Below, in pieces: positions 1 through 64,000 of a DNA stretch of 64,000 bases (position 1 is the first letter of the stretch; each line of letters begins with the position of its first letter). The notes beneath the pieces are model-generated. The model ran no database searches. It saw only the letters and a list, made by a program, of their open reading frames with translations, and was not told where the DNA came from. Position numbers and translations under genes: made by a program. Source of the DNA: Elusimicrobiota bacterium (GTDB lineage: Bacteria > Elusimicrobiota > Elusimicrobia > F11); the NCBI GenBank assembly GCA_044221725.1, contig JBGAON010000003.1:542517-606516 (forward strand). The letters are read 5' to 3'.

Positions 1-790
1 CACGATTCTCTCCCTCCAAGAAAAGAAAAAGAAAAAAATCCCTATAGTCGCGCTGACTTGTTACGACGCAGCTTCCGCGCGTCTCATCGATCAAATGGGC
101 GTGGACGTTGCGCTCGTTGGTGATTCGCTGGCCAACACACGGCTGGGTTATCCGAACACGCTGCCGGTCTCCATCGATGAAATGGTCCATCACACAAAAG
201 CAGCAGCGCGCGGCGTGCAGCATTCTTTTCTTGTGGCCGATATGCCGTTTCAATCGTACGAAGCTGCGCCCTGGCAAGCATCGGTGGCGGCCGGACGTTT
301 CATAAAAGAGGGCGGGGCGCAAGCCGTGAAAGTCGAAGGCGGGCAACGTGTGGGGCCCTCGATCGAAGCGATTCTCCGCGCCAATATCCCTGTTATGGGG
401 CATCTTGGACTCACGCCCCAATCGGTGCACCCCCAAAGTGGGTATCGGGTACAGGGCCGGGGCGCCCGGGAAGCCGCTAATATAATAGGAGCTGCGAAAT
501 ATCTGGAGAAAATCGGGGTTTTCGCGCTCGTTTTAGAAGGAATTCCCGCGGAATTGGGTCGAAAAATAACCAAAATCCTTAAGATTCCCACCATCGGGAT
601 TGGGGCCGGTTCCGATTGTGATGGGCAGATTCTTGTTTTTGATGATGTGGTGGGACTTTCAGAGGGTCCGGGTCCGAAGTTCGTGAAGGCCTATGGCAAC
701 GCGCGCGCGGTCATGCGCCGTGCAATAAAACACTACGCGGACGATGTTCGCGAGAAGCGCTTCCCCACCGACCGGCACTCTTACCATTGA
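1..790 (+). CDS. panB: 3-methyl-2-oxobutanoate hydroxymethyltransferase (5' end outside window)
   Basis: Frame is open from base 2 (TILSLQEK...LTCYDA). Motifs LVGDSL, VADMPF, VKVEGG, GHLGLTPQS, IGIGAG..DGQILV. Followed by panC. Confidence 0.97.
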   Translation, partial: TILSLQEKKKKKIPIVALTCYDAASARLIDQMGVDVALVGDSLANTRLGYPNTLPVSIDEMVHHTKAAARGVQHSFLVADMPFQSYEAAPWQASVAAGRFIKEGGAQAVKVEGGQRVGPSIEAILRANIPVMGHLGLTPQSVHPQSGYRVQGRGAREAANIIGAAKYLEKIGVFALVLEGIPAELGRKITKILKIPTIGIGAGSDCDGQILVFDDVVGLSEGPGPKFVKAYGNARAVMRRAIKHYADDVREKRFPTDRHSYH

Positions 791-1638
791 AAATTATCCA
801 TTCCATTGAGGGATTTCGCCGCTGGCGAAATTTGGTTTCCTCTCGCCGATCGGTTGGCTTTGTTCCAACCATGGGCGCGCTCCACGCGGCGCATCTGTCG
901 CTCGTGAAAAGATCGAAACGAGAAAACGACTTCACGGTGGTTTCGATCTTTGTGAATCCCACGCAGTTCGGTCCCAAAGAAGATTTCTCAAAATATCCGC
1001 GTCCATTCCAAGCCGACAAGAAGATGTTGACGCGTTTGGGCATCGACGTGTTGTTCCATCCAACGCCGCACGAGATGTACCCAAACGGAAACTCCACGCG
1101 CGTGCGCGTGAGCAACCTGACGGATACGTTGTGCGGTTCGCCAACATCGCGCGGTCCGGAACATTTTGTTGGCGTGGCCACCGTGGTCGCAAAGCTGTTC
1201 AATATTGTTCGTCCCACGAGAGCGTATTTCGGAATGAAAGACTTTCAGCAGGTGCGTGTCATTGAACAAATGAACGAGGACTTGGACCTTGGCGTGAGGA
1301 TTGTGCGCTGTCCCACAATGCGAGAGCCCGACGGACTCGCAATGTCGAGCCGCAATTTGTACTTGTCGGTGAGCGAACGCGCGCAGGCGCCGCGGCTTTA
1401 CCGTGCTTTACAGCTGGGGGCAAAACTCTTAACATCCCGCGCTAGAATGGGCCCTCGAGCGGTGGTTACCAAGCTCCACGAACTTCTGTCAGCCCCCCCA
1501 GCGTTCCGCATTGATTACATTGAGTTGGTCGATGCAGGCACTTTGACGAGGTTGACCTCCGTCAAACGTCCGGCCGTTTTAGCGGCAGCGGTTTTTTTGG
1601 GGCTCACAAGACTTATCGATAATATAGTGATCGAATGA
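787..1638 (+). CDS. panC: Pantoate--beta-alanine ligase
   Basis: GFVPTMGALH, SIFVNPTQF, FGMKDFQQ, GLAMSSRN, RLIDN motifs. Confidence 0.97.
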   Translation: MKIIHSIEGFRRWRNLVSSRRSVGFVPTMGALHAAHLSLVKRSKRENDFTVVSIFVNPTQFGPKEDFSKYPRPFQADKKMLTRLGIDVLFHPTPHEMYPNGNSTRVRVSNLTDTLCGSPTSRGPEHFVGVATVVAKLFNIVRPTRAYFGMKDFQQVRVIEQMNEDLDLGVRIVRCPTMREPDGLAMSSRNLYLSVSERAQAPRLYRALQLGAKLLTSRARMGPRAVVTKLHELLSAPPAFRIDYIELVDAGTLTRLTSVKRPAVLAAAVFLGLTRLIDNIVIE

Positions 1639-2177
1639 TGCGTAAAAAATTTCTTGTTAAACCTTCGCTTCAGCTGAAGCATCTCATGCTCACGCTGGTG
1701 GTTGTGTTGATTTCCTTTGTGGCGTGTTACCTTCTTTTTGAGCGACAGGTTGCGTTGGCCGTGGCGGATTCCGCTTTGGATTCGGCGAGCTGGCTTGTGT
1801 TGCGATCAAGTCTTCGTGTCGGGTTCGCGTGCACGTTGGTTCTTCTGCTGGCCGGCATTGGCCTCGAAAACTATTTTTTCTTTCATACAATTGCGGGACC
1901 CATTTACGCACTTGAAAAGGGCCTGAAGCGCTTGGCGAGCGGTGATTTCCAAGACGTCACGCGTATTCGCGAAACGGATCAATTGAGCGAAGTCATTGAA
2001 GCCTTTGAAGAAATGAAAAAACAAATTTTGCTGCGCATTGAATCCCATGAAAAGACCGCCCAGCTTCTCGCACAGGAATTGGACCGGTTGTTGGTCAACA
2101 CGTCCGCCGAAAATATCGAAACACTGCGCAAACGCCTCAAAGAAATCCGGATAAACGTCGAGAACAAAGCAGCATGA
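1635..2177 (+). CDS. Two-TM membrane protein with HAMP domain
   Basis: Two hydrophobic segments followed by HAMP-like IAGPIYALEKGLKRLASGDF...D.L.EV..AF..M. Confidence 0.75.
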   Translation: MMRKKFLVKPSLQLKHLMLTLVVVLISFVACYLLFERQVALAVADSALDSASWLVLRSSLRVGFACTLVLLLAGIGLENYFFFHTIAGPIYALEKGLKRLASGDFQDVTRIRETDQLSEVIEAFEEMKKQILLRIESHEKTAQLLAQELDRLLVNTSAENIETLRKRLKEIRINVENKAA

Positions 2178-2190
2178 CGTTTTCACGCCC

Positions 2191-4032
2191 ATGATGCGAA
2201 CCTCATTTGTTTCTGAGGTGACCGACCTCCATATTGGCAACCCCGTAACGCTCACCGGCTGGGTGCATTCGCGCCGCGACCACGGCGGGGTTTTGTTTAT
2301 TGATTTGCGTGACCGATCCGGTCTTATTCAGATTGTTTTTAATCCGGAGCCCGCCGCGCTTTTTGCGAAAGCCGAAGAGCTTCGAAGTGAATTCGTGATC
2401 CAAGTGCAGGGCAATGTTCGGCAGCGTCCCGAAGGAACACGCAATCCTAACATGGCAACCGGAAACATTGAGGTTCTTGCCGCCGAGCTTGTGATATTTA
2501 ATCGCGCCAAGACGCCGCCATTCGAAATTTCCGAACACAACGAATCATCCGAAGACGTGCGGCTGAAATACCGTTATTTGGATTTGCGGAGGCCTTCGTT
2601 GCAACGAAACATGCGGCTGCGCCACGAGATTAGCAACACCGTAAGAAGCTTTTTGCATGACCACAGCTTTTACGAGATCGAAACGCCGATGCTTACGCGT
2701 TCGACGCCCGAAGGCGCACGCGACTTCCTGGTTCCGTCTCGATTATCGCCCGGTTCGTTCTACGCCTTGCCGCAGTCTCCGCAACTTTTCAAGCAGGTTC
2801 TTATGGTGAGCGGTTTTGATCGGTATTACCAGATTGCTCGTTGTTTCAGAGACGAGGACCTGCGCGCGGATCGCCAACCCGAATTTACGCAGATCGATCT
2901 TGAAATGTCGTTTGTGGACGAAGCCGACATTATGTCGCTCATTGAGAAACTGGTGGCGTTGTGTTTCAAGCAGGCGCTCAATGTCGACGTTCCGCTTCCG
3001 TTGCCGAAGATGTCGTACGCCGATGCGAGGCGACGTTTTGGTTCCGACAAACCAGATTTAAGAGTTCCTACCGAAATCCTCGAGCTGACGTCGATTTTTG
3101 CCAACACCGCTTTTGAACGGATTAAGAACAACGTTAAGGCGGGTGGCGCCGTGAAGGGGCTCTTGCACAAAGGCGGCGCTTCGTTCTCGCGCAAAGAAAT
3201 TGATGATCTCACGAAGTTCGCGCAATCGGTTGGTGCGCAGGGGTTGGCGTGGGTGAAGGTCCAGCCGAACGGAGAAATTGAATCGCCGATCGCGAAATTT
3301 TTATCTGCTGAGGAGAAAGCCGCAATTCCGGCCGCTGCCAAAGCAACGAACGGAGACATCGTGTTCCTCGTATCTGATAAGGTGAAGAACGCCGAGACAA
3401 TTTTGGGTGCGTTGCGCTTGCACCTGTGGCACAACTTCGTGATCAAAGGCAATCCACCGTCGTTAAAAGAGCGTACCGAAATGCTGTGGGTGACCGATTT
3501 TCCTCTTTTTGAATGGAGCGAGGAAGATAAGCGTTGGCAGAGCGTGCACCATCCGTTCACAACACCGCGGCCCGAAGATATCGAAGCGCTGGCGAAACTT
3601 GATGCGCACGCCGAAGTGCAAAATCCGAATTCGGTGCTCGGAACATTCCGCGCCCGTGCGTACGATTTGGTTTTGAACGGAACCGAGCTTGGTGGCGGTA
3701 GCATTCGTATTCATAACGCGGACATCCAGCGAATCATTCTCTCGTTGTTGGGTCTGAGCGCCGCTGAAATGCAGGACAAATTTGGATTCTTGCTGGACGC
3801 GCTTGAATCGGGTGCGCCGCCGCACGGTGGTATCGCGTTAGGGCTGGACCGTTTGATCGCGTTGCTTGTCGGCGAAGATTCCATTCGCGACGTGATTGCT
3901 TTTCCGAAAACAGCGAAAGGAACGTGTCTGGTCAGCGGCGCCCCCGGCATTCCCGATGCGAAACAACTGAAAGAACTCAACATCCACGTTTCCATTCCCA
4001 AACCTGTCGGAACGGCAACTCAAAAAGTTTAA
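2191..4032 (+). CDS. aspS: Aspartate--tRNA(Asp/Asn) ligase, probably non-discriminating
   Basis: RRDHGG, RYLDLRR, PQSPQLFKQ, FRDEDLRADRQPEFTQID, GAPPHGG. His in RRDHGG and Gly in RPEG are typical of ND-AspRS. Confidence 0.97.
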   Translation: MMRTSFVSEVTDLHIGNPVTLTGWVHSRRDHGGVLFIDLRDRSGLIQIVFNPEPAALFAKAEELRSEFVIQVQGNVRQRPEGTRNPNMATGNIEVLAAELVIFNRAKTPPFEISEHNESSEDVRLKYRYLDLRRPSLQRNMRLRHEISNTVRSFLHDHSFYEIETPMLTRSTPEGARDFLVPSRLSPGSFYALPQSPQLFKQVLMVSGFDRYYQIARCFRDEDLRADRQPEFTQIDLEMSFVDEADIMSLIEKLVALCFKQALNVDVPLPLPKMSYADARRRFGSDKPDLRVPTEILELTSIFANTAFERIKNNVKAGGAVKGLLHKGGASFSRKEIDDLTKFAQSVGAQGLAWVKVQPNGEIESPIAKFLSAEEKAAIPAAAKATNGDIVFLVSDKVKNAETILGALRLHLWHNFVIKGNPPSLKERTEMLWVTDFPLFEWSEEDKRWQSVHHPFTTPRPEDIEALAKLDAHAEVQNPNSVLGTFRARAYDLVLNGTELGGGSIRIHNADIQRIILSLLGLSAAEMQDKFGFLLDALESGAPPHGGIALGLDRLIALLVGEDSIRDVIAFPKTAKGTCLVSGAPGIPDAKQLKELNIHVSIPKPVGTATQKV

Positions 4033-4994
4033 TGGCCACAAAACGGCTGCATCTTAAAAACCAAGAAGAAGCGCTCACCTTATTCGGACAAAACGACCAG
4101 TACCTGCGGGAGCTTGAACGCCGGTTTCACGTGCAATTTTTTATTCGTCCTTCTTCTCTTCCGTCGGGAGAAGGTTTAACTCTCGCCATGCGCGGTCGTG
4201 CTCCGGACATCGACAAGGTGATGACCGCGCTCGAGACGCGCCGGCTCACACCGGGAATGCCCGTCACCACGACAGAATCTTTGCAAGTGAGCTCCACGCA
4301 AGCCTCGCCACGCGACATTATTGTTCGTACGGTTTCGGGCGGCGCCATTTGCCCGCGAACCAATAATCAACGCGAGTACATTCGCGCCATGCGCGACAAC
4401 GATATGGTGCTGGGGCTTGGTCCCGCTGGAACTGGAAAAACATTCCTCGCTGTCGCGTACGCCGTTTCAGAACTTCAGGCCGGACGAGTGAATCGAATTG
4501 TTTTGACCCGGCCGGTCGTGGAAGCCGGCGAGAAATTGGGTTTTCTTCCGGGCGACTTCTACGAGAAAGTTCACCCGTATTTGCGTCCCCTCTACGACGC
4601 CTTTTTCACGATCATGGGGCCTGACCGTTTTCGACTGCTAAAAGAAGACGAAGTGATCGAAATTGTACCGCTCGCTTACATGCGCGGACGAACGTTGGAC
4701 GATGCGTTAATCATTCTCGACGAAGCGCAGAACACAACGCCCGAGCAAATGAAGATGTTTCTTACGCGCATGGGCCTTCATTCGAAAGTAATTATCAATG
4801 GCGACCTAACGCAGATCGATCTTGAAAACAAAAAGCGGTCCGGTCTTTTGAAAATTGAACGAATCTTGCATGGAATCGAGGGTATCGGCTTTATTCGTTT
4901 TACCGGCGAAGATGTGGTGCGCCACACGCTCGTGCAAAAAATAATTCAAGCCTACGACGCGTTTGAGAAGTCGGAAAGCGCCAGCGGACAGTGA
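4032..4994 (+). CDS. phoH: PhoH-like ATPase
   Basis: ATG at 4032 overlaps the aspS stop. GPAGTGKT, RPVVEAGEKLGFLPGD, AYMRGRTL, DEAQN. Confidence 0.93.
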   Translation: MATKRLHLKNQEEALTLFGQNDQYLRELERRFHVQFFIRPSSLPSGEGLTLAMRGRAPDIDKVMTALETRRLTPGMPVTTTESLQVSSTQASPRDIIVRTVSGGAICPRTNNQREYIRAMRDNDMVLGLGPAGTGKTFLAVAYAVSELQAGRVNRIVLTRPVVEAGEKLGFLPGDFYEKVHPYLRPLYDAFFTIMGPDRFRLLKEDEVIEIVPLAYMRGRTLDDALIILDEAQNTTPEQMKMFLTRMGLHSKVIINGDLTQIDLENKKRSGLLKIERILHGIEGIGFIRFTGEDVVRHTLVQKIIQAYDAFEKSESASGQ

Positions 4995-6511
4995 ACAAAC
5001 GATCGTTTATTGAAGCCGTGCGACGCGTGCTTCTTGGATGGTTGGACCGACTCGACCGCATGCAAACGGTTTCCGCGCGCGCCGAAGCCGGTCGTTGGTA
5101 CCAACGCGAATTCCACGTTCCCCCGATTGTTATTGGCGTCGGATCGGCGCTGCTTCTTTACGGTGTTCTTCTCTTAAATGCAAATCTTTCACCGGCACAG
5201 GGCGTGGTGCTCGGTCTTTTCATTGTGATCGTGATGACGTTGTTCGCGGTTTACCTTCACCGCGACCAGGCCGATCTCGTAAAAAACGACGACGCAATGG
5301 GGCTTCTTGCGGTTATTTTCTTTACGACACTTATTTGGATCAAGGTCTCGATGGCCTTGTCGATCAAGTTTCAATGGATTTCAGTTTACGCCGCGCCGAT
5401 TACGATGGCGCCTCTTCTCACCGCGCTTCTGCTCAATCCCCGGGTCGCGATGGTGATCGGATTCGCGGTTGCGCTCTTCTTCGGCATCGTGAACAATTTC
5501 TCGCTTCCGCCAGCGATGGTGGTGGCGCTTGGCAGTGCGACCGCCGTGGCGGCGGGTGCGAACGCTCGGACGACAAATCAGGTTGCGCAAGCGGGGCTTG
5601 TTGTGGGCGCGGTCCAAGCGCTTGTTTTGTTTTTTCTGGGCGTGATTCTCGATTGGACAAAATCCGAAATGGGCGTTCATATGGGCTGGGCCTTTGGAAG
5701 TGGGTTTCTTGCGGCCATTTTTTCGTTGGGGGTGCGCCCGTATCTTGAGAGTTTCTTTTCGCGTCTTTCCAATTTAAGTCTTCTCGAGCTCGCCGGTGTG
5801 AATCATCCGCTCTTGAAAACCATGAGCATGGAGGCCCCCGGAACCTATCATCATTCGTTGGTTGTCGCCTCGCTTGCTGAAGACGCGGCGAACGGCATTG
5901 GTGCGAACGGATTGTTGTGTCGCGTGGGAGCACTTTTTCATGACATTGGAAAAATGGTGAAAGCGGAATATTTCATTGAGAATCAAGGAACGTTTGGTAA
6001 TCCGCATGACCAAGTGAGTCCGTCGCTTTCGAAATTGATTATTACGTCCCATGTGAAAGAAGGGCTCGCGCTTGCGAAAGCGAACAAGCTCGATCCGCGT
6101 ATCATGGATTTTATTCCGCAGCATCACGGAACATCTCAAATCGAATACTTTTACCGCAAAGCGCTTAAGTTAGAGGAAAGCGAAGAAGACATTAACAAAG
6201 AAGATATTCCGGAAGAGTCGTACCGCTATCCAGGGCCAAAGCCGCAAACCAAAGAAGCGGGCATCGTGATGCTGGCCGATTCCGTCGAAGCATCAAGCCG
6301 CACCGTGGAAGGGCCCAACCATCAGCGTTACAAAGATCTCGTGAACAAGATCATTCAAAAGAAATTATTCGATGGCCAGCTGGACGAAACCCCGCTCACG
6401 ATTCAAGATTTGCGCACGATTGCCGAACGCTTTACAAACACGCTTCTATCGGTCCATCACGCGCGTATTCCTTACCCCGAATCCAGTTCCGATATTGCCA
6501 CGCTGTTGTGA
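4991..6511 (+). CDS. Membrane HDIG-domain phosphohydrolase (PgpH-like cyclic dinucleotide phosphodiesterase family)
   Basis: Multiple TM segments, then APGTYHHS, FHDIGK, QHHGT, YRYPGPKP, MLADSVEA. Conserved phoH-HD-ybeY order. Confidence 0.9.
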   Translation: MNKRSFIEAVRRVLLGWLDRLDRMQTVSARAEAGRWYQREFHVPPIVIGVGSALLLYGVLLLNANLSPAQGVVLGLFIVIVMTLFAVYLHRDQADLVKNDDAMGLLAVIFFTTLIWIKVSMALSIKFQWISVYAAPITMAPLLTALLLNPRVAMVIGFAVALFFGIVNNFSLPPAMVVALGSATAVAAGANARTTNQVAQAGLVVGAVQALVLFFLGVILDWTKSEMGVHMGWAFGSGFLAAIFSLGVRPYLESFFSRLSNLSLLELAGVNHPLLKTMSMEAPGTYHHSLVVASLAEDAANGIGANGLLCRVGALFHDIGKMVKAEYFIENQGTFGNPHDQVSPSLSKLIITSHVKEGLALAKANKLDPRIMDFIPQHHGTSQIEYFYRKALKLEESEEDINKEDIPEESYRYPGPKPQTKEAGIVMLADSVEASSRTVEGPNHQRYKDLVNKIIQKKLFDGQLDETPLTIQDLRTIAERFTNTLLSVHHARIPYPESSSDIATLL

Positions 6512-6942
6512 CGGTCCGCGCACATCTGTCGAAAGGCGTTGTTCTGCCGCGCCCCTTTGTTAATTCTTTCCGCGTTCGGAAAATTGTGGCGACGGTTATG
6601 CGTTCCGAGAAAAAAAGGAGATTTGGCGAAATCAACGTTGTTTTCGTTGACCGGGCCACAATTCGGCGAATGAACAAGCAATTTCTTGACACCGCGGGCG
6701 ACACCGACGTTATTGCTTTCCCTTACGAAAACCACTCCGGTGACATTTATATTTGCGGTCCCATCGCCATTCGTAACGCCAAGCATTACAACGAACCGCT
6801 CGGTCGCGAATTGACGCGCCTCGTCGTTCACGGCACGCTCCATTTGCTGGGTTACGCCGACTGGCCCAAAAAAGCTCAGAAGAAAATGTGGGCACGCCAA
6901 GAGCCGTTGGTGGACGCTCTTTGGAGAAACCAATCGTCTTAG
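6508..6942 (+). CDS. ybeY: rRNA maturation endoribonuclease YbeY
   Basis: TDVIAF, GDIYIC, HGTLHLLGY (the third His of the usual H-H-H motif is replaced: GYAD). Confidence 0.88.
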   Translation: MTVRAHLSKGVVLPRPFVNSFRVRKIVATVMRSEKKRRFGEINVVFVDRATIRRMNKQFLDTAGDTDVIAFPYENHSGDIYICGPIAIRNAKHYNEPLGRELTRLVVHGTLHLLGYADWPKKAQKKMWARQEPLVDALWRNQSS

Positions 6943-6961
6943 CGGCCCCAAATCGCCGTCC

Positions 6962-7002
6962 TTGCATATGAAATAAAATATGATGTATATTTCATATGAA
7001 AT
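6962..7002 (+). promoter_or_regulatory. Promoter/operator of the Xre-RES TA operon
   Basis: Inverted repeat CATATGAAATA-N12-TATTTCATATG (6965-6998) plus perfect palindrome ATTTCATATGAAAT (6989-7002), overlapping TTGCAT/TATATT promoter-like hexamers. Confidence 0.65.
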
Positions 7003-7017
7003 TACGTCCCCAGGGGA

Positions 7018-7401
7018 GTGGGTATGCAAGCGGTAAAAGCACTGGATAACGACGGCGTGGTGGCCAAAGCCTTTTACCGGGCGGCCGACGCGCTCGGACT
7101 AAGCCGCCAAGAAATAAAGGATGTTATTGGGCTCAGCGAACCCACGATTTCAAGAAATTTAAATTCCCTCCAAAAAAAGCAGCCGGTGGTTTTTGACGCG
7201 AAGACCGCCGAGTGCGCACTTTTTTTTATCCGAATTTACCGCTCCCTCTTAGCGGTTGTTGGTGGCAACGAAAATAAGGCGCGCAAATGGCTGGAGGCGG
7301 AAAATCGTTATTTCGGTGGAACGCCGAGGCAGCATTTGAAAACGCTAGGAGGGCTCATTGAAGTCGCAAACTATTTGGACGCAATGCGGGGCAAAGTCTA
7401 A
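7018..7401 (+). CDS. Xre/MbcA/ParS-family antitoxin
   Basis: N-terminal HTH (LGLSRQEI..VIGLSEPTISR) and C-terminal A..WL..EN..FGG.P...L...GGL..V..YLDAMRG. Confidence 0.85.
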   Translation: MGMQAVKALDNDGVVAKAFYRAADALGLSRQEIKDVIGLSEPTISRNLNSLQKKQPVVFDAKTAECALFFIRIYRSLLAVVGGNENKARKWLEAENRYFGGTPRQHLKTLGGLIEVANYLDAMRGKV

Positions 7402-8119
7402 CCTTAAGACGCTCGAATGCGATGCGTGCCGCGTCGTGGAATATCCGTACCGGTCCGTTACCCGAAAATTGGTTGACTCGCCGGAGGAACACCAATTGCT
7501 CGAAGACGCTATTGAGGCAATAAAACCTCCTTCAATCGAAGGCGCGGATTTGCATTTCTTATTGTCCACACCATTCCGGTACCCCCCTCTCAAACACGGC
7601 TCTCGTTTCGGGGCAACACAACACAAGGGGATTTGGTACGGATCTCTCGCCGAGCGTACCGCGTTCGCCGAACGTGCTTACTATTTGTTTCGCTTTTTTA
7701 ATGATTCCGAAGCTGAAATCTCAATCGAATCTGAATTCACCTTGTTTTGGACGCGACTTCGTTCGCGCAAAGCGGCCGATTTAACGCGGGAACCATTTCT
7801 CAAATTCAAAGATGAAATCTCAGATAGGGCCAGTTACGAGACGAGCCAGCAACTGGGAGACGAGATGCGCGCAGCGGGTGTTGAATTTGTGAAATTTATT
7901 TCGGCGAGAGATCGTGAACAGGGCATTAACGTCGCCGTCTTTTCCTCGAAATCTTTTGCGTCGACGTCCGTCCGAGACTCCGATTGCACGAATTGGAGTT
8001 GTTTTGCGAACGGGACCCGGGTGGAATTTCGTCGCAAGAGCTTCGTGAAAGATGATGAGCATGTGTTTGATTTTTCAGAGTTCGCTGTGCGCGGCCATTT
8101 GCCCGTTCCAAAAAATTAA
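7358..8119 (+). CDS. RES-domain toxin (NAD+ phosphorylase family)
   Basis: TPFRYPPL.HGSRFG, GIWYGS...TAFAE, F.SARD..G.NVAVF. Overlaps the antitoxin 3' end. Confidence 0.87.
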   Translation: MKSQTIWTQCGAKSNLKTLECDACRVVEYPYRSVTRKLVDSPEEHQLLEDAIEAIKPPSIEGADLHFLLSTPFRYPPLKHGSRFGATQHKGIWYGSLAERTAFAERAYYLFRFFNDSEAEISIESEFTLFWTRLRSRKAADLTREPFLKFKDEISDRASYETSQQLGDEMRAAGVEFVKFISARDREQGINVAVFSSKSFASTSVRDSDCTNWSCFANGTRVEFRRKSFVKDDEHVFDFSEFAVRGHLPVPKN

Positions 8120-8142
8120 ATGAGTTATGCTAAAAACAAGCC

Positions 8143-8730
8143 ATGATGGAATCTGTTGTTAGCGCCGGGCTTGTGCTTCGCCGGGTGCGATATTTGGATT
8201 ACGACTTTAAGCTGACGCTGTTGTTGCGCGACATTGGGAAAGTGGGTGTGGTTTCGAAAGGCGGCCAGAAAATCACGTCCAAAATGAAAGCGGTTCAAGA
8301 ACCGTTTACCGAAGCCGACTTTCATGTGTACGTGCCGGCGCACGGCATTAACGGCCGCTTGGCCGGCGGTCGATTGGTGAACTCGCACCAAAACTTGCGT
8401 CAGCAGCTCGACGTTTTTCAGTTGGCGAGTCGCTGCTGCGAAGTGGTGGAGGCGCTCCTTCCTTACCGAGCGCCAGCGCCCGACGTTTATGATATTCTCC
8501 ACGCGTCCCTCCAGAGGTTCCACGCACCCGAACGTCATTCGACGACACCGCTGCACGAGTGGGTTTTGTTTGTTGTGCGACTGCTCAAGTCGCTGGGTCA
8601 CGGAGATGTTTCAAAACACGCGTTACAATTGTTGACGGACGCGCCGATGGAGAGATGCGTGTCGTTTGTCGAGGCCGAGTTGGAACAAATTTTGCCGCGA
8701 CGTTTAAAATCCGTCGTTGAGGTTCAGTGA
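8143..8730 (+). CDS. recO: DNA repair protein RecO
   Basis: N-terminal OB-fold pattern (GLVLRR..Y.D.D..LT.L....GK....KG..K..SK). Located upstream of glyQS. Confidence 0.8.
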
Positions 8731-9611
8731 TGTATTTTCAAGATATCGTTTTCGCACTCGAAAAGTTTTGGGCCAAGCAAGGTTGCTTGGTGTTCCAGCC
8801 GTACGATGTGGAGAAAGGGGCCGGCACATTTAACCCGGCCACGTTTTTGCGTTCGCTCGGACCCGAGCCATGGGCCGCCGCGTACGTGGAGCCGTCCCGT
8901 CGCCCGACCGATGGGCGCTACGGCGAGAACCCCAACCGTTTGCAGCGCTATTATCAGTTCCAAGTTGTGATCAAGCCCGCGCCCTCGAACATTCAAAAAC
9001 TTTACCTCGATTCGTTGGCCGCCATTGGCATCAAAGCGCGCAAGCACGATATCCGATTTGTCGAAGACGATTGGGAATCGCCCACCCTCGGCGCGTGGGG
9101 TCTCGGTTGGGAAGTCTGGTTGGATTCGATGGAGATTACGCAGTTCACGTATTTCCAGCAAATGGGCGGAATCAATTTGTTTCCGATCACCGTTGAAATT
9201 ACCTACGGACTTGAACGTCTTGCGATGTATTCCCAGAAAAAAAATAGCGTGTTCGATGTCGAATGGAAGAAAGGCGTTACCTACGGCGATGTGCATCAAC
9301 AAGACGAGCGCCAATTTTCGAATTTCAATTTCAAATTCTCCGACCCGAAAATGCTGCGCACGCATTTCGCGGATTACGAACGGTTGGCGTTGGATCTTTT
9401 AGATAATGAACTTCCGCTTCCGGCGTACGACGCGGTCATGAAGTGCTCGCATTTATTTAACTTGTTGGATGCGCGCGGTGCCATTTCGGTTTCCGAACGA
9501 ACCGGTTTTATTACGCGCATTCGAAACATGGCGCGTCGGGTGGCCGAGTCGTACATGAAATTTAAATACCCGCAACTCGAAGCGCCGGTAAAGGAAGTCG
9601 TGCGCCGATGA
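8730..9611 (+). CDS. glyQ: Glycine--tRNA ligase alpha subunit
   Basis: [51 protein letters not shown]. Confidence 0.98.
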
Positions 9612-11704
9612 AAACGAAATCAAACGGACAAGCGCTTCTCGAAATTGGTGTTGAAGAAATCCCCGCACGGTTCATGCCGGACGCGTTGCGCCAGCTTCGC
9701 GAATTTACCACGGAGAGGTTAAATACCGCTGGTTTACCATTCGCTTCGCTGCACGTGTACGGAACGCCGCGTCGACTTGTCGCAACCATCGATGGACTGC
9801 CCCAGCGTTCAAACGATCGAACGGATATCGCTGTGGGTCCCCCTCCGCAAGCGGCCAAGGACGCTCAAGGAAATTGGACGCCGGCCGCCACGGGTTTTGC
9901 GAAAGCACAGAAGGTGGCTGTTTCAGCGCTCGTGGTTCAAACGACTCCGAAAGGGGAGCGTTACGTGGCCATTCATCATGCGAAAGGTCAAAAAACCGAA
10001 GCGATTCTAAAGGAAATTTTCCCGGCTGTTATGCAACGCATCTCGTTCCCGAAATCGATGATTTGGGAATCGAGAGATATTTCGTTCGCACGCCCGATCC
10101 GTTGGATCCTCGCGTTGCACAATGCAAACGTGATACGTTTCAAATTCGCGGGCATCGCATCGGACCGCGCCACAATCGGACTTCTGTCTCTTGGTGGAGA
10201 GAAAATAAAAATTCCCAATGTTGCGCGGTACAAATCAATTTTGCAGGGGCGCTGCATTCTCGTCGACCAAGACGAGCGAAAAAAGAATATTTCGAGTCAG
10301 CTGGAATCGATCGCGAAGAAAACAAAATCAAATCCGGTCGTTTCGGATGATCACTTGGAAGAAGTTATTTACTTGACCGAATATCCGGGGTCTATCGTTG
10401 GTCATTTTCCCGACGCTTATCTGGCGTTGCCGCGCGAAGTGTTGATCAGCGTGCTGAAGAAACATCAAAAATTTTTCCCATTGGAAACGTCCAAAAAACA
10501 ATTGCTGAACAGCTTCGTCGGTGTTCGAAACGGGACTTCGGAAGCTCAAGAAGAAGTCCGCGAAGGATACGAACGTGTCGTAAACGCGCGCTTCGCTGAC
10601 GCAAAGTTCTTTTTTGAGCGTGACGGCGAAAACCCGCTCGATCAGTTGGTACCGAAACTCTCCGAGGTCGGATTTCACGCGAAGCTCGGATCCATGTTGG
10701 ATAAAACGAAGCGCGTTCAGCAGCTTACGCAGAAAATTGGAAGCGCGCTTTCTCTGTCCGAATCAATATTGGTTAACGCGGACAAAGCGGCGCATTTATC
10801 GAAGGCGGACTTGTTGACACAGATGGTTGGAGAATTTCCGGAGCTTCAGGGAATTGCCGGCCGCTTTTATGCCGATCACCAACAACAACCGAACATCGTT
10901 TCTTCCGCCATCGAGCAACATTATTGGCCGATTTCGGCGGAAAGTTTGTTACCAATGACGGACGAAGCGGCTCTTGTGGCTGTCGCCGACAAAATGGACA
11001 CGTTGGCCGCTAATTTTTCCGTTGGCCTCGTCCCGACAGGATCCGCCGATCCGTACGGGCTTCGTCGCATGAGCGCGGGTGTCGTACGAATCCTCGTCGA
11101 CCGAAAATGGAATATTTCGGTGGACGCGCTGCTCCATCTGGCGTTCGAAAATTTGACAACGGCGGTTGAACCGAAGGCAGTCGATGATCTGCGCGAATTC
11201 TTTAAGCAGCGGCTCGTCACGCTTTTCACGCAACAAGGCTACCGCGTGGATGAAATTGACGCGGTGCTTTCGGCGCGCGATCAAAGTCTTGTTATCGCTC
11301 AAGAAAAATTGAAGGCGCTTAAAGTTATTCGTGGCAAACCGGAATTTGAGGCGTTGTCCGTCGCGATCAAGCGCACAAACAACTTGTTGAAGCAAGCGAA
11401 CGCGAAAAATCTGGCGTTGCAGGCCGACGGGCTCGGTGAGCAGGAACAAAAACTCCACCGTGCTTCAATGGATATCCGCGCGCGGTTCTTTTCGTTCGTG
11501 AACGACCGTCGCTTTGAGGACGGATTGCTTTTGCTTGTGCAGTTGAAAAATCCGATCGACACGTATTTCAAGGAAGTCATGGTCATGGTGGACGACCAAG
11601 CGCTTCGCGAACAGCGGCTCGCCGTTTTGAACAACGTGAAAGAATTGTTTGATTCGGTTGCGGATTTTTCGAAACTTCAAACGGTATCCGCGAAAACCAA
11701 TTGA
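9608..11704 (+). CDS. glyS: Glycine--tRNA ligase beta subunit
   Basis: [43 protein letters not shown]. Confidence 0.96.
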
Positions 11705-12501
11705 AACCCGGTTTTGTTCTGGCCATTGATGTCGGTAACACCGCAACGTCGATGGGTCTGTTCCGCGCGGCGTCAAATACAAAAAATCCAAAACCCACGC
11801 ATCTGTGGACCATCCGCACCGGCGATATCGCTAAGAAAAATCGCTTCGCGCAATTTCTAAAGAGAAAACTCCGCTCCGCACATTTGTCCCCCATCTCCGT
11901 TGTGGGCGGCATGGTCTCAAGTGTCGTTCCTCCCGTCGACAAACCGCTCGCAGCCCAATTGAAGCAGGTGTTTGGATATTCGTTTGCGTTTGTTTCCCCG
12001 CGAACCGCTCGGCGAGTGAAGATCCTTACAAAAAAACCGTCCGAGTTGGGGGCCGATCGAATTGTGAATGCGCGTGCGGCGATCGAATTTTTCAACGGCC
12101 CGTCGATCGTCGTGGATTTCGGCACGGCGACCACATTTGATTGTGTGTCGCGCTCGGGTGCCTATCTTGGTGGCGTGATTGCACCGGGGCCGGCTATTTC
12201 GGCGGAGGCGTTGTACAAGCGAACCGCGAAACTGCCGATGGTGTTTCTCGACAAGCCGGCCGTTGTGTTGGGCCGGAACACCACCGAATCCATTCGGTCC
12301 GGTTTGTATCACGGCTACCGCGGTCTCGTGCAGGAGATTGTTTTTCAACTGCGCAAGAAAATGGGCGTTCGCACACAGGTCATCGCGACGGGCGGCCAGG
12401 CGCATTGGATTTTGAAAGGAGCAAAAGGAATTGATTCTTATGTTCCGCATCTCACGCTCGCCGGTCTTTTTCATCTATGGCGAGACGCGCGCGTGATGTA
12501 A
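11701..12501 (+). CDS. coaX: Type III pantothenate kinase
   Basis: AIDVGNT, SSVVP, LGADR, VDFGTATT, GG.IAPG, ATGG. Confidence 0.95.
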   Translation: MKPGFVLAIDVGNTATSMGLFRAASNTKNPKPTHLWTIRTGDIAKKNRFAQFLKRKLRSAHLSPISVVGGMVSSVVPPVDKPLAAQLKQVFGYSFAFVSPRTARRVKILTKKPSELGADRIVNARAAIEFFNGPSIVVDFGTATTFDCVSRSGAYLGGVIAPGPAISAEALYKRTAKLPMVFLDKPAVVLGRNTTESIRSGLYHGYRGLVQEIVFQLRKKMGVRTQVIATGGQAHWILKGAKGIDSYVPHLTLAGLFHLWRDARVM

Positions 12502-12534
12502 TATCTCGGAAATTCATTCACGGGGGAAAGATCG

Positions 12535-13266
12535 ATGAAACACACGAAAAAAATTGTTTACGTCTCACTGCTTCTGCTGGGTACGGGCGTCGCGCACGCC
12601 GACCATTTCTCGAACAATATCGGAGTGATTGATCAGCAATCCGTGGATGCGCTAACAAAAGATCTCGGTTCGGCCATCGGCGCTGGAAGTTTCCACACGG
12701 GGAAAGCCCTCGGTTTCCCTCTCGGTTTTGACGTTGGCGTGCACGTGCCTGTCGTCGGTGTAAAAGACGAAGACAAAGTTTTGAAAGACGATGGCTCGAC
12801 GCTCGTCGCGAAATGGGCTCAGGCGGAAGTTGGGTTGCCTTTTCACCTCAATCTCATCGGTCGTTACGGAAAAATCGAAGACGCCAATGCCTATGGTGGA
12901 GGTTTGCGTTGGGGCATTTTGAATCCCTCCATTCCTGGCATTCCGGCGATTTCAATCGCTGGTTTGTACACGAAAGCCACCCACGACGACTTTGATGCCG
13001 AAACGTTTTCGGGCAACGTGGCATTATCGTTTGATGTCCCATTCATTCATCCTTTCATCGGCGCCGGTTACGATCACACGAAATTGGATATTAGCGACAG
13101 CGCTCCTGTGACCGCCGCGCAAAAAAGCTTGAGCGGTACGCAGGATGGTTACCGCGTGGAAGGTGGGATCAATCTGAGTTTGATTCCGTTCACCTACATC
13201 ACGTTGGCCGGAGGAATGGCAAACAGCGAAGCTTTCTATCACGCAGGATTGGGAGTCAATTTCTAA
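12535..13266 (+). CDS. Exported protein, probable outer-membrane beta-barrel
   Basis: Signal peptide ending AHA, alternating beta-strand pattern, terminal Phe (GLGVNF). Confidence 0.65.
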   Translation: MKHTKKIVYVSLLLLGTGVAHADHFSNNIGVIDQQSVDALTKDLGSAIGAGSFHTGKALGFPLGFDVGVHVPVVGVKDEDKVLKDDGSTLVAKWAQAEVGLPFHLNLIGRYGKIEDANAYGGGLRWGILNPSIPGIPAISIAGLYTKATHDDFDAETFSGNVALSFDVPFIHPFIGAGYDHTKLDISDSAPVTAAQKSLSGTQDGYRVEGGINLSLIPFTYITLAGGMANSEAFYHAGLGVNF

Positions 13267-14226
13267 ATGGACGATAGCGCGTTCGAACGCTGGACGGAAA
13301 AGCAAACCGAACTTCGGAAAAATCGCCAGACAATAATCGACCAAGCCGTTCAGGACAAAGCCGACTCGTTTGGTCCGGATGAATTTTATCGGATCGCTCA
13401 AGAAAGCGTTGAAAAGATTATGGATACCTGGCTCGAGTTGGAGCAGGGCTCGTGGCAGCAGAATCCCCCCGACAATGTGAGCGAGGCGCTCGACAACACG
13501 CGCAGCGAAATGGATTCCATACTTGATTTTGAAATCGAAGCCATTGATCGTGATCGTGTGTCGGTTGTTTCTCGAATTACATGGGCGCCCGACTCTATGA
13601 ACCAAGAGATGACCGATTTCCAAACCGTCGCCAATGAGATCCGCAAAAAATATCAGCTGAAGATCAATGGACTTGGTGGTGGATCCAAGAAAAAGCGGGC
13701 CGCCGAGTCTCCGATGCCCGTGCCATCCACAGTTCGTTCATCGGGCGGTTCATCCGGCGGAAGCGGTTTCAGCATGCTCGTTATGTTTGTGGTGGGGTTG
13801 CTGTTGGGTGGCGCGCCGTCCTATTTTTTCATGGACAACGTTAAGAAATCGGAGAAAAAGTTCGGCGACGAACGCAAAAAAATGCAAATCGAACAGCAAG
13901 CTCTTTCGGACAGCGTCACGGTCCTTCACGAAAATTTCGAACGGCTCGCTTACGGAAAAATAAAAAACATTCCGGAGCTTGATCACGACATCGAACAAAT
14001 TAAGAGCCGGTTCGCTCAGCGACGCCAACAAATCGATGCGAACTATCAGCAACAACGCGATCGTGTGTTGAGAAAGGTTCCTGCGGGCAACCGGCAGGAC
14101 AACGCGATTTCAGAACTTACGAGCGATCGCGATATTCAATTGGCAGAGGCGCGAAAACAAGAAGAGGCGGCGGTGGGTTCTCTTCAGAAGCAGCGGGACG
14201 TTTTAGCGGAGCTGCTGAAACACTAG
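13267..14226 (+). CDS. Hypothetical bitopic membrane protein with coiled-coil C-terminus
   Basis: 319-aa ORF abutting the upstream gene. One central TM after a Ser/Gly linker, then a charged helical tail. Confidence 0.65.
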   Translation: MDDSAFERWTEKQTELRKNRQTIIDQAVQDKADSFGPDEFYRIAQESVEKIMDTWLELEQGSWQQNPPDNVSEALDNTRSEMDSILDFEIEAIDRDRVSVVSRITWAPDSMNQEMTDFQTVANEIRKKYQLKINGLGGGSKKKRAAESPMPVPSTVRSSGGSSGGSGFSMLVMFVVGLLLGGAPSYFFMDNVKKSEKKFGDERKKMQIEQQALSDSVTVLHENFERLAYGKIKNIPELDHDIEQIKSRFAQRRQQIDANYQQQRDRVLRKVPAGNRQDNAISELTSDRDIQLAEARKQEEAAVGSLQKQRDVLAELLKH

Positions 14227-15140
14227 CGACAAGCAACGTCTTTAATTCGGCCAATCTTTTCGCCCGACGCATCCCACGCGTAGGGGCATTGTTGTTTCGA
14301 TATTCCGAGATGATGCGTCTTTGACGCGTACACGATAATTTTCCCTTCGTAACGACCTTTCATCACGACCGTTTCCAGCGAAGATGCTTTCCCAATGACG
14401 CGCTCGCCACCGCCACTGAGGGAGATTCGGTGAATAGCAGGTTCCGGATTGTTTGCTGATGGCTTTTCCTGAACGAACAAGCGGTTCCCTTCCAGCGAGA
14501 AAAGCAGCGTGTTGCACGACGGATACACCGCGATTTTTTTGCGCGTCAATTTGCGCGTATCAACAACCCAAATTTCGGCGTGCGACGTATCGTCGGTCTG
14601 ACGGAAAAATGCGACGCGCCGGCCGTCGGGCGAAAGGATCGCTTCGTGGATGTTTGACGACTGTGCGATGACCTTCGATTTGTCATTCTCGAGAAGCAGA
14701 ATTTTGTCTGGGAAGATCGAAATGCGCGCGCCGTTTTTCGCCGGCGCTTCGAGCGGTAACCAGTCCGACTGCGGCAACGAAATCACTTGCTGATTTTTTT
14801 CTCGTTCAAAGAAATCGACAGCGCTTTGGAGCCACATCGATTGACCCTCGATATACGGGCGATCGAGCTTTGCATCGATGGCCGCGCGAATGCGCGCAAT
14901 GATCGGTTCCATTTTCTTGACTGTTTTTTTATCGGAGAGATCGGCGTTCGCGACGGCGTCGTGAATGATCTTGTTGAATTCGATGCGCTTGCTCTCGAGA
15001 TCGGTCATTTCGAGTTGACGCAGGTAATACGGGATTTCGGTGTAGGATGTCTGTTGCGGTGCGGGATCGGCTGCGTTAACGACCGCAACCGTTAGAAAAA
15101 GGAAAAACGAACTAGCGAGCTTTCGTCCCAAAATGCTCAC
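14223..15140 (-). CDS. Exported protein with partial TolB/PD40-like beta-propeller (start uncertain)
   Basis: Signal-like N-terminus ending [13 protein letters not shown] and FSLEGNRLF repeats. Confidence 0.6.
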
Positions 15141-16017
15141 AGACCGTGATTCCAATTGTGGCCGGTGAATCGGCCACAATCACGCCATTTTTTCGGAGCT
15201 CTTGGATCTTGTCTTCGGCCTTGCCGGATCCGCCTTCGACGATGGCTCCCGCGTGGCCCATGCGTTTGCCCGGAGGCGCCGTCACGCCCGCGATGAACGC
15301 AAAAAGTGGTTTCGACATTTTCGTTTTAAAGTAATGCGCGGCTTCTTCCTCGGCGCGTCCGCCAATTTCGCCGAGCATCACGACCGCTTCCGTTTGAGAA
15401 TCGTTTTGAAAGAGTTCCAGCACATCCACAAAGTTGGTTCCGTTCACGGGATCGCCGCCAATCCCAACGACCGTTGACTGACCAAGGCCCAGCTTCGTGA
15501 GTTGCCACACCGCTTCGTACGTGAGCGTGCCCGAGCGTGATACGATTCCAATCGGGCCGCGTTTGTGAATGTAACCCGGCATGATGCCCACTTTGCACGC
15601 GTCCACGGTGATGACACCGGGACAATTGGGACCAATCAAGCGCACTTTGTCTGTGTCGCTCTTGTTGCTATTCCAGCGGTTCATTAAATGTTTGACGCGA
15701 ACCATGTCGAGCACCGGAATTCCTTCGGTAATGGCAATGATCAACCGAATTCCGGCTTCCATTGCTTCGAGGATGGCGTCCGCGCACAACGGCGCCGGCA
15801 CAAAAATCATCGAGACGTCGGCTTGGGTTGCGCGAACAGCGTCGCTCACGGTGTCAAAAATCGGTGTGCCTTCGAAATCGGTGCCGCCTTTGCCAGGCGT
15901 TACGCCTCCCACGATTTTTGTTCCGTATTCTTTGCACAGCCGCGTGTGGAAGGATCCGGCCGAGCCTGTGATTCCCTGGCAGATAACCTTCGAACCAGTG
16001 TTAAGAAGAATGCCCAT
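15112..16017 (-). CDS. sucD: Succinyl-CoA synthetase alpha subunit
   Basis: [39 protein letters not shown]. Confidence 0.97.
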
Positions 16018-17185
16018 TTTTATGTCCCACCGACTCCACGATAAGTTTCGCCGCTTCGTCGAGGCTCGATGCGGCTTTCAGCGGCAATTTCGATTTTGCG
16101 AGCATTTGTTTCCCTTCTTCGGATTTGTTGCCTTCGAGCCGAACAACCAAAGGTACCGTCAGCTTTATTTTTTTTACCGCGGCAATGATGCCCTCGGCAA
16201 TCACGTCGCAGCGCATGATGCCACCAAAAATGTTAACGAGCACCCCTTCAACGCGCTTGTCCGACAAAATAATCTTGAAGGCTTCCGTGACTTGGTCGGC
16301 CGTAGCACCGCCGCCGACATCAAGGAAATTTGCTGGCTCGCCGCCATGCAGTTTGATGATGTCCATGGTTGCCATGGCAAGCCCCGCACCGTTCACGAGG
16401 CAACCGACGCTGCCATCGAGTTTTATGTAAGAAATTTTGGCTTTGGCTGCCTGTTTCTCGGCTGCGGGTTGCGGGCTTTCGTCTTTCCATTTAAGTTGGT
16501 CTTCGTGTCGATAGAGTGCGTTGTCGTCGGTGGACATTTTTCCGTCGAGCGCCATGAGCGTCCCGTCTTCGGTGACCGCCAGCGGATTTACCTCCACCAT
16601 GTTTGCGTCAATGGAAACAAAGATATCGTAAAGCCGCGACAGAAACGCGGCGCCTTCGTTTATAAGCTTTCCGGAAAGTCCGAGTTGCTTCGCAATATTC
16701 CGCGCGCGGTACGCTGGCAGTTTTTCGAGCGGATCCAGTGGAAAGCGAAGAATGGCATCCGGCCGCTCCTTGGCGAGAGTTTCGATGTCCATGCCGCCTT
16801 GAGCCGAAGCGATGAGAAGCGGGGCCGCTGCCTTGCGATCAAGAACGATGCTCACATACATTTCGCGTGCAATCTTCGGCAGCGATTTTTCAATAAGAAG
16901 CGCCATGACCTTTTCGCCTTTGGGACCCGTCTGATGGGTGACGAGCGGCTTTGAGAAAAGCAGTTTTGCAAGCGCCGTGGCTTCCTTCGGAGTTTTGACG
17001 ATTTTCACGCCGCCGGCTTTCCCGCGGCCACCCGCCAAGATTTGCGCCTTAACTGCCCACGGACCTTTGCCCAGCTTTTTGATTGCCGTTTTGACAGAGG
17101 CCGCGTTAAAAACTACTTCTCCCTGCGGTTTGGGAATTCGGAACCGTTCGTAAACGGCCTTCGCTTGGTACTCGTAGAATTTCAT
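16001..17185 (-). CDS. sucC: Succinyl-CoA synthetase beta subunit
   Basis: [44 protein letters not shown]. Confidence 0.97.
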
Positions 17186-17197
17186 TCCGTGACGGGG

Positions 17198-18052
17198 TCA
17201 GCGATAACTATCGAGAAGCTGGTTCATGTCCCCTTTGCCTTTTGTTTGAGCGAGCTCGATGATTTTTTCGGTTCGCTTGGCGTAGGAGTCACGGACCACT
17301 TCATGGAAAACACCGATGTAGGTTTTATCGGGGTCCTGCCACAAATCCAGTGCCTGAAGTTTGTCTTTTGGATCGTGTGTGTCGGGTATCATCGTAACGT
17401 TCTTCGTGTAGTACGGATAGGTGTTGTTGAACACGACGCACGGTGAAATTACATGCAAGAACGAGAAACCCGGATGACGCGCGGCTCGAACGATCAGATC
17501 GATCAATTGATTTAACTGACCGGAAAAACCGCGTGCCACAAACGAAGCGTTGTACGCGAGCGCGAGGCCAATGGGGTTTAAATTGTCTTCGGATGCTCCA
17601 TAGGGAAGGCTGCGGGCCGACGAATTTTTCCCCGTCGTGGGAGACGCCTGGCCCTTTGTAAGTCCGTATGTTGAGTTGTCGAGCATGATATAGGTAATGT
17701 CGACGTTGCGCCGCGCGGCGTGAGGAAAATGTCCACCGCCGATCGCAAGACCGTCACCATCGCCACCGACCGCAAAAACATGCAGTTTCGGATTGGCCAG
17801 TTTCAATCCGGTCGCCGTTGGAAGAACCCGACCATGCACGCCGTGAAATCCGTAGCACGACGTGAAAACAGGGGTGCGTCCTGAGCAACCGATGCCCGAC
17901 ATCACCGCGGTTTCGTGTGTCTTGTAACCGAGGATTCCGAGCGCTTTGTAAATCGCGTGCAAGACGGAAAAATCGCCACAGCCGGGACACCAGGTGACCG
18001 GAACCGCACTCTTGTAAGTTTCTGTGTTGGTTGTCTTAACGGCTTCAGGCAC
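17198..18052 (-). CDS. korB: 2-oxoacid (probably 2-oxoglutarate):ferredoxin oxidoreductase beta subunit
   Basis: WCPGCG, SGIGCS, HGR, GGDGD, YGLTKGQ.SPT. Cotranscribed with sucCD. Confidence 0.9.
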   Translation of the reverse strand: MPEAVKTTNTETYKSAVPVTWCPGCGDFSVLHAIYKALGILGYKTHETAVMSGIGCSGRTPVFTSCYGFHGVHGRVLPTATGLKLANPKLHVFAVGGDGDGLAIGGGHFPHAARRNVDITYIMLDNSTYGLTKGQASPTTGKNSSARSLPYGASEDNLNPIGLALAYNASFVARGFSGQLNQLIDLIVRAARHPGFSFLHVISPCVVFNNTYPYYTKNVTMIPDTHDPKDKLQALDLWQDPDKTYIGVFHEVVRDSYAKRTEKIIELAQTKGKGDMNQLLDSYR

Positions 18053-19766
18053 GACGAATCACCTCCTCGATACGATTGAACAATTCGTCCGGATCGAATG
18101 GCATTCCGTTGCATTTCGTGAACGATTGGAACGGATACAAATAGCGAGCGCGAAGAATTTGGCAAAGCTGACCCGTGTAATTAATTTCAGGCACGATCAC
18201 GTGCTTGAGACCCGTGAGAAAACTGCGAATTTCTTCATCGGGCAGCGGATGAATCATTTTGATTGTGAGCGCCTTCACTTCGAGCCCGTGCGTAGCAGCG
18301 GTGTTGATTGCCTCTTCAAGCGGACCTTCGGTCGAACCCCAGCAAATCACGCCAACCGTTGCATGCTCGTCACCGAAGCGACGCGTGAATCCTTTTTCTT
18401 TTGCAATGAAATCGAGTTTGCGGTGACGTTTGGCCGACATGCGTTGATGGTTGCTCGGCGACCAACTTGGATGTCCGTGTTCATCATGCTCCAATCCGGT
18501 GGTGACAAAATTAAGCCCTTCATCACCGGGGAACGCGACCGGCGAAACTCCGTTTTCGGTATCCAAAAATCGTTTGTAATCCCCGTTCCGCTGTGCGCGG
18601 ATGCGATTTCCAACTTGCAGGTTATCAAGATTGGGCCGGGTGAATGTTTGAGTGCGGTGAGAAAGAGACTGATCGGAGAGCATAACGACGGGAATCTGAT
18701 ATTTTTCGGCGATGTAGAACGCTTTCACCATTCCGTAGAAACAATCTTTCACGTTCGAGGGCGCCAATACCACGCGCGGCGCATCGCCGTGTCCCATGTT
18801 TACGGCAAACGACAAATCGGATTGTTCGGTCTTCGTGGGCATTCCGGTCGATGGGCCCGACCGCTGGGCATCAATAATAACCACCGGCGTTTCCGTCATT
18901 GTTGCCAGACCAACCACTTCCGCCATGAGCGATAATCCGGGTCCCGAGGTGGCTGTCAGCGCTTTTGCTCCGCCAAACGATGCACCGACGCAGGACGCAA
19001 TCGCGGAAATTTCATCTTCTGTTTGAACCGCTACACCGCCGAAACGAGGAATCTGTTTTTCCATGAAACTTAAAATGTCTGAGGCGGGTGTGATCGGGTA
19101 TCCGGCGTAGTATCGGCATCCGGCCGCTACAGCTCCGGCGGACATCGCTTCGTTACCGGACATGATGAGTTTTCGTTCTTTTCGGATGCTGGCCGGAACA
19201 TTCAAGTCGCGACCGACCGGATGGGTTTCTCCCCATTTATATCCTTCGTCGATCGCCTTTAAATTTTTCTCGGTGACGTCGCCGCCTTTCTTGCCAAATT
19301 TTTCTTCGACGAGCGATTTAAAACCGTCCAGTGGAATTCCAATCAATTGGCCGAGTAGCGCCAATGCGACCATGTTTTTGCTTTTCTTGAGCCCGACCCC
19401 TTCGGTGGCAATCGTCGTGAGCGGGGCGCCGTAAAGTTGAACACTCGAAGGCACTTTCTTTTCCGGATCAAAAACAGACGAATCGTAAACGAGCAGGCCA
19501 TCCGCCTTTAATTCCGCGGCATGCAGATCGATGGCTTCTTCGTTAAACGCCATGAGCACATCAAGTTTTGTTCCGACCGATAACACCGGGTGATCGGCGA
19601 AGCGCAATTGGAACATGGCGGGTCCGCCTTTGATTTCTGCCGGATAGGTTCGGAAAGTGAAAACATCTCGGCGGGCACGAGCTACGGCGGTGGTGAGAAG
19701 TTCGCCGGTTGAAATTACACCTTCTCCACCTTCACCGGCGATGCGTACTGTCAAATTGCTGGGCAT
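18045..19766 (-). CDS. korA: 2-oxoacid:ferredoxin oxidoreductase alpha (gamma-alpha fusion) subunit
   Basis: GEGGEG, YPAEIKGG, YPITP, EDEI, TSGPG, QRSGPSTGMPTK. Confidence 0.9.
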   Translation of the reverse strand: MPSNLTVRIAGEGGEGVISTGELLTTAVARARRDVFTFRTYPAEIKGGPAMFQLRFADHPVLSVGTKLDVLMAFNEEAIDLHAAELKADGLLVYDSSVFDPEKKVPSSVQLYGAPLTTIATEGVGLKKSKNMVALALLGQLIGIPLDGFKSLVEEKFGKKGGDVTEKNLKAIDEGYKWGETHPVGRDLNVPASIRKERKLIMSGNEAMSAGAVAAGCRYYAGYPITPASDILSFMEKQIPRFGGVAVQTEDEISAIASCVGASFGGAKALTATSGPGLSLMAEVVGLATMTETPVVIIDAQRSGPSTGMPTKTEQSDLSFAVNMGHGDAPRVVLAPSNVKDCFYGMVKAFYIAEKYQIPVVMLSDQSLSHRTQTFTRPNLDNLQVGNRIRAQRNGDYKRFLDTENGVSPVAFPGDEGLNFVTTGLEHDEHGHPSWSPSNHQRMSAKRHRKLDFIAKEKGFTRRFGDEHATVGVICWGSTEGPLEEAINTAATHGLEVKALTIKMIHPLPDEEIRSFLTGLKHVIVPEINYTGQLCQILRARYLYPFQSFTKCNGMPFDPDELFNRIEEVIRRA

Positions 19767-19818
19767 GAACTTGTTCCTCTTCCGTTATAAAAACGACCAA
19801 AATCGATGCGATAATCCG

Positions 19819-19847
19819 AGTTTAACCACCAACCGGATTGATGTCAA
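19819..19847 (-). promoter_or_regulatory. Sigma70-type promoter of korAB-sucCD
   Basis: TTGACA-N17-TAAACT on the minus strand upstream of korA. Confidence 0.7.
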
Positions 19848-20611
19848 GGCAACGCAGGTTCGGAGGTTTTTCGGCGTGTTCGGTCGTGCACGGCGGCGAT
19901 TAAAAGCCAGAGCGCCATGCCGACCACGAAGATAAACGAAAACCATTTGCCATAGGTTCCATCGGGCGAATAAGGCTCCGTCGCGGCATGCCATGTTTCG
20001 GAGTTTGGAAAAACTCCGGCTTCACAGAGTTCATGAAAAGCCGTGAGCGCCACCTGGAGCATGAAAAATATCAGGTAGATACCGGTGACCTGAAAAAAGC
20101 GCCGCAAATTTATTAAGTGGCTGTACCGAACCCAAAAATAGGAAATGATCGAAGCGCCGATTAATCCCAAAAAGCTTCCGAGAATGAAGCGACCGTTCTT
20201 CACTTGAAACAGCATGAGCGCGGTTTCCATTCCTTCTCGCGTCACGAGGAACACCGTGAGCAAGAATACTCCGATCAGTGCTGATTTTTCGGCGGGTTTG
20301 CTGGAAGCTTCAGAAAGTTTTTGTTCCATTTCTTTTTTAAAAGATGGGCCCAGCCGCCACATGTGAACGATCATGGAGGCGACAAGCACGGCCGTAACGG
20401 CTCCGAGAATCCCCTCGAGCAGCGAGTTATTGGCAATTTTCATCAATACGAACGCCAGCGCGCTCGAAGCCAAAACCGACGCACCAATCCCCACTTTCAC
20501 GGCGGGCAAAAGTTGATGCCGCCCAGATTTTCTGAGATAAGAGAAGAGAACGGCCACGATGAGAAACGATTCGAGGCCCTCTCTTGCAACGATGATAAAC
20601 GCTTGTAGCAT
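19844..20611 (-). CDS. FTR1/EfeU-family iron permease
   Basis: Two REGxE motifs (REGLE, REGME) in TM helices. Confidence 0.9.
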   Translation of the reverse strand: MLQAFIIVAREGLESFLIVAVLFSYLRKSGRHQLLPAVKVGIGASVLASSALAFVLMKIANNSLLEGILGAVTAVLVASMIVHMWRLGPSFKKEMEQKLSEASSKPAEKSALIGVFLLTVFLVTREGMETALMLFQVKNGRFILGSFLGLIGASIISYFWVRYSHLINLRRFFQVTGIYLIFFMLQVALTAFHELCEAGVFPNSETWHAATEPYSPDGTYGKWFSFIFVVGMALWLLIAAVHDRTRRKTSEPALP

Positions 20612-20621
20612 AAATGGTCTT

Positions 20622-20666
20622 ATTGAAAAGTTATTTCATTTCACGACAAAACGCGAATGCTGTCAA
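20622..20666 (-). promoter_or_regulatory. FTR1 promoter with possible Fur-like box
   Basis: TTGACA-N17-TGAAAT, followed by the imperfect palindrome TGAAATA-A-CTTTTCA. Confidence 0.4.
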
Positions 20667-20702
20667 CAGGGGAACCGTCGGCTACGCCTCGTCTCGGCTT
20701 CT

Positions 20703-22529
20703 TTACGGTTTGGTATTTGACTTTTCATTCTGTCGTGATCGCCACAGCGAAGCAACGAACAAGATGAGTGTCATTAAACTTACGATGCCGCCAATGCGCA
20801 CGGACCAAGGGTGATAAACGAATTCAATAATGTGTTTCCCCTCGGATACGTCCGTCCACATAAAAATATCTTCATAGAGACCGGGGCGACTCTCGCTGCC
20901 GTCTACCCGCACGCGCCAGCCAGGATAATAAGCCTCCGAAAAAACGATTCGGCCAGGCCCTTCTGTCTCGGCCACCAGTTTTCCTGGCTCGTCCGCGATA
21001 ACTCGAACATCCGCTCCGCTATCAACGAAGAATAAATGCTTTTTCGGATTCGGATTCTCCGTCACCAGCACATCCGCCGGCTCAGGAATCGCTTTGGCCA
21101 GTCCCGTCGCCGAAATATCTATTTTCATTCGAATGCCCGCGACGTCGAAAAGGTTTCGGTCTTGCGATTGATGGTTGAGGCGTTTTTGAAATTCGAGCGC
21201 GCGGCGCCCTTCGAGGCTGTGGTGACTGCTGGCTTCTTTTATCCCAAAGGCGGTTGCATACGACGGCGGATAAACCGATTTTAAAAATTGCCAATCCGCC
21301 GGAGATCGGCGTCTCCACCCAAAATCATTTTTTAAGATCGCGAATGTCGCAAACAGGCGGTTGTGATTCGCAAGTTTGCTTCCGTCGACCAATGTAACGT
21401 GGTTTTCTGTAAGCACCGTGCTAGACGCCCATGTGAATCTCGTTGGCCACGCGTAAAAAAGAAAATCCGCCAACATCAGCGCTAAGAGAATCTTTCGAGC
21501 GGAATTGTTTCTGATTTTCGTCCATCCAATGGTGGCAAGAAAAAAGAAGATGGTGAGCGCGGGAAACAAAAAGTGACTCGGGTAACGGAATACACCACTG
21601 GTTAGTTTTTGTACGGTCGCTGCTAACATGAACAACAAACCGACGAGCCCCAAGGCCCTTTCTTTCCTTCCGTGACGTAGGATGGCGATTGCAAATAGGA
21701 ACGAAAAAATGGGGCCGACGTAAAACGCGTTTAATGTTTTCCCAGGCTCGATCCAGAGCAAAGGCGAAGGTACGACAAGGTTCACCACCAAATCCACGAT
21801 CGAAACGCTTGTCGAAGCAAATCCGGGCGGAACAGAAAACAGTGCGCGTGCGGATTCTTTCAACATTTCGGAAAAGGGAAGCCACTGCAATGCGCTTAAT
21901 CCCGCGGCCCATGAACATCCCTTGACTAGGCAGCGAAACGCGTCTGCTGGCTTCTCTTCCACGGCAGCGAAGACGGTCAACAATACGACAGTGAGCAGCG
22001 AAAAAGGCGGAAACCCCGCCAGCCATTGGAGCGCCATCGTAACGCCAAGCGCCTTCGGTTTGCGCTCAAGCAGCAGAAGCAGCAGAAGGGGGGCCCACGC
22101 CATCGAGCAGAAGTCCACCAGGTAGCCGGAACGGTTCAGGAAAAATCCGTTAAAACCGAAAGCGAGCGCTGCGACCGCTGCGGTCATTGATGATTTGGAT
22201 TTTCGAAGGAAAAGAATACCCGCCGCACCCGCCGCCAGTGCAACGTGAAATACAATGACGATGCGCTGATAATCCAAGTAGCTTAGAAAGAATCCCAGCC
22301 ACCGCACCGGATACAACACTTGGGAGTCCGGTGCGGCGAGAAATGGTTGTCCAAAATTGCGGTAGGGATCCCATAGCAAGGAACCCGAATGAAAAAGTCG
22401 TTGTCCGATTTCAAACGTGGGATAGAAAAGACGCAGCACGTCCAAATTCAGGGGCACAAGTCCGAAAATCAAAAGTCGGCGCCAAAACAAAATGGCGTAG
22501 GTTGTTCCAGCGAGAATGGTGAGGATCAC
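20703..22529 (-). CDS. YfhO-family polytopic membrane protein (GT-C-like)
   Basis: LWDPY..FGQPFLA, many TMs, C-terminal SEAYYPGW.V.VDG...G.H.IEF.Y.P. Confidence 0.8.
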   Translation of the reverse strand: MILTILAGTTYAILFWRRLLIFGLVPLNLDVLRLFYPTFEIGQRLFHSGSLLWDPYRNFGQPFLAAPDSQVLYPVRWLGFFLSYLDYQRIVIVFHVALAAGAAGILFLRKSKSSMTAAVAALAFGFNGFFLNRSGYLVDFCSMAWAPLLLLLLLERKPKALGVTMALQWLAGFPPFSLLTVVLLTVFAAVEEKPADAFRCLVKGCSWAAGLSALQWLPFSEMLKESARALFSVPPGFASTSVSIVDLVVNLVVPSPLLWIEPGKTLNAFYVGPIFSFLFAIAILRHGRKERALGLVGLLFMLAATVQKLTSGVFRYPSHFLFPALTIFFFLATIGWTKIRNNSARKILLALMLADFLFYAWPTRFTWASSTVLTENHVTLVDGSKLANHNRLFATFAILKNDFGWRRRSPADWQFLKSVYPPSYATAFGIKEASSHHSLEGRRALEFQKRLNHQSQDRNLFDVAGIRMKIDISATGLAKAIPEPADVLVTENPNPKKHLFFVDSGADVRVIADEPGKLVAETEGPGRIVFSEAYYPGWRVRVDGSESRPGLYEDIFMWTDVSEGKHIIEFVYHPWSVRIGGIVSLMTLILFVASLWRSRQNEKSNTKP

Positions 22530-24707
22530 TTACTGGTTTGCGGCGAGACGGCGCGGTTCGGAGGGCGGAACGTCGGACGGCACTTCGTTGCTGCTTTCGA
22601 GAACGTTGATTAACTCGTAGAGCATAATTGCTTGGTCGAAGCCGGCAAGAAACCGCGGTTGCCATGCTTTCGCTGAGACAACTTCTTTCACACGGCCGTA
22701 TGTGGCCGGTGACATGAGAATCTGATTATCGCCGGCCAAATCTTCAATGCGCGCCACCATGTTGACCGCGTCACCGATAACCGTGTATTCGACGCGATCA
22801 CCGGAGTCCACATTCCCAGCGATCACTTCCCCAGACGAAATTCCGATGCCGATCGAGATCGGGTCTTTGTTTTGTTTGATGCGCGTGGCGTTCCATTTAT
22901 CAATCTCGTGCATAAGGTCCATGGCGCATTGAACCGTATTATGATCGGGATTGGAAAGCTTGGGCAAAATAGGAAGGCCAAACACCACCATGACAGCGTC
23001 ACCGATAAATTTGTCGATCGTGCCTTGGTTGCGATAGACGACGGGCGCTACACAGGAACGAAATTCTTTTAATAGTTCAACGACCTCGCGCGGATCAAGC
23101 CGACCCGAAAGCACCGTGAAATGCCGAATATCAATCATGAGAACCGAGACCCACGTGCGATGGCCCGCCAAGCGTTCGCGAAATCCTTCTTTGTTGCGGC
23201 GCATTTCCACGGCCCACGTTTTTCCGACGTACGGAACGAGAGCGTTTGCAAATTCCTGATGGTAAAAATTGTCGAGCATGATGCCGGCGTTATCAATGAC
23301 GCTCTTGAGCCAAAAAATGTTGCGGCCTTTATAAGACGAATAACCGAGGTCCGAATTCCCAAGCGTTATCACACCGAACAGCGCGCGGCGGCGCGTGGAA
23401 AAAAGCGGAAAAGCGATTTCCGCCTGCAGCACTTCCATTTCATCGCTAATCGATTGGCGTTCCCAATCGGTGAGAATGCGGCGCAGCACTTCATCGCGAA
23501 TCAGTTCCCCTTTCTCTTCGCGGACGTGCTGAATGAGCAGCGAGTCGTTCCGTAAGAAGAATCCGTCCGCGTTTGAAGCAAGACCAACGCCCTTTTTAAT
23601 TTGAAAGATGGATTTCTGCGGATCTTTCAAAAGCAAGCTGAGCGATCCGAAACCGGTGCTTTGCAGGCTGGAAAACAAAATATTTAAGAGCTCATCCCGG
23701 TCGGCCGATGACAACACGCGGCGCGACAAGCCGCGCAAGCGTTGCATTTGATCGTAGCGTTGCGCAAAGAAAATGCGGTCAACCAAGTTTTGAACGCGGT
23801 AGCGAAGCGGATGGAACAAGAGGGCCATAAAAATCGATGACAGGCCCAGCGCGAAGAAGTCGCTGTTCGGTAAGTACGGCAAAAGCAATTTGCTGGAGAG
23901 ATAATGCGTGCTTCCAAACACCGTGAGCAAAATGGTGGTCATCACAAAAAATGCGAGCGTTTTTCGAACAAGTTCGGAGAAGTGATACAGGTGACTCGTC
24001 GTGAGCGAATAAGCGATGAACCCCATGCAGAGGCAAGCGGCAATGTGCATGACCGGGAAGAACCAACTTACATCCAATCGGAATCCGATAATAAACGGAA
24101 CACTAATGGCGACCGTGGAAACCATAATCCCCGTTCCAAACAGCATGTAGAGCAGACGGCTTTTTTGTGTCGGATCTTTCGAGGTAACGGTTTGCTTGGT
24201 TAAGAGCGCTACCGCGATTCCCACAAGCAGACCAAACAGAATCGCGGCGACCCAAAATTGTTTTCCAATGTCCGGAATCGAAAAGTACGTGTACTTCGCG
24301 AGTTGCTGCGGCGTGAGGCCACCCACCATGAGAAGAAACCATCCACCGCTAAAAACATACGCGAGTTGTTTTACGCGTTCATAAAAGCCAGACATCAGCG
24401 AATCCTGATTTTTGTATTGATTGCCAATACTGCCGAGAACCAGGTGATAATAAAGAGGTGAGACGAAAAGAAGGCTAATTGTGTACAGGCGGGACCAGAT
24501 CAGCGACACTTGCGGAGACTTCGAATAGTTTAGACCGATAAACGCGAGCCCCGCGATAAAAAACATGGAACACAGAACTGAAAAGAGGCGGTTAATCGTT
24601 CGGCGCGGACTGTCCATTAATACCAACCCGCCCAGGGCGAGACTTACAAGCGCTGTAAATAAAATTACAAACGCAAGAATATGGCGGATCTCAAGAGAGG
24701 ACGTCAT
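22530..24707 (-). CDS. Class III adenylate/guanylate cyclase with N-terminal multi-TM (HisKA_7TM-like) sensor and GAF-like domain
   Basis: VLMIDIRHFT, IDKFIGDAVMVVFG, GIGISSG, YTVIGDAVN..AR.E. Confidence 0.9.
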   Translation of the reverse strand: MTSSLEIRHILAFVILFTALVSLALGGLVLMDSPRRTINRLFSVLCSMFFIAGLAFIGLNYSKSPQVSLIWSRLYTISLLFVSPLYYHLVLGSIGNQYKNQDSLMSGFYERVKQLAYVFSGGWFLLMVGGLTPQQLAKYTYFSIPDIGKQFWVAAILFGLLVGIAVALLTKQTVTSKDPTQKSRLLYMLFGTGIMVSTVAISVPFIIGFRLDVSWFFPVMHIAACLCMGFIAYSLTTSHLYHFSELVRKTLAFFVMTTILLTVFGSTHYLSSKLLLPYLPNSDFFALGLSSIFMALLFHPLRYRVQNLVDRIFFAQRYDQMQRLRGLSRRVLSSADRDELLNILFSSLQSTGFGSLSLLLKDPQKSIFQIKKGVGLASNADGFFLRNDSLLIQHVREEKGELIRDEVLRRILTDWERQSISDEMEVLQAEIAFPLFSTRRRALFGVITLGNSDLGYSSYKGRNIFWLKSVIDNAGIMLDNFYHQEFANALVPYVGKTWAVEMRRNKEGFRERLAGHRTWVSVLMIDIRHFTVLSGRLDPREVVELLKEFRSCVAPVVYRNQGTIDKFIGDAVMVVFGLPILPKLSNPDHNTVQCAMDLMHEIDKWNATRIKQNKDPISIGIGISSGEVIAGNVDSGDRVEYTVIGDAVNMVARIEDLAGDNQILMSPATYGRVKEVVSAKAWQPRFLAGFDQAIMLYELINVLESSNEVPSDVPPSEPRRLAANQ

Positions 24708-24795
24708 CCAGGAGTAATTCTCCTAATTGAGGTTAAGGGTCCTTGAAAACGCGACTATTTATTCTTACCTATCGAGGAGAACTCCGTCAAGACAT

Positions 24796-24825
24796 TTTTC
24801 CACAAGGTTATCCACAGAATCCACA
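24796..24825 (+). promoter_or_regulatory. Cluster of DnaA-box-like 9-mers
   Basis: TTTTCCACA (24796), TTATCCACA (24808) and GAATCCACA (24817), all in the same orientation in an intergenic region. Confidence 0.5.
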
Positions 24826-24842
24826 ATTCGAAAACGCCAGAA

Positions 24843-25595
24843 TTATTCTAGGAGCAAACGGAATTCGTTCGTGACGATGTATCCGGTGCCGGTTTCGGTG
24901 TAGTGCAACCCTCCGCTGATGCCGCTCCAGGTGATATTTCCATTGGCGGTATGGTCGGCATAAAAGGAAAGATTTAGGGTGGTCGGTTGACCATCGAAGG
25001 TGCCGGACGCCGAAGCGCTTCCATCCGTTAAGCCATCGAACGTGGTCTTGGCGCCAACGCCGTTAAACGCAAAATTAAGCGACAAGTTGCTGCTCGAAAA
25101 ATTCGACGTACCTGTCAATCTCTTATCAGAATCAACGATTCCGGCGAGATCGAGCGTGAGCGTCAGGTTCTCGCTCAAAGTGAATTTCGAATTCCCGCCA
25201 TTGTCGGTAATGAGCACCGACTTAATTATCGCGGTTGACGATTGCATTTGGATTGGATCGATCGTGTTATTGCCGGCGTCCTTAAATTGAATCGTAAAGG
25301 TCGCCGTCCCATAATGACGCTCGCTGGTCGTAAACGTGTAACGTGACTGGGCGTCGGGGCCGGTGAGTTCCGGAAACGTACTGTTAGTAAGAGTGGTACG
25401 GTTCATCACCGGTACCAACACTTTCATGCAATCCCGTTTCATCAAGAACCAACCTTGACCAACTTGAGCGGGCAAGCTCGTGATATCGGACTTGATTGGA
25501 AGCGGATCGAGAATTTTGTTCGGTTCCTGTTCGCGTTTGCAGGCTGAAAATCCTGCAGTGACGAAAACAAATCCGATCAGCCAAAACCTTTTCAT
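24843..25595 (-). CDS. Hypothetical lipoprotein, beta-rich
   Basis: Lipobox FSAC after a hydrophobic N-terminus. Thr/Ser/Gly-rich strands. Confidence 0.7.
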   Translation of the reverse strand: MKRFWLIGFVFVTAGFSACKREQEPNKILDPLPIKSDITSLPAQVGQGWFLMKRDCMKVLVPVMNRTTLTNSTFPELTGPDAQSRYTFTTSERHYGTATFTIQFKDAGNNTIDPIQMQSSTAIIKSVLITDNGGNSKFTLSENLTLTLDLAGIVDSDKRLTGTSNFSSSNLSLNFAFNGVGAKTTFDGLTDGSASASGTFDGQPTTLNLSFYADHTANGNITWSGISGGLHYTETGTGYIVTNEFRLLLE

Positions 25596-26458
25596 GAGCC
25601 GGGTTTCCGCGGCGCGAGTTTGTAGCTAACGGTGCCTTTGTAGAGAACGTCGCCGGCGCCGCGCTCGAGATTAAAACTCGAATGCTGTTCGTCAAGCAAA
25701 CCGAAAGCGACGCCCGCTCCAATATTCCATCCGGCGTACGACCAGGTCAGCCCTCCCAACGCGTCCATCGCTTCGCCGCCCGAATCAGCGAGGACCGACT
25801 GATTTATCTTTGTATTTTCGCTGCGGTAATAAGCTACTTCTCCGAGCAAGCCAATATGCCAGACGATCGGTATCTCAAGAGAGCCTTTGGATTCAAAAAT
25901 GTTGCCGGGTTCGACTTTGTAGATGGTGTCGTTCGAAACGCCCAGTTTGCTGTGATAACCGCCACGCCACAGGTAACCCACGTTAAACCGGATTGGCCAA
26001 TTGGTTGGAATTTTGAACAACGCGAGTGTTTCGTAGTCATAACTGCTTTGAACCGGCAATTCCTGATCTCCTTGTTCCCCTTTCTTCGTGTGCCAGATGA
26101 ATTCAAAGCCAAACCAATCGGACGGCGAATATTTGAAATAGGGTGAGAATCGTCCATTTTGGCTGCCCGAATAGTGTGCGGTGGGCGTTTCGAGTCGTTG
26201 ACTTAAATAGGTAAGGCCGAAACCAATATCAAAGCGGCGGGTGAGACCGAGGCGCGCTCGCATCGGAAATGCGACGGTTTTGTAATTGGTCCGCGGTGTA
26301 TTGAATTCGTCTTCGCGCTGCGAAACAGAAATGGTGGCTTCGAAGTTGTAGCGACCGGCCGGTTCGACTTCTTCGGTCAAAAGCGGGCGAGCGTGCAACG
26401 CGGGCGAGATGCTAACGAGCGCGAGCGCGAACCAAACGCCTTTTGTAGCGCGCGACAT
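25592..26458 (-). CDS. Outer-membrane beta-barrel (transporter-like) protein
   Basis: Likely start MSRATKG with signal ending LHA|RPL.TE. Amphipathic strands. Confidence 0.6.
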   Translation of the reverse strand: MSRATKGVWFALALVSISPALHARPLLTEEVEPAGRYNFEATISVSQREDEFNTPRTNYKTVAFPMRARLGLTRRFDIGFGLTYLSQRLETPTAHYSGSQNGRFSPYFKYSPSDWFGFEFIWHTKKGEQGDQELPVQSSYDYETLALFKIPTNWPIRFNVGYLWRGGYHSKLGVSNDTIYKVEPGNIFESKGSLEIPIVWHIGLLGEVAYYRSENTKINQSVLADSGGEAMDALGGLTWSYAGWNIGAGVAFGLLDEQHSSFNLERGAGDVLYKGTVSYKLAPRKPGS

Positions 26459-26460
26459 CG

Positions 26461-26838
26461 TTATCCTTCGGTTCCTTTGTGATCGTCTGGGTAATCCGTG
26501 TTTAAGCAAGCTTCGCAAGTGTTATCCATATTTTTTGACATGAGTCCATGTTTCGGGCAGGGATCAATTCCAGCATCCGTTAACTGTTTGATTCTATCTT
26601 GAATTTTCTTGCTATAGCCAGCGCCTTCGCGGTCTTGGTCAACGGTGAAACGGTCCAGCGTCAGACCGTGCACCGAAACAATGTCTTCCAGTTCAACCTC
26701 GGAACTCGCTTTCAGTTGGTCAAACAACACGCCACCGGCCAGGAACTCGTATTGCCAATTTGCGCCGTCCCAATGGATCCGATGCTGGTTATCCGAGCCA
26801 ATCCGAAAAATATAGTGTTGTGTTTTGTCGAGCGCCAT
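26461..26838 (-). CDS. Hypothetical protein with C-terminal CxxH...CxxC metal-binding motif
   Basis: 125-aa ORF with RBS, CPKHG...CEAC. Confidence 0.6.
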   Translation of the reverse strand: MALDKTQHYIFRIGSDNQHRIHWDGANWQYEFLAGGVLFDQLKASSEVELEDIVSVHGLTLDRFTVDQDREGAGYSKKIQDRIKQLTDAGIDPCPKHGLMSKNMDNTCEACLNTDYPDDHKGTEG

Positions 26839-26891
26839 GCTCCGTAATTAGCATATTTGGGCGACGGCGCCTTCGAGGAACGGGCGGGATT

Positions 26892-27317
26892 TTACGACGC
26901 GAAACGAAGACGGGTGGGCAGCGAGAACCGGCCGGCAAGAGCATCGAGAATTTGTACAAGAAGTTCGCTGTACATTATTGGTTTCTCGATCAATCCTTGG
27001 GCACCGGCTTTTTGGGTCTTTTCCAGGCTTGAAGGGTCGGCGTAAGCCGTAATAAATAGGATAGGAACATCTTTGAGCCGGAAATCTTGACGGACCATCT
27101 TGCACATTGCGAATCCGTCCATCTTGGGGAGCATGATGTCGAGCAGAATCAAATTCGGTTTCTTGGTTTTCAAAATCGTGAGCGCGCGCTCGGCGTCTCT
27201 GGCTTCGATCACATTGAACCCATCTCCTTTCAAAGAAAACGACAAGAAAGATAGGACCGATTCATCATCATCAACAACGATTATCGACTTCGCTTCATTC
27301 AGTTCCTCTTCGAGCAT
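26892..27317 (-). CDS. Single-domain response regulator (receiver only)
   Basis: VVDDD, LLDIMLPKMDG, ILFITA, IEKP. No output domain. Confidence 0.9.
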   Translation of the reverse strand: MLEEELNEAKSIIVVDDDESVLSFLSFSLKGDGFNVIEARDAERALTILKTKKPNLILLDIMLPKMDGFAMCKMVRQDFRLKDVPILFITAYADPSSLEKTQKAGAQGLIEKPIMYSELLVQILDALAGRFSLPTRLRFAS

Positions 27318-27332
27318 AATTGAGTGTAGGCC

Positions 27333-28067
27333 GTGACCTCTGTGATTTCCACCCCCACGCTGTCAATTATTATTCCGGCGTACAACGAATCGAAACGAAT
27401 TCTCCCGACGTTGGAGAAAATTGAAAAATTTCGGCAACTTCAGTCTTACACGACGGAGATCATTGTGGTGGACGACGCTTCCACCGATGGCACGAGCGAC
27501 GTTGTTGAAACGTTCATTGCTGACAAGCCGTTTTTTCGTTTGGTCAGAAATGAAAAAAATATCGGCAAGGGCGGATCGGTGCAACGCGGCATGCTTCTCG
27601 CAGAAGGCGCGTATCGATTGTTTTCGGATGCCGATATGTCGACGCCAATCGAAGAGGTGCAAAAATTCCTCGGACTAAAATATGTGGACGTCGTCATCGG
27701 GTCGCGTCGCGTGACCGGTGCGCATTTGGCCAAGCGCCAACCCGTTTTGCGTGAAGCGGCAGGCCGTATTTTCAGCGTGCTTGTTCGCTTTCTCGTGTTG
27801 CGCGGATTTTTGGACACGCAATGCGGGTTCAAAATGTTCACGGGCGCCGTGGCAGAGAAAGTATTCCGTCGGCAAACCATCATGCGCTTTGGTTTCGATG
27901 TGGAAATTCTGTTTGTTGCAAAGAAAATCGGTTGCGAGATTCGCGAAGTCGGTGTGCATTGGGAAGATTCGCCATTCACCCGCGTCCACCTGTTCCGCGA
28001 CTCCACCGCGATGTTCCTCGACCTCCTCCGCATCCGCCGCAACGACGCAAAGGGCCGCTACAAGTAA
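27333..28067 (+). CDS. GT2 polyprenol-phosphate glycosyltransferase (Alg5/DPM1-like)
   Basis: IIPAYNE, VVDDASTD, GKGGSV..G, DADMS, DTQCGFK, FGFDVE. Confidence 0.9.
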   Translation: MTSVISTPTLSIIIPAYNESKRILPTLEKIEKFRQLQSYTTEIIVVDDASTDGTSDVVETFIADKPFFRLVRNEKNIGKGGSVQRGMLLAEGAYRLFSDADMSTPIEEVQKFLGLKYVDVVIGSRRVTGAHLAKRQPVLREAAGRIFSVLVRFLVLRGFLDTQCGFKMFTGAVAEKVFRRQTIMRFGFDVEILFVAKKIGCEIREVGVHWEDSPFTRVHLFRDSTAMFLDLLRIRRNDAKGRYK

Positions 28068-28078
28068 CGAGCAAAAGA

Positions 28079-28106
28079 CTTACAAAAGATTTACACAGGG
28101 CTTACC
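28079..28106 (+). promoter_or_regulatory. 11-bp-period (C/T)TTACA direct-repeat box upstream of the gsp operon
   Basis: CTTACA-N5-TTTACA-N5-CTTACC. Same motif as the boxes in the toxin island. Confidence 0.7.
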
Positions 28107-28139
28107 TTGGCTTGACGACAAATTTAATAACAGCTGGCC

Positions 28140-29561
28140 ATGGGTATTCTCAAAGAGCTGGTCCCCGACAGTGATTTGCTCAAGCGTGTGTCCGCGGCCG
28201 TCGCGGCCCGCTGGCGTTTTATTCCAATCGGGCGAGCCGCCTCGGGTTCTATTACGGTCGCCGCTTGCGATCCGGACAATCTCGAACGTCTCGATAACAT
28301 TTCTGTTTTTCTCGGAGCTCCGGTCACGGCGCTTCGTTGCGATGAAAGCGAATTCCGCGAGGCGTTACGGAAACTGTATGGGTTGGGCGCCGAAGCGATT
28401 GATTCGCTTCAAGCGACCAGCGTGCCGAGCGAATCGGACCCGGAATTTGATTCTCCCCCCGAAAGCGCGGCAATGGTGCGTTTCGTGGACGATTTGCTGA
28501 AACAAGCGCACCGCGAACGCGCGACCGATATCCACATCGAACCGTTCGAGAACGAAACCACGATTCGGTTCCGTATTGATGGCTTGCTAAATCCAATCCG
28601 CGTGCCCGAGAACCTGGTGCGTCACCAGGCCCTCTTAACCTCGCGCATTAAAGTGATGGCGCATATGAACATCGCCGAAAAGCGGCTCCCGCAAGACGGT
28701 CGCGTGCGCGTGGCGTTGGGCGAGGACAACGTCGATATTCGTGTCTCCACAATTCCAACGGTGCACGGTGAAACCGTTGATTTGCGCTTGTTGCCGCAAG
28801 CGAACATGATTCACGGCCTGGAGAAACTGGGCCTCAGCGTTGATCAGCAAACGGTGCTTGAAAAACTTATTCGCAAACCGAACGGCATCGTGCTCGTGAC
28901 CGGGCCGACCGGCCATGGAAAAACAACCACGCTCTACTCTTTCCTATCGGGAATCAACACGAGCGAGAAGAAAATCGTCACGATTGAAGATCCCGTTGAG
29001 TACCGTTTGCGCGGGATCAATCAGATCCAGGTGCACGCAAAAATTGGACTCACGTTTGCGAGCGGGTTGCGATCGGTTTTGCGGCAGGATCCCGACGTGA
29101 TTATGGTGGGCGAAATTCGCGATCACGAAACCGCCGAGATTGCGATTCGCGCGTCGTTAACGGGTCATCTGGTCTTCAGCACGTTGCACACAAATGATGC
29201 GATCGGCGCGGTGACACGCCTTATCGACATGGGCATCGAACCCTATTTGGTCGCGTCGTCGGTGAGCGTCGTGCTCGCGCAACGACTGGTGCGCACGCTT
29301 TGCACGGCGTGCGGGCATCAAAAGCCCGAATGCGATATCTGTCACGGCGTCGGTTTCAAAGGCCGAACCGGCCTATTTGAGTTGCTCATTATTAATGAGT
29401 CGCTCCGCGAAATGATTGCGAGTCGAACGCCGGCATCGGCGCTACGAAAGGCGGCGGCGTCGTTGGGAATGAAAACGCTTTTTGAAAGCGGCCAAGCGAA
29501 AGCCGAACGGGGTATCACGACCCTGAACGAAGTACGACGCGTGGCCGAAGAGATCGCGTGA
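28140..29561 (+). CDS. gspE: Type II secretion ATPase
   Basis: ATDIHIEP, EKRLPQDGR, GPTGHGKTTT, TIEDPVE, LRQDPDVIMVGEIRD, TGHLVFSTLHTN, CxxC...CxxC. Confidence 0.92.
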   Translation: MGILKELVPDSDLLKRVSAAVAARWRFIPIGRAASGSITVAACDPDNLERLDNISVFLGAPVTALRCDESEFREALRKLYGLGAEAIDSLQATSVPSESDPEFDSPPESAAMVRFVDDLLKQAHRERATDIHIEPFENETTIRFRIDGLLNPIRVPENLVRHQALLTSRIKVMAHMNIAEKRLPQDGRVRVALGEDNVDIRVSTIPTVHGETVDLRLLPQANMIHGLEKLGLSVDQQTVLEKLIRKPNGIVLVTGPTGHGKTTTLYSFLSGINTSEKKIVTIEDPVEYRLRGINQIQVHAKIGLTFASGLRSVLRQDPDVIMVGEIRDHETAEIAIRASLTGHLVFSTLHTNDAIGAVTRLIDMGIEPYLVASSVSVVLAQRLVRTLCTACGHQKPECDICHGVGFKGRTGLFELLIINESLREMIASRTPASALRKAAASLGMKTLFESGQAKAERGITTLNEVRRVAEEIA

Positions 29562-30583
29562 AGCTCAAACACTCGGAGACCGTTCTTTTGACGCGACGCT
29601 TGGCGGATCTGCTGAAGGGCGGTTTGCCGCTCAGTCGCAGTGTGGACGTTCTGCGAAAGCAGTCGGGGAGCCCGAACTTAAAAAAGGTTTTGTCGTCGGT
29701 AAAAAGTGAGCTCGAGAGTGGCCACAGTTTTTCGCAAGCGCTCAAACTCCAGAACGGAACATTCCCCCGTATCGCGATCGGAATCGTTCAAGCCGGTGAG
29801 CTCTCCGGAAATCTCGACGCGTCGCTGTCGGAACTGGCAAAGCTACTGGAAACCGATATGGAAGTGCGTCAACGATTGCGCGCGGCACTCGTGTATCCGG
29901 CTTTTTTGTTGGTGCTGGCAATGGTGGTTTGCGCATTTCTATTGGGATTCGTGATCCCGCGGTTTCAATTTCTGTTTCAAGACTTGGGACAAACACTCCC
30001 GCTGCCAACGCGTATTTTAATTCTCGCTTCGTCCGGGTTCCGGTACGTGTTTGTCACGCTGGCGCTGGCCGTGATCGGCGGATTCTTTGTGATGAAACGT
30101 GCCTCCGTGTTGGCGCGGGCACAAGACGCGTTACTAAAGCTGCCAATTGTTTCTGACGCCTGGCGCAACGCGGTGCTTCAGCGCTGGGCCAGCATGATGG
30201 AATCGTTGTTGCGCAGCGGTTACACGGTATCGGACGCGATTCAGCTGTCGCGACAATCCATTAACGATCCCTTTTTTTCTGAGGCGCTAAAGAAAGTTAT
30301 CAGCGAAATAATTCAGGGAAAAAATTTCAAATCCGCACTCGAATGCTCCCGTTGGTTCCCGCCAATGATGTGCGAGCTCGTCGGAGCCGCCGAAGAGACC
30401 GGGCAGCTCGAGGAATCGTTCGGACGATTGGCTGTGTCCTATCGGCGCGAAACCGAACATCAGTGGAAAATGTTTTTGTCTTTTCTCGAGCCGGCGCTCA
30501 TCCTCGGCATGGGCGCGGTGGTCGGTTTCGTCGCGCTGGCCATGCTTCTCCCCATCTTCGAAATGAGCGCAACGCTGCGATGA
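29558..30583 (+). CDS. gspF: Type II secretion inner-membrane platform protein
   Basis: G.PL, GE.SG.L, AL.YP, LP.PT, EETG.L, LEP...M..PIF. Confidence 0.9.
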   Translation: MKLKHSETVLLTRRLADLLKGGLPLSRSVDVLRKQSGSPNLKKVLSSVKSELESGHSFSQALKLQNGTFPRIAIGIVQAGELSGNLDASLSELAKLLETDMEVRQRLRAALVYPAFLLVLAMVVCAFLLGFVIPRFQFLFQDLGQTLPLPTRILILASSGFRYVFVTLALAVIGGFFVMKRASVLARAQDALLKLPIVSDAWRNAVLQRWASMMESLLRSGYTVSDAIQLSRQSINDPFFSEALKKVISEIIQGKNFKSALECSRWFPPMMCELVGAAEETGQLEESFGRLAVSYRRETEHQWKMFLSFLEPALILGMGAVVGFVALAMLLPIFEMSATLR

Positions 30584-31062
30584 CATTTTGCGGAATATAC
30601 GTTCGGTTTCGTCGGCCCCGCGGAGGGCGACGAAGACTTTTTCGGATAGGACAAAATCGATGTCATCTCAATCGCGGGTTTACTCTGGCGGAAATTATGC
30701 TCGTGGTCGCGATTATCGGCATTCTTGTGTCGGTGGTCGTGCCGCGGTTGACGGGGCGCACGCAGGAAGCGCGAATTTCGACGACGCGGCTCCAAGTGGA
30801 AAATATTGCGATGGCGCTGGATGCCTTTGAATACGACTGCGGCCGTTATCCGTCGTCCCAAGAAAGTTTGGAAGCGCTGCGAGCAGCCCCCTCCGGGATC
30901 AGCAATTGGAAAGGACCCTACCTCAAGCGCGCGGTTCCGGTCGACGCGTGGAAAAATCATTTTGTGTACCGCGTGCCGGGCCAAGACAATCCCGACTTCG
31001 ATTTGTTTTCAATGGGTCCCGACGGAAAAGAAGGCACCGAGGATGACATTGGGAACCACTAA
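30580..31062 (+). CDS. gspG: Major pseudopilin
   Basis: ATG overlaps the gspF stop. RG|FTLAEIMLVVAIIG, AL..F..D.G.YP, WKGPYL, D.W...F.Y..PG, S.GPDG.EGT.DDI.N. Confidence 0.92.
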   Translation: MTFCGIYVRFRRPRGGRRRLFRIGQNRCHLNRGFTLAEIMLVVAIIGILVSVVVPRLTGRTQEARISTTRLQVENIAMALDAFEYDCGRYPSSQESLEALRAAPSGISNWKGPYLKRAVPVDAWKNHFVYRVPGQDNPDFDLFSMGPDGKEGTEDDIGNH

Positions 31063-31261
31063 AAAAAACGGCTTCACATTGGCAGAAATCTGCGTGGCCG
31101 CCGCGCTCACCGGTCTCGTTTGCCTTATCGCATGGCCGGCGATTCGCGGTTATATGCAACGCGTGTCAGCCGATGCGCAAGGGTCGGGCACCGCGGTGGA
31201 GCAATTGTTAGCGCGGGAGCGCGCCATTTGGAGCGGAAAGGGAAATGAAAATTCGAAATAG
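31043..31261 (+). CDS. Very short minor pseudopilin (GspH position)
   Basis: KKNG|FTLAE prepilin motif, only 72 aa. Confidence 0.7.
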   Translation: MTLGTTKKNGFTLAEICVAAALTGLVCLIAWPAIRGYMQRVSADAQGSGTAVEQLLARERAIWSGKGNENSK

Positions 31262-31475
31262 AAAAGGGTGTAACGGTTACTTGTTAATGGAAGCGTTGCT
31301 CGCGGTCACGGTTCTTTCGATTGGATTGTACGCAACGCTCGAAGCGTTCGCGTTGGTTCACACTGCTCGCGAACGCAGCCGAGAAGACGCGCTGGCCGCG
31401 CGCTGCGAAGAAATTGGTCGACTTCGGCAGCTCGTTCGTGCGCCGGTACGTGACGAGAGGTGCGTGGAGCGATGA
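31245..31475 (+). CDS. Very short minor pseudopilin (GspI position)
   Basis: NG|YLLMEALLAVTVLSIG, 76 aa. Confidence 0.7.
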   Translation: MKIRNRKGCNGYLLMEALLAVTVLSIGLYATLEAFALVHTARERSREDALAARCEEIGRLRQLVRAPVRDERCVER

Positions 31476-32056
31476 AACAGAATGGCTTCACACTTATTGA
31501 GGTGATGATGGCCATCACTATTCTTTTGATGGTGGCGGCAACCGGTTTCCAGGTGATTCGCGCGGAGAGTGCTCGGTTTCAAGGGCTCGCCGCGTCGCTG
31601 CGTGCGCAGGTTGATACCAATGTTCTTCTTGCGCAAATGGCCAAAGATCTTCGCGCTGCGTATTTATCTGCTGATAACGAGCAAAGCTTCTTTGTTTCGC
31701 CGGATGGGAAAACCGTTTCTTTCACGCGGCGGGTGGCGGACATCGATATCGAAGCCGTTGAGCAAATCAATTTTGGACCCAAACAGGATATGTCGTTCGA
31801 GTTTTTTGATGGCCAGCAGTGGAAATCGAATTGGGGTTGGGATGCGGTGAACAAAAAACCATTGCGCGGAATTCGGGGCTTGCCGTTGTGCGTGCGGGTC
31901 AAAGTGACGTGCGCCGACGGAGCGAGCGACGAACGAATTTTGCCGATTATGACGAGTGTGTTGAACCGTGCTTCCGTTGCCCCGGCACGCATTTGGCGGG
32001 GGCCCAAGTTTTCCGATGAAGAACCTGGATCCCGGCCAATAGGAATGCCGGGATGA
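31472..32056 (+). CDS. Minor pseudopilin (GspJ-like)
   Basis: QNG|FTLIEVM, Q..KDLR.A, FEFFDG.QW...W, LP..V.V. Confidence 0.8.
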   Translation: MKQNGFTLIEVMMAITILLMVAATGFQVIRAESARFQGLAASLRAQVDTNVLLAQMAKDLRAAYLSADNEQSFFVSPDGKTVSFTRRVADIDIEAVEQINFGPKQDMSFEFFDGQQWKSNWGWDAVNKKPLRGIRGLPLCVRVKVTCADGASDERILPIMTSVLNRASVAPARIWRGPKFSDEEPGSRPIGMPG

Positions 32057-32439
32057 CGAATTGCATCATGAATCGTCGGGGCGCGATTGGAATTGCCGCG
32101 CTGTGGATATTGTTGGCGGCCTCTGCATTGGCAACCGCGGCGATTTCTATGGCTCGTGCTGAGCGGAAAACGGCCGCCTATCGACTGGAAGAATTTCGGC
32201 TCACCTATTTAATTGTGGACGCCGCATTGGCGGATCGGGACGCTAATTTTGTTTCCGATGAAAATGAGATTGAAACGGCTCATGGAAAGCTGCGCGCGAC
32301 GCGCGCGTTTTCGAACAACAAGAAATCCGTCCGGTGGATCGCTCGCGCGGACGGGCCGCATTTTTCGAAACAAGTCGAAATTGGCTGGACGCACGAGGCC
32401 CCCACCTGGCGCGCCGATTATTGGAGCGAACTCAAATGA
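32053..32439 (+). CDS. Short GspK-like pseudopilin
   Basis: RRG|AIGIAALW lacking E5, as in GspK. Only 128 aa. Confidence 0.65.
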   Translation: MTNCIMNRRGAIGIAALWILLAASALATAAISMARAERKTAAYRLEEFRLTYLIVDAALADRDANFVSDENEIETAHGKLRATRAFSNNKKSVRWIARADGPHFSKQVEIGWTHEAPTWRADYWSELK

Positions 32440-32467
32440 CCCGTCTTTTCCCATGGCGTGATTCCCA

Positions 32468-33652
32468 ATGAAAAAAGGATTCGTGTTTATCGAGTGGCAC
32501 AGCGACGGTTTGCGCGTGCTTCAGTCTGATCACTTTAAATTCTTTCCCTGGTCGTTGCGGCGGAAATTCACCGCGATGAGCAACCCGATGGATTTTCTCA
32601 GCGACATCGAGAAGATGGCCGCGGCGGTTCACGGGCCGGGCCTCAATGCCGTGCTTGCTGTGCCGCGGTCGGAAATGTTTTTCATGGCCAACAAGATGGA
32701 ATTCGCGAATGACGACATGGTGTGGATGGATTCGTCGTTTTGGGTGATGGGATTGCGTCGGGACCGCCTAAAAATATTTGTCGACGCGTTCATGGCCGTC
32801 GGAATTCGAATTTCCGCTATGGGCGAGTCGACGACCGCGAGCGCCGTGTCGTTCCAGCAATCGGGCGTCTGTTCGGCGCATAACGTGACGGCCGTTTTGA
32901 CCATCGCGGATTCCTCCGCCGAGTTGTTGTTTGTCGATGGTGCGAACGTGTTCTACAGCCGGTCGCTGCCCGTCGGCGATGCATTGGTTGAGGACACACA
33001 AAAGACGTTCCGCTATTTCCTTTCGGAAAAAAATGGCGTGGCGCCGCAACGCACGGTGGTGCTGCACAAAGATCCGGCAAAAGCAAAGTCGGTGTTCGGT
33101 GGTGTCGAAACCATAAAACACATCGAATTCCTTCCGCAACAGTCGGACGCAGCCGTGCGCGGACTTTCCTTGATGATCAAACAGGCCGCCGGTTTCTGGA
33201 TTATTCCCCCCGGCCGAAACACGCTCGCGAAAATTTTGGCGCCGGAGCATCGACAGACGATGTTGGCTGGCGGTGCGGTTCTTTTTCTGTTGCTTTCCTA
33301 TTTTATTGGCGGAGCCCGCAGCCATCTTCAGCAACAAATCTGGAATTCGAAGCAGATGTTGCAAATTTCTCAAACGAAGTTGCCCACCGCACGGGATCCG
33401 GCATCGGATATTTTTTCTGCGGTCCAGGCGCAGGTTCCAGTGGGCTTGCATCTTTTGGATTATTCCTACGACGCGGAGCGCCGGGCGATCGCATTGCGGG
33501 GTCGTGCCGCCGATTACGAGCGCGTTTCAAATTTTGCGGCGAATCTCACCGCGGACGGTGCGTTTCGTTCGGCGCGGGCGGAGAAGTCCGCGCTCGTAAC
33601 CGTTGGAAAAAACCAAGTAGTCGAATTCTCCGTGGACGCGAGACTGCGGTGA
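32468..33652 (+). CDS. GspL/PilM-PilN-like assembly protein
   Basis: Actin-like cytoplasmic region, one TM, C-terminal PilN-like I.L.G.A..Y..V..F...L...F. Position in the operon. Confidence 0.7.
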   Translation: MKKGFVFIEWHSDGLRVLQSDHFKFFPWSLRRKFTAMSNPMDFLSDIEKMAAAVHGPGLNAVLAVPRSEMFFMANKMEFANDDMVWMDSSFWVMGLRRDRLKIFVDAFMAVGIRISAMGESTTASAVSFQQSGVCSAHNVTAVLTIADSSAELLFVDGANVFYSRSLPVGDALVEDTQKTFRYFLSEKNGVAPQRTVVLHKDPAKAKSVFGGVETIKHIEFLPQQSDAAVRGLSLMIKQAAGFWIIPPGRNTLAKILAPEHRQTMLAGGAVLFLLLSYFIGGARSHLQQQIWNSKQMLQISQTKLPTARDPASDIFSAVQAQVPVGLHLLDYSYDAERRAIALRGRAADYERVSNFAANLTADGAFRSARAEKSALVTVGKNQVVEFSVDARLR

Positions 33653-34509
33653 CGCATTTTGCGAGATATCGTTTGGGTTTGTTTGTCGGAACGTTTGTTG
33701 TGTCGGCCGCCGTCTTTGTAATTCAGAGCGTGCGATTTTACCGCGACCGATCCGAAGCTAATTTGTTCGACAGAGAGATGGCCACGGCCACGCACGCGAA
33801 CGCCGCGCTGCCCAATTCTGTTCAGAAGATCGAAGCACTCGCGAGCGCCGGCGCGAAAAAAACGGGCGTGGCGCGGCTGTTAAGTGTGAGTACCCCAAAA
33901 GCCGGTGTGCTGCAACTCGAATGGGAAGGAACGCCGACCGCGACCGCTGCCTACTTGACGGCGCTCGCGACCGACGCGCGTGTTGGTACGTGTCGCTTGT
34001 TGCGCGTCATGCCCGTCGATTCGCGCGGTCCCCTTTTGCGCGCGTCCGCTTCGTTTGCGCTGGGGCCCGTGCCGCGCGCTGTGGTTTTGCACAAAACCGA
34101 ATTTAAAAATGGCCGAAACGTGTTTGCGGCGCTTTGGCACGAGGAGTCCGCGTCGAATTTGCAGGACCATCTTGCGGAACTCAAGCGCGAAGAAAAGTTG
34201 CGTCACGACGAAGAAGCGAAGCAGGAGGCCGAGCGACGCGTGCAAGACGAAGCGAACCGGTTGACCGAAAAACGTCGGCAATTGGAATCGGGGCTTGTGC
34301 TCACCGGAATTGTGAGCAACGGGCGCGAGCCGCTGGCGTTCGTGAACAACCGAAGTTCTGGCGGCCGAACCGTCATGCTCCGGAGCGGCGACGTGATTGA
34401 AGAAGCGCGCGTAACTAGCATCGAGGCCGATAAGGGCGAGCTGCGGCTCGATTACTCGGGCAAGTTTCAGATTTCACTGAAAATAAATTCTGGCGCGGGT
34501 GTTCAATGA
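33649..34509 (+). CDS. GspM/GspC-like (PilO/PilP-like) fusion protein
   Basis: N-terminal TM, coiled coil, C-terminal L.LTGIV....P.A.VN...GD.I...V..I (GspC/PilP-like). Confidence 0.55.
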   Translation: MTHFARYRLGLFVGTFVVSAAVFVIQSVRFYRDRSEANLFDREMATATHANAALPNSVQKIEALASAGAKKTGVARLLSVSTPKAGVLQLEWEGTPTATAAYLTALATDARVGTCRLLRVMPVDSRGPLLRASASFALGPVPRAVVLHKTEFKNGRNVFAALWHEESASNLQDHLAELKREEKLRHDEEAKQEAERRVQDEANRLTEKRRQLESGLVLTGIVSNGREPLAFVNNRSSGGRTVMLRSGDVIEEARVTSIEADKGELRLDYSGKFQISLKINSGAGVQ

Positions 34510-36026
34510 AGAAAAGTGGAATTGTTCTCATCGCAAGCCTCTTAATCGCACCGGTTCGTTCGTTCGCCGATCCGGACCCGATTGCCGCTCCCGCGCAAGA
34601 CATCACGCTCAATTTTCAAAACACCGATATTGATATGGTGCTCCAATTTTTTAGTCAGGTCACCGGAAAAATTTTCGTGAAGAGCGATTTGGTTCGCGGC
34701 TTTGTAACCGTCGCCGCGCCCGGCAAAGTCGCGCTTCCGGAGGCGATGGATATTTTGCAGTCGGTGTTGGAGGTAAAAGGCTTCACGCTCGTTCCGGGCA
34801 ACGGAAAAATGATCAAAGTGTTGCCGCAAACGGAGGCCGCGCAGCAGGGTGGGCTCGAAGTCGCTTATGGCGCGGATGTAGCGTCCAGCGAAAGCGACCG
34901 CATGATCACGCAGGTGATTCCGCTTAAATTTGTTTCGCCGACGGATTTTAAGGCAAGCCTGACGCCGCTCATGTCAAAAAGTGGGTCCCTCATCGCGGAC
35001 GAGCGCACGAACGCGATTGTTGTCACCGACATGGCGTCCAACGTTCGGCGCCTCATTAAGATGGCGGACGCATTGGACGTGCGCGCGCCTCAAGTGCTGA
35101 TCGAAGCGCTCATTATGGAAATTACGCTTACCGACGAGACCAAATTGGGCGTCGAGTGGAGCAACACCGGAAACTTCACAAGCCACGATCACACGTTCAA
35201 CACGCAGACGTCGCAGGGTTTTAGTTTGAGTGATTTCATCAGCGAAGGATTGAAGTATTCGCTGATTCGTGATGACGGAAAGTTGTCCGGCGTTATTCAG
35301 GCGTTGGCCACCAACAAAGATGTGAATATTCTTTCGACACCGCACATCATGACGCTGAACAATCAGCCGGCCGTGATTCGCGTGGGCGAAGAGGTTCCAA
35401 TTCTTACGCAAACGCGCAACATTCAGGGCGGTGAAACAATTCGAAGCTACGATTACAAATCGGTGGCGATCGAACTCGAGGTAACGCCGCGCATCAATGT
35501 CGATCGTGAGGTGTTGCTCAAAGTGCATCCGCTCGTAAAAAAGATTTTGGGTTTTAACGCCGAACTGAACGCGCCTATCCTCGCAAACCGAGAAGCGCAG
35601 ACGGTCGTCTCCATCAAAAGCGGCCAGACCGTGGTGATTGGTGGGCTCATGAAAGACGACCGCGCCTCCAGCGTCAGCAAAGTTCCGCTGTTGGGCGATA
35701 TTCCACTGCTCGGAATGTTGTTCCGAAAACAAGGGAACACACGCGAAAAGACGGAGCTCTTGGTGTTTATTACCCCGCGCGTGGTGACGACGCCCGAGGA
35801 AGCGCAGGCGCTCACGATCAAAAAGGAATCCGAATCAAAAGATTCCCCGACGCCCTACCGAAAGAGCGCCCGCGAACATTACGAAGACGGCGAGCGCGCC
35901 TACGATGCAAAAAATTACCACGTCGCGCTCGACGAATGGCGCCAAGCGCTGGCGCTCTCCCCCGATCAAAAACTCCGCACGCGCTGCGAGAAGCGCATTA
36001 AGAAGGCGGAGAAGAAGATAAAATAA
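34506..36026 (+). CDS. gspD: Type II secretion secretin with C-terminal TPR
   Basis: ITLNF.N.DI (N0), one N domain (DERTNAIVV), PQVLIEA, ILSTPHI, KVPLLGDIPLLG.LF, ELLVFITP, terminal TPR. Confidence 0.92.
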   Translation: MKKSGIVLIASLLIAPVRSFADPDPIAAPAQDITLNFQNTDIDMVLQFFSQVTGKIFVKSDLVRGFVTVAAPGKVALPEAMDILQSVLEVKGFTLVPGNGKMIKVLPQTEAAQQGGLEVAYGADVASSESDRMITQVIPLKFVSPTDFKASLTPLMSKSGSLIADERTNAIVVTDMASNVRRLIKMADALDVRAPQVLIEALIMEITLTDETKLGVEWSNTGNFTSHDHTFNTQTSQGFSLSDFISEGLKYSLIRDDGKLSGVIQALATNKDVNILSTPHIMTLNNQPAVIRVGEEVPILTQTRNIQGGETIRSYDYKSVAIELEVTPRINVDREVLLKVHPLVKKILGFNAELNAPILANREAQTVVSIKSGQTVVIGGLMKDDRASSVSKVPLLGDIPLLGMLFRKQGNTREKTELLVFITPRVVTTPEEAQALTIKKESESKDSPTPYRKSAREHYEDGERAYDAKNYHVALDEWRQALALSPDQKLRTRCEKRIKKAEKKIK

Positions 36027-36031
36027 AAAAA

Positions 36032-36088
36032 GAGATCGCCACGTCGGCTTCTATTATTCTGAATTTATTGATGCCGCCTCGCGATGAC
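36032..36088. repeat. REP-like palindromic element between convergent genes
   Basis: GAGATCGCCACGTCGGC...GCCGCCTCGCGATGAC resembles widespread GTCATCGCGAG/CGTGGCGATCTC extragenic repeats. Confidence 0.45.
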
Positions 36089-36091
36089 AGG

Positions 36092-36814
36092 TTAACCTTC
36101 CATTATCAAGTTACCATTGAGCAAGCGCTCCAGTAAGAAAGTGAATTTGCCGGAGCTGTTCACGCGTTGAATGATGGCTTGGCCAACATATTCACCGACG
36201 GTTTCGCCCGCAGTTTGTGCCGCCAGCGGTGTGACTTTCGGGTCGTAGCTTGTGAACGAAACTCCACCAACGAGCGCAATAATGCCCACTTCAAGCCAGC
36301 TAATTTCGGTCCAGGTCCGGTTAATAGCCGCGTGACGCACGTCCAATTTCATCGGCAACGAGAATTGGTCGATTTTTTCATTCTTGGACGCATCCACGAG
36401 ATTTACATCGATATTGTAAGTCACTTTGTAATTGTAACCATGCCACGCCGGCGCCCACACGAGAAAACCCGGGAAATTGATGAAGAAATTCGCGCCCGAG
36501 CCGCTGTATTCGGGACGAATGCGGATGTCCGCAATGAGATCCACTTTTTCTCCGGTGTTGGCTTTGTACGGATAAACCACTTTTCCCGCGTAATTTTCCA
36601 ATTCTTTCCCGATATCGTTCAGCAGATGATTCATGTTTAGATCTTGGTCCGCCGAAACGATGCCAATCGAAATCTTTTTGGATAGCGGTGTCATATTCGA
36701 CGGCGAGTATTCGGCAAGATTTTTGATTTCGAGACGATGGGAGCAGCCGATTAAAGCGGTGAACGCGGCGGCCGTAAGAATGGTGAGAGTTTTTCTTTGC
36801 GGTTGGGATTTCAT
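36092..36814 (-). CDS. Lipoprotein of unknown function
   Basis: Lipobox LIGC, strong RBS GGAGG, preceded by a TTACA box. Confidence 0.8.
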   Translation of the reverse strand: MKSQPQRKTLTILTAAAFTALIGCSHRLEIKNLAEYSPSNMTPLSKKISIGIVSADQDLNMNHLLNDIGKELENYAGKVVYPYKANTGEKVDLIADIRIRPEYSGSGANFFINFPGFLVWAPAWHGYNYKVTYNIDVNLVDASKNEKIDQFSLPMKLDVRHAAINRTWTEISWLEVGIIALVGGVSFTSYDPKVTPLAAQTAGETVGEYVGQAIIQRVNSSGKFTFLLERLLNGNLIMEG

Positions 36815-36898
36815 GTGTCCTCCTGTGTAATTTATGGAGGACTTAATAGAAAATGCGTTGCTAAAGGTGTGTAAGCTGAATGTAAGTTATTTGTAAAT
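36721..36898. repeat. 178-bp direct repeat copy 1 (box + leader + 5' end of lipoprotein gene)
   Basis: Nearly identical to 40191-40368 (about 5 mismatches by eye). Confidence 0.9.
36843..36897 (-). promoter_or_regulatory. TTACA direct-repeat promoter box
   Basis: TTTACA-N5-CTTACA-N5-CTTACA-N21-TATTAA. Confidence 0.75.
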
Positions 36899-36902
36899 TA
36901 TT

Positions 36903-37394
36903 TCATCCCCCGTTATCGAACCAGCAGACCTTCGTTAATTTATTTTTTGAGAACAAGAACTCAATTTGGAAGGTCTCGATCTCATAAAGAAGGGAATCCT
37001 TTTTGGATAACGTCGGAACACCCAACGTCTTCTCAATTTCACCTTTTCTAGAACCCATTTTTAACGTGTACGGGAATTGAAAAGCAGGTCGAGTTACTTT
37101 TACCCAATTGATTAATTCACGCGGGGGTACCGAATTCACTCGATAAATCTGTATCTGTATGCCTCTGAAATCATATTCCTCGATCTCGTCGATTTGGCTT
37201 GGATTGATCTTGTTTGTCACCTTTTCGGTTTTTAACTTGTGTGGTTCATTTCGGATTTGATTGAACAATTTCAATCCAAAATCCAGAAATTCCATTTTTG
37301 GATCGTTGGTTTCTGCGGCCTGGAGTTTACGGAGACCGGAAAAGATAAAAGCCGAAAAGAGAAAAGTGAGAAGAAATAATTTTTGTTTTTTCAT
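36903..37394 (-). CDS. Exported protein, putative orphan immunity protein
   Basis: Start MKKQK overlaps (ATGA) the stop of an upstream toxin-tail remnant. Signal peptide, AT-rich. Confidence 0.65.
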   Translation of the reverse strand: MKKQKLFLLTFLFSAFIFSGLRKLQAAETNDPKMEFLDFGLKLFNQIRNEPHKLKTEKVTNKINPSQIDEIEEYDFRGIQIQIYRVNSVPPRELINWVKVTRPAFQFPYTLKMGSRKGEIEKTLGVPTLSKKDSLLYEIETFQIEFLFSKNKLTKVCWFDNGG

Positions 37395-37471
37395 TTTACG
37401 ATGTTTCGGGTTTCCCAAAAGAGAAATTGCGACGCGCCATTATCGAGCAAATCTGTTGCGTCGTCGATACA
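37391..37471 (-). pseudogene. Toxin C-terminal remnant
   Basis: Start-less frame CIDDATDLLDNGASQFLFWETRNIVK* whose stop is coupled to the next ATG. Confidence 0.45.
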
Positions 37472-37473
37472 AT

Positions 37474-38025
37474 TCAACCGGCGGGCGATGCTAACGTTAA
37501 TTTGGATATGCGGCTGTTTTTAAAATTGATTTTCAAGAATTCTTGGATCCCACAGGAACAAGTGGAGTTGTAGACCCAGCCCCCATCCTCCTCTTTGGTA
37601 TTCGGGTTGCCAAGATTGGTCAATATATCTTGCTCGCTAGAACCCAATTTGAGTTGGAACCATTTTCCAAATCCAATGTCAGGATTAATAAATCTGCTTT
37701 CTGCGCGCTTGAGATCTCGCGGTGCAAGTTTCTCTGTTCCTGTTAGAAAGACGATTTTATCAACGACTTTATCCGTAGCGAACGAAACCAGTAGAGTCGT
37801 GCGGTGATTTTTATCGGTAAAAATCCGACCGCCCGTATCGCCTAGATTTTTATCTTCAATCCCTTCACCAAGAAGGCGAATAACTTCACTTTCGTTATTT
37901 ACGCCTGCTGTAATTCCAAACAGATGGAGAGGCCAACAAATAGAATCTGAATTTTCTGGAAAAATTTTGGGAATAACCAGTAAAAATGTAAGTGAAAACA
38001 GGCAAAAGAAACGCATTCGTATCAT
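37474..38025 (-). CDS. Exported protein, putative orphan immunity protein
   Basis: Signal-like N-terminus, internal repeat (LG..E..I...LG.P), ATGA-coupled to a toxin remnant. Confidence 0.65.
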   Translation of the reverse strand: MIRMRFFCLFSLTFLLVIPKIFPENSDSICWPLHLFGITAGVNNESEVIRLLGEGIEDKNLGDTGGRIFTDKNHRTTLLVSFATDKVVDKIVFLTGTEKLAPRDLKRAESRFINPDIGFGKWFQLKLGSSEQDILTNLGNPNTKEEDGGWVYNSTCSCGIQEFLKINFKNSRISKLTLASPAG

Positions 38026-38088
38026 CTAATGACCTCCAGCGTTGTTAGAAGATGCCCACGCCTAATTTGATTCTTAATCATCAATGTC
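38022..38088 (-). pseudogene. Toxin C-terminal remnant split by IS3 (continues 39290-39307)
   Basis: Removing the IS and one TSD gives NNDDATLMIKNQIRRGHLLTTLEVIR*, homologous to the tail of the 40013-40189 remnant. Confidence 0.7.
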
Positions 38089-38104
38089 TGACCGTACCCC
38101 TTTA

Positions 38105-38960
38105 TTAAGCCAGTTGTAAGTTTAGAGTCCCGATCGAATTTTTCTCTGCGAATTCGTGTGGCGTCAGCCCTTTCAGTGAGCGATGCGGGATGAAGTTGTT
38201 GTACTCGTCCCGCCATTGAGCGATTTTTTCTCTCGCTTCTTGCAGAGTCGTGAAGTAATGCGTGTTCAAACATTTGTCCCGGAACTTTCCGTTGAAGCTT
38301 TCGATGTAGGCGTTCTCGATCGGCTTGCCCGGCCGAATGAAGGCCAGTTTCACGCCGGACCGATAGGCCCACTCATCCACGTGTTGGCTGATAAACTCGG
38401 GCCCGTTGTCCACGGTGATTGTTTCAGGTTTCCCGTGGTCTTCCACAAGCCTCTCCAACACACGTTTCACCCGCATCCCGCCAATCGACGTGTCCACTTC
38501 AATCGCCAAGCATTGCCGCGTGAACATGTCGACGATGTTTAAACACCGAAACCGTCGGCCGTTCCACAGCTTGTCCTGAACGAAGTCCATGCTCCAACGC
38601 TCGTTCCGCTTGGTCGGCACCGGTAACTCGAGTCGAACGACCGATTTCAGCTTCTTTCTCCGTCGGATACTGAGCGTCAATCCTTCCAAACGATAGAGCC
38701 GCTCGATCCGCTTGTGGTTCACGGTCCCTTGCTCCCGTCGAATGATTCGCACCATCTGCCAGAGCCCCATCCGCTTATGAGCGCCGGCCAGCTCGCGCAT
38801 CCGACTGCGAATCTTTTCGTTCACCTCGCTCCACTTCGGCGCATATCGAAACACCGTTCGCGACACATCCACCAAGCCGCACGCTCGTCGTTGTGAGTAC
38901 TCGAACTCTTTCATCGCCGCTTCCGCCGCTGCTTTCCGCGCTTGCGGCGTTAGAACTTTT
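38105..38960 (-). CDS. IS3 transposase OrfB (DDE), fused to OrfA by -1 frameshift
   Basis: WSMDF, DNGPEF, PGKP.EN..IESFNG.FRD. A8G slippery run at the orfA end. Confidence 0.92.
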
Positions 38961-39213
38961 TTTTAAGAAGCTCTTTGAGAACGATCGCATCCAGCGCCTG
39001 ATCCGCCACCAGCTGCTTTAGCCGCCGGTTTTCGTCTTCCAGCGCTCTTAGCCGCTTGGCGTCAGAAACTTCCATTCCGCCAAACTTTGCCTTCCACTTG
39101 TAAAACGTCGTCTCCGAGATCCCGTGCCGCCGACACAGCTCGCTCGTCTTTGCTCCCGCGTCCGATTCCTTCAACACCCCGATGATCTGTTCTTCCGTGT
39201 GCCGCTTCCTCAT
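38950..39213 (-). CDS. IS3 transposase OrfA (HTH)
   Basis: MRKRHTEEQII...ELCRRHGISETTFYKWK.KFGG...LE.EN.RLK. RBS GAGG upstream. Confidence 0.92.
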   Translation of the reverse strand: MRKRHTEEQIIGVLKESDAGAKTSELCRRHGISETTFYKWKAKFGGMEVSDAKRLRALEDENRRLKQLVADQALDAIVLKELLKKKF

Positions 39214-39307
39214 TTCCAAGTCCTCCGTTGATGGGTTTATCAACCGAGTACTCAACTTTCAATTGGCTACAATTTCGGGGTAACGGTCATGTCGCGTCGT
39301 CGTTGTT

Positions 39308-39538
39308 TTATCCGGGAAAATCAGGAGATTCAATCGCTATTGAGTAATTTCTTTTTTGATATAAAAATTCCACAGTGCCGGCGGATCGCATATCCAGTTC
39401 TTTTATCGTTTTTCCATCCGAATCTATAGCTTGGACGTGAGTAATTGGCATCTTATTTTTGATGTCTCGCGAAAGGATCCAGATCAAATTTTCGTCATCT
39501 GATACTCGAAAATCAAATACATCGACGTGAGGATTACT
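39308..39538 (-). pseudogene. 5'-truncated ORF fused to a truncated TTACA box
   Basis: 76-codon start-less frame SNPHVDVFDF...SPDFPG* directly after the partial box AATTTACAAATAACTT (39541-39556). Confidence 0.55.
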
Positions 39539-39554
39539 GGAAGTTATTTGTAAA

Positions 39555-40016
39555 TTAATTTGGCTTTTTATTGTCCGTTGTTGACCCCGATTTCAATAAG
39601 TCCTCCAACTTTTTCATGTGGATTCCAATTTCTTCGCAGAGAGACGCGCAGCCATTTGGACAATTCTTTGCAGAGTGTGTTTTTATTTCATTCCATTGGT
39701 CCGGTGTCATTAATTCGTCTATGTGTCGGATCACAAAATTTTTAAACGAAGAATCTTTCAAAGTGATCTTATTTAGTGATGGAAATGTTTGCCATTTCGA
39801 CGTTAGAAGTGTGGCCACAACTTCACTGTAGCCCTCCGCTAATCCACCATCGTCGCAATTCCCATATTTTTTAAATGATTTATACAGCTCGTTCCATGTG
39901 CGAAGATTCGTAACTTCATTGTCAGCTGCGATGTAATCCGATCGGTTACATGCAGCATCACATGCACTATTTGAAAAGCAGATAGTCATTCCCATCAATA
40001 AAAAAAATAATTTCAT
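39555..40016 (-). CDS. Exported Cys-rich protein, putative immunity protein
   Basis: Signal peptide, CDDG..AEGYSE motif, ATGA-coupled to the upstream toxin remnant. Confidence 0.7.
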   Translation of the reverse strand: MKLFFLLMGMTICFSNSACDAACNRSDYIAADNEVTNLRTWNELYKSFKKYGNCDDGGLAEGYSEVVATLLTSKWQTFPSLNKITLKDSSFKNFVIRHIDELMTPDQWNEIKTHSAKNCPNGCASLCEEIGIHMKKLEDLLKSGSTTDNKKPN

Positions 40017-40189
40017 CTTATTACTCTCAAAGTCTTTAGTTGATCTCCCTCTTTAATCTGGCGTTCAATTAATCCAGTTGCATCATCAGTGGTTCGAATG
40101 CAACCCTAAGTGCAATGTTGGGGGCCTTTACGCCCATCTGTAACATTTTCTCTCCCGGAATGTACGCCACATCCTGCACAACCTGAACG
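40013..40189 (-). pseudogene. L,D-transpeptidase-like (YkuD/Tlde1-like) toxin C-terminal remnant
   Basis: Frame RSGCAGCGVHSGR...QHCT*GCIRTTDDATGLIERQIKEGDQLKTLRVIR* with H..G / T.GCIR motif and an internal stop. Confidence 0.65.
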
Positions 40190-40190
40190 C

Positions 40191-40368
40191 TTTTGATTTC
40201 GAGAAGATGGGAGCAGCCGATTAAAGCGGTGAACGCGGCGGCCGTAAGAATGGTGAAAGCTTTGCTTTGCGGTTGGGATTTCATGTGTCCTCCTGTGTAA
40301 TTTATGGAGGACTTAATAGAAAATGGGTTGCTAAAGGTGTGTAAGCTGAATGTAAGTTATTTGTAAAT
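40191..40368. repeat. 178-bp direct repeat copy 2 (TTACA box + truncated lipoprotein gene)
   Basis: Matches 36721-36898. The lipoprotein frame breaks after LEIK. Confidence 0.9.
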
Positions 40369-40372
40369 CTTT

Positions 40373-40696
40373 CTACGGAGCCATTACGCAGAAATTATCG
40401 CTGCCAATAATCTTCCACGATCTAATTATGTGGTTGGAATCAATATCAACCGCATAAACGCAATCACCATCTCGATGTTTTATTCGGTACCTGTTTTCGG
40501 TATGTCCATCAGGAAGATTCTTTGTCTCAATAAGAGAATCCTTATCCCCAAATGAATAGTAAGGAAGACTTCGAATGTCTTGGCCAATGTAGGCATCTAA
40601 AATCCCTTTGAAATTTTCGCGAGGAGTAACCGAAGCGCATCCAGAAAGGACGATCAAGAAAAAGAAGAAATGAAAAAATACGATTTGGTGTCTCAA
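40373..40696 (-). CDS. Lipoprotein, probable cognate immunity protein of the large RHS toxin
   Basis: Lipobox LSGC, small, AT-rich, 4 bp downstream of the toxin stop. Confidence 0.75.
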   Translation of the reverse strand: MRHQIVFFHFFFFLIVLSGCASVTPRENFKGILDAYIGQDIRSLPYYSFGDKDSLIETKNLPDGHTENRYRIKHRDGDCVYAVDIDSNHIIRSWKIIGSDNFCVMAP

Positions 40697-40700
40697 ATAT

Positions 40701-43700
40701 TTATCGGTCTCGATTGCCTAACAAGATTGGAACTGTTGGCGATAAAGCTCCTCCAAATTGGGCAGAATAGCTTGTCACAAACGCGGGTACCATTGTGCCA
40801 AAATTGCTGAGGTTAGGATTATTAATTAACCATTGATCGTGTAACTCGCTTACGGAGTTCATTCCGGGAATAGCATCTAAAGTTCTCATCAAGGGGGTGC
40901 CCTGGTGCCCCAAACTGCTAATTTTCGTCGGCGAATTTCTGCCAAACACGTCTTTCCCTTTCGGTGGATGGTTTTCGAGATACGTGTGGTCAGCGTTTTC
41001 AATTTCGGTCCCAGGTGTTGGATCGGGCGAATAACCAACGGTTTTCGAAAAATGCGCATTCGCGGCTGCTGCTCCAAAGCTTATGCCCCAAGCCAGTCCT
41101 ATATTGTCCATGTCGCCCCCGTGGGCCGCGGTGAGCGCGGCGCTTATATTTGCTTTGACAATGGCTTTTGCTACCCATGAGCCGTCGGTTGCGTCGATTC
41201 CTGCGAACGCGGCGGATATGGCCGCACCCTCGAGGCCGCCGAGTGCGACGGCGCCCATCATGTTTTGTCCGGTTTTGCGGGCGGTGTACGCGGATGACAT
41301 TTCACCCGACACGGCGCCCCAGCCTACAGTCGGACCTCCCACACCGAACGAACCCGCTGCGATCACTTCTCCGAGCAAAATTGCGCGACCGTTTTCTCGT
41401 TGCGATAAATAAAGACTGCCGAAGAACGGATCGAACGCTTGGAACACTAATCCTGCGAATTCGAAATGGTTATTCGCCCAATTGGACAATTTGTGAATAC
41501 TGTTGCTGAGCCAGCTCTGGCCGCTGGGGTCGATATTCATTATCGGACTGTTACGGCAGTACGCGTAGCGGTTCAGGCTTTGTGGGTCGCCGGCGGATGG
41601 GACGATGGTGTCGGCGCTTAGGAAGCGGCCGACGGTTGGGGCGTAGTAGCGGGCGTTGTAATAGTAGAGATCGGTTTCCATGTCGAACTCTTGGCCGGTG
41701 TATTTGCGCGTGAGGGGCGAGTCGCCGAGATAATCGACGCTTTCGCCGAACGGTGAATAGACGGTTTCTTCGGCGACGGCGCCGGTTTGATCGGTCACGA
41801 GCGTCACGCTTCCCAAATGATCCGCGTGCACGTAATAGGTTTGACTCGGCGCACCGACCGGTTGATTTATGTTGCAAATCAAATCTCCACCCGCGAAAAC
41901 ATGGTTCACCATGCTGCCGTCCGAGCGAATTTCGAACAGTTTGCTCAGTGTGAGTGTTGTTCCGTCGGGTGTAATTTTCTTCACGCGAATTCCGTTCGCG
42001 TCATAGACAAAAGAAGCGATTGGCGTTGTCGAGGTTCGAATTTCAGCGAGTCGCCCTTCGGCGTCGAATCGGTAGTTCCAAGTGACGCCACCGTTTGTCT
42101 TTGTCGCGAGATTTCCATTCGCGTCGTACGTGTACGTGCCGATACTCGAAAACGCGTTCATTGCTTGACTTATCTCAGAGATGCTCCACGGGCGGTCTTG
42201 CACGCGCGGTTCATCAAGCGCGCCCATAAACGATGTTCCGGTAGCGAGTCGTCGGTACGTGGTGAGCGAAGAGCCAATGAGGACAGAGTTTGAATTCGGA
42301 ATGACTCGTGTGCTGGTGGTCCGTGACGCGACCGATTTTCCGTTCAGAAACACGCGCATCGCCGCGCCGTCGAACGTTGCTGCGACAAATGTCCACTGAT
42401 TGAGTGGCAACGCGGATGGCGACGAAAGCACCGCGGGTGCGACCGCGTCACCAATTTCAAATTGCACATTGCCCGTGTTGTTTATTACCAGGCGATAGCC
42501 ATCCGGCAAATAGCCAACGGCAGACGCGGATGATTTTGCAATGAGTGTCGCGTAGCCGAAAGTTGGATAGGCTTGCGGTTTCACCCACAACATCAGCGTG
42601 AGGTTCGCCGGGTTCGCGTTCGTTGAGTTTGGAAACATGAACAGATCCGTTGCGCCGTTGAACGAAAGTGCGCCGCGGTAACGACCGGTGGTAAACGCCG
42701 GACCAAGAATTCCCTGAGAATACGCATCGGGTGGAAGAATGTATTGCGCCGGTGGATGCTGCACAAAGTCGGCCGGATCCGGCATCGGCGAATAACCACT
42801 AATTGTTTGCTGGCCTCCATTTGTTGCCGAAAAACCACCGAAGCCCCCGCCGCCGATTTGGCCGGATTTCGTGTTGCCATTTGACTCTGATCCTTGGGGA
42901 CCGCCGGACGAAAAACGTGTCCGCGGAATGCGAAGCTTCGTGACATCGATCGGCGGCGCCAAATTGGGCGTAATTAGGAAATTAAGGCCACTCCTGTTGG
43001 CGGCGAGCGAATTCAACGAGTATCCCACCGGGGACGTGGTCGCAAACGTGGAGACGGACAGTGAATAGGAGGCGCCCGTCCCACCCGGCAAACCGCGCAA
43101 CAGATAGCGTCCGCTTGCATCGGTGAGCACCGCTTCGTCGACGCCGCCCGACAAAACAACGGTGGCGCTACCGACTGCAATGCCGCCCGTGCGTGTCACT
43201 GTGCCGCTCGCTGTGTAGATCGGTTCCGAAGGATCCAAATCCCACGCGATCAGTGTTGAACTGTCTTTTGCCAGCATATCGGTCGGCCGCGTGTCGGTTA
43301 CCGCGTAGGGATGGGAAGCATCGCGATAATCGTACGTGACGTTTTCTTTTGTTTGGAAATTACCGAGTTCGTCATACTTGTAATTGCTATCTCCGTAAAT
43401 ACCTTGCGCGCGTGTGAGACGATAAAGCGCATCATAAGTGAAACTCTGCTTTCGGTCCGGATGAACGCCGTCGTCTATCGACGAAATATTTCCCACGGAA
43501 TCGAAGTTGTAGGAGAGATTTTGAACGGTCTGTGGGGTGCCTGCCCCGGTCGTGGTGGTTAATTTGCTCAGGGTAAACTTATTCGGATCGTAAACATATG
43601 TTGTGCGGGTGAGTCCGTTGTTTTGCGTGCGTACGAGTGGTTGACCGAATTCGTTGTACGACGGATACGCCGCGTAAACGGCGCTGTTGTTTCCGTTGGT

Positions 43701-46700
43701 GGTTTGCGCAGGTCGCGCCGCATCATCGAACGAATAATTCACCACCTGATCGTTTGGATACGTGATTTGCGTGACGTGATCGAGCGCATCGTACGCGGTG
43801 AGCGTGCGATACTCCGTGGTGTCGACCCGTTTCACATCTTTCACCACGCGACCCAACGTGTCGTGATAGAAACGTGTTTCGCCGGATGGATCCGTGACAA
43901 TCGTGAGTTTCCCTTTTTCGTTCGGCCAAGATGATTGTTCCGCGGGTTTCACGGCGTCATAGGTGTAGCTGGCGAGCACCGTTCCGACCGCCTGTCCTGT
44001 CGCCGCGCGCGGGTCTGCCGACAATTTCTTTTGCGTGATACGGTTCAGGTCATCGTAGGTGAACGACAATTTGACGCCGCGCGCATCCGTTTGCGCAACA
44101 AGATTTCCGTTATCATCGTAGGCATACGCCCAACTGCCGGCGTTGGGATCCACCATGGCTGTTTTGCGGCCGAACGAATCGTAAACGAACAATGTTTGGT
44201 TTTCCTTCGAGTCGGTCACTTTTATCAGGCGACCGAGTGTGTCGTATTTATAAACGGTTGCTTTTTGAATAGAAGGTTCCGTGCGTCCGGTAACGCGCCC
44301 GTACGCGTCGGACTCTGCGGTCTGAATGTTTCCGTTCGCGTCTTGCACCGACGTGGTTCGTCCGACGTAGGTCGTTAGCGTGCTCGTGTTATCGGGTTTT
44401 GTAACGCGCGTGACGCGACCGAGCGCGTCGCGATAAACCCATGTCCAAAGCGGTGATGACGTCGTCGCAAAGCGCGGTGCCGATGTGCGTTCATCGAATC
44501 CGCGTGCGTCGTAAACCGTTTCAACGATGACGGATTTTGTGCCCGCGTCTTTTCGTTCCGCTTTGACCGTGCGACCCAAGCCATCGTAATAATCGCGACT
44601 CCAGATGGTATCAACCGCGCCATTGCGGGTGCGCACGAACGATTCGACATATTGCCTCGTCGGATTGCCACGCAACTCATCGTGGTAATTCGTTTCCGCG
44701 GAAGGAAGCGACTCGGAATCAAGCGGCCCAATTTCTTTGGTGCGCCGACCGAGCGAATCATAAATGTAACGCGTGATTTGATTGTTTGCGCTCGTGTTCG
44801 ACTGCACATTGCCGGTTCCCATATCGTATGTGCTTTGAACGGAATGACCGAGTGTGTTAGTGACAGTTATTGGATATCCGAGCGCGTTGTAAGTGGTGCG
44901 CGTGTGTTTGTGCAACGCATCTTCAATGTCGGTGATTTGGCCGTATTGGTTGTAAGAACTGCGGGTGTCGACGTAGCGCCCGGGCGGATTCAGCCAGCGC
45001 GAGATTCGTGTGGCGTTTCCCTTTGTGATATTTCCCAGCGTATCCGAACCGTCGTAATAAATACGTGTTTCGGATAACGTGTTTCCCGCCGAATCCAGCA
45101 CACGCGTGCGCGATGGAAATGCAATGAGGTTGGCGCCCGAGTTCAATGCGTATTCGACCGATTCTGCACGGTCGTCGGTCGGGTCACTGACATCACCGAG
45201 AGTGTACGTGCGGATTAGGTTTCCGAACGAAGGCGAATCTGTTTCGTCGTAAACAAAATCGGTGCGCGTTGTTTTGGCCGGTGAAACATCGTTGAGGGAG
45301 CTTGAAACCGAATTGGTTCGAACGAAATAAACGCCGCTATAAGGACTTTTTATTCCCCAGCTCGTTTCATCGGTTGTTAATAAACGATTGCTCGCGTCGT
45401 ATCTTTCAACTTTGAAGATGCGGCCTTTGAGCGCGTTAACGGGCATTTTGATTCCGTCGGTGCTTTTGTCTTGGAGAAACGTCGCTACCGATTTGTTTCC
45501 CAACGCATCGGTGGTTGTCACTTGGCGAAATCCGAGAAATTCCTTGTCCGTGACGTCGAACAGTCCGCCAGAGTAAGAGTAATTGATCGGAATTACTGGG
45601 CTCGCGGTTGCGCCAGGATCGTTTGTGATGGTTTTCACGACCCACGTAGAAAATGGCAGGAACGTGTTCGTGTACGTCAAACTCTTTTCGTAGTCGACGG
45701 TAATTTTCCCGCCGAAGGGATTTTGAATACCGCTCAACAGATCACCGTGCGGAGCTGCGGCGGACAACCACGAATTTGCGAACAGGCCCCCACCCGGCGT
45801 GAGATAAGAAATTGCAAAGTCCGGATTCTGATCGCCGTCCAAGTCGAGAACTTGCGCGCCAGGCCAATGATTGTCTTGAACACCGAGCGCTTGCGGGGCC
45901 CTCCACGCATCGGCGGCCGCCCAACCATGGCCCGTGTTTAACCAGGTACCGACAAAATTTCCGTTGACCGTGTAATAGGAATACATGAAGTCGGTCAACC
46001 CATCATTGTTAATGTCAACGAACACGCCATTGGTGGCGCGCGTTTTTGTTGGCACGGCAAGGTTTTCGGGCAAAGCAAAGTTGGCATCTTCTCTCCATCC
46101 GTTTCCTGTGTTTATGTACGAGTGGTGATAACTGGTTCCGTTCTCGTTCCACGCTGCGACAAGATCGGGTAATCCGTCTCCGTTGAGATCGGCGAAGCGA
46201 ACGCCTTCGTTCGACACGGGTTGGCTGCTCGTCGTGAACGAAAAGAAATACTCAGGAAGCGCCCAGTTGCTTTGTTCGTTCCAACCGTTTTTTGTGTTGA
46301 TCCATGATCGACGGGGGCCATTTTGTGGCGCATACACGAGGTCAGGGCGGTTGTCGCCGTTCAGATCGATAAGCTGAGCGGTGCTGACGGTTCCCTCCAG
46401 CAACCGCACTGGTAGTGTAAATTTTGAATCGGTCTCCCAGCCGATGCCTGTGTTAATCCACGTTGTTGGACCGGGTATCGTTCCAGGACGCGGCGTCCAT
46501 ACAACATCAGCGCGGCCGTCGTTGTTTAGATCGATGATACGCGCACCCAACGGAGCCCCGTCAGTGGAAACAAAAGGTGCCGGTGCTCTGAAGCGATTAT
46601 CCGGTGCCCACCCCGACCCGGTGTTCAGCCACGCGAGCCCGCCATAGCCGGCCCGGCCGTAAATGAGGTCGGGCCGGCCATCGCCATTCAGGTCCGCAAA

Positions 46701-48074
46701 ATTAACGCCGTTCGGGATCCAGTTCCCATTCACGAGATCAACCGGAAGTGTCCAGTTTTGATCTTGTCGCCAGCCGGATCCCCAGTTGATCCAGGACGCG
46801 TCGACTCCCGGTTCGCTCGACTGAACAAAATCCGGACGGCCGTCGGAATCAATGTCAATCAACTGCCATTGCGTTGGAATCCAATCGTGAGCGCCGGTGG
46901 TAAGTGCTCCTGGCAAATTGAAGTTCGGTGTACTCGTCCATCCGCGTTGTTCGTTTGGATACGTAAATTTTGCGAGATCGATGGACCGCGGTGACTGTCC
47001 GCTGAGATAACCGGTCTGAGTGACTTTCTGAAGCAGCGAACGGTTTGTGTCCGCCCGCATGAGATAAGTGAGCGAGTAATTGTTCACGCGGTCCCAGGCG
47101 CCGTTCCGGAGCACAAATGTGTCGACCGCGGACAATCGTTTCGCGGTGCGAATCAGAAATCCGGACCGGCAACTTGATAAGACGTCGCCGCGATTTTCGA
47201 TAGTGAACACCACTTTTCGATCGGGTGTTCGGTTCGTGGCGGTGTTCCCCGTATAAAGAATCTGATTCACGTAGATTTGATTATCATCCGCGTTGGATGC
47301 ATAAGAGAGCGTCAGGTTGTTTCCGTTGCGGTCTGTCACCGAGTCCAGTGCCCACAGAAAAATATTTGATGTTCCACTCACGGGCCCAACTGTGCCGCCG
47401 TCGTCAATGGGAGTTATGGGTGTCTCACCAGGAGAACCGCTCCCACTGGACGGATTCGTTATGCGGCTCGCCGCCGTGTGGCCAAACCGAAAAACGGTTC
47501 CCGATTTGTCGGTAACAATCCATTCGTCACCATTGCGCGCAAATTTCAAAAAGCCTTCTTCAACTTTTGCGCGGTAGGTTCCGTCTGGAATTTTTACGAG
47601 TTCTTGCGACTGACCTTTCATCGTGAGAACAAAGGTGTCGGCGTCTGTGTAACTAGGAATGCCGTTCTTTGTGGCTCGCTGAATAGAACCAAACGACAAA
47701 TCCCAACCCACGCCCACCCACCCGTTGCCCGAACTTGAGTTGTAATTAAGCGTAACTTGCGGTTGCATTCCGGCGATACCTGGTGGTACGACCAGTGGAA
47801 TGTTGTACAGAAACGAACCCGTGAAAAGAAGATTGTCAGCGGATCCCGCTGAGCCGGTCGGCACGTTGCTTCCACCGACGGTCCCGCCGCCCGGTACCAC
47901 TCCTTCAATACCACCGGTTTGGGAGCCGTTGTTCGGAGGGATGGATTGGGAATTCGAGCCAGACGCGGGTGCGCTGGTTTCCGAACCTTTTTCCACACCG
48001 GCTTGCGCGAACGGAAGCCACATCGCGAGCCATAAAACCAGCGGGTATTTCAAAAGTCGAAATCGCACGAGCAT
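40701..48074 (-). CDS. Sec-signal SpvB/FG-GAP/YD-repeat (TcB-TcC-like fused) RHS polymorphic toxin with LamG insertion
   Basis: Signal ending AQA, SpvB-like P.V.LNYNS..GNGW.G.GW, D.NGDG.PD repeats, YD..GR repeats, core YTGQE.D.ET.LYYYNARYY.P..GRF.S.D...NRYAY..N.P...DPSG, variable C-terminus. Confidence 0.93.
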   Translation of the reverse strand: MLVRFRLLKYPLVLWLAMWLPFAQAGVEKGSETSAPASGSNSQSIPPNNGSQTGGIEGVVPGGGTVGGSNVPTGSAGSADNLLFTGSFLYNIPLVVPPGIAGMQPQVTLNYNSSSGNGWVGVGWDLSFGSIQRATKNGIPSYTDADTFVLTMKGQSQELVKIPDGTYRAKVEEGFLKFARNGDEWIVTDKSGTVFRFGHTAASRITNPSSGSGSPGETPITPIDDGGTVGPVSGTSNIFLWALDSVTDRNGNNLTLSYASNADDNQIYVNQILYTGNTATNRTPDRKVVFTIENRGDVLSSCRSGFLIRTAKRLSAVDTFVLRNGAWDRVNNYSLTYLMRADTNRSLLQKVTQTGYLSGQSPRSIDLAKFTYPNEQRGWTSTPNFNLPGALTTGAHDWIPTQWQLIDIDSDGRPDFVQSSEPGVDASWINWGSGWRQDQNWTLPVDLVNGNWIPNGVNFADLNGDGRPDLIYGRAGYGGLAWLNTGSGWAPDNRFRAPAPFVSTDGAPLGARIIDLNNDGRADVVWTPRPGTIPGPTTWINTGIGWETDSKFTLPVRLLEGTVSTAQLIDLNGDNRPDLVYAPQNGPRRSWINTKNGWNEQSNWALPEYFFSFTTSSQPVSNEGVRFADLNGDGLPDLVAAWNENGTSYHHSYINTGNGWREDANFALPENLAVPTKTRATNGVFVDINNDGLTDFMYSYYTVNGNFVGTWLNTGHGWAAADAWRAPQALGVQDNHWPGAQVLDLDGDQNPDFAISYLTPGGGLFANSWLSAAAPHGDLLSGIQNPFGGKITVDYEKSLTYTNTFLPFSTWVVKTITNDPGATASPVIPINYSYSGGLFDVTDKEFLGFRQVTTTDALGNKSVATFLQDKSTDGIKMPVNALKGRIFKVERYDASNRLLTTDETSWGIKSPYSGVYFVRTNSVSSSLNDVSPAKTTRTDFVYDETDSPSFGNLIRTYTLGDVSDPTDDRAESVEYALNSGANLIAFPSRTRVLDSAGNTLSETRIYYDGSDTLGNITKGNATRISRWLNPPGRYVDTRSSYNQYGQITDIEDALHKHTRTTYNALGYPITVTNTLGHSVQSTYDMGTGNVQSNTSANNQITRYIYDSLGRRTKEIGPLDSESLPSAETNYHDELRGNPTRQYVESFVRTRNGAVDTIWSRDYYDGLGRTVKAERKDAGTKSVIVETVYDARGFDERTSAPRFATTSSPLWTWVYRDALGRVTRVTKPDNTSTLTTYVGRTTSVQDANGNIQTAESDAYGRVTGRTEPSIQKATVYKYDTLGRLIKVTDSKENQTLFVYDSFGRKTAMVDPNAGSWAYAYDDNGNLVAQTDARGVKLSFTYDDLNRITQKKLSADPRAATGQAVGTVLASYTYDAVKPAEQSSWPNEKGKLTIVTDPSGETRFYHDTLGRVVKDVKRVDTTEYRTLTAYDALDHVTQITYPNDQVVNYSFDDAARPAQTTNGNNSAVYAAYPSYNEFGQPLVRTQNNGLTRTTYVYDPNKFTLSKLTTTTGAGTPQTVQNLSYNFDSVGNISSIDDGVHPDRKQSFTYDALYRLTRAQGIYGDSNYKYDELGNFQTKENVTYDYRDASHPYAVTDTRPTDMLAKDSSTLIAWDLDPSEPIYTASGTVTRTGGIAVGSATVVLSGGVDEAVLTDASGRYLLRGLPGGTGASYSLSVSTFATTSPVGYSLNSLAANRSGLNFLITPNLAPPIDVTKLRIPRTRFSSGGPQGSESNGNTKSGQIGGGGFGGFSATNGGQQTISGYSPMPDPADFVQHPPAQYILPPDAYSQGILGPAFTTGRYRGALSFNGATDLFMFPNSTNANPANLTLMLWVKPQAYPTFGYATLIAKSSASAVGYLPDGYRLVINNTGNVQFEIGDAVAPAVLSSPSALPLNQWTFVAATFDGAAMRVFLNGKSVASRTTSTRVIPNSNSVLIGSSLTTYRRLATGTSFMGALDEPRVQDRPWSISEISQAMNAFSSIGTYTYDANGNLATKTNGGVTWNYRFDAEGRLAEIRTSTTPIASFVYDANGIRVKKITPDGTTLTLSKLFEIRSDGSMVNHVFAGGDLICNINQPVGAPSQTYYVHADHLGSVTLVTDQTGAVAEETVYSPFGESVDYLGDSPLTRKYTGQEFDMETDLYYYNARYYAPTVGRFLSADTIVPSAGDPQSLNRYAYCRNSPIMNIDPSGQSWLSNSIHKLSNWANNHFEFAGLVFQAFDPFFGSLYLSQRENGRAILLGEVIAAGSFGVGGPTVGWGAVSGEMSSAYTARKTGQNMMGAVALGGLEGAAISAAFAGIDATDGSWVAKAIVKANISAALTAAHGGDMDNIGLAWGISFGAAAANAHFSKTVGYSPDPTPGTEIENADHTYLENHPPKGKDVFGRNSPTKISSLGHQGTPLMRTLDAIPGMNSVSELHDQWLINNPNLSNFGTMVPAFVTSYSAQFGGALSPTVPILLGNRDR

Positions 48075-48076
48075 GG

Positions 48077-48958
48077 TTAGTTCTTCTTACAGAACGTAAC
48101 AGTCAATGATGGCGGCAACATAGTCGTTTGTGCTGTCTTCTTGTCGTCGTTTGAACCAAATCTCACGTCGAAGGTTCTCCCGCGAACACCTACCCCACTT
48201 ACGGGAGATCCGTTAACGTGAGTGACTGCAATGATTTTATTGTCCTTTACCGGAATCCACCCGTTCGAGCTGAATCCGTCATAGCTATCCAGATACTTAA
48301 TCGTAGTTTCAACGTTATGTTGATGAAACAGAGTTCCAGTTGACGTTCCAATTGTTGTAGGGATAGCGGTACCCGCAGCGTTATTTCTGCCAATAGGATA
48401 TCGACCGGCGAGGTCCGTAACTTCCGAATAGCCAGTGGGACATGGGGTCAGAAACATGAGTAATGCGCCTGGAGGAACAAACCCCACCCCGGCAGGTTGA
48501 AACGAGGCGACGTCCATATCCTCGGATTTAATCGATCCGTTTACGATACTGCTTGAATTAATAGCATCATCCATAACCGATTTGGATACGAGCGCGTACG
48601 CTGTGCTCGACATTTTCTCGCGTGGCAGCAACGTCGCGCCTGCTATTTTCGTTTCAATGTAGGGATCTTTATTTTTCCAATCGACGTTGCTCGGATTGAG
48701 ATCAATCCGATAAAGCCCTTCGAGAACGGCGACGTTTTGAATTCCGGAAGTCCAATAAACTTCGGAACCGCTTTGATTCGTCAATCGGAATTCCATTTGG
48801 TAGGTGCCGTTCACTGGTGCTCCGTTTTGTTTAAGACTTCCTTGATAGGTGAACGTGGATGGAACAGCGGCGGAAAGTGGAGCGGTCGAAAAGAAAATGG
48901 GACCAAAGATCCCGACGGCGAGAAAGGCCGAGAATATTTTGAAGCGCTTAAGCAGCAT
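48077..48958 (-). CDS. Exported fibre-like protein with phage tail-collar-like domain
   Basis: Signal peptide, VP.TFTYQG.L...G.P.NG N-domain, VPPGA..MF...CP.GY....DLAGRYPIG...H.H collar motif. RBS GGAGG. Confidence 0.7.
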   Translation of the reverse strand: MLLKRFKIFSAFLAVGIFGPIFFSTAPLSAAVPSTFTYQGSLKQNGAPVNGTYQMEFRLTNQSGSEVYWTSGIQNVAVLEGLYRIDLNPSNVDWKNKDPYIETKIAGATLLPREKMSSTAYALVSKSVMDDAINSSSIVNGSIKSEDMDVASFQPAGVGFVPPGALLMFLTPCPTGYSEVTDLAGRYPIGRNNAAGTAIPTTIGTSTGTLFHQHNVETTIKYLDSYDGFSSNGWIPVKDNKIIAVTHVNGSPVSGVGVRGRTFDVRFGSNDDKKTAQTTMLPPSLTVTFCKKN

Positions 48959-49040
48959 AGAATCCTCCAAGTAATGCACCGCGTCGGTTCAAGACACCGA
49001 CACGTCTTTGTTTTCACGCTTGGAGGGTTGCGCGACAAAA

Positions 49041-49095
49041 ATTGTAAGAAAGTTATTTCTGGTTCTGTGTAAGTCTTCTGTAAGTTATTTGTAAG
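49041..49095 (-). promoter_or_regulatory. TTACA direct-repeat promoter box for the fibre-RHS-immunity operon
   Basis: CTTACA-N5-CTTACA-N5-CTTACA-N21-TACAAT. Confidence 0.8.
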
Positions 49096-49098
49096 TTC

Positions 49099-52000
49099 TT
49101 AAAACCGTACATTCACGCGTCCGTCAACACTCTGCGCAGTGAGGTTTTCACGCGCTAATTCCGTGTGGTAACCGATTTGGGCGCCAACGCGCTCGGAAAA
49201 ACGAGAGGCCAGCGCGATGTTTACCACGGCGGCGTCCGTTCCCGCTTGCGCGGTTTGCACGCCGAACGCACCGCCGCCCGCGTGAAATTGCGCATCAATC
49301 GAACGTTCGTCGCTTAAATATTCGTGTTCCCAGCCCAGTTGCAGGCTCGGCGTCCAAACGGTTTTCCCTTTCCCAAAATCACGCGAGACGCGGCCACCAA
49401 TAATCGATAACAGCGAAGATGCCGTTTGCTGCTGCACGTTTAGATTCAGCGCGTTCGCGCCGTCTTCACTGAACGAGTCGATCGTTGCGCGGTTGTATTC
49501 AAGCGCAACGACCGGGGAAATTTTCTTTTTCCCAATATGACGATCCAGTCCGAATTGGAGAATTGAATTAATTGAAGTGCCGCTCGGGTGGCCCGTTGCG
49601 GTGCGTCCCATAAATGGAATGCGTCGGTTCGTGTCGTAGGAATCAAAGGATCCACCAATATACGCGTCCATAAACACGCCGTTGCGTGAATAATTCGTGC
49701 CGTAGATTCCAGCGATCACGCTTTTGATTTTTGCTGAGCCTTGATCAAAATCGAGATCGGAGTTCCCGGAAGAATAACCTCCAGTGACCCCGAGAATAAA
49801 AGAGTCTGTTAACCGACGATCGACACCAACGTTAAATCCGTTGGTCGAAAACGAGTAGCCCGGCTGCACGCCAAGCCCACTGTTGATCGATCCCAATCGC
49901 CCATTGGAGCCGTTCACCGAACCAAAATATCCCCACGGACTTCGTCTGGTCTCCGTCGTGTAGCGATTGTTGTTGTAATCGGCGGATCCGCCCGCAGCTA
50001 TGAGCGTGACGCCGGGATTGGCCGCGCGGGTGTCGTACACCGAAACGTGATCGGATTCTTCACCATCGTGCAAACCAAAGAAGCGGCGCTGAACGCTTGT
50101 GAGCTGCGATTTCGCGCTCGCTTTTTCGATACCCGCCATTGAAACCAGCGAGATAGGTGTAATTTGATCGAGTACCGAGCTGTAATAAGGTTCTTCCAAA
50201 GTATTAATTGTGTCGAGAACGGTTTTGAGATCGCTGGTCGGATTGTCTCTTAGTCCGTCGAGCACCGATGAAACGTTCTTACGATTTGATTCCGGGGAGG
50301 CCGCGCTGTAATTGACTCCTTGATACTCAACCTCGATCGACTCTGATGAATAATGAATCTCGAATTTCAATGCGGCTGGACTGAATATTGAATCAAACTT
50401 CCCATAAATAAATGGCGCAGAGACGATCGTAAATTTCTGTGTTTGGTCTCGATTAAATGTATCGGACACAAGTAAGCGAAGATTTAGCTTGGGCCCGAGC
50501 TCTACGCGCTGAGAGTCGATCTGTCCATGCAGATCTGGTGATGAAAGCGTCGTCGTGAGGGTTCCATATCGGTGTGTATACAAATCGGCATGGAGAAAAG
50601 CCGTGCCTAATTTTACAGCGTTGTATGCGTCGACATATCGGATGTGTTGGTTGTTTCCATCAAAGTCAATAGTGGTCTCAGGATAACTGTCAATTCCCAT
50701 CTCCGGGTTGAGAATATTTGGTTTCCCAAATTTTAGCGTTCCCTCGCCTACCGAGACGGAACTGGTAAGGTCCACCCGTCCTTCCAAAGTAATCGTACCT
50801 GTTCCGTATTTAGAAAAGTAAGAACCGTGAATTGGTCCGGAAAGCACGCCTTCGAGGCCATTATCTACTATGCCGGCCCCCGAAGTGACATCCAATTCAT
50901 TAATGACTTTGCACGACTTCAGAAGATTCAAAGTGGAATGATCGAGGATTATTTCGTTGGAGGGAGCGCCTAAAGCTTCGCCCGAGTCAATGAAAAGAGG
51001 GGACCAGTGTACAAGAAACCCTCCAGTGAGAGTGTTTTTTCCCTTTAGGTAGATATTCCCATACAATCGTACGGAACCAGTCCCACTGATCACCCCGCTA
51101 AACTCGCTTAGATCGTTCTCTGCCGATAGCCACACTTCACCCGAGTTTTCTATAGGACCGGGGCCGATCGAGCTCGTAGTTCCGTAGAGCCTTCCTAATT
51201 CGACGACGGTTCCACCAGTGTATGTGTTTGTGCCGATGAGAGTTAACTCTCCGGATCCGCTCTTAATGAATTTTCCCGGTCCGCTGATCGACCCGGTAAA
51301 AAATTGAGTTTCCCATGTATCGGTACGAAACGTACCCGTTCCTAGCAGTATGTTCCCACCCTCGTATCCGTCGGGGGTGAATCGCCCGACGGATATATTG
51401 AAGCCATTCACGTCTAAAACTTTCCCCGTACCTATTACCAAGTCAATTGGATTAGAAAATACATGGTCGGAGCCGAGACGAAGCGTCCCTTCCAATAAAT
51501 AAAAATTCCTCACGTCATTTGACCCAGATAACGTGAGAACACCGCTTCCGAGCTTTTCCATCGAATGAGATCCATTTGATTGAATGTTGCCACTGATTGT
51601 GGAGTCGAAGTCCTGTGTATTTATTATTCCCTCACGACCATAAACGAGCTGGATGTTTCGAGAAATTTTCATTCCTTTTGCCAGTATCAGTTGTCCGCCA
51701 AGTGTGAGATCTCCTGCCTGGTCGCCCAGATTACTGTCATCATCAATCTGCAAGGTGCTGTTGTCGATGATGGTGCCTCCGGAATAACTATTTGCACGAT
51801 GGAGAATGTATGTCGAATCGTAAAGGGTAAGAGGCCCACCGGTAATGGAAGTGTTTTCAAAATCAATTCCCGCACCGGCAAAAGCATTATTTCCGCGGAT
51901 CGTGATCGCAGATGCAGCGCGGAGAGTGTTAAACGTAATGTGGCCTGGTAGATTCGGAACACCGCCGGCGAGAGATATTTCGCCGCCGACTTGGTCAAAA

Positions 52001-52164
52001 ATAAATGTGTGTTCTCTGTCTTCGCTTTGCGCGGAATCAAGAAAGGCTTGGTAAAGCGATCCGTCTCCCGAATCATTCGTGTTGCTTATTGTGAATATTT
52101 CAGCGCCCGCTCGCATCGTTAGTGGTAACAAAAAAGAGACGATAAGGACGGTTTTCTTTATCAC
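49099..52164 (-). CDS. Type Va autotransporter with passenger-associated beta-strand repeats
   Basis: Signal peptide, repeated K.G.G.LTL.G.NTYTGGT, C-terminal barrel (P.LQLGWEHEY) ending VNVRF. Confidence 0.9.
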   Translation of the reverse strand: MIKKTVLIVSFLLPLTMRAGAEIFTISNTNDSGDGSLYQAFLDSAQSEDREHTFIFDQVGGEISLAGGVPNLPGHITFNTLRAASAITIRGNNAFAGAGIDFENTSITGGPLTLYDSTYILHRANSYSGGTIIDNSTLQIDDDSNLGDQAGDLTLGGQLILAKGMKISRNIQLVYGREGIINTQDFDSTISGNIQSNGSHSMEKLGSGVLTLSGSNDVRNFYLLEGTLRLGSDHVFSNPIDLVIGTGKVLDVNGFNISVGRFTPDGYEGGNILLGTGTFRTDTWETQFFTGSISGPGKFIKSGSGELTLIGTNTYTGGTVVELGRLYGTTSSIGPGPIENSGEVWLSAENDLSEFSGVISGTGSVRLYGNIYLKGKNTLTGGFLVHWSPLFIDSGEALGAPSNEIILDHSTLNLLKSCKVINELDVTSGAGIVDNGLEGVLSGPIHGSYFSKYGTGTITLEGRVDLTSSVSVGEGTLKFGKPNILNPEMGIDSYPETTIDFDGNNQHIRYVDAYNAVKLGTAFLHADLYTHRYGTLTTTLSSPDLHGQIDSQRVELGPKLNLRLLVSDTFNRDQTQKFTIVSAPFIYGKFDSIFSPAALKFEIHYSSESIEVEYQGVNYSAASPESNRKNVSSVLDGLRDNPTSDLKTVLDTINTLEEPYYSSVLDQITPISLVSMAGIEKASAKSQLTSVQRRFFGLHDGEESDHVSVYDTRAANPGVTLIAAGGSADYNNNRYTTETRRSPWGYFGSVNGSNGRLGSINSGLGVQPGYSFSTNGFNVGVDRRLTDSFILGVTGGYSSGNSDLDFDQGSAKIKSVIAGIYGTNYSRNGVFMDAYIGGSFDSYDTNRRIPFMGRTATGHPSGTSINSILQFGLDRHIGKKKISPVVALEYNRATIDSFSEDGANALNLNVQQQTASSLLSIIGGRVSRDFGKGKTVWTPSLQLGWEHEYLSDERSIDAQFHAGGGAFGVQTAQAGTDAAVVNIALASRFSERVGAQIGYHTELARENLTAQSVDGRVNVRF

Positions 52165-52805
52165 CAGCTGTATCCAATAAACGCCATATAGTTTTGCCCC
52201 CCGATTTGGACGTCTGTGTTGTCAACGCGAACTTCTCCGCGCGTGTACGCGAAGGAGCCGCCAAAAACAAAGTGCGGAGTAAATTTCACGCCGGCGCCCA
52301 CGTCAAACCACAGGCCCGGGCCTTTTTCGGTGATGGTTTCGGTGAAACTTTGGATGTCGGGGCCGCTTGTGTGCCGGGACGTGTGCAATTTAAATTGCGA
52401 CACGCCGCCTCCGAGAAAAGTGAAGCAGCACGCATCCAACTCATAAATTTTTCTCACGCCCAAACGCGCTTCTTGGGTGGTGTCCGTGGTGCGAATGTTG
52501 GTGTTGCCAAGCGTGGGATTGTAGGGCGTGATGGTCCCCGTTTTCTCGGAAGAAAAATAACCGGCGAGAATGTGGACGGGCCAGTTTGTTCGACCAAAAT
52601 CGATGGTAGCGCCCATTGAGCGCTGATCGGCGGTGCCGCTGTCGTCAAAGTAGGAGTCGTTCAGGAATTTTATGCCACCGTAGACATTAATATTTCCGGT
52701 GAAAGACGCTTTGCCAGCGGCCGGCTGCGCGCGCAACGCCTTTGCGTGCGCGAGCGCCACGGCGAGCGCGATGAGGTGTGTCCGCAACAATTTGCTCTTT
52801 TTCAT
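52161..52805 (-). CDS. Small outer-membrane beta-barrel protein
   Basis: Signal ending LRA, about 8 amphipathic strands, terminal IGYSW. Confidence 0.75.
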   Translation of the reverse strand: MKKSKLLRTHLIALAVALAHAKALRAQPAAGKASFTGNINVYGGIKFLNDSYFDDSGTADQRSMGATIDFGRTNWPVHILAGYFSSEKTGTITPYNPTLGNTNIRTTDTTQEARLGVRKIYELDACCFTFLGGGVSQFKLHTSRHTSGPDIQSFTETITEKGPGLWFDVGAGVKFTPHFVFGGSFAYTRGEVRVDNTDVQIGGQNYMAFIGYSW

Positions 52806-52812
52806 GCGGCCG

Positions 52813-52867
52813 AGAATAACAACAGGAGCCGCATTCCAATGTAAGGCCTATGTAAGTTATTTGTAAA
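52813..52867 (-). promoter_or_regulatory. TTACA direct-repeat promoter box
   Basis: TTTACA-N5-CTTACA-N5-CTTACA-N21-TATTCT-N7-ATG. Confidence 0.8.
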
Positions 52868-52875
52868 TTCTTAAG

Positions 52876-53364
52876 GAGACTGTTGCGAAACGGCGGCTCC
52901 AAGTCGTCGCCCCGGCCCGTATGTAGAGAGATGTGATAGATGAGGAAGGCGTAAGCCGGGGCCCATTTGTTTCGGCGAATGAGGTGAAGCCCACCCCTAA
53001 TTTCCGACGACAATCAGTTTGTCCTCCGTTGAAGAAACAATTACAGTTTTGCGCATGAGATTGTTTGCATCAGAAATCAAAGCCGGTCTGGAGAAACGGC
53101 GAACCCGGAGGGCGCAACGCATGTTTTGGAATTACGATTTGGAAGTGATGGTTCCGCAAGATGAAGTCTTAAGAAAATTCAAAGAGCGCTTGCTTGTCGA
53201 CGGCATTGGACAAGACCGAGACGAGATGAAGAAATGTTTGGGCCATCCGAAGAAAAGAAGCCGAGTGGGCCCAACGGGATCGCGAGATCGAACAAGAAGA
53301 ACAATTTCTGAAGGAAGAGGGCGAACGATTTCGAAAACAACAAGCGGAAGAACGCAACTGCCTC
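52876..53364 (+). mobile_element. Internally deleted IS5/IS1182-like element
   Basis: Ends GAGACTGTTGCGAAA / CGCAACTGCCTC, flanked by a 5-bp direct repeat TTAAG. Transposase fragments match the 62255-63064 element. Confidence 0.8.
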
Positions 53365-53394
53365 TTAAGGGCCCAGGTTTGAGGTCGGATTTTA

Positions 53395-53790
53395 TTAGTG
53401 GTGGGTCGAGTTTCCGATGAAAAGACGAACTTCAGAACGTTTGCGGGCAACAAGATCTCCACAAACAACGAGATTTTGGATTTCGTTTTGAGCCCAGTCA
53501 AAACCGTTCGAATGGAATTCGGATGCCTTTCCATTGAGCAGTTTTCCGTTTGAGTCGGTGATACAAATCATCTGACGAATTTTAGATGGATCAATCGCTT
53601 TTGAACTAAGTCGTACAAGCCGCCTGCCGCATGCCGACAGGAATATCTTATCTTCCAGTTCATCGGCAATTTCGTCAAATCTCGGGCCTATAAAGTTTTT
53701 GTCTTTATAATTTAGCCCGAATTCGAAATTTTCACGTAGCAGTTTAATGATCGTGTAGAAATCGTCGTACAAGTCCGTAACTTCGTTCAT
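53395..53790 (-). CDS. Putative cytoplasmic immunity protein
   Basis: Small acidic ORF without signal peptide, immediately downstream of a mini-RHS toxin. Confidence 0.6.
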   Translation of the reverse strand: MNEVTDLYDDFYTIIKLLRENFEFGLNYKDKNFIGPRFDEIADELEDKIFLSACGRRLVRLSSKAIDPSKIRQMICITDSNGKLLNGKASEFHSNGFDWAQNEIQNLVVCGDLVARKRSEVRLFIGNSTHH

Positions 53791-53808
53791 GATGTTGTCG
53801 TTAGAATC

Positions 53809-54840
53809 TTAATTTAAAAATTTAATTTTCCGTATCGTTCCAATGTGTATATCGACCGTCGGCGGTCCATTCCCTGCCCCGGACACCGATCTAAAAGTTA
53901 TGGTGTTGCCATATTTGTCTTGGGAAACAAAAGTTGCAGGCTGCACTTCATTAATAGGATTGCCCGCACGCAACTCGTCAAAATAAGCTCGAGCTGCGTT
54001 CAGGTCTCCTTGATTATGCCATATGCCCGGATTGTTGCCCGGTGTTCCAACCAGTTGTCCGGTCCCGCTGTCATAAAGATTCCCGCTGGAATCGCGGAGA
54101 AACCCAGGATGCTCAGTTGCTGTCAATAATTCTCCACGGTGAATGTCGGACGTGATTGCAAGAGAATCTTCGGATGTTGGTTGTGTTGGAGGAAAGGTAG
54201 TTTCTGTTTGGGCGGCAATAGCTTGCTGTGTCTTTCCTATGAAATTTTCTTGACCCTTTAGAAATGGTCCGAAATGAGGTGAGGTTGCAGCTCCTAATGC
54301 AGCCGCTGATAAACCAGCCAGGACGACTGCTCTGGAGAAATCGTTGAACTTCCAGCTGCCACCAGTGAGACCTACGCCGGTGGTATAGCCAGCCGCACCA
54401 GCGCCCATTCCTGATAAACCGGCAATACCAATATCCGCGGCAAGTCCCGTTCCTGGACCCAGTGCACCAGCAATCCCAAGGCCAGTGCCTGCTGATACGC
54501 CCGCCACAGTACCGCCGATCACTGCTGCTTGAACATCAAAGTTGTGCCATGCACTTGATTGAAAGGGTTGTCCATGGGTGCCGCCTTCCACGGCACCCGC
54601 CACGATTGCAATAGCAATGATAACTGCGAAAGGATTGTGTCCATTCGGGTCAACGAGGTTTAACGGGTTATTTTGACAATACGTGTAGCGATTAAGCGAT
54701 TGCGGTTCCTCCGCGTTCGGAACCAACGTATCGGGCGAGAGGAATCGTCCGCCGGCTGCCGAATAATATCGAGCATGCGCAGGTGAATTCATTAAAGTAG
54801 CTAAAATCGTTGCTATCGCTACATACGATTGTGCTTTCAT
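53809..54840 (-). CDS. Signal-peptide + RHS-core mini toxin (no YD shell)
   Basis: MKAQSY...SPAHA|RYY...GRFLSPD...NRYTY..NNP...DPNG, Gly/Ala-rich hydrophobic region, small C-terminal domain. Confidence 0.85.
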   Translation of the reverse strand: MKAQSYVAIATILATLMNSPAHARYYSAAGGRFLSPDTLVPNAEEPQSLNRYTYCQNNPLNLVDPNGHNPFAVIIAIAIVAGAVEGGTHGQPFQSSAWHNFDVQAAVIGGTVAGVSAGTGLGIAGALGPGTGLAADIGIAGLSGMGAGAAGYTTGVGLTGGSWKFNDFSRAVVLAGLSAAALGAATSPHFGPFLKGQENFIGKTQQAIAAQTETTFPPTQPTSEDSLAITSDIHRGELLTATEHPGFLRDSSGNLYDSGTGQLVGTPGNNPGIWHNQGDLNAARAYFDELRAGNPINEVQPATFVSQDKYGNTITFRSVSGAGNGPPTVDIHIGTIRKIKFLN

Positions 54841-54885
54841 AATTCTCCCGGACCCCATCAAATGCAAAAAGATTTTCGGAAGGGC

Positions 54886-54939
54886 AGATTAACACTCGAA
54901 TGTAAATTTAATGTAAGGCGGGGGATAAACATTTGTAAA
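54886..54939 (-). promoter_or_regulatory. TTACA direct-repeat promoter box
   Basis: TTTACA-N5-TTATCC-N5-CTTACA-N5-TTTACA-N9-TAATCT (TG-extended). Confidence 0.75.
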
Positions 54940-54950
54940 ACTTTTTTCCG

Positions 54951-56498
54951 CTAAATCGGTAAGATAAAAACAAACTTCGCGCCGCGGCCCACGCCGTCGG
55001 ACTCGGCCCAAATGCGGCCGCCGTGCGCTTCCACCCATTTCTTTGTGATCGCAAGACCGAGGCCGGTTCCTCCGCCGCGCACAACATTCCCCTTCGATTG
55101 CGCAAACGGCTCGAATATTTTTTTGAGGTCCTCGCTTTTGATTCCGCGGCCTTGATCGGCCACGAACACGTGAACACCATCTTCGCGCGAATCGATTGAT
55201 AGCAATATTTCCGATTCGGGAGCGTGTTTCGCGGCGTTCGAAATTAAATTGGTGAAAATTTGGAAGAGGGCTTCGCGATCGGCGCGGGCGGGGACAGTCA
55301 GTGGGCTGGTGATGCGGATTCGCGTATGCAGCGCCGGAAATTGGCTGAGCGCATCTTTGGCGACGCTCACGACGTCCAATTCTTCTTTGTTAAGCGATAC
55401 GCTGCCGCTTTCCGCTTTGAACGTGGTGAGAATTTCGGTGACAAACTTTTGAAGTCGGTTCGTGTTCCGATCAATCATGTCCATGTAGGTCGCAATCTTC
55501 TCGGTGTCAGGGTTTTGCTTTGCGAGTTCCCCCGCCAGGATTTCTTTCGCATTCTGGATCGCGTGCAGCGGCGTTTTGAATTCGTGGGTTATGTGCGACG
55601 CGGCGGTGTCTTGAAAGAGCGCGGAGCGGCGCACCATCCAACCATAAGCCAACGGACCAAACGAAAACAACAGACCGGAAATCAAAACGAGGACCAGCAG
55701 TGCACTCCACGAACCAGAACTAATAATCGTGTGTCGCATCACAATGAAGAAGGGCGCCGTTGAAATGCCGATAAGAACGTAGATTCCCATAATAAGCAAC
55801 GAGCGCCGGAACGCCACGCCGACCGAAATCAAATTGTGTTTGAAAATTGCGTAACTGAAAATGAACGCTACGAGCGCTTGCAGCGAATAATAAATGACGG
55901 GCAAATCATGACCGAAAAACGAAAGAAAGTAGGTGCCAAGCGCGAGAGCGCCCGTGGAACAGGCTGCGAGGACATAATTAAATTTCTCTCGTTGAAGGGG
56001 CGGGACAGTGCGATAAATCGTTACAAGGGACCAAATTGTCGTAGCGAGCCCCAAGAAAAGCGTACCGGCGAACAACGGATAGAATTTTCCGGGTACTTCA
56101 ACATACAGCGAATTGCCGTGATAGACATAGTTAGCGTCACGAATTATAAGTGGTGTCGTGTGCAGCAATACGAGAATAATCGCCGCTGTTAGCGCGTACC
56201 GTCCAATTAATTGAAAACGTCGCTGTTGCGACACTCCGGTGAGTTCGAATACGAAAAGCATTAAGAATGGCATCATCAGCGAACCACCAACGCCCGCGAG
56301 GCGCACCCACCACACGCCGAGCGTATGATTGGAAAAAAAGATCGCCCAATCCGCCGAATTATAAAGAGCGTTGGCGAAATTGTAGAACGCAAAATTCCGA
56401 TTCAAACTTGCCCGCGGATTCTGAATCAGCGCAAACGCGCCGATGCAAACACAATAAACTAGCGCGAGCGTCGCAAATATCGGTCGTTGGTAGGGCAT
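54951..56498 (-). CDS. Sensor histidine kinase with N-terminal multi-TM (HisKA_7TM-like) domain
   Basis: H box ITHEFKTPL, N box NLISNAAK, DQGRGI, IFEPF, GTGLGL, HGGRIW. Confidence 0.92.
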   Translation of the reverse strand: MPYQRPIFATLALVYCVCIGAFALIQNPRASLNRNFAFYNFANALYNSADWAIFFSNHTLGVWWVRLAGVGGSLMMPFLMLFVFELTGVSQQRRFQLIGRYALTAAIILVLLHTTPLIIRDANYVYHGNSLYVEVPGKFYPLFAGTLFLGLATTIWSLVTIYRTVPPLQREKFNYVLAACSTGALALGTYFLSFFGHDLPVIYYSLQALVAFIFSYAIFKHNLISVGVAFRRSLLIMGIYVLIGISTAPFFIVMRHTIISSGSWSALLVLVLISGLLFSFGPLAYGWMVRRSALFQDTAASHITHEFKTPLHAIQNAKEILAGELAKQNPDTEKIATYMDMIDRNTNRLQKFVTEILTTFKAESGSVSLNKEELDVVSVAKDALSQFPALHTRIRITSPLTVPARADREALFQIFTNLISNAAKHAPESEILLSIDSREDGVHVFVADQGRGIKSEDLKKIFEPFAQSKGNVVRGGGTGLGLAITKKWVEAHGGRIWAESDGVGRGAKFVFILPI

Positions 56499-56508
56499 TA
56501 TCGTACGC

Positions 56509-57483
56509 TCACTTGGTTCGGTATTGTAGATTAATCCCCTGTTTTATTGGCTTTCCGTTTTCGGCGAATTGAGGGACACTTTTCGGTGAAACAAAGCCGA
56601 GTTCATCGCGTTCCTTTGCGCAACGGGCGCTCTGAGAAAAAAATCTATCTGACTCTGTTTTTGCGGCGTTCTTCCCAACGACGGCGTACAATTTCGCCAA
56701 ATTGTTCCATGCTTCGACCAATTTGGGATTTAGTTTGGTGGCCAGTTCGAAATTCCCGATCGATTTGTTCAGGGCCCCGTCCTGGCCAAACGTGACGGCG
56801 TTCATGGCGGCTAGGTCACCCAAGAGTTCCCGGTGGCTCAGCGTGCGCAAATAGGCACCGTTCTTCTGTCCTTTCTTGCTCACGCGAAAATCCTTCGCGT
56901 ATTGCGCATCAGGAACGTAGCCACCGCCGCTCGTCGCCTCGATGTTTTGTTCGGTGAGATGCGCATCCACGTAACGAACAAACGTGTGATCCGGTACATG
57001 CACAAGATAAACCGGCCAACCGAGGCGCTGCGCCACGGCCACATAGAGCAGCGGCAGCGAAAAGCAATTTCCTTGCTTCGTATCGAGCACACGGTTCAAA
57101 TAGTAATTGTCACGCTGACGGTTGAACGACGTGTCCCGACTCGCCCAAAACTTTTCGCGCTGATGAATAACGGTGTTCAAACATCGAACTCGAAATTCCG
57201 GGTCAGTGCTATTGCGAGCAATGGCCCGGACCTCATCAGCTATCGCGTCAATTCGCGCCGAATAAGATGAGATATCAACCGACGGATAAACTTCCTTGGC
57301 AAACGCAAACGCCGCCACGCCGATGTCGATATCTTTTTCCTGAAGCGATAAGAGAATTGCTTCCGTCGACCTTTTCGACGGGCCAGTCCTATCCGCGCCC
57401 GAGCCAACGGCAACGAAGAATAACGTCGCAATAACCAAAAGCGCCGCATAAAAAAAAGAATGTGATGTGTGAGATCTGTTCAT
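56509..57483 (-). CDS. Exported transglutaminase-like (SirB1/Transglut_core2-like) protein with TPR
   Basis: Signal-like N-terminus, L..VLD.KQGNC.SLP.LY..VAQRLG, P.H.FVRY, NIE.T, TPR (AWNNLA.LY). Confidence 0.8.
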   Translation of the reverse strand: MNRSHTSHSFFYAALLVIATLFFVAVGSGADRTGPSKRSTEAILLSLQEKDIDIGVAAFAFAKEVYPSVDISSYSARIDAIADEVRAIARNSTDPEFRVRCLNTVIHQREKFWASRDTSFNRQRDNYYLNRVLDTKQGNCFSLPLLYVAVAQRLGWPVYLVHVPDHTFVRYVDAHLTEQNIEATSGGGYVPDAQYAKDFRVSKKGQKNGAYLRTLSHRELLGDLAAMNAVTFGQDGALNKSIGNFELATKLNPKLVEAWNNLAKLYAVVGKNAAKTESDRFFSQSARCAKERDELGFVSPKSVPQFAENGKPIKQGINLQYRTK

Positions 57484-57504
57484 GTCGCCTCCAGAACGGA
57501 GGCG

Positions 57505-57558
57505 AGACTAGCAGTCTAATGTAAATTTAATGTAAGCGGGCGGTAAAAGAATTGGAAA
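57505..57558 (-). promoter_or_regulatory. TTACA direct-repeat promoter box
   Basis: TTTCCA-N5-TTTACC-N5-CTTACA-N5-TTTACA-N9-TAGTCT. Near-identical to the boxes at 60531 and 62192. Confidence 0.8.
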
Positions 57559-57599
57559 ATAAATTTAATTAGCGATGAACGTTGCCGCGTCCTCAGAGG

Positions 57600-58109
57600 T
57601 CACTGGATACTATTGAGAATCCAGTCGATATCAGCCGTGACCTCTTTTGATGGAATATCAGGACCTTTTAGTGCGACGGAGAGCAGTGTTGATCCTTTTT
57701 TAAACCACCATTCTCTGCTCTTAATCCCTTCCGAAAATCCGTCGTAGTAACTCCCTCTAAGCCCATTCACTTCGACGAAATCAAGTTTAACTGGGCGTTT
57801 TGTCGAGCTAAGAATGAAGTCAGCAAGCTCTTCGATTTCTCGTTCATCCTGCCCCACGCTGATCAATACATCGAATCCCTTGATTTTAAGTGAGTACAAA
57901 CGCACGAGGTTTTTTGCCTGTGAGATCTGTTCCGCCGTAAGTTGTAGCCTCGTATCTCGAGGGCGAATTTGATTGTCGTTTTGATCGCAATATAAGGCAT
58001 GGAACCGCGTTTCAATCTGCAATAAATAGGTATCAGTCCAGAAGGTCCGATACTTTCCTGGAATTTCTAACTGAATGTTTTCGAAGGATATTTTCTGGTT
58101 CTTCCTCAT
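57600..58109 (-). CDS. Putative orphan immunity protein
   Basis: AT-rich ORF whose ATG overlaps the stop of a start-less remnant (58106-58189, NLHRLHRG...HNKRI*). Confidence 0.55.
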   Translation of the reverse strand: MRKNQKISFENIQLEIPGKYRTFWTDTYLLQIETRFHALYCDQNDNQIRPRDTRLQLTAEQISQAKNLVRLYSLKIKGFDVLISVGQDEREIEELADFILSSTKRPVKLDFVEVNGLRGSYYDGFSEGIKSREWWFKKGSTLLSVALKGPDIPSKEVTADIDWILNSIQ

Positions 58110-58191
58110 ATCCTTTTATTATGAGTTGGAATCAAATCGAAGACTCCAAAGTCTCTGGGCGCATCACCTCGGTGTAACCGATGCAGGTTTG

Positions 58192-58827
58192 CTATCTCGC
58201 CGGTTTGCAGCGCGCCTCATAAAAATTTTCGAGTATCTTTCGAATTTGGAGATGAACCTGATTTTGCTGCAGTCTATTGTCGCTATTTAGCCAGTGAGAA
58301 ATCATTGAACATGTTGTTTCATCATCGGTATCAGTTTCCACGAACAAAATCGTGTTTTTCCATTCAAAACTAACGCCCGCTCTTTTTAAAAACCTGTGGC
58401 CGTTTTTACATTCGACTCCTTCCACCCAATGATTATCTTGTTCATATCGATGAAGGTCGGAGCGGCAAAACATGCAGAATTGAAAGCGATCTCCAATTAT
58501 TTCAGGGAACAAAAGATTTGCCTCCTCAATCTCATAAATTCGCCGCAAGAAATAAGCCAACTGATCATTCAGACACTCACGGTAGGTTTTATTCTCGAGC
58601 CAAGCTCTGATTATCTGCTTATGGTCATGGTGCTCTATAGGGGGCAACTTGTAAGCGGTTACAGTGTCTTTTCCGTCGGCCAACTGATTCCAAATTACAA
58701 ACCTATGTTTATTGGAACATTCGAAATGCTGTGCGTGGATATCAATTGTCACTTTAATGACCAATTTTTTTTTACAGAGAGGACAATACAGCTGAGGTAG
58801 AGTGAGTTGTTCTTTAGTGTAAAGCAT
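58192..58827 (-). CDS. Putative immunity protein with two CxxC...CxNxH zinc-ribbon repeats
   Basis: CPLC...CSNKH and CMFC...CKNGH. Directly downstream of a toxin C-terminus. Confidence 0.6.
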   Translation of the reverse strand: MLYTKEQLTLPQLYCPLCKKKLVIKVTIDIHAQHFECSNKHRFVIWNQLADGKDTVTAYKLPPIEHHDHKQIIRAWLENKTYRECLNDQLAYFLRRIYEIEEANLLFPEIIGDRFQFCMFCRSDLHRYEQDNHWVEGVECKNGHRFLKRAGVSFEWKNTILFVETDTDDETTCSMISHWLNSDNRLQQNQVHLQIRKILENFYEARCKPAR

Positions 58828-58835
58828 ATTGGTTA

Positions 58836-59344
58836 TTAGTAGGGCGGTATTGAATCAAACCCTCGAATTGATCCCGGGGGAGTTCCATTGGGAAATATAA
58901 TTTCATCGCCTCCTCCTGATCGAATAATTTCTCCGAAACCATCCCGAAGCGGTTTTACCTGTTGGATGCCCGAGTTTGGAACCTTGGTCAAATCAACGCT
59001 TAAGATGTAACGAACATTTGGTGGTGAATCATATGCGTCCTTTATTGGAATCGCAAGCCTGGATTGTGCATCTCGACCCCGTTTAAAAAAATCAGGGGTA
59101 CCATGCCCTGGCTTATTTAATCCGTTCGTCAGCAGACCGAGCGCATTCTGTTTATATCCATGGTAACGTACGAATATCGATTTAGACTTTGTGGGTCGGC
59201 CGGGCCTGGTACCAAGGAATCTGGAGAGATAAAACGCCCGGTGGAAGCGGCGTAATAGCGCGCGTGAAGAGGTGCATTCAAAAATAGGAGCGATGCCAAC
59301 GAAAGTGCTGGTGCCTTCCGTAAAACTAACGAGATCGATTTCAT
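58836..59344 (-). pseudogene. Internally deleted, frameshifted signal-peptide + RHS-core mini toxin
   Basis: MKSISL...PLHA|RYY...GRFISPD...NRYSYV, then an out-of-frame junction near 59165 to YHGY...GGGDEIIFPNG...PPY*. Confidence 0.8.
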
Positions 59345-60477
59345 TTGCTTTTCGTCTCCGCGACGGCGGCAATCTTTTTCGGAGCTGTGCCTTTAATTTT
59401 TGCCAGCGCTTTCTTAACGGTTTGACTGATCGTGTAGCCCTCAGAGTCAAAAGCGAGAATGTTGTTGTATTGGCCGCTGGTGAAAAGAGGGTCTCGTGTC
59501 ATGTAGTCATAGAAAGTCAACTCAAAACCGGCAAACTTCTCGTAAATGTCCCACACCGCGTAATAGCCGCAAGTGACGAGAAGTATTTTCGCCAGTTCAT
59601 CTTCAGGCGGCACTTCGCCTGGTTGAATTTTTACGATGGATTTTTGTGCGACGTTGAGTGGCACGGAATGCGGAGACGCAGAAGGTATTGGGAAATGCGG
59701 TGTCGCCGTGCTTTTCAAAAATTCCAGAATCTTGGTTTCCTTCAGTGCAAAATTCACATTTTGTGGAATGGCTCCCGACTCTCTCATAACTCGGGCCGAA
59801 TTGATCGTTTGTTGAATCATTCCGAGAACCTGCCCATTTGAATTAAGCAGAGGGCCCCCACTGTTGCCGGGTTGAATGGCCGCCGCAACTTGAAAGAAAT
59901 CAGGATTGTCTTTCATACCGACGGTGGCACTAATTATTCCTTCCGAGAGACGCGGCTGGCTGCCAAGCATCGATGAAAGAGGATATCCAATCGTGTAAAC
60001 CTTCTCCCCCATTGATGGCGTGTTGTCACCATGAAACGCAAGCGGTTGAATGGGGGTGGTTGGTCTATCTCTTAGTTTTAGTACCGCAAGATCCAGCGCG
60101 GAGCTCGTGCTGATCACGTCGGCGTAATGTCTTCGCCCGTCGTACCAGACAGTGGCGAAGTTTGTTTCCTCCATAACATGAAGGGCCGTGAGAAGATAGC
60201 CCTCTTTACTGATAAAAAAGGCTGTTCCCTGCGAACTTTTGTAATTGGAACGCTTATCCATAACAACGGCAGGAACGCCATACGCCGCGAATTCATCGCG
60301 AACGCGTTGAACCGCATTTCTCGGGTCGGGATCAATTGGAATTAAAAAAACTTTGTCGTACCCGGTTAAGTTTCTTTTTTCGTCGATTACATTAATTCGC
60401 GTGCTCGCGCAGCCGACAAACGATACGCAAAGCAGGATGACTGAAATGAGGTGATTTCGTTTGAGTGGTAAGGGCAT
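59341..60477 (-). CDS. Lipoprotein trypsin-like (S1C) serine protease
   Basis: Lipobox FVGC, GTAFFIS, LTALHV, DLAVL, IQPGNSGGPL. Confidence 0.9.
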   Translation of the reverse strand: MPLPLKRNHLISVILLCVSFVGCASTRINVIDEKRNLTGYDKVFLIPIDPDPRNAVQRVRDEFAAYGVPAVVMDKRSNYKSSQGTAFFISKEGYLLTALHVMEETNFATVWYDGRRHYADVISTSSALDLAVLKLRDRPTTPIQPLAFHGDNTPSMGEKVYTIGYPLSSMLGSQPRLSEGIISATVGMKDNPDFFQVAAAIQPGNSGGPLLNSNGQVLGMIQQTINSARVMRESGAIPQNVNFALKETKILEFLKSTATPHFPIPSASPHSVPLNVAQKSIVKIQPGEVPPEDELAKILLVTCGYYAVWDIYEKFAGFELTFYDYMTRDPLFTSGQYNNILAFDSEGYTISQTVKKALAKIKGTAPKKIAAVAETKSK

Positions 60478-60530
60478 TCGGTCTCCTCGGAGCGGCTTAT
60501 GCCGCCAGAATCGTTTATTTAAGCGGGAAG

Positions 60531-60584
60531 AGTGTACAAACCGAATGTAAATTTAATGTAAACGGGCGGTAAAAGAATTGGAAA
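60531..60584 (-). promoter_or_regulatory. TTACA direct-repeat promoter box
   Basis: TTTCCA-N5-TTTACC-N5-TTTACA-N5-TTTACA-N9-TACACT. Confidence 0.8.
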
Positions 60585-60589
60585 AAATC

Positions 60590-61015
60590 TCAGACGCCAT
60601 CCCAGCAATGGCACACAGTAATATCTTTCAGAATGCCGTCTTTATTAAAAAGCCACGAGGCATCCACATTTGTTCCGCTGAGGAAAAAGTGTTTTGCCCA
60701 ACCGTAAGATGCAAAGCCCGTCGACAACCAGTAATCATGTAACTCGTAACGGACTGCGCCAGCCTTTTTGTCAGAATTTGAGGCGTCGACAACTTGTTGG
60801 CGGTCAAAGACTCCATCTTTACTCAATCGCCGATTAAATCTTTGAAGCATTATTTTTCTCACATCCGCCTCTTTCATTCCCACAGGCGTCTGTTCAAGGA
60901 GAAGGCTTCTTATTTCGTTATCTGACATTTTGATCGCGTCTTTTTCTGAAAGCAGAGAATGCGTTGAACATCCAAGCATGGAAAGGAAAATTAGGGGCAA
61001 AAAATATTTATTCAT
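60590..61015 (-). CDS. Lipoprotein immunity protein
   Basis: Start MNKYF with lipobox MLGC. Paralog of 63066-63530 (shared SYGWAKHFFL, VCHCWDGV). Confidence 0.8.
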   Translation of the reverse strand: MNKYFLPLIFLSMLGCSTHSLLSEKDAIKMSDNEIRSLLLEQTPVGMKEADVRKIMLQRFNRRLSKDGVFDRQQVVDASNSDKKAGAVRYELHDYWLSTGFASYGWAKHFFLSGTNVDASWLFNKDGILKDITVCHCWDGV

Positions 61016-61022
61016 TTGGCAT

Positions 61023-62141
61023 TTACCAGTGAAGAACGTCGTGCTGAGTATACGTATTGCAGCTTCCAGTGCACACGTTATATGGCCCGCGATCACCGTT
61101 CGTTGGGATTGGAATAGCATCAAATGAAATATCCAACGGCTGAAACCAAGAACCAAGTCGATGGCCGGAATCTTTTAACGAATTTCCATCTTCGAAAATA
61201 TGTTTCTGAACCATGCCGCGTCCCCGCACACTATCAAGTTCTTTACTCTCTCGGGTGTCCGCATTAATAAAGGCGGAGTGGCCAATGCCAAATACCGAGA
61301 GTCCCGCGCTGATTGTTCCTTTAAGGGCTGTTATCAGTCCAGGGTTGTGTCCTTCTCGAAGCCGCGCACCCATTAAGTATGTTCCGCTTGTTGGCGGTCC
61401 CTGAATCGCATTATAAGTGAGCTGCGTGCCATTTGAGACGGTGCTTTCCCAAAAAGAATCCCTCGCTGATCGGCGGGCGTCGGCTGGGCTGCCGCCCATC
61501 GCCATTGTGGAAACATAGGAACCCGCCATGCTACCCATCGGGTTCGCCATCCCTCCCGCGCCAGCACCGACATTATAAATACCCACGCTGCCAACGGCGC
61601 CGTTTACCAGACCGGCGATTTCGCCTTGCGCCATTCCTTGTCCCATGCCGTCCATTACATTTCCACCGTACATAGCGGCACCTAGCGCGCCACTGGTCAT
61701 TCCGCTGGCCATGCCGCCGATAATGGCGCCGCCAAATCCCATGCCTGCGGCGGCGTAACCCCATTGCCCGGCCGCTGACGCAGCGGCGGCAATCGCGGCG
61801 GCTTTGAAATCAAAATTGTCCCACGAGCTAGAGTTGAATGGCTGTCCGTGCGTTCCGGCCCACGCTGAAGCAATGATAATAGCCGCGACCCAAAATAAGT
61901 GGCCATCGGGATCATTCAGGACAAGCGGGTTATTCCGAACATAAGCATATCGATTTAAGGTTTGAGGATCGTCCGCGTTCGGAACGACGGTGTCAGCAGA
62001 GATAAATCTTCCCGTCGGGGCACTGTAATAGCGTGCGTGTAGGTTTGTTGTGGCGCTCAGGAACAGCGTTGCGGCAATCACGCACGATGTGAATTTGAAC
62101 GGAAATGCACCTGCGGGAAAATTTTTCTTCGACAAATCCAT
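61023..62141 (-). CDS. Signal-peptide + RHS-core mini toxin with permuted papain/NlpC-P60-like C-terminus
   Basis: RBS GAGGAG, MDLSKK...NLHA|RYY...GRFISAD...NNP...DPDG, Gly/Ala/Met-rich region, GHSAF...YNVCT.SCNTY. Confidence 0.85.
   Translation of the reverse strand: MDLSKKNFPAGAFPFKFTSCVIAATLFLSATTNLHARYYSAPTGRFISADTVVPNADDPQTLNRYAYVRNNPLVLNDPDGHLFWVAAIIIASAWAGTHGQPFNSSSWDNFDFKAAAIAAAASAAGQWGYAAAGMGFGGAIIGGMASGMTSGALGAAMYGGNVMDGMGQGMAQGEIAGLVNGAVGSVGIYNVGAGAGGMANPMGSMAGSYVSTMAMGGSPADARRSARDSFWESTVSNGTQLTYNAIQGPPTSGTYLMGARLREGHNPGLITALKGTISAGLSVFGIGHSAFINADTRESKELDSVRGRGMVQKHIFEDGNSLKDSGHRLGSWFQPLDISFDAIPIPTNGDRGPYNVCTGSCNTYTQHDVLHW
61350..61489. repeat. 140-bp exact repeat with 63861-64000
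   Basis: Identical by eye. The second copy runs off the window end. Confidence 0.9.
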
Positions 62142-62191
62142 TTGGACTCTCCTCGTTGTAACGTCCTGTATTGTGAACGGCAACGAGCGAA

Positions 62192-62245
62192 AGTCTAGCA
62201 ACCGAATGTAAATTTAATGTAAGCGGGCGGTAAAAGAATTGGAAA
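62192..62245 (-). promoter_or_regulatory. TTACA direct-repeat promoter box
   Basis: TTTCCA-N5-TTTACC-N5-CTTACA-N5-TTTACA-N9-TAGACT. Confidence 0.8.
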
Positions 62246-62254
62246 ATAAATTTA

Positions 62255-63064
62255 GAGGCAGTTGCGAAACGAGGCCTATTTTTCGTCGACAGATTCGTCA
62301 TTCCCGCGAAAGCGGGAATCCAGGCTTCACACTTTCATTTGAAGCAGATTCGCGTCGTATTTATCGTATTACTCTCGACGTTCCTTTGGTCGTTCTTCCG
62401 CTTGTTGTTTTCGAAATCGTTCGCCCTCTTCCTTCAGAAATTGTTCCTCTTGTTCGATCTCGCGATCCCGTTGGGCCCATTCCGCTTCTTTTCTTCGGAT
62501 GGCGCTCGCGTCCACAAATGATTCGAAGTGTTTGATGACCTTTCGAAGTTTCGCGTCGTCCACCATCTTCGTAAACATCTCCAGAATTCTCTTATCTCCC
62601 ATCGCCTTTCTTATTCGACAGAAAAACGTATGGTCTGGCGTGGATGATTCCATCGTGAATCCACAGAACCAACGGTAGAGAAAATTAAATCGGAGTTGTC
62701 GTTCCATCTGCCGATCAGAATGGTTCCCATAGAATTGCAAGAACAACGCCCGCAGCCCTGCTTCATAGCCGTACCCTTCTCGGCCCAAACATTTCTTCAT
62801 CTCGTCTCGGTCTTGTCCAATGCCGTCGACAAGCAAGCGCTCTTTGAATTTTCTTAAGACTTCATCTTCCGGTACCATTTTCTCTAAGTCGTAATGATTG
62901 AAAAACATTTGGGCCCTCCTCGCGCGGCGGCGCTCAAGTCCTTGGCGAATTTCCGATGCGAATAATCAGGTTCTCATAGAGGAAGATTACTGTTTTCTTA
63001 AGAAAGGTTTGAAACCTGGATTCCCGCTTTCACGGGAATGACGGCTCACTTTCGCAACAGTCTC
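62255..63064 (-). mobile_element. Truncated IS5/IS1182-like element with subterminal dRS3-like palindromes
   Basis: TIRs GAGGCAGTTGCGAAA / TTTCGCAACAGTCTC. ORF 62369-62908 has DUF772-like SDRQ.E......YRWFCG....PDH and VDAS but no full DDE domain. No TSD seen. Confidence 0.8.
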
Positions 63065-63065
63065 G

Positions 63066-63530
63066 TCATACCCCGTCCCAGCAATGACAGACAGAAATAT
63101 CTTTCAAGACTCCGTCTTTACTAAAGAGCCAAGAAGCGGAAACATAGTGTCCCGCGAGAAAAAAATGTTTTGCCCAACCGTAAGAAGCCAGGCCAGTTTC
63201 CATATAGTAATCGCCTAGCTCAATTTTAATGGGCGATTTTCTATTTACATCCTCGACAATGCTTTGTCGATCATATGTAGATTCCTTCCTAAGAGAACAA
63301 TTGAATTTTTCTTTGAGGATTCGTTTTACTGTTGATTGTTTCGTACCAAGCGGGATGCTCTTCAGAAAGACAGTTTTGATCTCCTCGTCGGTCATCTTTA
63401 TGTAGTCGCTGTCTCTCAACATTCCTTTATGCTGACAACACGAGAAACTTAGGCATATCGCGAAAAAATAGAGCGTTACGCCGGTGAACCTCGTAAAAGA
63501 AAATAAAATTCGTAGTTTGGTGGAAGTCAT
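63066..63530 (-). CDS. Lipoprotein-like immunity protein, paralog of 60590-61015
   Basis: Hydrophobic N-terminus ending FSCC, shared C-terminal motifs. Confidence 0.8.
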   Translation of the reverse strand: MTSTKLRILFSFTRFTGVTLYFFAICLSFSCCQHKGMLRDSDYIKMTDEEIKTVFLKSIPLGTKQSTVKRILKEKFNCSLRKESTYDRQSIVEDVNRKSPIKIELGDYYMETGLASYGWAKHFFLAGHYVSASWLFSKDGVLKDISVCHCWDGV

Positions 63531-64000
63531 CTATTTTCCAAGGGAATCATGCCACGTGTACGTATTGCAACTGGCCGTGCAGACATTGTAGGGCCCCCTG
63601 TCTCCGCCAGCAGGCATCCGAATGGAGTCGAACGAGACATCGAGAGGTTGAAACCAGCCTCCAAATCGTCGAGCGGAATATCGAAAAGAATTGTCTTTAT
63701 CCATGCGAGAATATTCTCTGACCTTTCCTCTACCGTCCACATCATTGAGTTCCTTTGTTCTTCCATTATCCGCATTTACGAACGCAGAATGTCCCATCCC
63801 AAGTATGGAAAGGCCTGCAGATATGGTTCCTTTCAGAGCGGTAATCACTCCAGACTCACTTCCTTCTCGAAGCCGCGCACCCATTAAGTATGTTCCGCTT
63901 GTTGGCGGTCCCTGAATCGCATTATAAGTGAGCTGCGTGCCATTTGAGACGGTGCTTTCCCAAAAAGAATCCCTCGCTGATCGGCGGGCGTCGGCTGGGC
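63531..64000 (-). CDS. C-terminal part of a toxin paralogous to 61023-62141 (5' end outside window)
   Basis: Frame is open to the window edge. GHSAF...YNVCTASCNTY. Confidence 0.85.
   Translation of the reverse strand, partial: PADARRSARDSFWESTVSNGTQLTYNAIQGPPTSGTYLMGARLREGSESGVITALKGTISAGLSILGMGHSAFVNADNGRTKELNDVDGRGKVREYSRMDKDNSFRYSARRFGGWFQPLDVSFDSIRMPAGGDRGPYNVCTASCNTYTWHDSLGK

What the first reader, a model, noticed from the sequence alone, without database searches (positions are those of the whole stretch)
28079..64000. Candidate T2SS-coupled polymorphic toxin (antagonism/predation) system
Seen: a gspEFG-HIJK-L-M/C-D operon abuts a convergent island of RHS toxins, immunity arrays, a fibre protein, an autotransporter and proteases. 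Every toxin with a visible N-terminus has a Sec signal. No PAAR, VgrG, CdiB or TcA gene is in the window. The gsp operon and the island share one upstream box. Known: RHS toxins are typically delivered by T6SS, Tc complexes or Gram-positive Sec export, while T2SS exports folded periplasmic proteins. Inference: this dedicated T2SS exports RHS antibacterial toxins under two-component control.
Basis: inference. Interest (0 to 1): 0.85.

Follow-up and report, generated by a model that had tools for sequence, protein, structure and literature searches.

The report
Secretion machine paired with RHS toxins
An Elusimicrobia genome carries its only type II secretion operon beside a signal-peptide RHS toxin island and under the same rare DNA control box; the machine likely exports those toxins, a pairing so far proposed mainly for plant-pathogenic Proteobacteria.

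Summary
Window 28140-36026 (+) is a complete gspE-F-G-minor pseudopilins-L-C/M-D operon and the genome's only T2SS. It meets a minus-strand island head-on. The island holds one 2457-aa Sec-signal SpvB/TcB-propeller-RHS toxin, a tail-fibre-like gene overlapping its start, and three short "signal peptide + RHS core tail + toxin" genes. It also holds lipoprotein immunity candidates, an autotransporter, proteases and IS elements.

A 3x TGTAA box with 11-bp period occurs 12 times in 2.8 Mb (shuffle mean 0.3). Eight sites are here, one of them just before gspE.

Across 393 Elusimicrobia genomes, 13 carry this RHS type and 21 carry a T2SS; 12 carry both. RHS elements lie within 12 kb of gsp genes in 7 genomes from 5 families, in different gene orders.

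Export by the T2SS is still inferred. "Dedicated" and "two-component control" are not shown. Other Sec-signal RHS proteins occur in T2SS-negative relatives.

T2SS-linked Rhs toxins are already in print: Xanthomonas Bcn-A, and gspG-linked Rhs families. This is therefore a new variant of a known kind. It differs in phylum, in the TcB-fused architecture, in the fibre partner and in the shared operator.

The parts
28079..28117 (+). Phased box upstream of gspE: CTTACA / TTTACA / CTTACC / TTGACG at 11-bp spacing, ending 23 nt before the gspE ATG
   Evidence: (I9, I14). Scores 14/15 against 3x TGTAA on the complementary strand.
28140..29561 (+). gspE ATPase (473 aa, MshEN N-domain)
   Evidence: PF00437 1.6e-130. 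TIGR02533 at 544 bits, below the equivalog cut-off of 630.
29558..30583 (+). gspF platform protein (341 aa; lacks about 60 N-terminal residues of the model)
   Evidence: PF00482 1e-54. TIGR02120 matches model positions 59-399.
30580..31062 (+). gspG major pseudopilin. The ATG at 30580 overlaps the gspF stop; the listed ORF begins at 30343.
   Evidence: TIGR01710 at 134 bits, above the cut-off of 88.85. PF08334 5.4e-32. The start was chosen by reading.
31043..31261 (+). Short minor pseudopilin candidate (KKNGFTLAEI motif)
   Evidence: Read from the ORF 30806-31261. No family hit.
31245..31475 (+). Short minor pseudopilin-like ORF (76 aa)
   Evidence: Read. Not scanned against the family libraries.
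31460..32056 (+). GspJ/H-like minor pseudopilin (198 aa)
   Evidence: N_methyl 6.8e-8 and a weak T2SSJ hit. Homologues in G001, G007 and G011.
32053..32439 (+). 128-aa membrane protein in the GspK position
   Evidence: No family hit. Homologues in the G001 and G011 gsp operons.
32468..33652 (+). GspL-like protein (PilM/PilN type, 394 aa)
   Evidence: PilN 3.8e-8.
33649..34509 (+). 286-aa membrane/coiled-coil protein in the GspC/M position
   Evidence: No family hit. Conserved just before gspD in G001, G009 and G011.
34506..36026 (+). gspD secretin (506 aa: N0, one Secretin_N, secretin domain)
   Evidence: PF00263 1.4e-51 and N0 3.4e-16. TIGR02517 at 361.3 bits, above the cut-off of 351.35.
36092..36814 (-). 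Lipoprotein (240 aa, lipobox LIGC). A 50%-identical homologue lies downstream of the RHS gene in G284.
36870..36902 (.). TGTAA x3 box (15/15) upstream of the lipoprotein gene
36903..38025 (-). Two small signal-peptide proteins (36903-37418 and 37474-38025); candidate orphan immunity or envelope proteins
   Evidence: No families.
38022..39255 (-). IS3-family element (orfA 38950-39255, orfB 38105-38914)
   Evidence: HTH_Tnp_1 3.1e-25, rve 1.1e-21, rve_3 2.8e-27.
39555..40016 (-). 153-aa signal-peptide protein
40069..40372 (-). Truncated duplicate of the lipoprotein 5' end (40069-40284) plus its TGTAA box (40340-40372). This is a 178-nt copy of 36721-36898 at 97% identity.
   Evidence: (D2, D4).
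40373..40696 (-). 107-aa lipoprotein (LSGC) directly downstream of the RHS toxin; candidate cognate immunity
   Evidence: No family. A lipoprotein (DUF1375) sits at the same place in G032.
40701..41516 (-). RHS C-terminal toxin domain (aa 2187-2457), Gly-rich and hydrophobic, after the DPSGQ cleavage-type motif; no known family
41517..41759 (-). Rhs-associated core (aa 2106-2186)
   Evidence: TIGR03696 3.5e-23..
41760..44612 (-). RHS/YD repeat shell (aa ~1155-2105) with inserted CarboxypepD_reg (aa 1623-1676) and Laminin_G_3 lectin-like domain (aa 1807-1969, nt 42168-42656)
   Evidence: RHS_repeat 5.4e-41, Laminin_G_3 6.6e-24.
45492..47822 (-). TcB-like N-terminal half: SpvB (aa 85-267), FG-GAP propeller repeats, TcdB_toxin_midN (aa 741-861)
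   Evidence: SpvB 1.4e-23, FG-GAP_3 1.2e-25, TcdB_toxin_midN 9.4e-19. It is the only SpvB hit in the genome.
48000..48074 (-). Sec-type signal peptide of the RHS protein (MLVRFRLLKYPLVLWLAMWLPFAQA|G)
   Evidence: Read. Heuristic. All listed homologues with a visible N-terminus (9 ORFs, 7 genomes) show an equivalent segment.
48077..48979 (-). Tail-fibre-like signal-peptide protein (300 aa). Its stop overlaps the RHS start by 4 nt.
   Evidence: Homologues carry Collar (G032, 5.9e-22) or Peptidase_S74 (G284 6.1e-13, G290 3.1e-8). Atlas leads.
49068..49100 (.). TGTAA x3 box (15/15) upstream of the fibre-RHS operon
49099..52164 (-). Autotransporter (1021 aa, PATR repeat, beta-domain)
   Evidence: PF03797 1.5e-48.
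52161..52805 (-). Outer-membrane beta-barrel protein (214 aa)
   Evidence: OMP_b-brl 3.2e-6, just under its cut-off.
52840..52872 (.). TGTAA x3 box (15/15) upstream of the OMP-autotransporter unit
53395..53790 (-). 131-aa protein without a signal peptide, downstream of short toxin 1; candidate immunity
53809..54840 (-). Short toxin 1: signal peptide (…NSPAHA|RYY) + RHS core tail + unique C-terminal domain
   Evidence: TIGR03696 positions 34-76..
54886..54948 (.). 63-nt repeat element that contains the phased TGTAA box (weakest copy)
   Evidence: D3.
54951..57483 (-). Transglutaminase-like/TPR protein (56509-57483) and 7TM histidine kinase (54951-56498)
   Evidence: The same module plus a short RHS-tail toxin occurs in G002.
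57505..57567 (.). 63-nt box element upstream of the transglutaminase-kinase unit
   Evidence: (D3).
58836..59450 (-). Frameshifted short toxin 2 (signal peptide + RYY tail in 59129-59344; the rest lies in another frame)
59341..60477 (-). Trypsin-like lipoprotein protease (378 aa)
   Evidence: Trypsin_2 2.3e-27; lipobox FVGC.
60531..60593 (.). 63-nt box element upstream of the protease unit
   Evidence: (D3).
60590..61015 (-). Lipoprotein immunity candidate for short toxin 3
   Evidence: In G035 a homologue lies directly downstream of a homologous toxin.
61023..62141 (-). Short toxin 3: signal peptide (…TTNLHA|RYY) + core tail + C-terminal domain
   Evidence: 43.6% identical over 319 aa to a G035 RHS tail.
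62192..62254 (.). 63-nt box element upstream of short toxin 3
   Evidence: (D3).
62296..63043 (-). IS5/IS1182-family fragment (62369-62908) between 40-nt inverted repeats. An inverted second fragment lies at 53019-53420.
   Evidence: (I1-I3).
63066..64000 (-). Paralogous immunity gene (63066-63530) and paralogous toxin tail (63531-64000) cut by the contig end
   Evidence: D1 81%, D5 74%..

Best explanation
The sole type II secretion operon of this Elusimicrobia genome and the adjacent Sec-signal RHS toxin island share a rare operator and co-occur across the class, and the T2SS is predicted to move the periplasmic tail-fibre-like protein and the RHS toxin(s) across the outer membrane for antibacterial antagonism.

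**Shown.**
- The gene content.
- The signal-peptide-like N-termini.
- The shared 11-bp-phased TGTAA box.
- Genome-level co-occurrence and repeated physical linkage of the T2SS, the fibre gene and the TcB-type RHS gene.
- Toxin-immunity pairing conserved with a relative.

**Inferred.**
- Sec export to the periplasm.
- Folding of a TcB/TcC-like cocoon around the C-terminal toxin, and self-cleavage at the DPxG motif.
- Passage through GspD driven by the pseudopilus.
- Target binding through the fibre and the lectin-like insert.
- Action of the Gly-rich toxin domains on the envelope of competitors, with periplasmic lipoproteins protecting kin.
- Induction of the whole set by an unidentified regulator that binds the box, probably of the OmpR/PhoB type.
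For: 1. **Complete gsp operon, and the only one.** Two equivalog-level hits support it, GspD and GspG. Only 1 GspG match occurs in the genome. A separate T4aP cluster with the prepilin peptidase lies on another contig.

2. **Signal peptides.** They are present on the RHS protein, the fibre, the short toxins and most island proteins. They are also present on all listed TcB-RHS homologues with a visible N-terminus: 9 ORFs in 7 genomes.

3. **Shared box.** 8 of the 12 genome-wide sites lie here, one before gspE; the shuffle mean is 0.3.

4. **Co-occurrence in the class (393 genomes).**
   - TcB-type RHS occurs in 13 genomes.
   - A T2SS occurs in 21 genomes. The criterion was GspG over its cut-off, a GspD orthologue at E<=1e-60, or the f1-type GspD orthologues.
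   - 12 genomes have both, 1 has RHS only (79% complete, 510 contigs), 9 have T2SS only and 371 have neither.
   - Fisher p = 1.6e-16. Restricted to the 57 genomes of the RHS-bearing families, p = 1e-7. Related genomes are not independent.

5. **Adjacency.** An RHS element lies within 12 kb of a gsp gene in G000, G001, G032, G035, G284, G323 and G048. These are 5 families and at least 4 different gene orders. In G284 the order runs gsp...gspL-gspM-fibre-RHS on one strand, with gaps of 180 and 10 nt.

6. **The fibre gene ties the two together.**
   - It sits directly upstream of the RHS gene in G000, in G284, in 6 loci of one multi-copy genome and in 3 RHS copies (two loci) of another.
   - It sits beside the T2SS in G280 and G042, where no RHS gene is adjacent on the contigs seen.

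7. **Independent junction support.** One RNA-library contig of another study spans the gspD/lipoprotein junction at 35968-36213 with 0 differences.

8. **Precedent in print.**
   - Xanthomonas Bcn-A, an RHS bacteriocin, loses activity in an xpsD mutant (PMC7259588, passages read).
   - Rhs families linked to gspG occur in Xanthomonas and Ralstonia (bioRxiv 10.1101/2025.05.08.652813, passages read).

9. **Antibacterial reading.** A small lipoprotein gene follows the RHS toxin domain and two of the short-toxin tails. One toxin-immunity pair is conserved with G035.
Against: - **No secretion data.** The RNA contigs are shallow and cannot show transcription.
- **The T2SS is not needed for RHS in general.**
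  - Rhs cores occur in 72 of 393 genomes, 56 of them without a T2SS by my criteria.
  - In all 4 T2SS-negative genomes where an N-terminus was visible, the 1170-1370-aa RHS proteins also start with signal-peptide-like segments.
  - G002, which is 100% complete and has no GspG, carries a short signal-peptide RHS-tail toxin.
- **Not adjacent in several genomes.**
  - G280: 54 kb apart.
  - G007: 99% complete; 10-12 kb of free flanks.
  - G031, G009, G011 and G290 contig C112, within the flanks seen.
  - 0 of 7 non-Elusimicrobia TcB-RHS loci show gsp genes within +/-10 kb.
- **The box is lineage-specific.** No site of 13/15 or better occurs in 12 of 13 relatives' locus sets. Several island copies are duplicates of one another.
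- **Size.** T2SS cargo is described as 60-80 A wide (PMC5646246, passage). A roughly 270-kDa TcB/TcC-type cocoon is, from my recollection of solved BC structures, wider than that.
- **The T2SS definition was widened after the fact.** I added the GspD criterion after seeing four RHS-positive, GspG-negative genomes, although the added search was run over all 393 genomes.
Confidence: 0.5

Rival explanations
1. The T2SS and the island form one co-regulated 'surface and secretome' regulon, but the T2SS cargo would be the smaller folded proteins: the fibre, the short Sec-signal toxins, the proteases and the adhesins. The roughly 270-kDa RHS cocoon would leave by another route (vesicles, lysis, an unknown outer-membrane pathway) or stay in the envelope.
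For: - Shared box.
- T2SS loci of relatives also sit beside a subtilase (G306) or a transglutaminase-like protein plus a HYR/Ig adhesin longer than 2065 aa (G282).
- Fibre genes sit beside the T2SS without an adjacent RHS gene in G280 and G042.
- Sec-signal RHS proteins exist in T2SS-negative genomes.
- Cargo width is described as 60-80 A (PMC5646246 passage).
Against: - 12 of 13 TcB-RHS-positive genomes have a T2SS, while the T2SS is otherwise found in 9 of 380.
- The fibre and RHS genes overlap or abut, so they look like one unit.
- Bcn-A, a 153-kDa RHS protein, depends on XpsD.
Confidence: 0.3
2. The linkage is a by-product of mobile DNA. The T2SS and the RHS islands both land in, or travel with, the same variable chromosomal hotspot, with no mechanistic coupling.
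For: - The spot downstream of the glycosyltransferase gene holds a different island in congener G002.
- IS3 and IS5 remnants and internal duplications lie in the island.
- G+C is lower in much of the island.
- The T2SS is patchy within the family: 5 of 11 relatives.
Against: - Linkage recurs in 5 families with different gene orders and two different gsp gene orders, E-first and D-first.
- Co-occurrence holds even where the two are on different contigs or 54 kb apart.
- The gspE box is not part of a duplicated segment.
Confidence: 0.12
3. The big protein is a TcA-independent Tc-like (BC) toxin aimed at eukaryotes such as protists. The neighbouring small genes would not be immunity genes.
For: - SpvB, FG-GAP and TcdB_toxin_midN domains as in TcB.
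- Lectin-like Laminin_G_3 or discoidin inserts in the family.
Against: - No TcA-type gene was found, although the controls were silent.
- Arrays of alternative toxin tails each followed by a small lipoprotein gene.
- One toxin-lipoprotein pair is conserved with G035, which is the polymorphic-toxin pattern described by Zhang et al. 2012 (PMC3482391, passages).
Confidence: 0.08

Closest known systems
Bcn-A bacteriocin of Xanthomonas perforans (Marutani-Hert et al. 2020, PMC7259588; abstract and passages read)
   Same: An RHS-family antibacterial toxin modelled with a plug, a beta-propeller and a YD barrel. Its activity is in the supernatant and is lost in an xpsD (gspD) mutant. An immunity gene lies downstream.
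   Different: - Bcn-A is 1398 aa, from a gammaproteobacterium, and uses the general Xps system.
- The passages read report no SpvB/TcdB_midN N-terminus, no fibre gene, no adjacent full gsp operon and no shared operator.
- I did not compare sequences.
gspG-linked Rhs families XRhs F VIII (Xanthomonas) and RRhs F II (Ralstonia) (Gomez Cabrera et al. 2025, bioRxiv 10.1101/2025.05.08.652813; abstract and passages read)
   Same: Rhs toxins whose loci are linked to a T2SS gene and are therefore predicted to be T2SS cargo. The authors state that this is not functionally confirmed.
   Different: - The linkage reported there is to gspG. Here the whole operon is adjacent, and in G323 the pseudopilin genes are.
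- Different phylum.
- Here the RHS gene is fused to a TcB-like half, is preceded by a tail-fibre-like gene, and shares an operator with gspE.
Tc toxin BC subcomplex (TcB-TcC; review PMC10317148, passages read; structures recalled)
   Same: SpvB-type N-domain, FG-GAP propeller, TcdB middle/N region, RHS shell, and a core with a DPxG cleavage-type motif followed by a variable toxin.
   Different: - Classical TcB and TcC have no Sec signal, dock on pentameric TcA, target insect or animal cells, and are released by lysis-type systems (title of PMC10847048 seen in the listing).
- Here there is a signal peptide, a single fused chain, no TcA found, lectin-like inserts, lipoprotein immunity candidates and T2SS linkage.
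T6SS PAAR/VgrG-associated Rhs effectors
   Same: RHS shell, core, polymorphic C-terminal toxins, immunity genes and orphan tails.
   Different: No PAAR and no TssC in the genome. The toxin has a signal peptide instead of a PAAR or prePAAR N-terminus.
Omnitrophota giant genes preceded by T2SS-like loci (West-Roberts et al. 2023, bioRxiv 10.1101/2023.11.21.568195; abstract and passages read)
   Same: A gspD/E/F-type locus conserved next to very large secreted proteins in an uncultivated lineage, read as a weapon for antagonism or predation.
   Different: Their cargo candidates are proteins of more than 10,000 aa with many transmembrane regions, not RHS toxins. No immunity arrays are described in the passages read.
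'T2SS' and 'TcdB/TcaC' trafficking classes of polymorphic toxins (Zhang et al. 2012, PMC3482391; passages read)
   Same: Signal-peptide RHS toxins and SpvB+propeller RHS toxins are both catalogued there.
   Different: - In that paper 'T2SS' means the Sec/general secretory pathway, inferred from a signal peptide. It does not mean a Gsp secreton.
- SpvB+propeller is treated there as a separate export pathway.
- Here both features occur in one protein, which is linked to a real gsp operon.

Membership tests
Type II secretion system (Gsp secreton) | Secretin GspD with an N0 domain | tested here: met
   TIGR02517 at 361.3 bits, above the cut-off of 351.35. Secretin 1.4e-51, N0 3.4e-16.
Type II secretion system (Gsp secreton) | Major pseudopilin GspG | tested here: met
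   TIGR01710 at 134 bits, above the cut-off of 88.85. It is the single such match in the genome.
Type II secretion system (Gsp secreton) | GspE ATPase and GspF platform protein | tested here: inconclusive
   Pfam T2SSE and T2SSF hits are strong. Both fall below the NCBIfam equivalog cut-offs (544 vs 630; 283 vs 424), so sequence alone does not separate them from PilB/PilC. Their operon context with GspG and GspD supports the Gsp assignment.
Type II secretion system (Gsp secreton) | Minor pseudopilins H-K and assembly proteins L, M, C | tested here: inconclusive
   One ORF carries an N_methyl motif and a weak T2SSJ hit. Two more prepilin-like ORFs were read by eye. One ORF carries a PilN-like domain. 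Two ORFs have no family.
Type II secretion system (Gsp secreton) | Secretes folded periplasmic proteins | not testable with these tools
   Needs secretome work.
RHS/YD polymorphic toxin | RHS/YD repeats and an Rhs-associated core ending in a DPxG-type motif | tested here: met
   RHS_repeat 5.4e-41. TIGR03696 3.5e-23. 'NIDPSGQ' read.
RHS/YD polymorphic toxin | Variable C-terminal toxin with an adjacent immunity gene, plus alternative tails | tested here: met
   - Four further core-tail/toxin modules, each followed by a small gene.
- One toxin-immunity pair is conserved with G035.
- Toxic and protective activities were not tested.
Tc toxin BC component (TcB-TcC) | SpvB N-domain, FG-GAP propeller and TcdB_toxin_midN ahead of the RHS shell | tested here: met
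   1.4e-23, 1.2e-25 and 9.4e-19.
Tc toxin BC component (TcB-TcC) | A TcA partner encoded in the genome | tested here: not met
   PF18276 and PF03538 gave 0 matches in a 94%-complete genome. The control genomes rang for neither family, so sensitivity is unproven.
Tc toxin BC component (TcB-TcC) | Cytoplasmic synthesis without a Sec signal (recalled feature of characterised Tc toxins) | tested here: not met
   A signal-peptide-like N-terminus occurs here and in all listed homologues with a visible N-terminus: 9 ORFs in 7 genomes.
T6SS Rhs effector | PAAR/VgrG linkage and a T6SS in the genome | tested here: not met
   PF05488 and PF05943 gave 0 matches; the controls rang for both.
T2SS-dependent Rhs bacteriocin (Bcn-A type) | Genomic linkage of the rhs locus with gsp genes | tested here: met
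   Adjacent in 7 genomes of 5 families.
T2SS-dependent Rhs bacteriocin (Bcn-A type) | Activity in the supernatant, lost in a gspD mutant | not testable with these tools
   The organism is uncultivated and known as a metagenome-assembled genome.
OmpR/PhoB-type operator (architecture recalled, not a curated family) | Direct repeats at 11-bp phase near the promoter, and a cognate winged-helix response regulator | tested here: inconclusive
   The phased repeats are present. Nine Trans_reg_C regulators occur in the genome, none in the window. The regulator in the window has a receiver domain only.

The most novel reading that the evidence does not exclude
In Elusimicrobia the T2SS exists chiefly as the exporter of a three-part, TcA-free Tc-like weapon. 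The parts are a Sec-exported BC-type RHS cocoon with a built-in lectin domain, a phage-tail-fibre-like receptor-binding partner encoded just upstream, and the secreton that releases or displays them. A battery of short 'signal peptide + RHS core tail + toxin' proteins is expressed from the same operator as extra ammunition.
Probability: 0.3. Interest if true: 0.75.

Novelty: new variant of a known kind. Interest (0 to 1): 0.6.

Why it matters
How large RHS and Tc-like toxins leave Gram-negative cells without a T6SS or TcA is poorly understood. The T2SS route rests on one mutant phenotype in Xanthomonas and on gene linkage in two proteobacterial genera.

This locus adds an independent, deep-branching phylum in which the link is unusually clean:
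- The T2SS is rare in the class (21 of 393 genomes) yet present in 12 of 13 genomes that carry the signal-peptide TcB-RHS type.
- The two are adjacent in several gene orders.
- A shared operator is present in this genome.
- A conserved tail-fibre-like partner offers a concrete hypothesis for how the toxin finds its target.

It names a small set of genes (gsp operon, fibre, RHS, immunity) that could be reconstituted to test whether a secretin can pass an RHS cocoon.

Tried and rejected
- **Complex prediction (RHS aa 70-760 with fibre aa 36-300).** The queue was full or timed out.
- **RNA evidence.**
  - Four metatranscriptome runs of one study hold contigs of 200-900 nt, at least 99% identical, over both gsp and RHS at depth about 1-8.
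  - Contigs cannot show transcription, strand or level.
- **TGTAA box at relatives' loci.** No site of 13/15 or better in 12 of 13 locus sets, and two 13/15 sites in G031. The box is therefore not a conserved feature of the system.
- **Sigma-70 and terminator scans of 27.3-41 kb.** Fewer promoter-like sites than in shuffles (5 vs 10.3), and terminator-like sites at the chance level.
- **Toxin identity.**
  - Pfam at E<=1 gave nothing for the three C-terminal domains, and nothing above its cut-off for the immunity candidates.
  - The Atlas gave only 'RHS core' clusters.
  - A search of 5.8 billion proteins with short toxin 1 matched only its core tail (15 hits, 12-48% coverage).
- **GspG alone as the T2SS marker.** It missed G042, G048 and G290, which have GspD/E/F genes. 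I replaced it with a combined criterion applied class-wide.
- **Wider scan for TcB-RHS relatives.** Of 25 loci, only one (from a genome already counted as adjacent) showed gsp genes within its flanks. None of the 7 non-Elusimicrobia loci did.
- **Regulator.** No DNA-binding response regulator lies in the window.
- **Rejected idea: the short RHS tails are silent orphan cassettes.** Each has its own box element, ATG and signal peptide. The same SP|RYY junction recurs in G002, G007 (twice) and G280.

Full report
**Where the window lies.** The window is the last 64 kb of a 606,516-bp contig. The genome is 2.82 Mb in 5 contigs, 94% complete. Record titles of related loci name Elusimicrobia or Elusimicrobiota metagenome-assembled genomes. 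Bases 1-28,000 hold housekeeping genes: glycyl-tRNA synthetase, pantothenate kinase, succinyl-CoA ligase and 2-oxoacid:ferredoxin oxidoreductase. The finding starts at the border of the conserved genome.

**The gsp operon (28140-36026, + strand).** Genes overlap or abut in this order:
- gspE and gspF.
- gspG. An ATG at 30580 overlaps the gspF stop.
- Three short prepilin-like ORFs and a 128-aa membrane protein.
- A PilM/PilN-type GspL-like protein and a 286-aa membrane/coiled-coil protein.
- gspD.

GspG and GspD exceed NCBIfam equivalog cut-offs. GspE and GspF are clear at the Pfam level only. The genome has one GspG-type gene. A separate canonical T4aP cluster lies on another contig: pilB-T-C, pilin, prepilin peptidase, pilM-N-O-(P)-Q. 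So this is the organism's only T2SS, not an extra, dedicated one.

**The island (36092-64000, - strand, convergent with gspD).**

*The central gene.* 40701-48074 encodes 2457 aa, in this order:
- A Sec-type signal peptide and a low-complexity linker.
- SpvB domain, FG-GAP propeller and TcdB_toxin_midN.
- An RHS shell with CarboxypepD_reg and Laminin_G_3 inserts.
- The Rhs-associated core, ending in NIDPSGQ.
- A 271-aa Gly-rich C-terminal domain of no known family.

It is the only SpvB hit in the genome.

*Neighbours of the central gene.* A 300-aa signal-peptide protein overlaps its start by 4 nt. A 107-aa lipoprotein follows its stop.

*Rest of the island.*
- An autotransporter and an OMP.
- A transglutaminase-like protein with a 7TM histidine kinase.
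- A trypsin-like lipoprotein.
- Small signal-peptide proteins.
- An IS3 element and two inverted IS5 fragments.
- Internal duplications.

All 4 Rhs-core hits of the genome lie in the window.

**The 'orphan' tails are genes in their own right.** Three ORFs (53809, 59129 frameshifted, 61023) begin with an ATG and a typical signal peptide. Its AxA-type end (AHA or LHA) abuts the RYY of the last ~45 residues of the RHS core, and a toxin domain follows. Two of the three (53809 and 61023) are preceded by a 63-nt element that carries the box; 59129 follows the protease gene, whose own box element lies upstream. The same SP|RYY junction occurs in G007 (twice) and G280; in G002 eleven residues separate the signal peptide from the RYY. 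SignalP was not available.

**The shared box.** The island carries TGTAAGTTATTTGTAAATT-like arrays, that is, TGTAA repeated at an 11-bp period.
- A scan of the whole genome for 3 phased TGTAA at 14 or more of 15 matches finds 12 sites. Twenty shuffles gave a mean of 0.3 and a maximum of 2.
- Eight sites lie in the window: before gspE, before the lipoprotein gene and its truncated duplicate, before the fibre-RHS unit, before the OMP-autotransporter unit, and in three copies of the 63-nt element.
- The gspE copy (28079-28117) is not part of a longer repeat. It has the same orientation relative to its gene and ends 23 nt before the ATG.
- One of the four outside sites precedes a 2319-aa signal-peptide protein of no family.

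The architecture resembles OmpR/PhoB-type operators; that resemblance is recalled, not tested. The genome has 9 such regulators, none in the window. The only regulator nearby has a receiver domain alone. The box is not found at the corresponding loci of relatives.

**Comparative test: co-occurrence.** I searched 393 genomes of the class.
- The TcB-like N-terminal half of the toxin has homologues in 13 genomes.
- GspG over its cut-off occurs in 17.
- Four toxin-positive genomes lacked GspG. I therefore searched GspD of the second gsp type over all 393 genomes, which gave 13 hits at E<=1e-60, three of them new and all three toxin-positive.
- I added the f1-type GspD orthologues seen among 40 relatives.

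This makes 21 T2SS-positive genomes. The table is 12 both, 1 toxin only (79% complete, 510 contigs), 9 T2SS only and 371 neither.
- Fisher p = 1.6e-16 over the class.
- Fisher p = 1e-7 within the 57 genomes of toxin-bearing families.

These p-values overstate the case, because related genomes are not independent and the criterion was widened after a first look. One T2SS-only genome (G001, same genus) holds the first residues of a TcB-RHS gene at a contig edge, 2.7 kb from gspD.

**Comparative test: adjacency.** An RHS element lies within 12 kb of a gsp gene in 7 genomes of 5 families:
- G000: convergent.
- G001: RHS fragment, two fibre genes, then gspD...E.
- G032 and G035: RHS, then gspD-E-F-G on one strand.
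- G284: gspD...L-M, fibre, RHS on one strand, with gaps of 180 and 10 nt.
- G323: RHS tail, immunity gene, lipase gene, then gspG-H.
- G048: an RHS tail, gspE...D, then another RHS tail.

Two gsp gene orders are involved, E-first/D-last and D-first.

The two are not adjacent in G280 (54 kb apart), in G007 (10-12 kb of free flanks), or within the flanks seen in G031, G009, G011 and G290 contig C112. Four genomes are undetermined. For scale, a random gene would fall that close to a 9-kb cluster about 1.5% of the time.

**A third conserved player: the fibre.** Relatives of the 300-aa protein share an N-terminal (K)INxQGKLTxxxGxPxxG region and have varied C-termini:
- Collar in G032 (5.9e-22).
- Peptidase_S74 endosialidase-chaperone domain in G284 and G290.
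- Weak BclA_C/C1q in G280.
- Atlas leads to Collar and Gp10_C clusters.

That is the pattern of phage tail fibres. The gene sits directly upstream of the RHS gene in G000, in G284, in six loci of one multi-copy genome and in three RHS copies (two loci) of another. It sits between RHS and gsp in G001 and G032. It sits beside the T2SS in G280 and G042, where no RHS gene is adjacent on the contigs seen. It is absent upstream of the RHS gene in G007, G009, G031, G042 and G280. I read it as a receptor-binding partner; that is inference. A complex prediction could not be obtained.

**What speaks against T2SS export.**
- No experiment exists.
- Rhs cores occur in 72 of 393 genomes, 56 of them T2SS-negative.
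- In all four T2SS-negative genomes with a visible N-terminus, RHS proteins of 1170-1370 aa also begin with signal-peptide-like segments.
- G002, complete and without GspG, carries a short SP-RHS-tail toxin in a module of receiver, 7TM kinase, transglutaminase-like protein, toxin and lipoprotein. The same module occurs at window 53395-57483.

So Elusimicrobia have some other fate for Sec-exported RHS proteins. Secretins are said to accommodate cargo 60-80 A wide (PMC5646246, passage). A BC-type cocoon is, as I recall, larger.

**T2SS loci of relatives also neighbour other big secreted proteins.** Examples are a subtilase, and a transglutaminase-like protein with a HYR adhesin. This fits a general exporter whose substrates are encoded nearby.

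**Expression and assembly.** The stretch occurs in runs labelled bioreactor, wastewater and sludge metagenomes. Contigs from four metatranscriptome libraries of one study match gsp, the small genes, IS3 and RHS at 99% identity or more and at low depth. One contig bridges the gspD/lipoprotein junction. This supports the assembly. It does not show transcription.

**What is known.**
- Zhang et al. 2012 label signal-peptide polymorphic toxins 'T2SS', meaning the Sec/general secretory pathway. They treat SpvB+propeller as a separate 'TcdB/TcaC' route (PMC3482391, passages).
- Marutani-Hert et al. 2020 show that the RHS bacteriocin Bcn-A is active in supernatant and inactive in an xpsD mutant (PMC7259588).
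- A 2025 preprint links large Rhs families of Xanthomonas and Ralstonia to gspG and predicts T2SS export, unconfirmed.
- A 2023 preprint finds T2SS-like loci before Omnitrophota giant genes.
- My searches for Elusimicrobia + type II secretion + Rhs and for TcB/TcC + signal peptide turned up no description of this arrangement. Closed bioRxiv supplements may hold relevant loci.

**Verdict.**
A T2SS-RHS functional unit is the best reading, at about 0.5 for actual export of the RHS or fibre proteins.
- 'Dedicated' and 'two-component control' are not established.
- The kind is known, and this is a new variant. It differs in phylum, in the Sec-signal TcB-fused toxin, in the fibre partner, in the near-complete co-occurrence in a class where the T2SS is rare, and in the shared operator.
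- Interest 0.6.

Noticed in passing
window 53809-54840, 59129-59344, 61023-62141; L070:4791-5867; L071; L072; L073: A recurrent small-protein architecture: a Sec signal peptide whose AxA-type end is fused at or next to the RYY of the last ~45 residues of the RHS core, followed by a toxin domain. There are 7 cases in 4 genomes. They look like expressed secreted toxins rather than silent orphan cassettes.
   Followed up: partly
window 53395-57483 and L070:4084-9849: A conserved module of 7TM histidine kinase + transglutaminase-like protein + short SP-RHS-tail toxin + small downstream gene. It is shared with congener G002, where a receiver-only regulator also sits beside it. G002 has no T2SS.
   Followed up: partly
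G000:C5:256662 (box) and L052:1206-8163: A perfect 15/15 TGTAA box outside the window precedes a 2319-aa signal-peptide protein with no Pfam family. It is a possible further member of the same regulon.
   Followed up: partly
window 53131-53354 vs 62391-62895; 62296-62335 vs 63004-63043: Two inverted IS5/IS1182-family fragments bracket about 9 kb of the island (short toxins, kinase, protease). One fragment sits between 40-nt inverted repeats. The segment may be invertible or transposed.
   Followed up: no
window 36721-36898 and 40191-40368: A 178-nt direct duplication (97%) that carries the box and the 5' end of the lipoprotein gene. It flanks 3.3 kb that include the IS3 element, which suggests a rearrangement between the RHS gene and gspD.
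   Followed up: no
L069 (G002:C11:39000-58999) vs window 27333-28067: In a congener, the chromosomal spot downstream of the glycosyltransferase gene holds a different island (a 2569-aa protein, lipoproteins, kinase/regulator). The position is a variable hotspot.
   Followed up: partly
L062:12210-19450; L063:3323-7378: In relatives without an adjacent RHS gene, the T2SS locus is followed by a transglutaminase-like protein and a HYR/Ig adhesin longer than 2065 aa (G282), or lies near a 1351-aa subtilase (G306).
   Followed up: partly
L083, L084, L086, L087: T2SS-negative Elusimicrobia carry RHS proteins of 1170-1370 aa with signal-peptide-like N-termini and no TcB half, often in tandem arrays. 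How they cross the outer membrane is unknown.
   Followed up: partly
L055:6500-7240 (G000:C1) and L056:3276-8985 (G000:C2): A 246-aa protein made of little more than a secretin domain. Separately, a third PilB-like ATPase sits next to a GAF-HD protein, a PilZ protein and an OmpR-type two-component pair.
   Followed up: no
L008:7739-8563: In G032 a sigma-70-family factor gene lies directly upstream of the TcB-RHS gene. Control of the module seems to differ between lineages.
   Followed up: no
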